Source: Eledone cirrhosa (Eukaryota). Taken from it: 64,000 nt of DNA. The position numbers and the translations under genes are program-made. The notes under the pieces were generated by a model. The model was not told the DNA's origin and did not search any database. It worked only from the letters and a program-made list of their open reading frames with translations. Shown here piece by piece: positions 1-64,000 of the stretch. The DNA lies in the NCBI GenBank assembly GCA_964016885.1, contig OZ024741.1, positions 310,806,001 to 310,870,000 of the forward strand, read 5' to 3'. How positions within the stretch are numbered: position 1 is the first letter of the stretch; each line of letters begins with the position of its first letter.

Positions 1-341
1 CCCCCATAATACTCTTGATTTCCCGCTTAAAGTGCTTGTATTACATATAACACCCTACCGCACTATAATCTTATATAAATAAGACACACGTGCATGCCCC
101 GCGTGTAACTATTGCATACACTAACTACTTCAAACTATCCTCTTGCTTTATCTTCGTAAACTGCCAATGTTGTATTTTAACTTTAATTTTGTCCTTTAAT
201 ATGACTTTAATCTTTGAATGTAAATTGCCATGCTAAAATATTGTAATGGATGTCAACCCACTGTGCATCAATATATACATATGTTTATGTATGTCTCTTA
301 TGTTGAAAAGGAGGTCATGTATGTAAACAATCATTGAAAAA

Positions 342-390
342 TTGCTCCGAAGACGCCAAACCTCGGTTTGGAAGAAACAATTGTAAGCGA
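342..390 (+). ncRNA. Degenerate minimal type I hammerhead ribozyme (Penelope pLTR type)
   Basis: UUGCU-CCGAAGA-cgCCAAAC cucg GUUUGGaa-GAAA-CAAUUG-UA-AGCGA. Stem III is palindromic (ACAAUUGU), the triplet is GUA and AATAAA follows. The core has U4C and the base of stem II is mispaired. Confidence 0.6.
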
Positions 391-617
391 ATAAATGGTT
401 TAAACAGAACTTTGATTCATGTAATTTCTATATAACTGCTCTGTAGAACAACTGATGTTATTACATTGAGCTATTTATCTTACTGGTAATAAGGTAGTAA
501 TAAATTACTGTCTTTCACTATTTAGGGTTTAAAATATATATAACTATAAAATGTTTTAGTATATACATAACCATAAATAGTATCCTTAATACTATATATA
601 TATATATATATATATAT

Positions 618-1006
618 TTCGTTTCTGAATTTGTTCAGCAAGATTCTATACCTGAAAACGTGTGTTGAAACCGATATTGTTATACTTTGGGAGGGTCATG
701 TTGCCAATAAGAAACACCCGCACCAGCTGCTTTCACTTCAATTTATTATAATAAATCTATAAATTTAGGAATTTATAAATTTCCGGTTGGTTGGTTGGTT
801 GGTTCCATAATCAGATGGTTGTTTATATATTGTCAAAGTTATTTCGTCACACATTCTGTGACCTCTTCAGTGACTGGGAATTCTTTTCTTTGTTTTTGTG
901 CCTCTCCTTTGTTCTGTCCTACGCCATTTTTGAAAATTATAATAAATTGAAGTGAAAGCAACTGGTGCGTGTGTTTCTTATTGGCAACATGACCCTCCCA
1001 AAGTAT

Positions 1007-1014
<8 letters not shown>
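618..1014 (-). mobile_element. Solo pseudo-LTR of a Penelope-like element with an inverted terminal copy
   Basis: Homologous to 1868-2185 and to the 3' pLTR at 48470-48728. 674-753 is inverted at ~936-1014. Flanked by (TA)n on both sides. Confidence 0.75.
832..874 (-). ncRNA. Hammerhead ribozyme, decayed copy
   Basis: GUCA-CUGAAGA-gGUCACA gaaug UGUGAC-GAAA-UAAC-UU-UGAC; stem III is mismatched. Confidence 0.55.
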
Positions 1015-1049
<35 letters not shown>

Positions 1050-1050
<1 letters not shown>

Positions 1051-1620
1051 GTTATTCCGGGTTGAATCGGAGGTAACCACAGTAAGTAAGGTACTCAATA
1101 CATAGCAGAGTATAACAGTTTTAATATAGATGAGATTCTACAGGACTAGAACTGTTTCATTCATTAGAAATCATCAGGAATCTGGGTATCAAAAAATAAA
1201 TATGGTATTTATAGGTCTCTACAAGTGGTAGGAGAGGGTGGGGAGTGGGATGGGTGCAGGTCATTGGTTGATAGAAAAGGGAATTCATTAAAAGCTAATT
1301 CTACAAAGCTATAGTTTATTTTTATTTTTATTTTTATTTATTTATGTTTTTAGAGTAACAAGGGCAGACAGAATTCTATAAACAGGTTCCGGATGGCATA
1401 CCATTCCTTGTCAATAAGTTTCTCTTAAGCTAACAGATGTCTATAAAATCAGTGGGGGGTCAGTCATGGTCGATAGAATTAAAGAAAAGGGAGATTCTTT
1501 AAAAGCTAAAGTCATTAAGGTTCTACTAAGTGACAAAGGTCTAGAGAATTCTGCAGACAGATTCAAAATACTGAGTGCATATCTTACTATTATCTTCGAA
1601 CTTCTCTTAAACTAATCAAC
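1050..1620 (-). mobile_element. Probable Penelope-like pLTR/3' remnant (second family)
   Basis: Carries a hammerhead and a TATTGAGTAC motif, and abuts (TA)n. No coding homology recognised. Confidence 0.5.
1133..1183 (-). ncRNA. Type I hammerhead ribozyme
   Basis: AGAUUC-CUGAUGA-uUUC uaau GAAu-GAAA-CAG uucuaguc CUG-UA-GAAUCU. Intact core, 6-bp stem I, GUA triplet, weak stem II. Confidence 0.75.
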
Positions 1621-1689
1621 TAATGCCAAAAATCAACAGACACATTCACAAAAAAACAAAAAAACACATACTCACTCACACACTTACGC

Positions 1690-1826
1690 GCAACCATAAA
1701 CACACACACAAACACATATACACACATAAAAACACACACACATATATACAAAATATATAAATATATATTCATGTACACACAAATACATACACACATACAT
1801 ACATACATACATATATAATACATATA

Positions 1827-1867
<41 letters not shown>
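1690..1867. repeat. (CA)/(TA)/(CATA) microsatellite
   Basis: Directly visible. Confidence 0.95.
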
Positions 1868-2185
1868 TTCGTTTCTGAATTTGTTTAGCAAGATTCTTTA
1901 TCTGAAATCGTGTGTTGAAACCGATATTGTTATACTTTGGGAGGGTCATGTTGCCAATAAGAAACACACGCACCAGTTGCTTTCACTTCAATTTAATTTA
2001 ATATATATTTATAAATTTACAAATTTATAAATTTCTGATTGGTTGGTTGGTTCCACAACCAGCTAGTTGTTTATATATATATAGTCATAGTTCTTTCGTC
2101 ACACACTCTGTGACCTCTTCAGTGACTGAGGATTTCTTTCTTCGTTTCTGTGCCTTTCCTTTCTTCTATCCTACGCCATTTTGTT
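1868..2185 (-). mobile_element. Solo pseudo-LTR of a Penelope-like element
   Basis: Near-identical to 48470-48728, which lies downstream of the RT/GIY-YIG ORF. Confidence 0.8.
2083..2127 (-). ncRNA. Minimal type I hammerhead ribozyme
   Basis: AGUCA-CUGAAGA-gGUCACA gagug UGUGAC-GAAA-GAAC-UA-UGACU. Confidence 0.75.
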
Positions 2186-2240
2186 TATATATATATATAT
2201 ATATACATATAAAAATATATACACATATATACACACACAC

Positions 2241-2327
<87 letters not shown>

Positions 2328-2500
2328 TATATACACACAGATACACACACACACATACACATACATACACACACACACACATATATACACAAATAAATAC
2401 ACTCACACGCATACATACCAACACGAGTATACAAGTATATACACACAAATACATATAGACATATATACATACACATACACAGACACATATACACACACAA

Positions 2501-2585
<85 letters not shown>

Positions 2586-2722
2586 TATATATATATACAC
2601 ACATACACACATACATACATACACATACATACATACACACACATACGTATACATATATATATATATACATATATATACACACATACACATACACATATAT
2701 ATATACATACACATATATACAC

Positions 2723-2761
<39 letters not shown>

Positions 2762-2920
2762 CATATATACATATATACATACACATACATACACACACAC
2801 ATACATACACATACATACAAATACACACACATATATATATACACGCACACACATATATATACACACACACATATATATACACACACACACACATGCACAT
2901 GCATATGTATAAATATCTAT

Positions 2921-2994
<74 letters not shown>

Positions 2995-3088
2995 ATACAT
3001 ATACAAATATACACATACATACACATACCTATACAGAAATATACACATATATATACAGACATATAACGCATATATACACACACATATG

Positions 3089-3154
<66 letters not shown>

Positions 3155-3221
3155 CACACACGCGCATACACACATACACACACACACACACACAAATATA
3201 TATACACACTCTCTCACGCAC

Positions 3222-3272
<51 letters not shown>

Positions 3273-3446
3273 TATATACATATATACATATATACACATA
3301 CATACACACACATACATACATACACACATACACATACACAGACACATATATATACATATATTTACACATATATATATACACACATACGCACACACACACA
3401 TACATATATATATACATATATATACATATACACATATATACATATA

Positions 3447-3502
<56 letters not shown>

Positions 3503-3549
3503 TACACACAAATACATACACATATATATATATATAAATACATACAAAT

Positions 3550-3599
<50 letters not shown>

Positions 3600-3730
3600 C
3601 TGCCCACACAACTATATACATATATATACACATATATACACATACATATACATATATATATATACATATATATATACATATATATATATATACATATATA
3701 TACACACACACACAGCACACACATACATAC

Positions 3731-3765
<35 letters not shown>

Positions 3766-3811
3766 CATATACACACGCACATACACATATACATACATAT
3801 ACATATACACA

Positions 3812-3853
<42 letters not shown>

Positions 3854-3988
3854 CATATATATATATATACATATATATATATACACATATACACACATAT
3901 ACATACACACATACACATACACATATATATACATAAACATACATACATACATACACATACATACATACATACATACATACACATATAT

Positions 3989-4023
<35 letters not shown>

Positions 4024-4093
4024 CATATACACAAATATATACATACATATACATACATAAATATACACACATAAAACACATATACACACAAAC

Positions 4094-4150
<57 letters not shown>

Positions 4151-4190
4151 TACACATATACACACATACAAACAAATATATACACATACA
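2186..4190. repeat. 2 kb compound (TA)n/(CA)n/(CATA)n microsatellite
   Basis: Directly visible; it is the source of all the YIYI/CVCV pseudo-ORFs. Confidence 0.97.
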
Positions 4191-4785
4191 AGTAAATAGG
4201 TACTCAATAAATATACGCATATACGCAGGCACATAAAGACACCTCTACAGGCAGAAAATGTAGATACGAAAGAGGTACTCACATAACCATAGTGGCCGTA
4301 TTTCAGGTTGAGGAGGGGTGGGGGTAGGGTGGGGAGGAGGTATAGGGGCCAATAGGGGGAGGTCGTTTTTAGCCATCGGGCTTTAACACTGGCTTAAAGT
4401 GTTTGAATGTTGCAAAGTTCTTGTGCATGCAGTTCGGGCAGTGTTCAGAGAGTTTGTTCAGTAGCGGGCCCTTGGCGAATAAAATTTCGTAGCTCTCTGA
4501 AATACAAAGGTCGCAGCCCTTGTGTCCTCCGTTGTAAGAGCGCGCTTTCTGGAGTATTTTCCAATTAAGCGTGAAGGGGGTGGAGTTCCTTTTGAGGTCC
4601 CAAACGTAGGAGGCGAGTGTTGTCTGATTTGATTTATCCGGTCTTCTGAAGGAGTGGGTATGGGCATACCAACGGGTCTTAAAGTTGTTGGAGGTCATGC
4701 CGATGTAAGTTTTTTTGCAATCCTCGGTGCCTGAGATGACATCGCATTTGTATACGATGTCATTTGTGAGGCATTTGTTTTCAGT
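4190..4785 (-). mobile_element. 5'-truncated Penelope-like element: GIY-YIG endonuclease plus 3' UTR (Naiad-like C-terminus)
   Basis: ORF 4369-4815 reads IVYKC...TYIGMT..FKTRW..H...CDLCISE..I...LLNK.SE...CMH. It sits inside the microsatellite; the first ~10 aa of the ORF are microsatellite-derived. Confidence 0.85.
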
Positions 4786-4993
4786 ATGTATATATACATA
4801 CTTACATACATACATATATATTGACTAATACGGGTATTAACTCCAAGTCAACTATTATTTTGGACCTCTAGTATTAGGTTGGAGGATCAGGTATGACAGT
4901 ATTAATGAAAATGAGAAAAATATTTCAGGACAGACACGTAATTAAAGTATTCAATAAGTGAATACGATAACAAATGAGTTATTATCTTACCAG

Positions 4994-7055
4994 TGTGCAG
5001 ACATGTTCTATCCCGTCCAGGTCCATCCACGACAACCTCCACCTCATGCGATATATCATAGAGAGGGTTGGGAACGAACCCGGCTTTGGTGGGGCTCTGA
5101 TCAACTTGGATCAATCTAAGGCGTTCGATAGGGTCGACCATGGTTAACTGGATGCGGTGCTAGCGGCGGCAGTTTCGGACCCGTTTTCAGGGGCTGGATC
5201 AATGCCATGCACATCAGCCGCATCTGTTCTAGGCTCAAGGTGAACGGCTACCTCTCGGAGCCGTTCGAAATCGCGCGGTCCATCCGACAAGGGTGCCCTC
5301 TCTCCTCCCTTCTGTATGTAATGACTATAGAGCCACTGCTACGGAAGTTGGAGTTGTTGCAGGGCATCCCGTTGGAACCGGGATTGCGGAAAGCGGTGTC
5401 GGCCTACGCCGACGACGTAACAGTAATGTTGTCGACGGCCTCGGAAATCGGGGCGATCGGCACCTTACTGGAGGAGTACGAAAGGTTTACAGGGGCTAAG
5501 CTGAACCGGGACAAGTCGATCGGTCTGCAACTCAGCACGTGGAGGGGGCAGATCGATGCCTTCCGATGGCGTCGTCGGGCGCTGGACGGGGGGGGGGGCC
5601 GTGAAGTTGCTCGGGGTCTGGTTCGTACCAGACCTCCAGGTGGAAAAGAACTGGGGTGAGGTAACGAACAGGGTGTTTGCACTGACCCAGAAGTGGGCCG
5701 AGTGCAAACTGTCCCTGAAAGGTCGGGCGGAGGTGGCGAACACTTATATAGCGTCCGTCATCTACAACCGCCTGACCGTTGTGCCTTGCCCAAGGGAAAC
5801 GCTCGCCAACATGGAGTGCGCACTCTTCCAATTCCTTTGGAAGAAGCGGGCTCCTATGGTGAGGAGATCCATCTGCTGTCAACACCCTTCGAAAGGAGGG
5901 CTGGGGATGCCGTGGCTAATGATACGTAAACACGCATTAAGGCTGCGGCACCTCCAGGTATTCCTCACCGGTCAACCGGTGTGGGCCCCGTTTGTGAGGC
6001 GAGCCTTTCCCAGACTCGTCTCACTCACCGAGCTGCAATCCTTGTCAAGCAAAGACCGAGAAAACTGGGGGCCTGGCACACCGAGTGTGCCCAGGCGCTC
6101 ACGGCTCTCTGGCAGGCGGACCCGGCTGTCAGTGGAGAATCCACCTCGTCATTCTATAGAGGGCTGGTGGTTAGCAGGTGCGACGACGCCTTCGGAGAAG
6201 CCCTAGGCATGGAGGAAGACGAACTGGACAACCTGTTCGGTAGGACATTCAGCCCGGGACTCATGGATAACTTCCAGAGGTCCCTGGCCTGGCAGTGCTA
6301 CCGAGGGGCTCTTCCCGTTCGAGAAAGGCTCTACAAACACGGGCGCCCGGGTAGGGACCCTCGAAAAAGATCTGTCCCATATGCGTGTGCGACGAGGAAA
6401 CCGTTGCACACGCTTTGGTACACTGCTCGGGCATTGCCGATCTGTGGGGCTATGTCGAACAACTGCTGTCAAGGGTGGGACCGATCTGGTTGACCACCGA
6501 GTCTATTGTAACGATCAAGCCGCCTCCCCTCTTCAAAAACGAAGGAGAGGCGGTGTTTCTGTGCGTAATAGCCATGGCGAAAGAGGTTGTATGGTGGACG
6601 CGTCTGAAAGGACTGAGGTCAGAAATCTTTCTCTCTGGCCAACAACTGGTCCGTTTCTTCCGATATCATTTCGGAGGAAGGATTAGGATGGAGAGAGAGG
6701 TGCTGCACCCCAGCCGTTTTTATGAAAGATGGGTGAAAGTGGCGAGAATGGCCCGGGTGAATGGGCCTTCACATCAGACTAAAGGTGAGGAAGATGAAAG
6801 ACCAAGGGGGCACCCCCTCTCTGTGCTCCTGAGGAGAAGGGTTGCACACTTTTTTTCGGGGGTGTGCGCGACTCCCCAAGGCGCCTCCTCCATATTGAGG
6901 ATTTTGTTACAAAATTTATTTTGTTATATTTTATTTTATTTTTATACTTTTATATCTTGTTATTGCCTCCTCCATATTGAGGACGCCTTTGCATGTAAAT
7001 TCCCCCCATTGTACTTGTCCCACTTTTGATGCCCTGGTGGCAAATAAAAAGAAAG
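4994..7055 (+). mobile_element. 5'-truncated Tx1-clade (L1 superfamily) LINE with a 12-bp TSD
   Basis: RT motifs RQGCPLS and AYADD, C-terminal C..ETVAHAL..C knuckle, frameshifted. TSD TTATCTTACCAG at 4982-4993 and 7056-7067. The site is empty in U2 and U3. Confidence 0.92.
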
Positions 7056-7064
7056 TTATCTTAC

Positions 7065-7128
7065 CAGCTGCTGAAGTTGACTGCCATGTTAATAATTTAA
7101 TAAATCCAGCAATAGAAAGGCAGGACAT
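7065..7128 (-). CDS. Probable first coding (signal-peptide) exon of a host gene, copy 1
   Basis: ATG, MSCLSIAGFIKLLTWQSTSAA plus 1 nt, then CTG|GTAAG phase-1 donor. Conserved in all three units. Confidence 0.5.
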
Positions 7129-7532
7129 TGCAAGCCGAGTTAAATTAAAAATCGAAAGTGAGGAAAATTCAGCTGTTTTATATTTTGTCACGACGTTGAT
7201 AACAGAATTATCGTTAGCGTTAAGTGTCACGAGACGGCGTGTGCACCCTTTGTGCTAAACTTCAGTAGATTACTCATGTTCTATTTCACTATATAATATG
7301 TTTATGAGGTGATGACTGTTTTAGATTTAGTGTTATACATATATTTATTTATTTATTGATACAGAATGGGAAAAGAAATAATCTCGGCATTTTCAGTTCT
7401 GTCGTAGTGGACGAAACTGAGAGGAAGAAAGAGTAGAGATGTATTTTCCAGACATGCCCCGAATAGATCCAAACCACTTAAATCTGGTAAAGGTGCACAA
7501 ATATTAGATGGTGATGTTACACTATACATAAT

Positions 7533-7730
7533 TGTTTCTACTTTTGGCACAAGGCCAGCAATTACCCAGTACATTTCTGGTACTTTATTTTATCGACCCT
7601 GTAAGGATGAAAGGCAAAGTTAACCTCGACGGGATGTGAACTCAGACTGTTACACTATACATAATTGTTTCTACTTTAGGCACAAGGCCAGCAAATTATC
7701 CAGTGCATTACTGGTACTTTATTTTATACA
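7533..7730 (-). mobile_element. Two nested 5'-truncated SINEs
   Basis: Reverse complement of the SINE 3' part. 18-bp TSD TGTTACACTATACATAAT at 7515-7532 and 7648-7665. Also present at ~28812-29010 and ~55240-55435. Confidence 0.8.
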
Positions 7731-7779
7731 TAATGACAATCTTTCTGTTTCAGGGAACGGTTATTATTATTGGACGTAC

Positions 7780-7847
7780 GTGGTCGATAAAATAAAGTAC
7801 CAATAATGTACTGGGTAATTGCTGGCCTTGTGCCTAAAGTATAAACA
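7780..7847 (+). mobile_element. Truncated SINE insertion (U1-specific)
   Basis: TSD ATTATTGGRCGTAC at 7766-7779 and 7848-7861; absent at 29041-29060. Confidence 0.8.
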
Positions 7848-7853
7848 ATTATT

Positions 7854-10310
7854 GGGCGTACATGTGTGAAAACATTACAAGTCTGCGGGAGAAAAATTTC
7901 GTAATTTTAAGCTGTTTTAAAATAATATTTTTTGTATTTTCTTGTCGATAACGGTGCATAAGGTACCCACTCTGGTTCGAAGGGGAGAAGACCTCTCAAT
8001 ATTCGAGCTTTAAGCCCGAATGTTCGGATTTATTAAAAAAAAAACTTTGAAAAAATCACCCCCTCAAAAACATGGAAAATTTCGACCTTCATAACTTACA
8101 GGTCAAAAGGTCAAAACCAGCGACTAGAGCTGCCACTACTACTACTAATCCTACCATAAACATGTACGATATGTCTGTTGTCAACCCTACTTAACAAGAC
8201 AAGCGTGCGGTTAACAACACAGTATCGCCTTCAGCCGACATCACCACCATCACGAGATAAGCGATTCCAAGCTGAAGTGTGAGGCCTTTCACCAGCACTT
8301 TGCTCGGTTGTTCGGGGAGAGTAGCGGGTCAGAGACAGTAGCGGACTTTAGTCCCCACCCTGACGGCTTGCCGCGCATCTCGACGGTTTACGCTGAGTGC
8401 TGCGAAAGGCCGATTACTACAGCCGAAATTCAGGACGCCCTTGACGGCTGCACGAGGCACAAGCCACCCGGTTTGCATGGCCTGCCCTATGAGCTTTACG
8501 TAAATATGCCAGACTTGTTCTCCGATCTCCTCGAAGCGCTCTACTGCAACTGGAAGCAGAATGGGAGCATTCCCAGTTCTGTGAGCAGGGGAGTGGTGAC
8601 TGATAAGGAAAGACGAGAACAAGAGTAATACATGCAGGCCCATAACTCTGCTCAACACAGAGTTTAAGATTTGGGCCAAGGTGTTAGCAAAGAGGTTAGT
8701 GCTTGTCGTCGAATATTTGGTTGGGGAGGCGTAAATTTGCACAATCTCAACCAGGTCCATCCATGACAACCTTCACCTCATGCGATACATCATAGAGAGG
8801 GTAGGCTGCAAACCAGGCTTGGGTGGGGCACTGATCAATTTAGATCAATCGAAAGCATTCTATAGGGTCGATCATCGGTACCTGGAGGTTGTCCTCAAGG
8901 CAGGTGGCTTCGGCCCCGTCTTCAGAAGCTGGATCACTGCAATGCACATCGGCATCTGCTCGGTGGTCAAGGTTAAGGGCCACTCTTGGAACCGTTTCAG
9001 GTCTCCAGATCGGACCGTCATGGGTGCCCTCTCTCTTCCCTTCTGTACGTATTGATGACTCTCGAGCCTTTACTGCGGAAGCTGGAGCTGTTGCAGGGCA
9101 TCCCTCTCGAACCGGGTGCGGAAATGCTGTGTCGGCTTATTCGCACGACATCACCGTGATGGTGTCGGACACCTCGGAAATCGAGGTGGTCGGCATATTA
9201 TTGAAGGAATATGAAAGGTTGACGGGAGCAAATCTTAATCCGGAAAAGCGGGTGAGCTTGCAGCTCGGCACCTGGAGAGGCAAGTCCACACCGTCTAACA
9301 GTGTCGTGGGGTGCTGGACGCACGGACAGGTTAAATTGATCGGAGTTTGGTTCGGACCAGACCTCCAGGTGGAAAAGAATTGGGACGAGGTAACAAGCAG
9401 GGTAGCCAGTCTCACCCACAAGTTTGCTGCGAGGATGCTATCACTGAAAGGTCACGCGGAGGTAGTGAATGCGTAATTCGCGTCCGTGATCTACCGCCTG
9501 AACGGCGTGCCTTGCCCCGTCCGCGCCTTGCCAAGTTGGAACGGCTCCTCTTCAAATTCTTGTGGTGGCGACAAGTCATGTTGGTGAGCCGGTCCATCTG
9601 ATGCCAGCACCCTCTACGTGGAGTGTTGGGCATGCTTTGACTAATGATGCGCAGACATTCGCTGAGGCTGCCACATCTCCAGACATTCTGTCTAAATGGT
9701 GAATAGGTGTGGTCACTGTTTATTAGAATCTCGAGTTCTATAGAGGATTAGTGGTGGGTAAGTACGACGACACACTCAGAGAGGCTCTGGCTTCGACGAA
9801 ATCAAACTGAGCAGCCTGTTCCGGAGGACTTTTGAGCCGGGGACGATGGATAACTCTCAGAAATCCCTCGCTTGGCAGTGCTACCGGGGGGCACTGCCGG
9901 TTGGATATAAGCTCTACAGGCACGGAAGTGCTCTCAGACGGATCTGCCCGAGATGCGAACAGAGCGATGAAACCGTTCTGCACGCACTTGTCCAATGTCC
10001 GAGCATTACTGACTCGTGGAATTATGGCGAATCGCGGTTGTTGCGTGTAGAACGGATCCAGCAATCGGCCGGGTCCGTAGTGAAGATCGATCCGCCGCTT
10101 TCCTTTTTGCCAGGAAGAGCAGGCAATTTTCCTCTGTCAGGTGGCAGTTACGAAAGAGGTTGTATGGTTGACCAGATTGAAAGGACTGAAGACAGTCACT
10201 TTTATCTTCGGCCAATCCCGCATCAACTTCTTCAAGTTTCACCTGAAAAGAAAGTGAGGGTGGAGAGAGAAGTGCCCCTTCTCCCCAGTACATTTGCTAA
10301 AAGGTGGAGG
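7854..10310 (+). mobile_element. Decayed Tx1-clade LINE family A (internally deleted)
   Basis: ORF1 start at 8092 is fused at ~8252 to ORF2 (PGLHGLPYELY, LDQSKAF.RVD, CPRC..ETVLH); stops and frameshifts. Confidence 0.9.
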
Positions 10311-12300
10311 AATGCAAAAACATCACAGCTTCTCACTCCAAAATCGAAATCAAATGGTAAAGGCTGCATGGAGAGGTGCAGCAACACCAGCTCCATCACC
10401 ATCACCACCACAAGCATCACCACCATCAACAACCATAACACCACCAGCAACACCAAAAACGCTAACATCAAAAACACAACAAAGCGCACACACCCAACTG
10501 CAACTACAAGGAAACAGCATCCCCTCCCCGCAAAAAAGGTACACTGGCATAAACATTGCACACAAAGGATTAATGGAACATATAAAACAGCACACAATTA
10601 CTTCACCCCACCAACACCAAGAACATTACCAACAAATATTACAATTGTCGAAATTAAACCTGATGACTATAAACAATTAAAACAAAAACTTTCCCAACTG
10701 CATTGGGGATTTCATGGAGTCATTACTCAAAGAATCTATACAGATATCGTCTTGGAGACACCCATGACCAGCCGAAGGGACGATTCTAATGTCCCTTCCC
10801 CACACCATCAAGGTAAGAGATCCTTTCTCCCTTATCCCGTTCCTCACCCATATGGCCGTACTCTGCATAGGCAGTGTAAATGTACGTGGCCTGGAGTCAT
10901 CTTGGAAGCAGGTCACTTGCTCAACGATCTCAGGTCACTAAACATAGGCGTGGTGGCCGTCAGTGAGACCAGAATCTCCGAAGCACGAGACTTCGCACCG
11001 ATCTTCGGCGGCTACGATATATACGTATCTCCCAGCCGTCCAGGATCGGGGGGGAGGAGTTGCTGTGCTTTTTCGGAGAGGCTTGGATCTCGCCATACGG
11101 GCCATCCTCCTGGACCCAGAAGGTAAGTAGATGGTGCTGGACGTGACCGGCAGCGAAGGCAATGCTTTCAGGCTAGTAGCCGTCTACGCCACAACAGGAC
11201 AAGGACGGCTAGATTTCTTCAGACGTCTAGAGACCTTTCTTGGAACGTCCTGCTCTTAAGTGTTAGTGGGCGACTGAAACGGTATTAGATGGACGCTGGG
11301 ATTATGTGGGGCTAGTAGACAGGGCAGGAGGGTGTAAAAGCCTCAACAACCTGCTTAGACGTTTTAAACTGTCTGACAGGTATCGACTGGATTATCCGAA
11401 CGTGCCAATGTGGCTTTGGGGAAAACTCATCGGGTCATCCAGATCGTATTTAGATAGGGTATTTTGTAGGGAAACAGATAAAGCTAGTGTAGGTTGTCCA
11501 CAATTTAAAGTAGTCGAGTACACGGACCACAAATATTGCCGGTTCGGGATAAGCTCTACAGGCACGGAGGTGCTGTCAACCGAGCCTGTCCGAGATGCAC
11601 GCAGGGTGACGAAACCGTGCTGCACGCACTCCTTCTGTGCCCGAGGATTGCTGACTTGTGGAGCTATGTCGAACAGCTGCTGTCGCGTGTAGGTTGGATC
11701 CGGTTATAGAGTGAGTCCATTGTACAGATAGCCCCGCCATCCCCCTTTAAAGAGGAGGAAGGGCAGCCAGTTTTCATCTGCCCGGTGGCCATGGCGAAAG
11801 AGATTGTGCGGTGGACAAGGTTGAAAGGGTTGAAGACGGACACTTTTTCAAGTTTCACTTGAAGAGGAAAATCAGGGTGGAGAGGCAGGTGCTGTCTTCT
11901 AGCAAGTTCGTTGAAAGGTGGGTGAATGTAGCGAGAAAGGTCCGAGTGGACGGGACCGCTCTGAATATACGCTTGTAGCTTGAGGAATGGGAAAAAACAG
12001 AGAGAGGACGCTTGCCTTGGTGGTCAGGGTTGTCGTGGTCTTTTGTGTGGTACTCGCCCCGTGTAACCCTCGGAGGTTTCCCCCATATTGAGGAATTTTT
12101 CATTGTTTGAACTTTCATTTTTATTGTTTATATATATATATATGTTTCTATGTATTTTTTTTATTTTTCGTTTCTTATATAAATAATAAAAAGCTTTACA
12201 CGCACAAAACCCACATCGTACCGTCCTGTACCGTCCTGTACCGTCCTGTGCCGTCTGTGATGTTTTTCTTGATGTCAGCCCTTGTGGCCAATAAATAAAT
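10311..12300 (+). mobile_element. Decayed Tx1-clade LINE family B
   Basis: Thr/Lys-rich ORF1 tail, APE motifs (VAVSETR, SRSYLDR), ~2.1 kb deletion at ~11535, 3' UTR ending AATAAA then (ATT)n. Confidence 0.9.
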
Positions 12301-12315
12301 CATTATTATTATTAT

Positions 12316-15300
12316 TGGCGACCTACGTAAGAAATCGTATTATCGTGAGCTCCACAAAGTTTTGTTGTTTTCAGTTGTTTCAAATTGCCAGTTATGGAAA
12401 ATGTTTGTGTTTATAAGTTCACATATATTGATATCTAAAAAGGACACTCAATAATATTGGGGCCCTTGAGCCAAAATTAAAACTTGTATTTATCAAACAA
12501 AATATTTCTTTGAAAAAAATACATCGACGACAAATCTCCTGTTTTTAACAGACAAACACCCCCTTCCCCCACAATTGGAAAGCCTGCCATGGTTGCCAAC
12601 ACTGAAAATATAATTAATAGCAGCCTCAATTATTTAAATTTGCCGCATCCAGACATGGATTTCCCATCATTACTAATAGCTGCAGGTGTTAAAGACACCA
12701 CCCCACCTTCACAATGTCAAAAAGAACAACCAACACCACTGATAACGCTACCACCAAAAAAGAACCCCAAAAAGAAAAAATCCCCTTCCTTCGCCCTCCA
12801 AAAACAAAATGCAGGGGGAAAAAAAATAAGCAAACAAACAAAAAAGTTAAGACAGCTATACCACCACCCACACCAGCATCACCAGCCCCACAAACACCAA
12901 CATCACAACCACCATCACAAACACCACAAAAATCACCAAAAAGCGAAACAGAAACAAACCAACAGCAAACGCAAACAAAACAAAACAAATATAACGATAC
13001 ACACTACGCAGCATTAAATTTGAACAATAACCAATTATTACACTACATCCAACACAACACCAGCATCACAGAAAAAGACTACACAACACCCCAAAGGTTC
13101 ACACCACCTCCACACATAGAAATCCCTCGCATCACACAGAAAACGTACACGACCCTAAAACAAAAGTTCCACAAGGAATGGGACTCTTCCGAAAAACACT
13201 CTCAAGGAGGATTTATAAGGACAACCTTCCGGAGGAGGCCACAATCGGTGAGAAGGATGGAGAAACCATCCTTCCTCTACGAGATGTGAGGTAAGGGATC
13301 TTTCCTATCTTTCCACTCCTTTTCAACATGACCTCACTCAGAATAGGCAGCATAAATGCGCGTGGCCTGGGGTCGTCATGGAAGCAGGGCCACCCGCTCG
13401 ACGACCTCAGGTCACTAAACATAGATGTGGCCATCAGCGGGACCAGAATCTCCGAGGCAAGAGCCTTCGCCCCGATCTTCGGCGGCTACGATGTATACGC
13501 ATCTCCCAGCCGTCCTGGATCGGGGAGAGGAGTTGCTGTGCTTTTTCGGAGAGGTTTGGATCTCACCAAACGGGCCATCTTCCTGGACCCAGAAGGTAAG
13601 TTTGTGGTGCTAGACGTGACCAGCGGAGACGGGCAAGCTTTCAGATTAGTGGCCGTCTATGCGCCGACAGGAGCAGTGCGGCCTGATTTCTTCCGGCGTC
13701 TGGAGACCTTTCTTGGAACGTCCCGCTCTTTAGTGTTAGTGGGCGACTGGAACGGGATCTTAGATGCATGCTGGGACTGTGTGGCATTAACGGATAGGTG
13801 AGGAGGGTGTAAAGGCCTCGCAAACCTGCTCAGACGGTTTCCACTGCTGACAGGTACCGTCTGGTTTTCTCGAATATGCCAATGTGGACATTGACAAACC
13901 GCATCGGGTCATCCAGATCATATCTAGATAGGGTATTTTGGAGGGAAATAGATAGGTCTAGCATAGGCTGTCCACATTTCAAAATAGTCGACTACACGGA
14001 CCACAAATTCATGATCTGAGAGGTTGACTTAGATAGGCTTCATAGACAGGGAACCGGCTACTGGAAGCTAAATGCGTCATTAACTGCGCTCAAAGCCTAC
14101 AGAAACCGGATTGGCGAACTAGTTAAGCGAGCGTTGACGGGGTCCATCGTCAACAACAAATGGTGGTTTCCTCTGAAGAGAGCAATTAGAATAGAGTCCA
14201 TTAGGTTTAGTAAGGCTTTAGCAATAGAGAAAAATAGAGCAGAGGGAGGACTGGCTAGAAAATTAGACGAGGCGCTTAATAAAGGCATCGCGACCGACGT
14301 ACTTGCGGCGAATTTGGCCCTTGACCAATTCTTCAATGCAAAGCACGAAGGCTGCGTTGTCAGAGCTAGGGTGCTTGCTCTCAGACACGAGGGGACGAAA
14401 GCCGTTCAATGGGTCCGAGTGGCGGAGGTGCGTCGTGGCAACAAAGCCAATATCCGGTCTTTGGTGGACCACGACGGGTGCATGCTACTCGATTCCGGGA
14501 AATGTGTGAAGCTTTTCAGCGACACTTCGCTCAGCTGTTCGGGCGCAGCGGCGGTGCGGATCGAAATATGTGCCTACCCCGACTGACTGCCGCGGCTCTC
14601 GGCCACTGAGGCGGAGTGTTCCGAAAGGCCGATAACAGCCGCTGAAATGTACGGTAGGCAATGACTAGCTACACAAGAGGTATGTCGCCTGGTTTGGATG
14701 GTCTGCTCTACGAACTTTACGTACAGATGCCAGACTTGTTCGGAGGCCTCTTGGCGGATGTCTACTGCAAATGGCAACAGAACGGGAGAATTCCCAGCTC
14801 TGTGAGCCGAGGAGCGGTGGCGCTGCTGAGAAAGGATCCGAACAAGGGGATAACATAGATAGTTTCAGGCCTATAACTCTACTAAACACAGAGTTCAAGA
14901 TTTTGGCCAAGGAGCTAGCAAACAGATTGGCGCTTGTCGTTGTTGGTCTGGAGGGAGAGGCGCAGACATGCGCCATTCCAGACAGATCCATTCACGACAA
15001 CCTCCACCTCATGCGATACATCGTGGAGAAGGTAGCTAGGGAACGTGGCACGAGTGGGTCCTGGATCAATTTAGATCAGTCGAAAGCTTTTGATAGGGTC
15101 GACCATCGTAATCTAGCGGCAGTCTTGAGGGCGGCTGGCTTTGGACGCGTCTTTAGAAGCTGGATCGTTTCCATGCACAGCGACATCTGCTCTGTGGTGA
15201 GAGTGAACGGTCACCTTTCGGAACCGTTCAACATAATGCGCTCGGTCCGCCAAGGATGTCCCCTCTCGTCCCTCTTGTACGTATTGACTCTCGAGCCATT

Positions 15301-16620
15301 ACTGAACAAACTGGAGACGTTGAGGGGGTCCTGCGCGAACTAGGATGCGGAAGATCCGTGTCAGCATATGCGGACGATGTCACCGTAGTGGTGTCTAACG
15401 CCAAAAACATCAAGGCGATCGGCAATACATTAAGAGAATACGAAGCGGTGTCAGGAGCAATGATCAACCAGGAAAAGTCGGTGGACCTGCAGCTCGGCAC
15501 CTGGAGAGGCAGATCCATGCCGTCCAACAGCGTCGTCGGGCGCTGGACGGACGGAACGCTTAAATTGCTAGGGGTCTGGTTCGGTCCGGACCTCCAGACG
15601 GACAAAAACTGGGACGAGGTGACGAGCAGGGTGGCTTCTCTCACCCAGAAATAGGCGGAGAGGAAGCTATCCCTGAAAGGTCGAGCGTCCGTCATCTGAT
15701 ACCGCCTGTCTGTGCTGGACCGTTTGCTCTTTCGCTTTTTGTGGAAGGGATGCGCTCCGATGGTCAGGCGGTCCATCTGTTGTCAACAACCGCTACGTGG
15801 ACGGCTGGGCATGCCGTGGCTGATGATGCGCAGACACGCGCTCAGGCTACGACATCTCCACCTCTTCCTCGATGGTGATCAGGTGTGGTCGCCGTTTGCT
15901 AGATGCGTCTTTCCCCAGCTCGTCTCCTTGACTGATGCTGCAGTCCTGGGTCAAGAGAAGACCGAGAGGGAGCGCTTGGAGACTGGAATGTCTTCAGGCG
16001 CTCACACCCCACGACCAATCGGGCAATGCGATCGGTGGAAACTCCACCTCGGCGTTCTAAAGAGGATTAGTGGAGGGGAAGAGCGACGACGTACTTGGGG
16101 AAACTCTAGGACTCGACGAAAATCAACTAGCCAATCTCTTCGGAAGAACTTTCGGGCCGGGGCCTATGAACAACTTCCAGCAATCCCTGTCCTGGCAGTG
16201 CTACCGAGGAGCCTTGCCAGTTCGGGATAAACTCTACAGGCATGGGGGTGCCGTCAGCCTGGCATGTCCGAGATGCGCGCAGGGCGACGAAACCGTCCTG
16301 CACGCACTCGCCCAGTGTCCGAGAATTGCTGACTTGTGGTTTCATGTCGAACACCTGCTGTCGCGTGTAGGACGGATCCGGCTATCAGCTGAGTCCATCG
16401 TGAGGATTGCCCCGCCCTCTTCCTTTAGCCGGGAAGGGCAGGCAGGTTTCATCTGACTGGTGGCCATAGCGAAAGAGATAGTATGGTGGACACGTTTGAA
16501 AGGGCTGAAGACGAGCACTTACCTCTTCGGTGATGCCCTGATTGACATTTTACCGTCCTGTATTGTCCTGTACTGTCCTTAATTTCTACTTTATGTAACG
16601 CTTGTGGTTAACAAAGAAAG
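12316..16620 (+). mobile_element. Decayed near full-length Tx1-clade LINE family C
   Basis: ORF2 begins at 13328 (MTSLRIGSINARGL, GDWNG) and has RT motifs (FRPITLLN, RQGCPLS, YADD) and CPRC; flanked by (TTA)n. Confidence 0.92.
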
Positions 16621-16644
16621 TATTATTATTATTATTATTATCAT

Positions 16645-17110
16645 TACAGTTGCATTTATCTTGCTCTATGTTCATACGAGCAAGGATTCTCCGCCCGATG
16701 TTAACTCTGTTTTCCAGGACTTCATACATTATTATTATTATTATTATTATTGTTCTTTGAGTCTCAGTCATTGATGTTATTTAACTGGAGAGTTTGTTGA
16801 AATGAATATCAAGCTGCTACCTGCAGCCTCAGATATTCAGGACGTATCCTAGCAAGCATGCCTTTTGAAGTGTTCCAAAAAGCGGGGCTGGACTAATCTT
16901 CTTTAACCATCCCTGGAAACTCCTTGAGATAGTACCTAGTGCGCCTATGACAATTTCCAAATCCTTTTTACCTCCCATTTTTAGTCCTGGTATTGGTTAA
17001 TTTTCTCCCTCTCCTTCTCTTGCACTCTCGTGTCGAATGGGCAGGCCACTTTTCCACAATCAGGCACGATCTTTTTTCCTTGTCCAAAACCACCAGGTCA
17101 TGTCTATTGT
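16645..17110 (-). mobile_element. Dong/R4-clade LINE 3' fragments (restriction-like endonuclease)
   Basis: Homologous to 42165-42467; 3' ends run into (TAA)n. Confidence 0.7.
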
Positions 17111-17144
17111 ATTATTAATATTATTATTATTATTATTATTATTA

Positions 17145-17484
17145 CAGTTGCATTTATCTTGCTCTATGTTCATACCAGCCATCACCAAGTTACAACCCGT
17201 GACCTCAAGAGACAACAAGGTCCGCCATGTTCAAGAAATAACATACATACACACACATGCATCTTTAGGTGTTTAGACTTGTGATGTACTTATATTGACA
17301 GAATCTTCCTTAGTATATGGGCAGTTCCCATTAGTACTATCCTTTGTAATTCTGCTATACGCGGGTTTCCTGGTATTAGCGATAAGTAATCATTAGACCC
17401 CTTAGGTATCATTCCTAGAGCGCCTACAACCACTGGTATTGTTTTAGTTCTCAATTTCCACATTTGTCCAATTTCTATTCTCAC
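17145..17484 (-). mobile_element. Dong/R4-clade LINE 3' fragment (second family)
   Basis: EIGQMWKL..KTIPVVVGALG...LQRIVLMGTAHILRK.L is a typical R4/Dong C-terminus; (TAA)n tail. Confidence 0.75.
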
Positions 17485-17544
17485 ATATATGTATGTGCGT
17501 GTATATAGTAATTATACCAATTAAGTAACAAGTTTATGATATAC

Positions 17545-17676
17545 CTTGGCAACGGTCACCAATAAAATCTCCGGCACATCCATCTGAACATGTTCCATGT
17601 CGTGTGTCACAATTGCTGTCGTTGATACAATGGCATATACCATTACAAGCAACACCAAACTTTCCTACTGAGCATT
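17545..17676 (-). CDS. Internal exon encoding one MEGF10/SCARF-type EGF-like repeat
   Basis: ttttcag|(E)CSVGKFGVACNGICHCINDSNCDTRHGTCSDGCAGDFIGDRCQ(G)|gtatat; 132 nt, phase 1-1, 8 Cys, open. Confidence 0.85.
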
Positions 17677-18014
17677 CTGAAAATATCAATAAATATGATA
17701 ATGTTGAAGATATCATTAATTACATACAGATATCAATGACACCTTTTTATACCAAATTTTAAGATTAAAGCGGTCTTGTGATAAACATATGAACTTTTAT
17801 ACTTATTGAATATTATATCAATCCTCTATAATATATACATGGATTTTTAGTTCAGTTAAATGCAGAGTTAAAAACATTATGCAATAAACAAAGAATATTA
17901 TAAGAAAAATAACATAAATAATCCTTCAAAATCTTACCATATTCTATCAGTTACTACGGTATGTATTTGCGACATTCTTACATTTAAATATGTATATATA
18001 TATACACACAAACA

Positions 18015-18094
<80 letters not shown>

Positions 18095-18412
18095 CTGTAT
18101 CATTAACTATAAAAGGCAGGTTGTTGTTGTTGTGTGTGGGCATGTTCCATGTTTATATATTTGCACAGTTTCCAACCGATTCGGCTCAACATCGGTATCA
18201 ATATTGTAAATGGTCTAACTTAGGTCAACGACTATTTATTTCATTCAAACTCACCCGCAATTACGTGAATAATCGATACAATTACATACATGACGCTTTA
18301 CCCCTCTAATACAATCTAAACACCTCTCTCTACTCCCCTTAAAATTCGATAAAACTACATACATGCAGCAACTTTCTCTTATATACTTACAAACTTCCTT
18401 TAGGAACGTCGA

Positions 18413-18487
<75 letters not shown>

Positions 18488-19149
18488 ACGTTTGTTTTTG
18501 AGTGTGGAACGGTCAAACATTTATTTACTTCAATGACAAAGAGAACTTATTACATTTCATACGACACAACCATTATTTAAAAGCAACAGTTAAATTTATT
18601 CAACAACAAAAAAAAAAGCGATAAATCTTTTTTAAAACATCTCTCAACGAATGTGGAAGAAAGAAGTATCAGTTCATTTACTATACACAATAATATCCAC
18701 TATGAGGTCACTAAACCTTTTAGAAACAGCAGCTAACTTTCCCCCATATCACACCACGCCCTACTTTCTTAAATTTAGAAGACATATCCTCTATGAGGTC
18801 ACTAAACCTTCTAGAAACAGCAGCTAATTCTCCCACATATCACACCCCTCCCTACTGTCTTAAATTTAGAAAACACACATTAGACAACCATGCAGAACAA
18901 CTCCATCGCAGCTCTGTAGTTCAGCTGACATCGTCTACGCGCGTGTTGCGCAAGTACTGTGAAACGATACATTTCAACACTTCTTTGCACAGAGATAATA
19001 TCCATAGGCGAAACTAAAATTGTCTCCGCTGGCACAGCGCCTGCCTCGGCAGTCCAGGTTTGCAATTCATTCACCCAGTGCCTGTGTTTAACACGTGTTA
19101 AAGTATTAAGTGTTCATTAAAAATAGGTGCGTAAGGAGTAAAGTATGAT

Positions 19150-19700
19150 AGATAACAGAAGACCAAGCAACCGGAAAAATATAACGTTTCCAGAAAATAA
19201 TAAATGATATTGCAAATACTTAAAAGTCTCTAAATTCAAATTACTAATCAACAAGCCATGAGAGATAACTGCAGAAAATGAAAGAATCATATTAAGTATG
19301 GCATGGATTGATTAGCATGAGATTTTGACAGTGTCACGTACATTCGCATATTGGACACATTAGCAATGAATAAAGTAACTCTAACAATATAAATCATAAC
19401 TGAGATACTGAACAAGACTAGACACGAATATAAATGGTAGGGTAAGAAAAATATAAATAATTGAAAATGGAAAATCTAAAGATGCATGCTGCAAACAGAA
19501 GTAAATTGAAACACTGGTGGAAAGACTACATAGATTCACAAAGGAATTAAGCAGAACTTGAGAAAGCGAACATAATCTTTGATGATCACAATACGCACAG
19601 ACGTTAAGATCAAAGACAACTGATCCGATAATATAGGGAAACAACACAAATAAAGAGTATTGCCTACTAACTGAGGGATATATATATAAGTAGAAAACAA
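19150..19700 (+). mobile_element. Highly decayed LINE RT remnant (R4/Dong-like)
   Basis: The longer U2 copy (~45180) resembles the GIFQGD.LSPLLF.LAL motif. Confidence 0.4.
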
Positions 19701-19724
19701 ATTACTTGGATAGCCTTGGTAAAT

Positions 19725-19935
19725 TGAATGTTCCCGAAATACGCCGACTTGTTCGTCAGCTACATCGAAGCTCAAATTTTCTCCCAGTATACTGCACCTA
19801 CACCTGAGCTATACGGCCGTTACATCGAGTATTCTATCGGCGCCACTGCTTTCTGCTATGAACAGCTTGACTCCTCTTTTTGTTTTGTCCAGTCTTTCCG
19901 ACCCACCCTTACCTCCATTATCTCCTTAACTAAGT
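19725..19935 (+). mobile_element. Penelope-like RT fragment
   Basis: M.P.YA.LFV.YIE.QIF.QY...PELYGRYI resembles PLE RT motifs 4-5; second copy at 45573-45773. Confidence 0.65.
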
Positions 19936-19944
19936 TTAACTAGG

Positions 19945-21041
19945 TATACCTAGAAAGGGCAGAGGGAAGAATGCAATAGCTCATGTTCTTCGTCGCAAAG
20001 ATCAGTTGAAGGATGTATATCGGATTACAAGAGAGTGTGCTAGAGAAAATCGTGAAATGGTCGAAATGGCAGTGGAACACTTACCCTGTCTTATGCCGAA
20101 AAGAAGAAGACATAGAGTACTTACTATGAGAGACTACTGAACGAAGAGAATAAATGGGACAGTAAGGTCTTACCACATGTAGAGCTGACTAAGGGATCAG
20201 CTAAGAAGTTGACAGCAGTGAGATAGATAAAGCAATTAAGGACATGAAGATAGAGAAGGCCACTGGACCATCTGGTATATTTGTTGAGAGGCTGAAAGCA
20301 CCTGGCATTGTAGGATATGTGCTAGTCGGTCATATAGTTACTCAAGTAGTACAAGAAAGGTGTCATACCCAATGACTGGAGCAGCAAAGTTATTGTCATC
20401 TTCTACAAGGACTATGAAGATGCACTAGAGAGAATAAGAACATGTTTGATTTCGAGTGCTGCATGGCAGGATGAAAATCAATGCTGCGAAAACTGAGACT
20501 CTCGTCATCTCAGGAATCTTGTGCTGTGCAATATATATATGAATGGAGTTCCACTGAAACACGGTTTCAAAAGAAGGGATGTAGGTGAAAAATCTAAACT
20601 AGTTATCTTCAGTACGGTATTCGTGTGAACACTCATTATGGTCATGAATCTTGGTTAATGACCAAACGAATATGATCGTGGATGCAAGCGTCAGAAATGG
20701 GGTTCCTCCAAAAGGTATTTTGAGTAACGTTACTCAATAGAGTGCGTAGCTCGGAGATCAGGTCTCCCTCCAGGGAGAGTCGCTACTTCTCCGAATTGAG
20801 AGATTACAGATACGATACTATATGCAATTGTTTAGAATGTCTCGGGAAAAAAATTGCTAGATAGATGTTACGGGTAAACGCAACCGGTAGGAAGCCCAGT
20901 GTCCGCGCAAGATGGTTGGATAACATCCATGAGCTCATCTGAACGAGATTGGGGATAGAGCTGGATCATTTGGAGAGGGTTGCTTCTGACAAAGCCACTG
21001 GAAGGAATGGTTGAAGACTCTTCCCCCACCCACTACAATCT

Positions 21042-21072
<31 letters not shown>

Positions 21073-22400
21073 AAGAAGAAGAAGAAGAAGAAGAAGAAGA
21101 AGAAGAAGAAGAAGAAGAAGAAGAAGAAGAAGAAGAAGAAGAAGAAGAATGCCATTGATTCCCCCTTTATAGTGCGCCGACTGCTTGAGAGGTACTAAGT
21201 TAAGTGTAAGCCATTGTATATGGATTTTGTAGATAGGGAGAATGCCTTTTACAGGGTGCCATTCTCTGTAATATGGTGGACACTTAGGAAGTTAGATGTA
21301 TATCAATGTCTTGTGAGAGCATTGTGGGCCATGTATAAAAAAGCTGGAAGCCAGTAGAGTGATGAAGTGCAGTTCGATGTCCACCGGAGCTCAGTTCTTA
21401 ATCCACTCCTATTTGTCACTGTGCTTCACTGTTCTTCACGGAGTATTTCAAAACTGATACTCCGTGGGCGTTCCTATATGCTGATGACCTAGTTCTTAAA
21501 ATGAATCCGTAGGACGGTAAGGGACAAAACTTGAAACATGCAAGAACCTAGAGTTGAAATGCCTAAAACTAGTTGCATAAAAGGCAAAAGGGCTAAGTAC
21601 GAAAGAGGACAAGAAGGTGATACAATCAGGGAGATGGCTGTGTTCGATATGCCAGAACATGGTGGACAGGAGTTCTATAAGGTGCACAGAGTGCAATCGA
21701 TGGACTCACAAAAGATGTGGCTGATGCACAGAAGAAGGGACCCCTAAGAACTTACGTGAAGGAGATTCCTATAGCTTCCAGGGAAGCTCCTAGAAATTAT
21801 CAACAGCCTTTCTTATTTATGCGATCAAAATCACAAGTGTGGAGCATACACTGAAAGTGTAACAACCAGGATCAGAATAGGCTTATACCTCTACAAATCA
21901 CAAGCATTTTCTCACTCGGAGGGAAGATAAGACAGTATGATGCCTTTGGGCAGAGGGCAATGCTAAATGGGCCTTAACTACAGAAACGTGGGCCTTAACT
22001 ACAGAAGACCTTCGAAGGCTGGAGAGAAATGACGACAGTATGCTCCGATTAATGTGAAATATTAATGTGCATGGTCGATGTAGTAGAAATGAACTGAGAA
22101 GAAAACATTATATAAGAGGATTTGGATGTTAATGCAAAAGAGAGATTACTCTGGTATGGATATGTGATACGTATGGAAGATAGCAGCTGAACAAAGAAAT
22201 GCAAAGCAATCGCAGTGGCTGGAACACGAGGAAAAGGCAGACCAAAAAAAATTGTGATGACAAAGGATCAAATGGGCTGACGCTATGCTGTGTTAATGAA
22301 GACCCGACCAGAATCATAAGATATGACCTGACCCATCCATTAACTACCACCTCCCTCCTACTATCACTCCCCCTATCTGTCCACCACATACACCCTCGAG
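19945..22400 (+). mobile_element. Decayed RTE-clade LINE fragments, with a nested RTE 3' end and (AAG)n tail
   Basis: Remnants of KATGPSG, AFYRVP, LYADDL and YGHESW motifs; copy at ~45790-47500. Confidence 0.6.
21043..21148 (+). repeat. (AAG)n microsatellite
   Basis: Directly visible; longer in U2 (46671-46822). Confidence 0.97.
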
Positions 22401-23488
22401 AACCATTCACACACCAAACACCTTAGATATCCTCACCATTGGCCAATAGTATCTGCCTTCTATCCTCATTGTTCACGCCACTCTACTAGCAAACCTTATC
22501 CCTCACTATCCCTTACCCATCTCTCTAACACGACCCCAATCTCTATCGACCACCTTGTTTGCTAACCCCCCCCCCCTCTCGTACACTAATCAGCTATCCC
22601 TAATTCATACCCATCCCTAACCCCGCTTCCTATCCCTCCATCACGCCCCATATCACCACCATGTTGACCACATCCATCACACCACTACTCCCCATATACT
22701 AATCAGCAACTCCTACCCTTTAGTCATTGGCCTGCCAAAGAAACCCCCACACATACCTATAACTTTATACTTATCTCCCTCCCTTATTGTCCCTTCTCCA
22801 TAATTGAGAGGGTTCTGCAGTTGGATTTATGGTCAACATCTCCAGAGTGGTTGGTGAGAGGAAGTTCACCTGCTGTAGATTCCATACATAAAAGAATTGA
22901 GATAACCCTTTAGTTGTTTTAAAAACACAACCTCCTTAGTTCTGCTGATCTACACACTAAAAGCAATCAGGACACGCTGCAAAGCAGTTGGTGGTACGAA
23001 AGGGATACGGTCGTAGAAAGTTTACTAAACAAAGGGTGAGTAGGACCCTTCAGTTTGTGTCAAAAAATAACTTCTCGATATGAACTTGGCCTGTCTGGTA
23101 GGTCAATAGCTACGCTTCAGTAGTAATTTGTTCTATGTAATCCCACCCAACACTTGCTTGCAGATGGAAGCGGACGTCAAATGATTAGGATGATGACATA
23201 TACCTATGTATACACACACACACATAAACAGACACACCCACACACACTCACACTAATATATATATATATGGGATAACAAATTATCGTTATAGGTAATCCA
23301 GTTAGAGGTTGTGAGTACTCTGTATTGTAGATAGTTTTAACGTACGGCGTCCAATCAATGAAACAATACTGTAAATAAAACCCTTTTTGTACTGTTGACC
23401 ATGTTATTCTTCACTCTTTCACTATATATATATATATATATATATTAATTCATAATATTAACAAAATAGATATTCTTGTGATCAATTA

Positions 23489-23555
23489 TATTTTATTATA
23501 CATATTTCAGAGGTACTGAGTTAAGGTCAAGAGTACGTCCTCATCAGATAAAATA
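23489..23555 (-). ncRNA. Type I hammerhead ribozyme
   Basis: Reverse-complement copy of 25368-25434 with an intact core. Confidence 0.75.
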
Positions 23556-25367
23556 AGATGATGCATGACATACCCTGACATAGTAGATGGTTAAGATTCA
23601 GTCATGGTAGTGATTAAAATATGACAAAACTCAATATTTATATCCTAATATTGAGAACATGAGATAACATAATACAAACAATACATGGCATCAATATAAC
23701 AGCTAAAAATAATAAAAAAAAACTACTGGAGGAAGAGGAGGGAAAGGAAAGCATAGAGGAAAAAGACAAACATTTATAATACTCGAACTTTTGGACGAAG
23801 CTTTGTAATAGTAAAATATATACGAACTCCTTTATATCAACTAACTGCAACCTCTGCACAAAGGAGACCCTATTAATAATTACTAATTATGAAAACCTAA
23901 TTAACAAAAAAAGTGAATTATTCTCAAACTGCCTTCATAAAGCTTTGACTACATTCCAAGCCTCGCAAAATGTCAGGAAAAAAAAAAAACAATCAGGCCT
24001 TAATTTTTTGACGTCTCTTATCAACTGTTGGCCCCAAAAAGTCATAACGGTTAATAAAACTTTAATAATGCTTTATATTCTAATCATTTATGATAGAATT
24101 AATGTTCGAATGAAGGATACGCTTTTGATAATTTGTTTACTTGATAAATATGCATACCTTATGTTTTTTTTTAGATATTTATAATTTTGATTCAGATCTT
24201 TATTTATCACATTCGCTAGCATATTTTAGATGTATCTTTTGTCTACTATATTAAAACCCTATTACATTTATAATATATTTTTAATATTGGGCATCTTTAA
24301 GTTTCGCAAACAATTCATTATCTTTTATTTGTATATTTATTTGTATCTAGACCGTATCATTAGGACTCATATAGTTTTGACTTATATGTTTATAGTATAT
24401 ATCAACTAAATGAAAATAATTGATATAAAACATTAATTTTTTAGCAATATTTTTTAACAATATTTTTTAACTATATATATTGTTTGAACAATATTTTCAG
24501 TAACTTATTTACTATATTATATTATTGTATTATATTATATACATTTGAAAGTTATCCCCTCAATTATAAACAAATAATAAATTATAATCCTTGTATATGT
24601 TTTGATCAACACATATGTATAATTAAAAACTCAGACTTCTTTAAGTTTAGTTATAAGGCCGGTTGATCCTTTAGGCACTCAAACTATTTAACAATAAATT
24701 CTTTAATAATTATAACTATAATTATTTTATAAATTATATTATATAAACTGTTGTTAATATTATAAATAATTTTGGTAAAGATTACCTTCGTGAGGTTATA
24801 AAAGCATTATATATTTTCTTTCCAATGTTTCGTAAATCCTTTAAATTTGTTTTCATAAAATTCAGAAATTAAATATAATTATAATATTAATACAAATACC
24901 TATTAACTTTTAAAACCTAAAATACTATTGATAACTCTGAAATAACTTAAATTAAATATTTTGAATATTAACGGCCAACTATATTAATTTGGATATATGT
25001 TGCATATATGGAAAACTGTATATAAACTTCAACATAAATTACTGCCCTTTGTCTCTCTCTCTCTTTAATCATCTTTCATTTGTTTTTTTCGAGCCGCCTA
25101 TTAAATATATTATCACATCAGCTGTTTCTTTTTCTATGCTTTCCTTTCCTTCCTCTTTCTTCAGTAGTTTTTAAAAATAATTTGTTAACTGTTATATTGA
25201 TGCCATGTAATTTTTAAGCTGTATTAGAGACGCACCCTCTCTATTGTTTGTATTATGTTATCTCATGTTCTCAATTAGGGTATACATATTGAGTTTTGTC
25301 ATGTGTTAATCATTACCATCACTGAAGCTTAACCATCTAATATGTGAGGTTATGTCATGCATCATCT

Positions 25368-25434
25368 TATTTTATCTGATGAGGACGTACTGTTGAACTT
25401 AACTCAGTACCTCTGAAATATGTATAATAAAATA
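25368..25434 (+). ncRNA. Type I hammerhead ribozyme
   Basis: UAUUUUAU-CUGAUGA-GGAcGUACUG...CAGUACcUCU-GAAA-UAUGUA-UA-AUAAAAUA. 8-bp stem I, 9/10-bp stem II, near-palindromic stem III, AUA triplet. Confidence 0.8.
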
Positions 25435-25480
25435 TAATTGATCACAAGAATATCTGTTTTGTTAATATTATGAATTAATA

Positions 25481-25584
25481 TTAATAACTCTGGAAAACCT
25501 TTTCCTTGTTGAGTGCTTCCAATCTATTGTAAAACTCATTCTTTGATGTATTCATTGAACCTTGTTTAACTTTTAAATAAATAA

Positions 25585-25619
<35 letters not shown>

Positions 25620-25621
25620 TG

Positions 25622-25704
<83 letters not shown>

Positions 25705-26790
25705 TATATATATATTAGTAAAAGGAAAAGAAAATGCTGACAAATCACATGCAGCGTGAAAATGGAAATGAATTATATATTGGAGCATCTATGTACAACA
25801 ATAATAACTAAGTGAAAAAATGCTTAATTTAACGATACTGATAATTATAGTTGGTAGATGGTGGGGGTGGTGCATTAGTTGTTTTTCCGGGAGGCGGAGG
25901 AGTGGGTTGCTGAGAACTACCATTTGGTTGGTTCTGCATCCACTGACTGTACATAAAAGCCATATTTTGTAAGTTTTGCAAACTCTGTGCACCAGTTCCA
26001 CTAGCTGCAGTAGCATTTTGTTGAGTAGTACTTGCCGATTGTGTTGGAAGAGGTGCTGGAGCTGCTCCATAACCATTCATCTGGTAAGAGTTCTGTGGCT
26101 TTTGAGACCCATACTGTTCAGGTGCTTGTACAGGTTGTGAATTATTCTGAGTGTTATAGTTTGACTAATTTTGAGTAGGATAACTGGCATTTTGAGATGG
26201 ATAATTAGATTTAGGAACCACATTGCTACCAGTATTATAATTAGGTTTTGAATGTATTCCATAACCACCGGTCTTGATCCCTACACTAGCGCCATAACTG
26301 ACTACACTATTTTGGTTAAAATTACCAGAGTTAGCTGAAAATCGATTTCTTTCAGAACTACCACCTGGCTTAGACCCAAATGATCCTCTAGACTGAGTAC
26401 CAGCCCCATAATTTCCTGAACCCGAAGACCCATAGCCTCCACGAGAACCACCTCCACGATAACGGCCACTACCATAGCTGCTCCCACGAGAACCACCTCC
26501 ACGATCACCACGGCTGCCACTAGATCCAAAGCGGCCACCACTTCCATCATCTCTATCCCTGCCACCTCTGTAGCGACTGCGTCCTTTTCCAAATATTCCT
26601 CTTGCACCCTCTGCCAATTGCATTAATTTAGGATTGATGACTTGGTTAGCTTCTTTAAGCACAGACATAAGGTCTTGTGCTTGTTTCATATTAGCAGGAG
26701 TGAAGAAAGTGTACGCAGTGCCAGTATTGTTGCTGCGAGTAGTTCTCCCAATACGGTGAACATAGTCTCCTGAGGTGGCCGGGTAGTCAA
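25481..26790 (-). pseudogene. DDX5/DDX17: Processed DEAD-box helicase DDX5/DDX17 (p68/p72) 3' fragment with 3' UTR
   Basis: [20 protein letters not shown]...EANQ.INPKL, RGG-rich tail and poly-Pro C-terminus; premature stop at 26165; no N-terminus. Confidence 0.88.
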
Positions 26791-26933
26791 AGTTTAAGCA
26801 AACAATCGCTGCTTTCACCCTTAACGGGATCTTCTGAAACTAACGAAGTCCATTTGCTCTACGGTTCTTATATATTTAATATATATTTACCCTAATCGAG
26901 CTCTCTTTGGATTTTAGTATTCAAATTTATTAT

Positions 26934-26980
<47 letters not shown>

Positions 26981-26984
<4 letters not shown>

Positions 26985-27431
26985 AAAAAGTAGGACCCCG
27001 AAGGCTGAGATCAAGCCGTTTCGACGGCTAATTCTGGACTAAATGAAAATGTTTATCCTGGTATTTGAATAGCCGAGCTTCTCAAGGGGTAATTCCATAT
27101 ATGGTAAAAGTGATTGTCACAAGGATTGTGGCAGGTTCATCAAACCCCTTCCCACCACAAATTGCCATGATAGAACTATTATGACTCAACAACAAACTTT
27201 TGACCAATCCTTGTGACAATCACTTTTACCATATATTGAATTACCCCTTGAGAAGCTCGGCTATTTAAATACCAGGATAACAATTTTCATTTAGTCCAGA
27301 ATTAGCCGTCGAAACGGCTTGAGCTCAGCCGTCGAGGTCCTACATTTTCCTATTACCCACTCTACTTACCCTAAGTATTGAGTACTTTGGTGCGTTATGG
27401 TCCACCTGGTTCCTTACCACATTTCCTCCGT

Positions 27432-27432
<1 letters not shown>
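26981..27432. mobile_element. Small inverted-repeat element in (TA)n with hammerhead-like folds (U1-specific)
   Basis: Arms ~26981-27130 and ~27205-27352; TATTGAGTAC at 27376; absent at U2 ~54505. Confidence 0.7.
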
Positions 27433-27464
<32 letters not shown>

Positions 27465-27493
27465 ATATATACATACTTACATACATACATACA

Positions 27494-28101
27494 TGGCGGC
27501 TGCCAACTCGTTTTCGAGTACGGCCACTACTTTATATCCATGTAGGAGAACCCCTACCGATGCGCTGAATGAATGTGACTTTTTAGTCCAGCCAGCGACT
27601 TGAAAACTCTGGTACAAACACTACACTTGTGACAATTATTGACACATAGTGCTGGGCCCATGGTACCATGTGACGACAAGTGCAGAGAGATCTCCAGATA
27701 TAAAGCAATGCCTGTGCCGTGAAGCTTTTATAGTGAGCAAAGGCACTGCACAAAGCCAGTCCCACTCTCTTAACAAAGATGATATTTACCAAAAAGAAGA
27801 ACAAGTCAACATCATTGGATACCATCAGGGTTGCAGGTGTTATATTAGAGTTTTCCTTCTCCTAGAATTCTGCCTTGACAAAGGCTAAGGGGTCATCTCT
27901 CCCGGTGATTTTGGATGGCCATTACCTCTTAAGAGCTCCTTTGCCCTTTGACAGGTTTTGTTTTTAGTCCTGCAGGATGTCCAAAGTCACCCTCCTCACC
28001 AAGAAACCTTGGTGGGGTTGCCAGTTTAGTCGCCAACGACCCGACCATGAGACAGGTTGTACTGGGATACATGTTACCAGTAGCACCAACTGGTGACCTG
28101 A
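27494..28101 (-). mobile_element. Insertion in (CATA)n resembling an RTE-type 5' UTR / non-autonomous element
   Basis: Interrupts the microsatellite, which is uninterrupted at 4790-4816 and 54571-54596. The ctaggagaaggaaaactc motif is recalled from RTE 5' UTRs. Confidence 0.45.
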
Positions 28102-28346
28102 CATACATACATACATACATACATACATACATACATACATACATACATACATACATACATACATACATACATACATACATACATACTGACTACTACCGGT
28201 ATTAACTCCAAGCCAACTATTATTTTGGACCTCTAGTATTAGGTTGGGGGATCATTATTAATAAAAAGGTGAAAAATATTTGAGGACAGACACGTAATTA
28301 AAGTATTCAATAAGTGAATACGATAACAAATGAGTTATTATCTTAC

Positions 28347-28410
28347 CAGTTGCTAAAGTGGACTGCCATGTTAATAATATAATAAATCCAGCAATAGAAA
28401 GGCAGAACAT
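28347..28410 (-). CDS. Probable signal-peptide first exon, copy 2
   Basis: MFCLSIAGFIILLTWQSTLAT plus 1 nt |GTAAG; 64 nt. Confidence 0.55.
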
Positions 28411-29051
28411 TGCAAGCCGAGTTAAATTATAAATCGAAAGTGAGGAAAATTCAGCTGTTTTATGTTTTGTCACTACGATGCTAACGGAATTATCGTTAGC
28501 GTTCAGTGTCACGAGACGGCGTGTGCACCCTTTGTGCTAAACTTCAGTAGATTACTCATGTTCTATTTCACTATATGATATGTTTATGAGGTGATGACTG
28601 TTTTAGATTTAGTGTTATACATATATTTATTTATTTATTGATACAGAATGGGAAAAGAAATAATCTCGGCATTTTCAGTTCTGTCGTAGTGGACGAAACT
28701 GAGAGGAAGAAAGAGTAGAGATGTATTTTCCAGACATGCCCCGAATAGATCCAAACCACTTAAATCTGGTAAAGGTGCACAAATATTAGATGGTGATGTT
28801 ACACTATACATAATTGTTTCTACTTTTGGCACAAGAGCAGCAAATTACCCAGTACATTACTGGTACTTTATTTTATCGACCCCGTAAGGATGAAAGGCAA
28901 AGTTAAACTCGACGGGATTTTAACTCAGACTGTTACACTATACATAATTGTTTCTACTTTAGGCACAACGCCAGCAATTATCAGTGCATTACTGGTACTT
29001 TATTTTATACATAATGACAATCTTTCTGTTTCAGGGAACGGTTATTATTAT

Positions 29052-32000
29052 TGGACGTACATGTGTGGAAAAGTTACAAGTCTGCGGGAGAAATGGTTTG
29101 TAATTTTAAACTGTTTTAAAATATTATTTTGTGTATTTTCTTGTCAATAACGGTGCATAAAGTACCCACTCTGGTTCGAAGGAGAGGAGACCTCTCAATA
29201 TTCGGGCTTTAAGCACGAATGTTCGGATTTATAAAAAAAAAAACTTTGAAAAAATCACCCCCTCAAAAACATGGAAAATTTCGACCTTCATAATTTACAG
29301 GTCAAAAGGTCAAAAACAGCGACTAGAGCTCCCACTACTACTACTAATCCTACCATAAACATGTGCGATATGTCTGTTGTCAACCCTACTGAACAAGACA
29401 AGGGTGCGTTTAACAACACTGTATCGCCTCAAGCCGACATCACCACCATCAAAACAACAACCAAGAAAAACAACAACATCAACAACTTCAATATAAACAC
29501 TAATAACGGTAGCAGCAGCAACAAAAAACAAAGCAACAACAACAGCAAGAACGACAACACCAACAACAAGAGCAATAATGAAAGCAACAACAAGCTCAAC
29601 GGTTGTACCACATTTGCAGTGGCCGCAGCCAAAACAAGGCGCTTTATTAACGTGGATATCCGCGATAAGGAACGACAGTTGACCCAAGTGTGGAAACTGA
29701 TTAAATGCGAGAAGTCCTGGGCCAACCTAACCATCACGGACGAGGCAATAGCAGCTAAGCAAAAGAGGACGGTATACTTTCGATGCATTTCAGTGCAGAC
29801 TAGCAGTGGTATTCGCCAGTCAGGCAGAAGTCGAGGCTGCTTTGGAATTCTTCAAGAGTGACATTGAGTACAAAGCAAGGGCCAAGCAGTTCGTTACCAC
29901 CTCGGTACTGTTCAAAACCGAGGCCCTTGCTATTAAGCTCTCCGTGACCTCCTGCAGAACAGAACGCATTATTATGCACCCGCATTATTATCCACCAAGG
30001 GCGGTGGATTGGCAGTATCGGTAGAGGGTCGGACGCCATGCTTTCCAGCATAGTTACGTCCCTTTACGATCTGAGTTCAAATCCCGCCGACGTTGACTTT
30101 GCCTTTCATCCTTACGGGGTCGATAAAATAAAGTACCAGTAATGCACTGGATAATTGCTGGCCTTGTGCCTAAAGTAGAAACAATTATTATGCACCCGTC
30201 ATACATGGGAAAAGGACAGCAAAGATCCGCATTCCAAGGATCCCACCAAGAATGAACATATGGTGGCGTTTGGGATGCGTAATCGTGGAGAGCACAAACA
30301 CTACCCTCCTAGATATTAAAAAGACGCAGAGAGAGGATGGTCCGGAATGGATTTGGAGATTCTTCTCCAAATGAAACCAGAGGACATAAACAACATCCCG
30401 GATTTTGCCCGCCTGCAGGACGGGGTAACGATTCAATTAATCACTGAGTGAAGTAGGCCGAACTGCTTCATCTGCGGGTAAGCAACGCACCTACAAGCCT
30501 TCTGCCCTCAGAAAAAACGCAAACCTCCTTTACTGCCAACGCCGGTGTCGACAGGGAAAGTTCCATCACCACCACCAACAACAACACCAACAATGACACA
30601 GCAAAAACAGCCGGATCACCCCAACACCGAAACCAACCCAAGGGGGAAGCGAGGATAACTTTCCCACTGCCCTTACCCCTAAAAATATACACATGGACAA
30701 AACCAAAAACACACACGCAGACACAGATACACTCACAGAGACATACCCTTTGTCATCCAGTAGTGAAGAAGAAGGAAAACCAAAAAGTGCCAAAAAGCAG
30801 AAGAGAAAACTCACAAAAAGCCCCCACAAATACAAAAACATACACAACAAAAAATACAGACACCACCAACGCAAACACTTCCCCAATAGTATCAACAGGT
30901 ACCGACTAGATTTCCCCAACGCGCCAGTGTGGACATGGACCAACCGTATAGGGTCATCTAAATCGTATATAGACAGGATATTCATTAGGAAAATATATAG
31001 AAATAGTGAAGGCTTCCGACTTTTTAAAACAGTCGCCTATTCAGATCACAAATTTGTGATCTGTATGGTCGACCTAGATAAAAGGCTTAGGTTAGGACCT
31101 GGTTACTGGAAGCGGAACATCTCATTTCCGACACGTAAGGCTTATAGGGCACGTAAGGCTTACAGTCCGGCACGTGAGGCTTACAGGCAACAATTTAGCA
31201 AAGAAGTAACGTTAGAGAAAAATAGAAAGGAGGGGGAGTTGGTAGATAAGTTAGACGAGGCTATTTGTAGTGGCATTGCAACGGGCATGTTAGCGGCGAT
31301 AACTGCATTAGACCATTTCTTCAATGCGAAACACGAATGTTGCATTGTCAGAGCTAAGGCGCGTGCTCTGAGAAACGAGGCAACCAAAGCTGTTCGATGG
31401 GCCCACGTGGCGGAGGCGTAGCGTGGTAATAAAACCACAATTCGGTCTTTCACGGACGGAGAGGGACACGAGATAAGCGATTCCAAGCGGAAATGTGAGG
31501 CCTTTCACCAGCACTTTGCTCGGTTGTTCGGGGAGAGTAGCGGGTCAGAGACAGTAACGGACTTTAGTCCCTACCTTCACATCTTGCCGCGCATCTCGAT
31601 GGCTGAGGCCGAGTGCTGCGAAAGGCTGATTACTTCAGACGAAATTCAGGACGTCCTTGTCGGCTGCACGAGACACAAGCCACCCGGTTTGTATGGTCTG
31701 CCCTATGAGCTTTACGTAAATATGCCAGACTTGTTCTCCGATCTCCTCGAAGCGCTCTACTGCAACTGGAAGCAGAATGGGAGCATTCCCAGTTCTGTGA
31801 GCAGGGGAGTGGTGACTGATAAGGAAAGACGAGAACAAGAGTGATACATGCAGGCCCATAACTCTGCTCAACACAGAGTTTAAGATTTGGGCCAAGGTGC
31901 TCGCAAAGAGTTAGTGCTTGTCGTCGAAGATTTGGTTGGGGAGGCGTAAATTTGCACAATCCCAACCAGGTCCATCCAAGACAACCTTCACCTCATGCGA

Positions 32001-33215
32001 TACATCATAGAGAGGGTAGGCTGCAAACCTAGCTTGGGTGGGGCACTGAACAATTTAGATCAATCGAAAGCATTCTATAGGGTCGATCATCGGTACCTGG
32101 AGGTTGTCCTCAAGGCAGGTGGCTTCGGCCCCGTCTTCAGAAGCTGGATCACTGCAATGCACATCGGCATCTGCTCGGTGGTCAAGGTTAATGGCCACCT
32201 CTTGGAACCGTTTCAGGTCTCCAGATCGGACCATCATGGGTGCCCTCTCTCTTCCCTTTTGTACGTATTGATGATTCTCGAGCCTATACACTGGAAGCTG
32301 GAGCTGTTGCAGGGCATCCCTCTCGAACCGGGACGCGGAAATGCTGTGTCGGCTTATTCGCACGACATCACCGTGATGGTGTCGGACACCTCGGAAATCG
32401 AGGTGGTCGGCATATTATTGAAGGAATATGAAAGGTTGACGGGAACGAATCTTAATCCGGAAAAGAGGGTGAGCTTGCAGCTCGGCACCTGGAGAGGCAA
32501 GTCCACACCGTCTAACAGTGTCGTGGGGTGCCGGACGCACGGACAGGTAAAATTGATCGGGGTTTGGTTCGGACCAGACCTCCAGGTGGAAAAGAATTGG
32601 GACGAGGTAACGAGCAGAGTAGCCAGTCTCACACAGAAGTGTGCTGCGAGGATGCTATCACTGAAATGTCGCGCGGAGGTAGTGAATGCGTAATTCGCGT
32701 CCGTGATCTACCGCCTGACCGTCGTGCCTATCCCCCGTCCGCGCCTTGCCAAGTTGGAACGGCTCCTCTTCAAATTCTTGTGGAGGCGACAAGTTATGTT
32801 GGTGAGCCGGTCCATCTGCTGCCAGCACCCTCTACGTGGAGTGTTGGGCATGCTTGGACTAATGATGCGCAGACATTCGCTGAGGCTCCCACATCTCCAG
32901 AAATTATGCCTAAACTGTGAATAGGTGTGGTCGCTCTTTATTAGACGGGCCTTTCCGCAGCTCGTCTCTTTGACTGAGCTGCAGTCCTGGCTCAAGAACA
33001 GACCAAGACTGGGTGACTGGAATGTTTCCAGGCACTCATTGGAAGTTACGAAAGAGGTTGTATGGTTGACCAGATTGAAAGGACTGAAGACAGGCACTTT
33101 TATCTTCGGCCAATCCCGCATCAACTTCTTCAAGTTTCACCTGAAAAGGAAGGTGAGGGTGGAGAGAAATCCTGCACCCCCCCCCCCATTTCATTTGCTA
33201 AAAGGTGGAGGAATG
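29052..33215 (+). mobile_element. Decayed Tx1 family A (U2)
   Basis: ORF1 from 29271 with a CCHC-like remnant near 30460. A ~0.95 kb deletion at ~30895 removes the ORF1/ORF2 junction. RT at 31995-32693. Confidence 0.9.
29999..30183 (+). mobile_element. Full-length tRNA-derived SINE
   Basis: A-box-like TGGCAGTATCGG, B-box GAGTTCAAATCC, TSD ATTATTATGCACCCG at 29968-29982 and 30184-30198; empty site at ~56319. Confidence 0.88.
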
Positions 33216-36200
33216 CAAAAACATCACAGCTTCTCACTCGAAAAGCGAAAGCAAAGGGTAAAGGCTGTATTGAGATGTGCAGCAACACCAGCTCCATCAC
33301 CATCACCACCACAAGCATCACCACCAACAACAGCCAAAACACCACCAGCAACACCAAAAACGCTAACATCAAAAACACAACAAAGCGCACACACCCAACT
33401 GCAACTACAAGGAAACAGCATCCCCTCCCCGCAAAAAAGGTACACTGGCATAAACATTGCACACAAAGGATTAATGGAACATATAAAACAGCACACAATT
33501 ACTACACCCCACCAACACCAAGAACATTACCAACAAATATTACAATTGTCGAAATTAAACCTGATAACTATAAACAATTAAAACAAAAACTTTCCCAACT
33601 GCGTTGGGGATTTCATGTCGTCACTGCTCAGAAGAATCTATACAGATATCGTCTTGGAGACACCCATGACCAGCCGAAGGGACGATTCTAATGTCCCTTC
33701 CCCACACGATCAAGGTAAGAGATCCTTTCTCCCTTACCCCGTTCCTCACCCATATGGCCGTACTCTGCATAGGCAGTGTAAATGTACGTGGCCTGGAGTC
33801 AGCTTGGAAGCAGGTCACTTGCTCAACGATCTCAGGTCACTAAACATAAATGTGGTGGCCGTCAGTGAGACCAGAATCTCCGAAGCACGAGACTTCGCAC
33901 CGATCTTCGGCGGCTACGATATATACGCATCTCCCAGCCGTCCAGGATCGGGGGAGGAGTTGCTGTGCTTTTTAGGAGAGGCTTGGATCTCGCCATACGG
34001 CCATCTTCCTGGACCCAGAAGGTAAGTCGGTGGTGTTGGACGTGACCGGCAGCGAAGGCAATGCTGTCAGGCTAGTAGCCCTCTACGCCCCAACAGGACA
34101 AGGGCGGCCAGATTTCTTCAGACGTCTAGAGACCTTTCTTGGAACGTATGCTCGTGGGCGACTGAAACGGTATTAGACGGACGCTGGGATTATGTGGGGT
34201 TAGTAGACAGGGCAGGAGGGTGTAAAAGCCTCAACAACCTGCTTAGACGTTTTAAACTGTCTGACAGGTATCGACTGGATTATCCGAATGTGTCAATGTG
34301 GCTTTGGGGAAAACGCATCGGGTCATCCAGATCGTATTTAGATAGGGTATTTTGTAGGGAAACAGATAAAGCTAGTGTAGGTTGTCCACAATTTAAAGTA
34401 GTCGACTACACGGACCACAAATGTGTGATTTTTGAAGTTGACTTAGATAGACTCCATAGGCAAGGGCCCGGCTACTGGAAGCTGGACGCGTCGTTCCCGG
34501 CGCGCAAAGATTACAGAGACCGGATTAGCGAATTAGTTAAGCGTGCGTTGACGGGTGCGATCGTCAACAACAGGTGGCGGTTTACCCTGAAAAGGGCCAT
34601 TAGAGTAGAACCGATAAGGTTTAGCAAAGGAGTAGTGATAGAGGAAAATAGAGTAGGTGAGAGTTAGTTAGAAAGCTAGATGAGGCGTTTAGGACAGGCA
34701 TCACAACTGACGTGCTTGCGGCGAGATTGGCACACAACCAATTCTTCAACGCAAAGCATGAAGGCTGCGTTGTCAGAGCTAGAGCACATGTTCTAAGACA
34801 CGAGGGGACGAAAGACGTTCAATCGGCCCGAGTGGCGGAGGCGCGACGTGGCAACAAATCCACAATCCGGTCTTTGCCTGATCAAAACGGCCGCATGATG
34901 CTCAAAGCCGAGCAGATGTGTGCGGCTTTTCAACAGCACTTTACTCAATTGTTCGGGAGCGGGGGCGAGTCGGGTCGGAGTATGGACTTCGGTGTATACC
35001 TCGACGGACTCCCGCGGCAGTCGACGACCGTAGCGCAGTACTGCAAAAATCCGATAACAGATGTAATAGGGGAAGCGATGTCTGACTGCACGAGCGGTAA
35101 ATCGCCAGGTTTGGATTGTCCGCCCTACGAGCGTTATGCGTATATTCCAGAATTGTTCGGCGAGCTCTTGGCAGATGTCTACTGCACCTGGCAGCAGAAC
35201 GTGAGCATTCCCAGTTTTGTGAGCCGGGGAACGGTGGCGCTGCTGAGAAAAGACCCGAACAAGGGGGACGTTATAGACAACTTCAAGCCCATAACTCTGC
35301 TAATCGCAGAGTTTAAGATTTTGGTCAAGGTGTTAGCAAAGAGATTGGCGCTTGTCGTCGTTGATCTGGTGGGTGAGGCGCAGACATGCGCCATTCCGGA
35401 CATATCCATCCACGACAACCTCCATCTAATACGATACATCATAGAGAGGGTGGTTAAGGATTCAGGCCTAGGTGGCGCCCTGATCAACTTGGATCAATCT
35501 AAAGCATTTGATAGGTCGACCATCTGTACCTGGCGGCGGTCCTCGAAGCGGCCGGCTTAGTGCACATTTTTAGCGGCTGGATCGCTGCGATGCACTGCGA
35601 CATCTGCCCGAATGTGAGGGTGAATGGTCACCAGTCGCAGCCTTTCAGCATCATGCACTTGATCCGCCAGGGCTGCCCCTCTCGTCCCTCTTGTGTGTAC
35701 TGGCCCTCGAGCCGTTACTGCACAAATTGGAGACGAAAAGGGGGTCCCACTCGAACTGGGATGCGGGAGATCTGTGTCAGCTTATTCCGACGATGTCACC
35801 ATGATATGGTGGAGCATCAAACACGTCCAGATGCTCGGCACCGCTCTCAAAAAATACGAAACGGTGACAGGAGCAAAGACAAACCAGGAAAAGTCGGTGG
35901 GCTTGCAACTCGGCACCTGGAGAGGCAAGTACATGCCGCCCGGCAGCGTCGTGGGGGGATCGACGGAAGAACCGGTTAAATTGCTTGGGGTCTGGTTCTG
36001 TCCGGACCTCCCTATAGAGAAAACCTGGAGCGAGGTGACGAACAGGGTGGCCTCCCACACCCAGAAATGGGCTGAGAGGAGGCTGTCTTTGAAAGATCGG
36101 GCGGATGTGGCGAATTCGTACATCGCTTCCGTCATCTGCTACCGCCTCACCGTCGTACTCTGACCAAAATGCACGCCTCCTCTTCCGCTTTTTATGGAAG

Positions 36201-37350
36201 GGATGTGCTCCCATGGTCAGACGATCCGTTTGCTGTCAACACCCGTTGCGTGGAGGACTAGGCATGCCGTGGCTGATGTTGCGCAAACATGCGCTGAGGC
36301 TGCGACATCTCTGGTGCTTCCTTGACGGTGAACAGGTGTGGTTGCCGTTTGCCAGACACGCTTTTCACCAGCTCGTCTCCTTAACGGAGCTGCAGACCTG
36401 GATCAGGAAAAGACCGAGGGATAGCGCTTGGAACCTGGAATGTCTCCAAGCACTCACCGCCCTCTACCAGCTGGGCAAATCGGTGGTACATCCACCTAGG
36501 CGAACTAGACCGGGGCCTATGGACAACTTCCAGAAATCCCTGGCCTGGCAGTGCTACCGGGGAGAGTTGCCGGTTCGGGATAAGCTCTACAGGCACGGAG
36601 GTGCTGTCAACCGAGCCTGTCCGAGATGCACGCAGGGTGACGAAACCGTGCTGCACGCACTCGTTCTGTGCCCGAGGATTGCTGACTTGTGGAGCTATGT
36701 CGAATAGCTGCTGTCGCGTGTAGGACGGATCCGGTTATCGACTGAGTTCATTGTGCAGTTAGCCCCGCCATCCTCCTCTAAAAAGGAGGAAGGGCAGCCA
36801 GTTTTCATCTGCCTGGTGGCCATGGCGAAAGAGATTGTGTGGTGGACAAGGTTAAAAGGGTTGAAGTCGGACACTTTCCTCTTCGGCGAATCCCTGATTA
36901 ACTTTTTCAAGTTTCACTTGAAGAGGAAAATCAGGGTGGAGAGGCAGGTGCTGTCTTCTAGCAAGTTTGTTGAAAGGTGGGTGAATGTAGCGAGAAAGGT
37001 CCGGGTGAACGGGACCGCTCTGAATATACGCTTGTAGTTTGAGGAATGGGAAAAAACTGAGAAAGGATGCTTGCCCTGGTGGTCAGGGTTGTCGTGTTCT
37101 TTTGTGTGGTACTCGCTCCGAGTAACCCTCGGAGGTTTCCCCCATATTGAGGAATTTTTCATTGTTTGAACTTTCATTTTTATTGTTTATATATATATAT
37201 ATGTTTCTATGTATTTTTATTCTTTTTCGTTTCTTATATAAATAATAAAAATCTTTACACGCACAAAACCTACATCGTAACGTCCTGTAGCGTGCTGTGC
37301 CGTCTGTAATGTTTTTCTTAATGTCAGCCCTTGTGGACAACAAATAAATC
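33216..37350 (+). mobile_element. Decayed Tx1 family B (U2, most complete copy)
   Basis: APE, RT and zinc-knuckle fragments in ORFs 33615-37037. Confidence 0.92.
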
Positions 37351-37365
37351 ATTATTATTATTATT

Positions 37366-40300
37366 GGTAACCTACGTATTATCGTGAGCTCCACAAAGGT
37401 TTGTCGTTTTCAGTTGTTTCAAATTGCCAGTTATAGAAAATCTTTGTGTTTATAAGTTTTTATAAGGTCACATATATTGATATCTAAAAAGGACACTCAA
37501 TAATATTGGGGCCCTTGAGCCCCAAATTAAAACTTTTATTTATCAAACAAAATATTTCTTTTAAAAAAAACATCGACGACAAATCTCCTGCTTTTAACAG
37601 ACACCCCGAATCCTACCATTGTAAAGCTTGCCACGGTTGCCAACACTGAAAATATAATTAATAGTAGCCTCAATTATTTAAATTTGCCGCATCCAGACAT
37701 GGATTTCCCGTCATTACCAATAACTGCAGGTGTTAAAGCAGCCACCCCCACCTTCACAATGTCAAAAAGAACAACCAACACCACTGATAACGCCACCACC
37801 AAAAAAAACCCCCAAAAGAAAAAATCCCCTTCCTTCGCCCACCAAAAAAAAAATGAAGGGGGGAAACAAATAAGCAAACAAACAAAAAAGTTAAGACAGC
37901 TATACCACCACCCACACCAGCATCACCAACACCACAAAAATCACCAGAAAGCGAAACAGAAACAAACCCACAGCAAACGCAAATAAAACAAAACAACCAT
38001 AACGATACACACTACACAGCATTAAATTTGAACAATAACCAATTATTACACTACATCTAACACAACACCAGCATAACAGAAAAAGACTACACAACACCCC
38101 AAAAGTTCACACTACCTCCACACATACAAATCACTCGCATCACACAGAAAACGTACACGACACTAAAACAAAAGTTCCCCAAAGACATGGGATTCTGCCG
38201 ACAAACACTCTCCAGGAGGATTTATAAGGATATCCTTCCGGAGGATATCCTTCCGGAGGAGGCCAAAATCAGTGAGAAGGATGGAGAAACCATCCTTCCT
38301 CTACGAGATGTGAGGTAAGTGATCTTTCCTATCTTTTTCCACTCCTTTTCAACATGACCTCACTCAGAATAGGCAGCATAAATGCGCGTGGCATGCGGTC
38401 GTCATGGATGCAAGGCCACCCGCTCAACGACCTCAGGTCACTAAACATAGATGTGGTGGCAATCAGCGGGACCAGAATCTCCGAAGCATGAGCCTTCGAA
38501 CCGATCTTCGGCGGCTACGATGTGTACGCATCTCCCAGCCGTCCTGGATCGGGGGGAAGAGTTGCTGTGCTTTTTCGGAGAGGTTTGGATCTCACCATAC
38601 GGGCCATCTTCCTGGACCCAGAAGGTAAGTTGGTGGTGCTGGACGTGACCAGCGAAGACGGGCAAGCTTTCAGATTAGTGGCCGTCTATGCGCCGACAGG
38701 AGCAGTGCGGCCTGATTTCTTCCGGCCTCCGGAGACCTTTCTTGGAACGTCCCGCTCTTTAGTGTTAGTGGGCGACTGGAACGGGATCTTAGATGCACGC
38801 TGGGACTGTGTGGGATTAGCGAATAGGAGAGGAGGGTGTAAAAGCTTCGCAAACCTGCTCAGACGGTTTCCACTGTCTGACAGGTACCGTATTGTCTTCT
38901 CGAATGTGTCAATGTGGACATGGACAAACCGCATCGGTCATCCAGATCATATCTAGATAGGGTATTTTGTAGGGAAATAGATAGGTCTAGCATAGGCTGT
39001 CCACATTTCAAAATAGTCGACTACACGGACCACAAATTCATGATCTGTGAGGTTGACTTAGATAGGCTTCATAGAGAGGGACCCGGCTACTGGAAGCTAA
39101 ATGCGTCATTAACAGCGCTCAAGGCCTATCGAGACCGGATTAGCGAACTAGTTAAGCGAGCGTTGACGGGGTCCATCGTCAACAACAAGAGAGCGATTAG
39201 AATAGAGTCCATTAGGTTTAGTAAGGCTTTAGCAATAGAGAAAAATAGAGCAGAGGGAGGACTAGTTAGAAAATTAGACGAGGCGCTTAATAAAGTCATC
39301 GCGATCGATATACTTTTCACAAAATTTGCCCTTGACCAATTCTTCAATGCAAAGCACGAAGGCTGCGTTGTCAGAGCTAGGGTGCGTGCTCTCAGACACG
39401 AGGGGACGAAAGCCGTTCAATGGGTCCGAGTGGTGGAGGCGCGTCGTGGCAACAAAGCCACGATCCGGTCTTTGGTGAACCACGACGGGTGCATGCTACT
39501 CGATTCCGGGAAATGTGTGAAGCTTTTCAGCGACACTTCGCTCAGTTGTTCGGGGGCAGCGGCGGTGCGGATCGAGGGATGGACTTTAGTGCCTACCTCG
39601 ACGGACATCCGCGGCTCTCGGCCACTGAGGCGGAGTGTTCCGAAAGGCCGATAACAGCCGCTGAAGTACGGAAGGCAATGACTGGCTACACAAGAGGTAT
39701 ATCGCCTGGTTTGGATGGTCTGCTCTACGAACTTTATGTACAGATGCCAGACTTGTACGGAGGCCTCTTGGCGGACGTCTACGGCAACTGGCAACAGAAC
39801 GGGAGAATTCCCAGCTCTGTGAGTCGAGGAGCGGTGGCGCTGCTGAGAAAGGATCAGAACAAGGGGATAACAGATAATTTCAGGCCTATAACTGTACTAA
39901 GCACAGAGTTCAAGATTTTGGCCAAGGTGCTAGCAAACAGATTGGCCCTTGTCGTTGTTGGTCTGGCGGGAGAGGCGCAGACATGCGCCATTCCAGACAG
40001 ATCCATTCACGACAACCTCCACCTCATGCGATACATCGTGGAGAGGGTAGCTAGGGAACCTGGCACGGGTGGGTCCTTCATCAATTTAGATCAGTCGAAA
40101 GCTTTCGATAGGGTCGACCATCGTAATCTGGCGGCAGTCTTGAGGGCGGTTGGCTTAGGACCCGTCTTTAGAGGCTGGATCGCTGCCATTCACAGCAACA
40201 TCTGCTCTGTGGTGACAGTGAACGGTCACCTTTCGGAACCGTTCAACATCATGCGCTCGGTCCGCCTAGGATGTCCCTTCTCGTCCCTCTTGTACGTATT

Positions 40301-41935
40301 GACTCTCGAGCCATTACTGCACAAACTGGTGACGTTGAGGGGCGTCCCGCGCGAACTAGGATGCGGAAGATCCGTATCAGCATATGTGGACGATGTCACC
40401 ATAGTGGTGTCGAACGCCAAACACATCGAGGCGATCGGCACTACACTCAGAGAATACGAAGCGGTGACAGGAAAAGTCAGTGGCGCTGCAACTCGGCACA
40501 TGGAGAGGCAGGTCCATGCCGTCCAACAGCGTCGTCGGGTGCTGGACGGACGGACCGGTTAAATTGCTCGGGGACTGGTTCGGTCCGGACCTCCAGACGG
40601 ACAAAAACTGGGACGAGGTGACGAGCAGGCTGGCTTCTCTCACCCAGAAATGGGCGGAGAGGAAGCTATCCCTGAAAGGTCGAGCGGAGGTGGTTAACGC
40701 GTACATCACGTCCGTCATCTGCTACCACCTGACCGTCGACCCTGTGGCTTTATGTCGAACACCTGACTGCTCTTATGATTTTTGTGGAAGGGAAGCGCTC
40801 CGATGGTCAGGCGGTCATCTGGTGTCAACACCCGCTACGTGGATGGCTGGGAATGTCTTGGCTGAGGATGCGCAGACACCCGCTCAGGCTACGACATCTC
40901 CACCTCTTCCTCGACGGTGATCAGGTGTGGTCGCCGTTTGCTAGATGCGTCTTTCCCCAGCTCGTCTCCTTGACGGAGCTGCAGACCTGGGTCAAGCGAA
41001 GACCGAGAGGAGGCGCTTGGAGACTGGAATGTTTTCAGGCGCTCACAGCTTTCGACCAATCGAGCAATGTGATCGGTGGAAACTCCACCTCGGCGTTCTA
41101 TAGAGGATTAGTGGAGGGGAAGAGCGACGACGTGATTGGGGAAACTCTAGGACTCGACGAAAATCAACTAGCCAATCTCTTCGGAAGAACTTTCGGGCCG
41201 GGGCCTATGGACAACTTCCAGCAATCTCTTTCCTGGAAGTGCTACCGAGGAGCCTTGCCAATTCGGGTAAACTCTACAGGCATGGAGGTGACGTCAGCCT
41301 GGCATGTCCGAGATGTGCGCAGGGCGACGAAACCGTCCTGCACGCACTCGTCCAGTGTCCGAGAATTGCTGACTTGTGGCTTTATGTCGAACACCTGCTG
41401 TCGAGTGTAGGATTGCCCCGCCCTCTTCCTAGCCGGTAAGGTCAGGCATTTTATATCTGTCTGGTGGCCATGGCGAAAGAGATAGTATTGTGGACACATT
41501 CGAAAGGGCTGAAGACGAGCACTTACCTCTTCGGTGATGCCCTGATTACCATTTTCAAATTTCATTTGAAAAGGAAAATCAGGGTAGAGAGGGAAGTGCT
41601 CTCTTCCCAGCATTTTGTTGAAAGATGGGTGAGAGAAGCAAGAATGGCCCGAGTGAATGTGTCTACTCTGAGTAGGTGTCTGTAAATTAAAGGTGGACAA
41701 CTGTGAGAGGGCACTTGCCCTGGTGATCAGCGTAACTGTGGCCTTTTAATAGGATTTCTCCACAAATGTCCCTCGGAAGCCTCCCCTCTATTGGGAAATT
41801 TTTCATCGTTATTTGTTTGTTACATCCTCTGTTTTTGTGTTTTACACGCAGAAATGCCCATTTGTACCGTCCTGTATTGTCCTGTACTGTCCTTAATGTC
41901 TACTTTATGTAAACCCTTGTGGTTAACAAAGAAAG
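37366..41935 (+). mobile_element. Decayed Tx1 family C (U2)
   Basis: ORF fragments 38522-41685; (TTA)n on both sides. Confidence 0.92.
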
Positions 41936-41954
41936 TATTATTATTATTATTATT

Positions 41955-42035
41955 ACAGTTGCATTTATCTTGCTCTATGTTCATACGAGCAAGGATTCTT
42001 CGCCCGATGTTAACTCTGTTTTCCAGGACTTCATA

Positions 42036-42087
<52 letters not shown>

Positions 42088-42466
42088 GTTCTTTGAGTCT
42101 CAGTCATTGATGTTATTTAACTGGAAAGTTTGTTGAAATGAATATCAAGCTGCTACCTGCAGCCTCAGATATTCAGGACGTATCCTAGCAAGCATGCCTT
42201 TTGAAGTGTTCCAAAAAGTGGGGCTGGACTAATCTTCTTTAACCATCCCTGGAAACTCCTTGAGATAGTACCTAGTGCGCCTATGACAATCGGGACCACT
42301 TTGACTTCATGGCAGTTCCAATTCCTTTTTACCTCCCACTTTAAGTCCTGGTATCGGTTAATTTTCTCCCTCTCCTTCTCTTGCACTCTCGTGTCGAATG
42401 GGCAGGCCACATCCACAATCAGGCACGATCCTTTTTCCTTGTCCAAAACCATCAGGTCAAGTCTAT
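41955..42466 (-). mobile_element. Dong/R4-clade LINE 3' fragments
   Basis: NR.DL.V.DK....LIVDVACPFD......EK..RYQDL..E...W...V.VVPIVIGALG (restriction-like endonuclease motif). Confidence 0.8.
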
Positions 42467-42846
42467 TGTGGATTGGCAGTATGGGTAGAGGGTCGGACGC
42501 CATGCTTTCTAGCATAGTTACGTCCCTTTACAGACTGAGTTCAAATCCCACTGAGGTTAACTTTGCCTTTCATCCTTACGGGGTCGATAAAATAAAGTAC
42601 CAGTAATGTACTGGGAAATTGCTGGCCTTGTGCCAAATGTAGAAACAATTATTATTATTATTATTGGTGGATTGGCAGTATCAGTAGAGGGTCGGACGCC
42701 ATGCTTTCCAGCATAGTTACGTCCCTTTACGATCTGAGTTCAAATCCCGCCGAGGTTGACTTTGCCTTTCATCTTTACGTGGTCGATAAAATAAAGTACC
42801 AGTAATGCACTGGGTAATTGCTGGCCTTGTGCCTAAAGTAGAAACA

Positions 42847-42847
<1 letters not shown>
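42467..42847 (+). mobile_element. Two tandem SINEs in (ATT)n (U2-specific)
   Basis: Copies at ~42467-42649 and ~42665-42847; absent at U1 ~17110. Confidence 0.88.
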
Positions 42848-42887
<40 letters not shown>

Positions 42888-43226
42888 ATTTGCATTTATC
42901 TTGCTCTATGTTCATACGAGCCAACACCAAGTCACAACCCGTGACCTCAAGAGACAACAAGGTCCGCCATGTTCAAGAAAGAACATACATACACACATAT
43001 GCATCTTTAGGTGTTTAGATTTGTGATGTACTTATATTGACAGAATCTTCCTTAGTATATGGGCAGTTCCCATTAGTACTATCCTTTGTAATTCTCCTAT
43101 ACGCGGGTTTCCTGGTATTAGCGATAAGTAATCATTAGACCCCTTAGGTATCTTTCCTAGAGCGCCTACAACCACTGGTATTGTTTTAGTTCTCAATTTC
43201 CACATTTGTCCAATTTCTATTCTCAC
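42888..43226 (-). mobile_element. Dong/R4-clade 3' fragment
   Basis: Copy of 17145-17484. Confidence 0.75.
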
Positions 43227-43285
43227 ATATATGTATGTGCTGTATATAGTAATTATACCAATTAAGTAACAAGTTTATGATATAC

Positions 43286-43417
43286 CTTGGCAACGGTCAC
43301 CAATAAAATCTGCGGCACATCCATCTGAACATGTTCCATGTCGTGTGTCACAATTGCTGTCGTCGATACAATGGCATGTACCATTACAAGCAACACCAAA
43401 CTTTCCTACTGAGCATT
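43286..43417 (-). CDS. EGF-like repeat exon, copy 2
   Basis: (E)CSVGKFGVACNGTCHCIDDSNCDTRHGTCSDGCAADFIGDRCQ(G); AG/GT intact, 132 nt. Confidence 0.85.
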
Positions 43418-43736
43418 CTGAAAATATCAATAAATATGATAATTTTGAAGATATCATTAATTACATACAGATATCAATGACACCATTTTGTACCAAATTT
43501 TAAGATTAAAGCGGTCTTGTGATAAACATATGAACTTGTATACTTATTGAATATTATATCGATCTTCTATAATATATACATGGATTTTTAGTTCAGTCAA
43601 ATGCAATGTTAAAAACATTATGCAAGAAACAAATAATATTATAAGAAAAATAACATATATAATCCTTCAAAATCTTACCATATTCTATCAGTTAATACGG
43701 TATGTGTTTGCGACATTCTTACATTTAAATATGTAT

Positions 43737-43806
<70 letters not shown>

Positions 43807-44174
43807 TGTATCATTATCTATAAAAGGCAGATTGTTGTTGGTATGTGTGTGCATGTTCCATGTTTATACATTTGCACAATTTCAAACCGATTCGACTCAA
43901 CGTCTTTAAGAATGTAGACCATCTACAACATTCTTACAGAATGTTGTATATGGTCTAACTTAGGTCCACGACTATTTATTTCATTCAAACTCACCCACAA
44001 TTACGGAAATAATCGATAAAACTAAATACATGACGCTTTACCGCTCTAATACAATCTAATTTCCTCTCTCTACTCCCCTTAAAATTCGATAAGACTACAT
44101 ACATGCTGCAACTTTCTCTTATATACGCTTAAAGTTACAAACTTCCTTTAGGAACGTCGAAGAAAGAAATTAAG

Positions 44175-44210
<36 letters not shown>

Positions 44211-47200
44211 GAGAGAGAGAGAGAAGAGAGGGAGAGAGAACGTTTGTTTTTGAGTGTGGAACGGTCAAATATTTATTTACTTCAATGACAAAGAGAACTT
44301 ATTACATTTCATACGAAACAACCATTATTCAGAAGCAACAGATAAATTTATTCAACAACAAAAGAAAAAGCGATAAATTTTTTTTAAAACATCTCTCAAC
44401 GAACGTGGAAGAAAGAAGTATCAGTTCATTTACTATACACAATAATATCCTCTATGAGGACACTAAACCTTTTAGAAACAGCAGCTAACTCTCCCCCATA
44501 TCACACCACGCCCTACTTTCTTAAATTTAGAAAACATATCCTCTATTATGTCACTACACCCTCTAGAAACAGAAGCTAATTCTCCCACATATCACACCCC
44601 TCCCTACTGTCTTAAATTTAGAAACTCACATGAGACAACCACGCAGAACAACTCCATCGCAGCTCTGTTGTTCGGCTGACATCGTCTACGCGCGTGTTGC
44701 TCAAGTACTGTGAAACAATAAATTTCAACACATCTTTGCACAGAGATAATATCCATAGGCGAAACTAAAATTGTCACCGCTGGCACAGCGCCTGCTTCGG
44801 CAGTCCAGGTCTGCAATTCATTCATCCAGTGCCTGGGTTTAACACGTGTTAAAGTATTAAGTGTTCATTAAAAATAGGTGCGTAAGGAGTAAAGAATGAT
44901 AGATAACAGAAGACCAAGCAACCGGAAAAATATAACGTTTCCAGAAAATAATAAAAGATATTGCAAATTCTTATAAGTCTCTAAATACAAATTACTAATC
45001 AACAAGCCATGAGAGATAACTGCAGAAAATGAAAGAATCATATTAAGTATGGCATGGATTGATTAGCATGAGATTTTGACAATAGAAATCATTCATCATC
45101 TATATCACATGTAAGTAGCAAACAATTCTGCAAATAAATAGAAAAGTTGTACTTATATACAAAGAGACTATCCTAGTAAAAAGAAGGATATTTTAACGGG
45201 ACACCCACTCATCACTTCTCTCCTATCTAGCACTGAAACCAATAACTGAGATACTGAACAAGACTAGACACGAATATAAATGGTAGGGTAAGACAAATAT
45301 AAATAATTCAAAATGGAAAATCTAAAGCTGCATGCTGCAAACAGAAGGAAATTGAAACACTGGTGGAAAGACTACATAGATTCACAAAGGAATTAAGCAG
45401 AACTTGAGAAAGCGAACATAATCTTTGATGTCCCAATTCGCACAGACGTTAAGATCAAAGACAACTGATCCGATAATATAGGGAAACAACACAAAGAAAG
45501 AGTATTGCCTACTAACTGACGGATATATATATAAGTAGAAAACAAATTACTGGGATAGCCTAGGTAAATTGAATGTTCCCGAAATACGCCGACTTGTTCG
45601 TCAGCTACATCGAAGCTCAAATTTTCTCCCAGTATACTGCACCTACCCCTGAGCTATACGGCCGTTACATCGAGTATTCTATCGGCGTCACTTCTTTCTC
45701 CCATGAACAGCTTGACCCCTCTTTTTCTTTTGTCCAGTCTTTCCAACCCACCCTTACTCCATTATCTCCTTAACTAGGTTTAACTATGTATGCCTAGCAA
45801 GGGCAGAGGGAAAAAAGCAATTGCTCAAGTTCTTCGTCGCAAAGATCCGTTGAAGGAAGTATATCGGATTATAAGAGAGTGTGCTAGAGAAAATCGTGAA
45901 ATGGTCGAAATGGTAGTGGAACACTTACCCTATCTTATGCTGAAAAGAAGGAGACATAGAGTACTTACTATGAGAGACTACTGAACGAAGAGAATAAATG
46001 GGACAGTAAGGGCTTACCGCATGTAGAGCTGACTAAGGGCTCAGCTAAGAAGTTGACAGCAGTGAGATAAATAAAGCAATTAAGGACATGGAGGTAGAGA
46101 AAGCTACTCGTCCATCTGGTATATTTGTTGAGAGGCTAAAAGCACCTGGCATCTGGTATATTTGTTGTATACCTGGCATCTGGTATATTTGTTGAGAGGC
46201 TAAAAGCACCTGGCAGTGAAAGATCTAAACTAGTTATCTTCAGTACGGTATTCGTGTGAACACTCATTATGGTCATGAATCTTGGATAATGACCAAAACA
46301 ATATGATCGTGGATGCAAGCGTCAGAAATGGCTTCCTCCAAAAGGTATTTTGAGTAACGTTACTCAATAGAGTGCGTAGCTCGGAGATCAGGTTTTCCTC
46401 CAGGGAGAGTCGCTACTTCTCCGAATTGAGAGATTACAGATACAATACTATATGAAATTGTTTAGAATGTCTCGGGAAAAAAATCGCTAGACAGATGTTA
46501 CGGGTAAATGCAACCGGTAGGAAGCCCAGTGTCCGCGCAATATGGTTGCATAACATCCATGAGCTCATCTGGTCGAGATTGGGGATAGAGCCGGTCATTT
46601 GGAGAGGGTTACTTCCGACAAACCCACTGGAAGGAATGGTTGAAGACTCTTCCCCCACCCACTACAATCTTAAGAAGAAAGAGAAGAAGAAGAAGAAGAA
46701 GAAGAAGAAGAAGAAGAAGAAGAAGAAGAAGAAGAAGAAGAAGAAGAAGAAGAAGAAGAAGAAGAAGAAGAAGAAGAAGAAGAAGAAGAAGAAGAAGAAG
46801 AAGAAGAAGAAGAAGAAGAAGAATAGTGCCATTGAGTCCCCCTTTATAGTGCGACGACTGCTTGAGAGGTACTTAGTTAAGTGTAAGCCATTGCATCTGG
46901 ATTTTGAAGATAGGGAGAATGCCTTTTACAGGGTCCCATTCTCTGTAATATGGTGGACACTTAGGAAGTTAGATGTATATGAATGTCTTGTGAGAGCATT
47001 GTGGGCCATGTATAAAAAAGCTGGAAGCCAGTAGTGTGATGAAGTGCAGTTCGATGTCCACCGGGGCTCAGTCCTTAGTCCACTCCTATTTGTCACTGTT
47101 CTTCCCTGTTCTTCACGGAGTATTTCAAAACTGGTACTCCGTGGGCGTTCCTATATGCTGATGACCTCTTCCTTAAAATGAATCCGTAGTACGGTAAGGG

Positions 47201-48430
47201 ACAAAACTTGAAACATGTAACAACCTAGAGTTGAAATGCCTAAAACTAGTTGCATAAAATGCAAAAGGGCTAATTACGAAAGAGGACAAGAAGGTGATAC
47301 AATCTGGGAAATGGCTGTGTTCGATATGCCAGAAAATGGAAGATAGCAGCTGAACAAAGAAATGCAGAGCAATCGCAGTGGCTGGAACACAAGCAAAAGG
47401 CAGACTACAACTCTTGTGATGACAAAGGATCACATGGGCTGACGCTATGCGGTGTTAATGAAGACCCGACCAGAATCATAAGATATGACCTGGCCCATCC
47501 ATGAACAAGCCCCATCCTCCTACTATTAGTCCCCCTATCTGTCCACCTCAATGCGGCATCCACTACACATACACCCTCGAGAACCATTCACACACTAAAC
47601 ACATTAGATATCTTCACCATTGGCCAATAGTAGCTGCCTTCTATCCTCATTGTTCACGCCACTCTACTAGCAAACCTTATCCATCACTATACCTTACCCA
47701 TCTCTCTAACACGACCCCAATCTCTATCGACTACACTCTTCGCTAACCCCTCCCCCTCCCGAACACTAATCAGCTATCCCTAATTCATAACCATCCCTAA
47801 CCCCGCTTCATATCTCTCCATCACGCCCCATATCACCACCATGTTGACCACATCTCTCACACCAATACTCCCCATATACTAATCAGCAACTCCTACCCTT
47901 AAGTCATTGGCCTGCCAAAGAAACCCCCACAATCACCTATAACTTCATACTTATCTCCCTCCCTTATTGTCCCTTCTCCATAATTGAGAGGGTTCTGCAG
48001 TTGGATTTATGGTCAACATCCTCAGAGTGGTTGGTGAGAGGAAGTTCACCTGCAGTAGATTCCATACATAAAAGAATTGAGATAACCCTTTAGTTCTTTT
48101 AAAAACACAACCTCCTTAGTTCTGCTGAGCTACACAATAAAAGCAATCAGCACCCACTACAAAGCAGTTGGTGTTACGAAAGGGATACGGTCGTAGAAAG
48201 TTTATTAAACAAAGGGTGAGTAGGACCCTTCAGTTTGTGTATAAAAACACCTTCTCGATATGAACTTGGCCTGTCTGGTAGGTCAATAGCTACGCTTCAG
48301 TAGTAATTTGTTCTATGTAATCCCACCCAACACTTGCTTGCAGATGGAAGCGGACGTCAAATGATGAGGATGATGACATATATCTATGTATACACACACA
48401 CACCCAAAAAGACACACCCACCCACACACA

Positions 48431-48469
<39 letters not shown>

Positions 48470-48474
<5 letters not shown>

Positions 48475-50824
48475 ATACTTTGGGAGGGTCATGTTGTCAA
48501 TAAGAAACACACGCACCAGCTGTTTCACTTCAATTTATTATATATTTATAAATTTATAAATTTACAAACCTATAAATTTCTGGTTGGTTGGTTGGTTCCA
48601 CAACCAGATAGTTGTTTATATATATAGTCATAGTCCTTTCGTCACACACTCTGTGACCTCTTCAGTGACTGGGGATTCCTTTCTTCGTTTCTGTGCCTTC
48701 CCTTTCTTCTATCCTACGCCATTTTGTTTCTGTGTGTGTGTTGTGTGCTCAGTTTGCGCATGCGCCACATCCGGGTGTCTGTGTGTGTTTGTGTTCATTT
48801 TTCTATTTTTCTATTTCTATTTTTCTATTTGTTTATTTATTTATTTATTTATTGTTGGTTGGTTGTTTGTTCTATGTGTGTGTGTGTTTTCATTTTGTCC
48901 TGTGTGTGTTTTCATTTTGTGTGTGTTTTCAATTGTAAGTTGTTTGTTCTATGTGTGTGTGTGTTTTCATTTTGTCCTTAATTGTAAGTTGTGATGTTGC
49001 TGTTCCACTCATATTTTCTATTTAATTTTGGTTTTAATTCTTTTATGCTTACTGCCTCTGTAATTTGCCTAAACATTGCGTCTTTTCTGTGTGTGGATTC
49101 TATTTTTATTTCTATGCTCTCTAATCTACCCCTGTGTTCTATCTTAGCATGTTGGTAGAGCACAGATGATTCTTTATTATCTTGGAGGTCTCGCCAGTGT
49201 TCATTTATTCGTTCCCGTATACTACGAGCTGTCTCACCTATGTACACTATATTTTTGTTTCTACATTGTCCTTCAGTACATCTTATGCTATACACTACAT
49301 TTCTAGTTTTACAGTTAATATGGGGGCTTATTTTACAGGTTATACATTTCTTATCTATACATGAGGCTCTTTGGAACGGGTATGTCTTGCTAATAAGTGT
49401 TTTTACGGAGGTACCAGGTCTTTCTACTATCTTAATATTGAGATTATGTTTATTTAGGGCCCTTCTAAATTTGTAGGCTAGTTCGCCTCTAGGGGTTGTA
49501 TTGATGAACATTACACTCTGGTATTTATTGCTATCATACCATGAGTTTATTCTATTGGCCTTGTTCCTAGTTCTTTCTATTCTATTCCAAAATTTGCTCC
49601 TATACAAGGGGCAGGTCCCATTTATGTCATTATTTACCATTTTTTCCCATTTGGTTCTGGCTCCTTTATACACTCTGATTCTATCTCTCTGATTGTAGCC
49701 AGAGAACTGCATACGGTGGATGAAGTGTTGTATGTGTCTCTCTAGTTCTTCGGGGTTGCACATGCGGGACACATTTTTCATCACCCGTACCAAATCCGCA
49801 ATCAGTATGTTGATTTTGGTATGGTCCGAAATGGCCGAGTTTCGGTGGATCAGATGTTTGGAAGTCATGGGTTTGGCATAATGGGAATGGAGGATTTGTT
49901 TTTGGTTGTTAATGGTATCTAACCAGATCTCTGTGTCTAGTACAGGTAATCGATGGTTGGGGTGTCTACTTGGGTAGTCTATAGTAACTTTAATGCTCTA
50001 GTGGATGGAGTTTGCTATTTGCTGGATGCTTTCCATTGTGTTTTTCTCTAGTTCCTGACTGTTCTTTAGTGGGGGTGTCTTAACTACGATGTTTATATCA
50101 TCTACGTAGCGGGAGTACATTATCAGGGTTAAGCTGTCTTCTAATTGTTCATTAAGTTTTTGTTTAAGTCTACTGTCCCACCATACCATGAATAAGTTAG
50201 CTATGTCGCCTGCAATGCTAACACCAATGGCTGCTCCTTCCTCTTGGGCATATGTTTTACCATTAAATTTGAACATATGTTCCTTAAGGGTTAATTTTAT
50301 GCTGGCCCCTACCGCATGTGCAATCATTTTCTTCAGTTCATCGTGGTTTTCGGGTGTCTGTATGGCTCTGGTCCACCCGTTCCATCTATCTGTGTGGGTT
50401 TTCTTGACAATTGAGGTAATGGTAGGTGGTCTGCCTCTTGCTGGTCTTGTAGGGCACAGGTTGCTAAGGTCATAAGTGTCTAGGTAACTATTACTATGGG
50501 TAAGCTTAAGTAGAAGTCCCAGCTCACTGGTATCAATCCCACGGAACTCAACCTTGCTCTCGCTGATCATTTCTACGCATTTCTCCACAGCAAAATCCAC
50601 ATCGATAGATGGATACAGGGACACAACATCCATACTGCCTATTATGCAGTTTGTTAGGTCCCCAGATCGGTTACTCGCGCCGATTCTGCTGAGGAGGTCC
50701 TCCGTGCTGTCACACACATATGGGGACATCTCAATGACGGGGCGTATGATCAGGGAGAGGAAGTAGGACAGTCTGTAGTTACTAGCAATTTCAGATAAAG
50801 AATCTTGCTAAACAAATTCAGAAA

Positions 50825-50826
<2 letters not shown>
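48470..50826 (-). mobile_element. Penelope-like retroelement (Neptune-like), 5'-truncated, RT plus GIY-YIG
   Basis: GSMDVVSLYPSI, GAAIG, RYVDD, CxxxxCxxC linker, NVVYSI.C..YIGET.R. The two ORFs are in frame and separated only by a TAG at 49998-50000. 3' pLTR with a hammerhead; inverted pLTR tip at ~50785-50826. Confidence 0.92.
48626..48670 (-). ncRNA. Minimal type I hammerhead ribozyme in the pLTR
   Basis: AGUCA-CUGAAGA-gGUCACA gagug UGUGAC-GAAA-GGAC-UA-UGACU. Confidence 0.8.
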
Positions 50827-50888
<62 letters not shown>

Positions 50889-51157
50889 GATAACAAATTA
50901 TCGTTATAGGTAATCCAGTTAGAGGTTCTGAGTACTCTGTATTGTGGATACAGTTTTATTTACAGTATTAAAAATTGTTTCATTGATTAGGATGTCTAAA
51001 GATTGCTAATCACTTGAAATGTCACTAAATCTTAAATAGAGTGAATGCCTAATCAAATCATTGGAATAACTTATTCCAATCAATGAAACAATAATGTAAA
51101 TAAAACCCTTTTTGTACTGTTGAGCATGTTATTCTTCACTCTTTCACTATATATATA

Positions 51158-53065
51158 TATTAATTCATAATATTAACAAAATAGATATTTCAGAGGTACT
51201 TAGTTAATTTGAACAGTACGTCCTCATCAGATAAAATAAGATGATGCATGACATAACCTGACATATTAGATGGTTAATATTCAGTGATGGTAATGATTAA
51301 CATATGAAAAAACTCAATATTTATACCCTAATATTGAGAACATGAGATAACATAATACAAACAATAGAGAGGGTGCGTGTAATACAGATTTAAAAATACA
51401 TGGCATCAATATAACAGTTAACAAATTATTTTTAAAAACTACTGAAGAAAGAGGAGGGAAAGGAAAGCATAGTGGAAGAAACAGCTGATGTGATAATATT
51501 TTTAATAGGTGGCTCGAAAAAACAAATGAAAGATGATTAAAGAGAGAGAGAGAGAGACAAAGGGCAGTAATTTACGGGAAAGAAAATATATAACGCTTTT
51601 ATACCCTCACGAAGGTAATCTTTACCAAAATTATTTATAATATTAACAACCGTTTATATAATATAATTTGTAAAATAATTATAGTTATAATTATTAAAGA
51701 ATTTATTGTTAAATAGTTTGAGTGCCTAAAGGATCAACCGGCCTTATAACTAAACTTAATGATGTCTAAATTTTTAATTATATATATATGTTGATCAAAA
51801 CATATACAACGATTATAGTTTATTATTTGTTTATAATTGAGGTGATACCTTTCAAATATATGTAATATAATACAATAATATAATATAGTAAATAATTTAT
51901 TGAAAATATTGTTCAAACAATATATATAGGTAAAAAATAGTGTTAAAAAATATTGCTAAAAAATTAATGTTTTATATCAATTAAAAAAATTATAATGATT
52001 ATTAGTAATGCTATAATTGTAGTTTTACCTCCAGTTCCATGGAGAGAGAGACCCATATTTGTCGACTATTATGGTTTGTTATATTTATACCTAGATATAT
52101 ATAAAAAAATAAATAAAAGCAAATCTAACTTTCTGAGTCCCCAAAAACATACTCAAAATGAGTAAAATATGTAAAATAAGCAAACGCATAAATGATCCAC
52201 AGTTCAATTATAATCAGTAAATTTACAAGATAAATATCTAAATTATATATTTAAAACAGAGACAGATAAATAAAGATCTGAATCAAAATTATAAATATCT
52301 AAAAAAAACCATAAGGTATGCAAATTTATCAAGTAAACAAGTTATCAAAGGAGTATACTTCATTCGAACATTAATTCTATCATAAATGATTAGAAGATAA
52401 AGTATTATTAAAGTTTGATTAACCGTTATGACTATTTAGGCCCAACAGTTGATAAGAGACGTCAAAAATTAAGGCCTGATTGTTTAGTGTTTTTTCCTGA
52501 CATTTTGCGAGGCTTGGAATGTAGACAAAGCTTTATGAAGACAGTTTGAGAATAATTCACTTTTTTTGTTAATTAGGTTTTCATAATTAGTAATTATTAA
52601 TAGGGTCTCCTTTGTGCAGAGTTTGCAGTTAGTTGATATAGAGGAGTTCGTATATATTTTACTATTACAAAGCTTCGTCCAAAAGATCGAGTATTTTAAA
52701 TTTTCGTCTTTTTCCTCTATAATTTTCGTCTTTTTCCTTTCCCTCCTCTTTCTCCAGTAGTTTTGTTTTATTATTTTTAACTGTTATATTGATGCTATGT
52801 ATTTTTTAAGCTGTATTACACGCACCCTCTCTATTGTTTGTATTATGTTATCTCATGTTCTCAATATTAGGGTATAAATATTGAGTTTTGTCATATGTTA
52901 ATCACTACCATGACTGAATGTTAACCATCTACTATGTCAGGGTATGTCATGCATCATCTTATTTTATCTGATGAGGACGTACTGTTGACCTTAACTCAGT
53001 ACCTCTGAAATATGTACAATACAATATAATTGATTACACGAATATCTATTTTGTTAATATTAATA
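51158..53065. mobile_element. Inverted-arm Penelope-derived element (U2 copy, interior inverted)
   Basis: Same arms and flanks as 23445-25480. Hammerheads at 51186-51238 (stem III and cleavage site deleted) and 52960-53026 (AUA>ACA). Confidence 0.8.
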
Positions 53066-54372
53066 ACACTGGAAAACCTTGCTTGTTGAGTGCTTCCAAT
53101 CTATTGTAAAACTCATTCTTTGATGTATTCATTGAACCTTGTTTAACTTTTAAATAAATAAATATATATATATATAAATATATATTAGTAAAAGGAAAAG
53201 AAAATGCTGACAAATCACATGCAGCGTGAAAATGGAAATGAATTATATATTGGAGCATCTATGTACAACAATAATAACTAAGTGAGAAAATGCTTAATTT
53301 AACGATACTGATAATTATAGTTGGTAGATGGTGGGGGTGGTGGATTAGTTGTTTTTCCAGGAGGCGGAGGAGGGGGTTGCTGAGAACTACCACTTGGTTG
53401 GTTCTGCATCCACTGACTGTACATAAAAGCCATATTTTGTAAGTTTTGCAAACTCTGTGCACCAGTTCCACTAGCTGCAGTAGCATTTTGTTGAGTAGTA
53501 CTTGCCGATTGTGTTGGAGGAGGTGCTGGAGCAGCTCCATAACCATTCATCTGGTAAGAGTTCTGTGGCTTTTGAGACCCATACTGTTCAGGTGCTTGTA
53601 CAGCTTGTGAATTATTCTGAGTGTTATAGTTTGAGTTATTTTGAGTAGGATAACTGGCATTTTGAGATGGATAATTAGATTTAGGAACCACATTGCTACC
53701 AGTATTATAATTAGGTTTTGAATGTATTCCATAACCACCGGTCTTGATCCCTACACTAGCGCCATAACTGACTACACTATTTAGGTTAAAATTACCAGAG
53801 TTAGCTGAAAATCGATTTCTTTCAGAACTACCACCTGGCTTAGACCCAAATGATCCTCTAGACTGAGTACCAGCCCCATAATTTCCTGAACCCGAAGACC
53901 CATAGCCCCCACGAGAACCACCTCCACGATAACGGCCACTACCATAGCTGCTCCCACGAGAACCACCTCCACAATCACCACGGCTGCCACTAGATCCAAA
54001 GCGGCCACCACTTCCATCATCTCTATCCCTGCCACCTCTGTAGCGACTGCGTCCTTTTCAAAATATTCCTCTTGCACTCTCTGCCAATTGCATTAATTTA
54101 GGATTGATGACTTGGTTAGCTTCTTTAAGCACAGACATAAGGTCTTGTGCTTGTTTCATATTAGCAGGAGTGAAGAAAGTGTACGCAGTGCCAGTAATGT
54201 TGCTGCGAGTAATTCGCCCAATACGGTGAACATAGTCTTCTGACGTGGCCGGGTAGTCAACGTTTATCACAAATTTAATATCATCCACACCTAAGCCTCT
54301 AGATGCAACATCAGTAGCAATCATAATTGGTATGCGTCCTGTTCTGAATTCACTTAGCACCCAGTCCATCTC
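53066..54372 (-). pseudogene. DDX5/DDX17: Processed DDX5/DDX17 3' fragment (longer copy)
   Basis: [45 protein letters not shown] is contiguous; premature stops, e.g. at 54058. Confidence 0.9.
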
Positions 54373-54542
54373 TATATATATTTATTAAAATAACAGATTA
54401 AAGTTTAAGCAAACAATCGCTGCTTTCACCCCAAACGGGATATTTGATATATATTTATCTTTATCGAGCCCTCTTTGTATTTTAGTCTTCAAATTTATTA
54501 TTACTATATATATATGTATATATATATATATATATATATACT

Positions 54543-54580
<38 letters not shown>

Positions 54581-54770
54581 CTTACATACATACATACCTA
54601 CTGACCAATACGTCTATTAACTCCAAGTCAACTATTATTTTGGACCTCTAGTATTAGGTTGGAGGACCAGGTATGACAATATTAATGAAAATGAGAAAAT
54701 TATTTGAGGACATACACGTAATTAAAGTATTCAATAAGTGAATAAGATAACAAATGAGTTTTTATCTTAC

Positions 54771-54835
54771 CAGCTGCTAAAGTTTGACTGCCATGTTAAT
54801 AATATAATCAATCCAGCAATAGAAAGGCAGGACAT
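54771..54835 (-). pseudogene. Signal-peptide exon copy 3, with a +1 nt insertion
   Basis: MSCLSIAGLIILLTWQS then TCAAACT (vs TCAACT/TCCACT); 65 nt to the GTAAG donor, so phase 2. Confidence 0.4.
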
Positions 54836-55475
54836 TGCAGGCCGAGTTAAATTATAAATCGAACATGAGGAAAATTCAGCTGTTTTATATTTTGTCACTA
54901 CGATGCTAACGGAATTATCGTTAGCGTTAAGTGTCACGAGACGGCGTGTGCACCCTTTGTGCTAAACTTCAGTAGATTACTCATGTTCTATTTCACTATA
55001 CAATATGTTTATGAGGTGATGACTGTTTTAGATTTAGTGTTATACATATATTTATTTATTTATTGATACAGAATGGGAAGAGAAATAATCTTGGCATTTT
55101 CAGTTCTGTCGTAGTGGACGAAACTGAGAGGAAGAAAGAGTAGAGATGTATTTTCCCGACATGACCCGAATAGATCCAAACCACTTAAATCTGGTAAAGG
55201 TGCACAAATAATAGATGGTGATGTTACACTATACATAATTGTTTCTACTTTTGTACAAGGCCCGCAATTAACCAGTACATTACTGGTACTTTATTTTATC
55301 GACCCTGTAAGGATGAAAGGCAAAGTTAACCTCGACGGGGTGTGAACTCAGACTGTTACACTATACATAATTGTTTCTACTTTAGGCACAACGCCAGCAA
55401 TTATCAGTGCATTACTGGTACTTTATTTTATACATAATGACAATCATTCTGTTTCAGGGAACGGTTATTATTATT

Positions 55476-58400
55476 GGGCGTACATGTGTGAAAACGTTAC
55501 AAGTCTGCGGGAGAAAAGGTTTGTAATTTTAAGCTGTTTTAATATTTTTTTCTGTATTTTGTTGTCGATAACGGTGCATAAGGTACCCACTCTGGTTCGA
55601 AGGGGAGGAGACCTCTCAATATTCGGGCTTTAAGCCCGAATGTTCGGATTTATGAAAAAAAAACTTAGAAAAAATCACCCCCTTAAAACAGCGACTAGAA
55701 CGCCCACTACTACTACTAATCCTACCATAAACATGTGCGATATGTCTGTTGTCAACCCTACTGAACAAGACAAGGGTGCGGTTAACAATACAGTATGGCC
55801 TCCAGCCGCATCACCACCATCTCAACAACAACCAAGAAAAACAACAATATCATCAACTTGAATATAAACATTAATAACGGTAACAGCAGCAACAACAACA
55901 GCAAGAAGGACAACACCAACAACAAGAGCAATAATGAAAGCAACAACAAGCTCAACGGCTCTACCACATTTGCAGCGGCCGCAGCCAAAACAAGGCGCTT
56001 TATTAACGTGGATATCCGCGATAAGGAACGACAGTTGGCCCAAGTGTGGGAACTGATTAAATGCGAGAAGTCCTGGGCTACCTAACCATCACGGACGAGG
56101 CAATAGCAGCTAAGCATTTCAGTGCATTTCAGTGCATTTCAGTGCAGACTCGCAAAGTGGAATTCGCCAGTCAGGCAGTTGTCGAGGCAGCTTTGGAATT
56201 CATCAAGAGTGACATTGAGTACAAAGCAAGGGCCAAGCAGTTCGTTACCATCTCGGTACTGTTCAAAACCGAGGCCCTTGCTATTAAGCCCTCCGTGACC
56301 CCCTGCAGAACAGAACGCATTATTATGCACCCGTCCTACATGGGAAAAGGACAGCAAAGATCCGCATTCCTAGGATCCCACCAGGAATGAACATATGGTG
56401 GCTCTTGGGATCCGTAATCGTGGAGGGCACAAACACTACCCTCCTAGATATTAAAAAGACGCAGAGAGAGGATTGGCCCTGAATGGATTTGGAGATTCTT
56501 CTCCAAATGAAACCAGAACACCTAAACAACATCCCGGATTTTTCCCGCCTGCAGGACGGGATAACGATTCAATTAATCACCGAGTGAAGTAGGCCACACT
56601 GATTCATCTGCGGGGAAGCAAAGCATCTACAAGCCTTCTGCCCTCAGAAAAAACGGAAATCTCCTTTACTGCCAACGCCGGTGTCGACACGGAAACTTCC
56701 ATCACCACCACCAACAACAACACCAACAATGACACAGCAAAACAGCCGGATCACCACCACCAGCAAAACCAACCCAAGAGGAAAGCGAGGAAAACTCTCT
56801 GACTCCCCTTACCCCTCAAAATATACACATGGACAAAACCAAAAACACACACACAGACACAGTTACACTCACAGCCACAAACCCTTTGTCTTCCAGTAGT
56901 GAAGATGAAGGAAAACCAAAAGGTGCCAACAAGTAGAAGAGAAAACTCACAAAAAGCCCCACAAAATACAAAAACATACAAAAAATACAGATACCACCAA
57001 TGCAAACAGTTCCCCAATAGCATCAACACAAACATCAACATCAACACCACACTCACAATCCCCTAAACGCAAACACAAGAACAAATAAACACACAGACAC
57101 CTGAAATTGCAGACACCACATCTACAACAAACACGGAGGTACCCGAAACAACACCAACAAAACCATCGTCACCACAGTCACCGAAACGAAAACAAATAAA
57201 ACCACAGCAACAAAATATTAAAAACTTCGTGCTTGTCAGAAGGGCCAACGAGAAATTGATGGCCCTCTTAACACGAAGCGAGGACATTCAAATAGAGAGG
57301 TAATCTTTGAATTGAGCACATTTTGCGTGCCAGAAGGTTTATTTCTGATGCTAATGTTGCTCGATTCCTACAAAGAAACTCGAGAGAGCTTTCCTCAGGA
57401 CGTAGGGAACCCAGAACGTTGAACCCACATCGAGACTTTTAAAAGGGTTCCCAAAAGAAACCCCACCAACCATGGAGGCCGAACCACCCGACCTTCACAA
57501 GACCCCAGGAGGTAAGTAAACCTTCCCTCTCTCTTTTAGCTTGCCAACATGGCCATATTAAGAATAGGATGATTAAATGTTTGAGTTCTGGGGTCACACT
57601 GGAAACAGGGTCGTCTGCTCAACGACCTCAAGTCTCTGGAAATGGATGTGATTGCCGTCAGCGAGACCAGCAATTCCGACACGCGCGCACTAGCCTTAAT
57701 TTTCGGCGACTATCAGATCTTCGCACCTGTTAGCAGGCCGGGAATAGGAGGTGAGGTGGCAGTGCTGTTTAGGAAAGGACTATATCTCGAGATAAGGTCT
57801 ATTTTTCGTGACTCGGACGGTAAGTTAGTGGTTCTGGATGTGTACAATAGCGAAGGTGGTGCCTTTAGACTACTGGCCGTCTACGTCCCTATAGGACGAC
57901 CATACTTCTGGGTACGTATGCGTGGGTGTAGTTGATAGCACCTAATCAGCCAGTTCCAACTGTCTGACAGGCACCGACTAGATTTCCCCAACGCGCCAGT
58001 GTGAACGTGGACCAACCGTATAGGGTCATCTAAATCGTATATAGACAGGATATTCATTAGAAAAATATATAGAAGTAGTGTAGGCTGCCCACTTTTTAAA
58101 ACAGTCGCCAATTCAGATCACAAATTTGTGATCTGTATGGACGACCTAGATAAAAGGCTTAGGTTAGGACCTGGTAACTGGAAGCGGAACATCTCATTTC
58201 CGACAAGTAAGGCTTATAGGGCACGTAAGGCTTACAGTCCGGCACGTGAGGCTTACAGTCAACAATTTAGTTAAGCAAAAGTTGAGAGGGGGGATCACCA
58301 ACAACAGAGGCTATTTGTAGTGGCATTGCAACGGGCATGTTAGCGGCGAGAATTGCATTAGACCATTTCTTCAATGTGAAACACGAATGTTACGTTGGCA

Positions 58401-60250
58401 GAGCTAAGGCGCGTGCTCTGAGAAACGTGGCAACCAAAGTTGTTCGATGGGCCCACGTGGCGGAGGCGCTGCATGGTAATAAAACCACAATTCGGTCTTT
58501 GACGGACCGAGAGGGACACGGGATAAGCGATTCCAAGCGGAAGTGTGAGGCCTTTCACCAGCACTTTGCTCGGTTGTTCGGGGAGAGTAGCGGGTCAGAG
58601 ACAGTAGCGGACTTTAGTCCCTACCTTGACCGCTTGCCGCGCATCTCGATGGTTGATGCTGAGTGCTGCGAAAGGCCGATTACTACAGCCGAAATTCAGG
58701 ACGCCCTTGACGGCTGCACGAGGCACAAGCCACCCGGTTTGTATGGCCTGCCCTATGAGCTTTACGTAAATATGCCAAACTTGTTCTCCGATCTCCTCTA
58801 AGCGCTCTATTGCTACTGGAAGCAGAATGGGAGCATTCCCAGTTCTGTGAGCAGGGTAGTGGTGACTCTGATAAGGAAAGACGAGAACAAGAGTGATACA
58901 TGCAGGCCCATAACTCTGCTCAACACAGAGTTTAAGATTTGGGCCAAGGTGCTAGCAAAGATGTTAGTGCTTGTCGTCGAAGATTTGGTTGGGAAGGCGT
59001 AAACTTGCACAATCCCAACCAGGTCCATCCATGACAACCTTCACCTCATGCGACACATCATAGAGAGGGTAGGGTGCAAACCTGACTTGGGTGGGGCATA
59101 GATCAATTTAGATCAATCGAAAGCATTCAATAGGGTCGGACATCGGTACCTGGAGGTTGTCCTCAAGGCAGGTGGCTTCGGCCCCGTTTTCAGAAGCTGA
59201 ATCACTGCAATGCACATCGGCATCTGCTCGGTGGTCAAGGTTAATGGCCACCTCTTGGAACCGTTTCAGGTCTCCAGATGAGACCGTCAATGGTGCCCTC
59301 TCTCTTCCCTTATGTACGTATTGATGACTCTCGAGCCTTTACTGCGGAAGCTGGAGCTGTTGCAGGGCATCCCTCTCGAACCGGGACCCGGATATGCTGT
59401 GTCGGCTTATTCGCACGACATCACCGTGATGGTGTCGGACACCTCGGAAATCGAGGTGGTCGGCATATTATTGAAGGAATGTGAAATGTTGACGGGAGCG
59501 AATCTTAGAGGGTGAGCTTGCAGCACGGCACCTGGAGAGGCAAGTCCATGCCGTCTAACAGTGTCGTGGGGTGCTGGACGCACGGACTGGTAAAATTGAT
59601 CGGAGTTTGGTTCGGACCAGACATCCAGGTGGAAAAGAATTGGGACGAGGTAACGAGCAGGGTAGACAGTCTCACCCAGAAGTGTGCTGCGAGGATGCTA
59701 TCAATGAAAGGTCGCGCGGAGGTAGTGAATGCGTAATTCGCGTCCGTGATCTACCGCCTGAACGTCGTGCCTTGCTCCCGTCTGCGCGTTGCCAAGTTGG
59801 AACGGCTCCTCTTGTGGAGGCGACAAGTCCTGTTGGTGAGCCGGTCCATCTGCTGCCAGCACCCTCTACGTGGAGTGTTGGGCATGCGTTGACTAATGAT
59901 GCGCAGACATTCGCTAAGGCTGCCACATCTCCAGACATTATGCCTAAACTGTGAATAGGTGTGGTCGCTGTTTATTAGATGGGCCTTTCCGCAGCTCGTC
60001 TCTTTGACTGAGCTGCAGTCCTGGCTCAAGAACAGACCAAGACTGGGTGACTGGAATGTTTCCAGGCACTCATTGGAAGTTACGAAAGAGGTTGTATGGT
60101 TGACCAGATTGAAAGGACTGAGGACAGGCACTTTTATCTTCGGCCAATCCCGCATCAACTTCTTTAAGTTTCACCTGAAAAGGAAGGTGAGGGTGGAGAG
60201 AGAAGTCCTGCCCCCCCCCCCTCAGTACATTTGCTAAAAGGTGGAGGAAT
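55476..60250 (+). mobile_element. Decayed Tx1 family A (U3, retains the ORF1/ORF2 junction)
   Basis: ORF2 ATG at 57549; APE and RT fragments. Confidence 0.9.
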
Positions 60251-61438
60251 GAAAAAACATCACAGCTTCTCACTCCAAAAGCGAAAGCAAAGGGTAAAGG
60301 CTGTATGGAGAGGTGCAGCAACACCAGCTCCATCACCATCACCACCACAAGCATCACCACCAACATCAACCATAACACCACCAGCAACACCAAAAACGCT
60401 AACATCAAAAACATAGCAAAGCGTAACACACCCAACTGCAACTACAAGAAAACAGCACCCCCTCCCCGCAAAAAAAAGGTACACTGGCATAAACATTGCA
60501 CACAAAGGATTAATGGAACATATAAAACACCACACAGTTACTACACCCCACCAACACCAAGAACATTACCAACAAATATTACAATTGTCGAAATTAAAAT
60601 TGATAACTATAAACAATTAAAACAAAAACTTTCCCAACTGGGTTGGGGATTTCATGGAGTCACTGCTCAAAAGAATCTATACAGATATCGTCTTGGAGAC
60701 ACCCATGACCAGCCGAAGGGACGATTCTAATGTCCCTTCCCCACACGATCAAGGTAAGAGATCCTTTCTCACTTACCCCGTTCCTCACCCATATGGCCGT
60801 ACTCTGAATATGCAGTGTAAAGTGTAAATGTACGTGGCCTGGGGTCATCTTGGAAGCAGGTCACTTGCTCAACGATCTCAGGTCACTAAACATAGATGTG
60901 GTGGCCGTCAGTGAGACCAGAATCTCTGAAGCACGAGACTTCGCACCGATAGTCGGCGGCTACGATATATACGCATCTCCCAGCCGTCCAGGATCGGAGA
61001 TGCAGGATGTGTGTCAACCGAGCCTGTCCGAGATGACCGCAGGGTACACGCACTCGTTCTGTGCCCGAGGGTTGCTGAATTGTCGAGCTGTGTCAAACAG
61101 CTGCTGTCGCGTGTAGGACGGAGATTGTGTGATGGACAAGGTTGAAAGGGTTGAATACGGACACTTTCCTCTTCGGCGAATCCCTGATTAACTTTTTCAA
61201 GTTTCACTTGAAGATGAAAACCAGGGTGGTGAGGCAAGTGCCGTCTTCTAGCAAGTTTGTTGTAAGGTAGGTGAATGTAGCGAGAAAGGTCCGAGTGAAC
61301 GGGTCCGCTCTGAATATACGCTTGTAGTTTGAGGAATGGGAAAAAACTGAGAGAGGACGCTTGTCCTGGTGGTCAGGGTTGTCGTGGTCTTTTGTGTGGT
61401 ACTCGCCCCGAGTAACCCTTGTGGCCAATAAATAAATC
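60251..61438 (+). mobile_element. Tx1 family B (U3, heavily deleted)
   Basis: The APE start is joined to the C-terminal region at ~60997. Confidence 0.88.
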
Positions 61439-61453
61439 ATTATTATTATTATT

Positions 61454-64000
61454 GGCGACCGACGTAGGAAATCGTATTATCGTGAGCTCCACAAAGGTTT
61501 GTTGTTTTCAGTTGTTTCAAATTGCTAGTTATGGAAAATTGTTGTGTTTATAAGTGTTTATAAGTTCACATATATTGATATCTAAAAAAGACACTCAAGA
61601 TATTGGGGCCCTTGTGCTCAAAATTAAAACTTTTATTTATCAAACAAAATATTTCTTTTAAAAAAAACATCGACGACAAATCTCCTGCTTTTAACAGACA
61701 CCCCGATCCTACCATTGTAAAGCTTGCCACGGTTGCCAACACTGAAAATATAATTAATAGTAGCCTCAATTATTTAAATTTGCCGCATCCAGACATGGAT
61801 TTCCCGTCATTACCAATAACTGCAGGTGTTAAAGCAGCCACCCCACCTTCACAATGTCAAAAAGAACAACCAACACCACTGATAACAGCACTAACAAAAT
61901 AGAACCCCCCAAAAAAAAAATCCCCTTCCTTCGCCCTCCAAAAACAAAATGCAGGGGGAAACAAATAAGCAAGGCATCACAAGCCCCATCACCACAACAC
62001 CAACATCATGACCACCATCATTAACCCCACAACCACCATCACCAACACCATAAAAATCACCAAAAAAGCGAAACAGAAACAAACCCACAGCAAACGCAAA
62101 AAAAACAAAACAACCATAACGATACACACTACACAGCATTAAATTTGAACAATAAGCAATTATTACACTACATCCAACACAACACCAGCATAACAGAAAA
62201 AGACTACACAACACCCCAAAAGTTCACACCACCTCCACATATACAAACCACTCGCATCACAGAAAACGTACACGACACTAAAACAAAAGTTCCCCAAGGA
62301 CATGGGATTCTGCCGACAAACACTCTCCAGGAGGATATATAAGGACATCCTACCGGAGGAGGCCACAATCAGTGAGAAGGATGGAGAAACCATCCTTCCT
62401 CTACGAGATGTGAGGTAAGTGATCTTTCCTATCTTTTTCCACTCCTTTTCAACATGACCTCACTCAGAATAGGCAGGATAAATGCGCGTGGCCTGGAGTC
62501 GTCATGGAAGGATGGCCACCCGCTCAACGACCTCAGGTCACTAAACATAGATGTGGTGGCCATCAGCGGGACCAGAATCTCCGAAGCATGAGCCTTCGCA
62601 CCGATCTTCGGCGGCTACGATGTGTACGCATCTCCCAGCCGTCCTGGATCGGGGGGAAGAGTTGCTGTGCTTTTTCTGAGATGTTTGGATCTCACCATAC
62701 GGGCCATCTTCCTGAACTCAGTAGGTAAGTTGGTGGTGCTGGACGTGACCAGCGGAGACGGGCAAGCTTTCAGATTAGTGGCCGTCTATGCGCCGACAGG
62801 AGCAGGGTGGCCTGATTTCTTCCGGAGTCTGGAGACCTTTCTTGGAAGATCCCGCTCTTTAGTGTTAGTGGGCGATTGGAACGGGATCTTAAATGCACGC
62901 TGGGACTGTGTGGGATTAGCGGATAGGGGAGGAGGGTGTAAAAGCCTCGCAAACCTGCTCAGACGGTTTTCACTGTCTGACAGGTACCGTCTGGTTTTCT
63001 CGCATGTGCCAAAGTGGACATTGACAAACCGCATCGCGTCATCCAGATCATATCTAGATAGGGTATTTTGTAGGGAAATAGATAGGTCTAGCATAGGCTG
63101 TCCACATTTCAAAATAGCCGACTACACGGACCACAAATTCATGATCTGTGAGGTTGACTTAGATAGGCTTCATAGACAGGGACCCGGCTACTGGAAGCTA
63201 AATGCGTCATTAACAGCGCTCAAGGCCTACAGAGACCAGATTAGCGAACTAGTTAAGCGAGCTAGGGTGCGTGCTCTCAGACACGAGGGGACGAAAGCCG
63301 TTCAATGGGTCCGTATGGTGGAGGCGCGTCGTAGCAACAAAGCCACGTTCCGGTCTTTGGTGGACCACGACGGATGCATGCTACTCAATTCCGGAAAATG
63401 TGTGAAGCTTTTCAGCGACACTTCGCTCAGCTGTTCGAGGGCAGCGGTGGTGCGGATTGAGGTTTGGACTTTAGTGCCTACCTCGACGGACTGCCGCGGC
63501 TCTCGGCCACTGAGGCGGAGTGTTCCGAAAGGCCGATAACAGCCGCTGAAGTACGGAAGGCAATGACTGGTGCATAAGAGGTATATCGCCTTGTTTGGAT
63601 AGTCTGCTCTACGAAGTTTACGTACAGATGCCAGACTTGTACGTAGGCCTCTTGTCGGACGCCTACTGCAACTGGCAAGAGAACGGGAGAATTCCCAGCT
63701 CTGTGAGCCGAGGAGCGGTGGCGCTGCTGAGAAAGGATCCGAACAAGGGGATAACATAGATAATTTCAGGCCCATAACTCTGCTAAGCACAGAGTTCAAG
63801 ATTTTGGCCAAGGTGCTAGCAAGGAGGTTGGCGCTTGTCGTTGGTGGTCTGATGGGAGAGGCGCAGACGTGCGCCATTCCCGACAGATCCATCCACGACA
63901 ACCTCCACCTCATGCGATACATCGTAGAGAGGGTAGCTACGGAACGTGGCACGGATGGGTCCTTGATCAATTTAGATAAGTCGAAAGCATTCTATAGCGT
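61454..64000 (+). mobile_element. Tx1 family C (U3, continues past the window)
   Basis: APE ORF 62622-63539 and the start of RT. Confidence 0.9.

What the first reader, a model, noticed from the sequence alone, without database searches (positions are those of the whole stretch)
4820..64000. ~25 kb tandem array repeating a signal-peptide exon plus EGF exon cassette
Seen: on the minus strand the order is SP exon (54771-54835), EGF exon (43286-43417), SP exon (28347-28410), EGF exon (17545-17676), SP exon (7065-7128). The SP donors in U1/U2 are phase 1 and the EGF exons are phase 1-1, so those SP exons can splice in frame to any downstream EGF exon. Both EGF exons keep all 8 Cys and their splice sites while the neighbouring TEs decay. 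I found no terminal exon inside a unit. Inference: an array of alternative promoter/N-terminal cassettes feeding a shared 3' part left of the window (clustered-protocadherin-like logic for a MEGF/SCARF/RPTP-type receptor), or repeated partial gene duplicates.
Basis: partly seen in the sequence, partly recalled or inferred. Interest (0 to 1): 0.75.

Follow-up and report, generated by a model that had tools for sequence, protein, structure and literature searches.

The report
Repeated front end of octopus receptor
A gene-boundary segment was copied six times in a row, leaving six signal-peptide exons and ten intact EGF exons ahead of a single membrane-anchor exon of a likely octopus cell-surface receptor; the EGF exons are likely chained into a longer stalk while most extra starts are damaged, rather than picked one at a time as in protocadherins.

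Summary
The exons are real and at the stated places. The window is the middle of a 165-kb array of six units (17-34 kb, about 5% apart, so not a false duplication). The unit is not SP-then-EGF: it runs EGF exon, intergenic spacer, promoter and SP exon, and joins at one shared chimeric junction. It straddles the end of a truncated gene and the start of the next. No unit holds a membrane or tail exon; one of each lies about 98-100 kb left of the window. The locus belongs to a family of about 35-40 SP-EGFn-TM genes, which this scan had already noted on other DNA of this genome; on contig C10, 20 SP and 20 TM exons alternate. No phosphatase exon lies in either cluster. Four of five internal SP exons are damaged (one frameshift, three with lysine in the hydrophobic core; 0 of 30 elsewhere), while six of six EGF copies keep all cysteines (P about 0.02). 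Best reading: unequal crossing-over lengthened a chained EGF stalk; any active inner start would give a shorter nested form. Protocadherin-like cassette choice is unlikely. No RNA covered the exons.

The parts
54771..54835 (-). Inner signal-peptide first exon, 65 nt, 1-nt insertion makes it phase 2 (frameshifted)
   Evidence: the only 65-nt exon among 35 examined; not checked against reads
53170..54266 (-). DDX5/DDX17-like processed retrocopy fragment carried in the unit
48981..50807 (-). Penelope-like relic (reverse transcriptase plus GIY-YIG, both below Pfam cut-off); passenger
44815..44838 (.). Unit junction: SP-intron DNA (right) joined to the upstream flank of the EGF exon (left)
   Evidence: the same junction 71-mer occurs at 4 places in the array
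43286..43417 (-). EGF-like exon, 132 nt, phase 1-1, 8 Cys, intact AG/GT
28411..28570 (-). Conserved block upstream of the ATG, predicted proximal promoter and short 5' UTR
   Evidence: family identity 0.87-0.97 over -160..-1 against 0.69-0.80 over -400..-161 (30 other members)
28347..28410 (-). Inner signal-peptide first exon, 64 nt, phase 1; the only inner copy with an undamaged coding sequence
25700..26796 (-). DDX5/DDX17-like processed retrocopy fragment (parent on C12, intron removed)
19064..19087 (.). Unit junction, second copy
17545..17676 (-). EGF-like exon, 132 nt, phase 1-1, 8 Cys, intact AG/GT
7065..7128 (-). Inner signal-peptide first exon, 64 nt, phase 1, Ile11 to Lys in the hydrophobic core
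4995..7055 (+). 2-kb LINE-like insertion just inside the intron after the 7065-7128 exon, with a 12-bp target-site duplication that spans the donor; the donor survives
29450..42850 (.). Spacer between EGF exon and next SP exon: LINE-rich DNA homologous to the intergenic DNA upstream of family promoters

Best explanation
The array is six tandem copies of a fused gene-boundary segment (an EGF exon, intergenic spacer, predicted promoter and signal-peptide exon) lying ahead of one membrane-anchor exon, likely made by unequal crossing-over, and its likely effect is to add EGF exons to one chained receptor stalk while most inner starts decay. Shown: anatomy, junction, single TM exon, lesions. Inferred: (1) a family gene lost its TM and tail exons and came to end on one EGF exon next to the promoter of the following gene; (2) one non-homologous join duplicated the segment across that boundary, and unequal crossing-over raised it to six units, one of which later lost its SP exon; (3) a transcript from an upstream start skips the inner SP exons, which have no credible acceptor, and includes each phase 1-1 EGF exon on the way to the TM exon; (4) one or two starts are active (best candidates 135118 with 10 EGF exons and 28410 with 4). 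The product would be a type I receptor of the molluscan SCARF/MEGF-like kind with a short tail.
For: Array ends and junction: window 43200-44815 matches the flank of the first EGF copy (to 121390), 44838 onward matches the SP intron of the last unit (to -43905); same in the next unit; junction found 4 times. Spacer matches DNA upstream of outer promoters. The next two genes repeat outer SP, EGF, inner SP, EGFs, TM, and there the outer SP is weakened or dead (donor change; stop at codon 2). On C10, 20 SP and 20 TM exons alternate, with 5-11 EGF-like exons between them in the three genes mapped. Inner SP exons: Lys11 in 3 of 5, frameshift in 1 of 5; neither in 30 others. EGF copies: 19 variable columns, none hits a Cys or makes a stop, expected share 0.188, P 0.019; the retrocopy riding in the same units has stops in 3 of 5 copies. 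All 10 intact EGF exons have AG acceptor and GT donor in phase 1. Site patterns among units conflict, as expected from recombination.
Against: No transcript was seen, so chaining and skipping are inferred. The P of 0.019 is one test on a lower-bound count of changes, and the exon is not more conserved than its introns (19 of 132 against 71 of 633 variable columns, Fisher p 0.30; pN/pS 1.37). Lys11 may be a single event, and whether it stops secretion was not tested. The predicted promoter block is retained in all inner copies. A 200-N gap at 130939-131138 lies between the outer SP exon and its first EGF exon. A broken EGF exon at -55535 keeps its acceptor and would have to be skipped. The tail exon is a prediction from conservation only.
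Confidence: 0.55

Rival explanations
1. Functional promoter ladder: three or more of the six starts are used, each giving the same receptor with a nested stalk of 2, 3, 4, 6 or 10 EGF repeats and a different outermost EGF.
For: Five of six SP exons keep ATG, 64-nt length and GT donor; the upstream block is conserved in all; counts of downstream EGF exons; EGF changes are mostly amino-acid changing; a partial tandem duplication gives two used first exons at Arabis PEP1 (PMC3527215).
Against: Lys11 drops the best 9-residue hydropathy to 1.8 against 2.1-3.1 in the other 32 exons; one start is frameshifted and one was deleted; units are young enough that intact ATG and donor are expected without selection.
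Confidence: 0.2
2. Dead or nearly neutral locus: the whole array is debris of a birth-and-death cluster and makes no useful protein.
For: Broken EGF-like exons are common in the family (8 of 31 hits in the 864-kb C2 stretch); the upstream neighbour has 5 of 6 EGF exons broken and no SP or TM exon; the gene's original SP (-31216) carries Lys11; exon divergence is not below intron divergence.
Against: Six of six array EGF exons, the two downstream EGF exons and the 91-nt TM exon are open with intact splice sites; no Cys or stop hit in 19 changes (P 0.019).
Confidence: 0.15
3. Protocadherin- or sDscam-like choice: each promoter makes SP plus one EGF and splices past all later cassettes to the shared 3' exons.
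For: Six first exons share one TM exon; chelicerate sDscam-beta shows that multi-exon cassettes with their own promoters can be mutually exclusive (PMC9258826, passages).
Against: The unit boundary falls between SP and EGF, so the cassette is a by-product of the junction; the last SP has no EGF of the array type behind it; later EGF acceptors are as good as the first; complementary matches between array introns and the DNA before the constant exons were microsatellites, also found in controls; only one 43-residue module, 81-93% identical to the 17676 copy for the four copies aligned, would vary.
Confidence: 0.07
4. Assembly artefact (false duplication).
For: Repeat-rich region; a 200-N gap lies 10 kb upstream of the array; no long read was laid across it.
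Against: No N inside the array; six units differ by 3-6% with private insertions and deletions; two haplotypes cannot give six such copies.
Confidence: 0.03

Closest known systems
[quoted passage not shown]
   Same: Clustered molluscan genes with signal peptide, EGF-type repeats, one TM helix and a small tail; many gene fragments in the cluster.
   Different: Different class of mollusc; orthology not tested. The parts read do not describe several signal-peptide exons nested among EGF exons ahead of one TM exon.
Octopus sinensis and O. vulgaris F5/8-EGF-TM-PTP receptors (P0152, P0153, P0006, P0167) and O. sinensis 'protein draper' (P0007)
   Same: Best protein hits; same 8-Cys repeat, 52-57% identical to the window's EGF.
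   Different: They carry a galactose-binding F5/8 domain and most a phosphatase; neither was found here; signal peptide and TM sequences differ.
Arabis alpina PEP1 partial tandem duplication (PMC3527215; abstract and section 12 read)
   Same: A partial tandem copy of the 5' end gives more than one first exon for shared downstream exons, perhaps from rearrangement of an array of full genes.
   Different: Two copies, shown by RNA, same protein; here six starts, interleaved coding exons, no RNA evidence.
Chelicerate sDscam-beta (PMC9258826, passages) and vertebrate clustered protocadherins (PMC7811963, passages)
   Same: Tandem 5' units each with a promoter upstream of one shared 3' part.
   Different: There the cassette holds the specificity domain (or the whole ectodomain and TM) and later cassettes are skipped; here the unit is a gene-boundary fusion, most starts are damaged and no skipping device was found.
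LPA kringle IV type 2 and CR1 long homologous repeats (recalled, no paper read)
   Same: Exon-plus-intron amplification by unequal crossing-over that lengthens an ectodomain.
   Different: Those units carry no promoter or first exon.

Membership tests
Molluscan SCARF/MEGF-like single-pass receptors (LG5R subgroup 1A type) | N-terminal signal peptide | tested here: inconclusive
   Hydrophobic 21-residue first exon conserved in 35 copies; no SignalP available; 4 of 5 inner copies damaged
Molluscan SCARF/MEGF-like single-pass receptors (LG5R subgroup 1A type) | Tandem 8-Cys EGF-like repeats | tested here: met
   8 invariant Cys; profile hits SCARF1 chain 8hna_B at E 0.0013; 23 of 31 members match PF24887 at E up to 1, best 9.2e-05
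Molluscan SCARF/MEGF-like single-pass receptors (LG5R subgroup 1A type) | One TM helix and a small tail without domains | tested here: met
   91-nt TM exon, 19-residue hydropathy 3.37; candidate tail ends after 24 residues; tail is a prediction
Molluscan SCARF/MEGF-like single-pass receptors (LG5R subgroup 1A type) | InterPro IPR052108 or IPR042635 signature; orthology to the snail genes | not testable with these tools
   No InterPro library; snail proteins not fetched
Receptor-type protein tyrosine phosphatase (F5/8-EGF-TM-PTP) | PTP domain | tested here: not met
   None of 72 PF00102 matches lies in C2 310.2-315.6 Mb or C10 25.8-27.4 Mb; tblastn of 150 proteins over 864 kb found only EGF exons and a transposon hit
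Clustered protocadherin-type locus | Tandem first exons, each with its own promoter, ahead of one constant region | tested here: inconclusive
   Six SP exons per TM exon, conserved upstream block; promoter activity not shown
Clustered protocadherin-type locus | Variable exon encodes ectodomain and TM; no acceptor-bearing exon between first exons | tested here: not met
   First exon is 21 codons; acceptor-bearing EGF exons lie between the starts
sDscam-beta-type multi-exon cassettes | Duplication unit equals a promoter-to-domain cassette | tested here: not met
   Unit boundary lies between SP and EGF
sDscam-beta-type multi-exon cassettes | Docking site and selector sequences | tested here: not met
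   Only microsatellite matches, also in controls; search limited to 1.5 kb and 3 kb flanks, matches of 15 nt or more
sDscam-beta-type multi-exon cassettes | One cassette per transcript, shown by RNA | not testable with these tools
   No laid run on record as RNA covered the exons

The most novel reading that the evidence does not exclude
A telescoping receptor gene: up to five working promoters, each with its own signal-peptide exon, sit between chained EGF exons, so promoter choice sets stalk length (2, 3, 4, 6 or 10 repeats) and the outermost, fast-changing EGF module of one octopus recognition receptor. This would be a nested alternative to protocadherin-style cassette choice, born from a gene-boundary fusion.
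Probability: 0.2. Interest if true: 0.72.

Novelty: new variant of a known kind. Interest (0 to 1): 0.4.

Why it matters
As it stands it is a clear record of how a clustered receptor family grows ectodomains and recruits extra first exons: a junction across two neighbouring genes, amplified six times, with a retrocopy as internal clock. If several starts are used, promoter choice would tune the length and tip of a likely recognition receptor, a directly testable route by which variable-first-exon loci can begin. The family itself (about 35-40 genes in two clusters) resembles snail receptor clusters tied to schistosome resistance and was not found described for cephalopods in my paper searches (listings only).

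Tried and rejected
RNA: no RNA holder listed for window 25720-29400. Eight run layings (7 different runs of 24 listed) gave no contig on the SP exon and no spliced contig on the EGF exon; the small shares came from a SINE at 28810-28933; only the DNA-like run X21 covered the whole EGF exon. This says nothing on expression. Single-exon protein search found nothing. tblastx between neighbouring genes was swamped by microsatellites. A TATA box as marker of live promoters was rejected: 6 of 35 SP exons have it, all in the inner clade. Import of EGF variants from outside paralogues as the reason for intact Cys: not supported (7 of 19 columns, null 0.23, p 0.13). Docking/selector pairing: microsatellite. 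Missed exons in the unit: intron-1 blocks shared with C10 genes are 82-89% identical and gave only short, unconvincing candidates. A lysine-rich repeat after the TM exon has stops or frame changes in the copies read and was not accepted as coding. A CAG 46 nt before the inner ATG would keep frame with an EGF exon but has an A-rich tract. TM comparison with P0006 was run in the wrong frame and is void. One of 20 fetched SP stretches (L121) gave no motif match and was left out of the 35. No fold or complex prediction was run.
Full report
Observation. The SP exons at 7065-7128 and 28347-28410 are 64 nt with a GT donor in phase 1; the one at 54771-54835 has an extra base (65 nt, phase 2) and would meet a stop at the EGF junction. 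Both EGF exons are 132 nt, phase 1-1, with 8 Cys. The rest of each unit is LINE relics, a Penelope-like relic, microsatellites and a DEAD-box helicase fragment.

Setting. The window is G000 C2:310806001-310870000 in a 3.0-Gb genome. The best protein relatives of the EGF module are Octopus receptors, so an octopod is inferred. The SP exon has at least 40 copies (40 of 53 candidates scored; 40 of 59), the EGF exon at least 150 (150 of 1321 scored), almost all in two clusters, C2 310.3-315.1 Mb and C10 25.8-27.3 Mb. Comparing genes on C10 with C2 revealed a 91-94-nt TM exon (phase 1 to 2) and a short candidate tail exon. A genome search gave 41 matches for the TM region. On C10, 20 SP and 20 TM exons alternate strictly (unscored candidates could add some). 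None of 72 PF00102 matches falls in either cluster, and 150 related proteins, many with F5/8 or PTP domains, hit only EGF exons and one transposon in 864 kb. So the family norm is one SP exon, several symmetric EGF exons, one TM exon, a short tail.

This locus. In 864 kb of contiguous C2 DNA (window coordinates, minus strand) the order is: outer SP 135118, EGF 128903, 127108, 120572, 103489, SP 80343, EGF 69860, SP 54835, EGF 43417, SP 28410, EGF 17676, SP 7128, EGF -11769, SP -31216, broken EGF -55535, EGF -64298, EGF -78565, TM -97554, tail -99922 (exact positions). A direct search found no TM or tail exon between -44000 and 135200. The next two genes each show outer SP, one EGF, inner SP, EGFs, TM; their outer SP has a changed donor or a stop at codon 2, their inner SP is clean.

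The unit. Window 43200-44815 matches the flank of the first array EGF exon up to 121390; 44838 onward matches the intron behind the last SP exon down to -43905; the next unit behaves the same at 19064/19087. The junction 71-mer occurs four times, with a short insertion and no long homology. The DNA between an EGF exon and the next SP exon matches the intergenic DNA upstream of outer promoters. So the unit reads EGF, spacer, promoter, SP, part of intron 1; it begins in one gene and ends in the next. There are six units over 165 kb; EGF spacing is 17083, 33629, 26443, 25741 and 29445 bp; the first unit lost its SP exon in a 9-kb deletion. The SP-then-EGF cassette is produced by the junction.

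Age and turnover. Units differ by 4.8-5.4% overall in two comparisons, 3.0-5.7% around the exons, with conflicting site patterns. A processed DDX5/17-like retrocopy (parent C12:29.03 Mb, GT-AG intron removed) is in 5 of 5 SP-bearing units and in no neighbour gene; its copies differ by only 1.0-2.6%. I infer a mosaic array still being homogenised. There is no N in the array; a 200-N gap lies at 130939-131138.

Selection. Among the six EGF copies 19 of 132 columns vary; none removes a Cys or makes a stop, against an expected share of 0.188 (P 0.019). The retrocopy in the same units has stops in 3 of 5 copies. Against this, the exon is no more conserved than its introns (Fisher p 0.30) and pN/pS is 1.37. 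The SP exons go the other way: of 5 inner copies, 3 have Ile11 to Lys (hydropathy 1.8 against 2.1-3.1) and 1 is frameshifted; neither change occurs in 30 other family exons, of which 1 has a stop. The 160 bp upstream of the ATG is conserved across the family. Inner SP exons have no AG in the last 45 nt before the ATG.

Mechanism. Shown: anatomy, junction, single TM exon, lesions. Inferred: from any upstream start the inner SP exons are skipped and the EGF exons, all with the same acceptor and phase, are chained, as the family's multi-EGF genes imply. Intact EGF exons downstream of each start number 10, 6, 5 (frameshifted start), 4, 3 and 2. I put 0.55 on stalk lengthening with one or two live starts, 0.2 on a used ladder of three or more, 0.15 on a dead locus, 0.07 on one-cassette choice, 0.03 on artefact. 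The idea of chaining was taken from an earlier unreviewed note of this scan on the same family and checked here only through splice sites and phases. RNA could not decide.

Known systems. The product fits the Biomphalaria LG5R scavenger class F-like receptors, subgroup 1A (PMC13712769; abstract, passages, section 20), and the profile hits SCARF1 in the PDB. It works like an exon-array stalk (LPA, CR1; recalled) combined with a PEP1-like partial duplication (PMC3527215; abstract, section 12). It fails the tests for protocadherin clusters (PMC7811963, passages) and sDscam-beta (PMC9258826, passages): unit boundary, acceptor-bearing exons between starts, no docking site. Five full-text searches (listings only) showed no paper on this family in cephalopods or on signal-peptide exons nested among EGF exons; subscription journals and supplements were not covered.

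Verdict. Real, a new variant of a known kind: gene-boundary amplification in a large receptor cluster. Interest 0.40; 0.72 if several starts prove to be used.

Noticed in passing
window 25700-26796 and 53170-54266; parent G000 C12:29029753-29031882 (L141): DDX5/17-like processed retrocopy in 5 of 5 SP-bearing units; copies 1.0-2.6% apart while the rest of the units differ by about 5%, a useful clock and a sign of mosaic homogenisation.
   Followed up: yes
G000 C10:25.84-27.34 Mb (L061-L080, L128-L140): Cluster of 20 SP-EGFn-TM genes at about 60-kb spacing, three mapped genes 98-99% identical in long blocks, one gene inverted.
   Followed up: partly
G000 C2:310401000-310657500 (L004-L006, L081-L100, L111): Two neighbouring genes with the same outer SP, EGF, inner SP layout; the outer SP has a changed donor in one and a stop at codon 2 in the other.
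   Followed up: yes
G000 C2:311027000-311111000 (L036-L040, L112-L116): Upstream pseudogene: 5 of 6 EGF exons broken, intron-1 DNA and tail exon kept, SP and TM exons missing.
   Followed up: partly
TM exons of the family: TM exons differ strongly in amino acids between genes while SP exons are almost constant; not quantified.
   Followed up: no
L073:8600-8900 and paralogues near window -101200 and 220600: A 12-bp-type purine-rich repeat after the TM exon that reads as Gly-Lys-Asp-Ser repeats but has stops or frame changes in the copies read; coding status unclear.
   Followed up: partly
window 4995-7055: LINE-like insertion whose 12-bp target-site duplication copies the splice donor of the 7065-7128 exon.
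   Followed up: yes
G000 C2:232220445 and 232418777; PTP exons at C2:232.70-233.04 Mb: Weak (71%) matches to the TM-exon region lie near PTP exons 78 Mb away; possibly the EGF-TM-PTP genes from which this family arose.
   Followed up: no
G000 C14:9149860-9164507, C22:17643413, C10:12086702: Intronless full PTP domains in long open frames, three in tandem on C14.
   Followed up: no
window 2186-4140: A 2-kb degenerate TA microsatellite at the left of the finding.
   Followed up: no
G000 C1149:56000-83000 (L142-L145): Unplaced contig with an outer-type SP exon, partial TM-region matches and a tail exon but no EGF exon found at the search threshold.
   Followed up: partly
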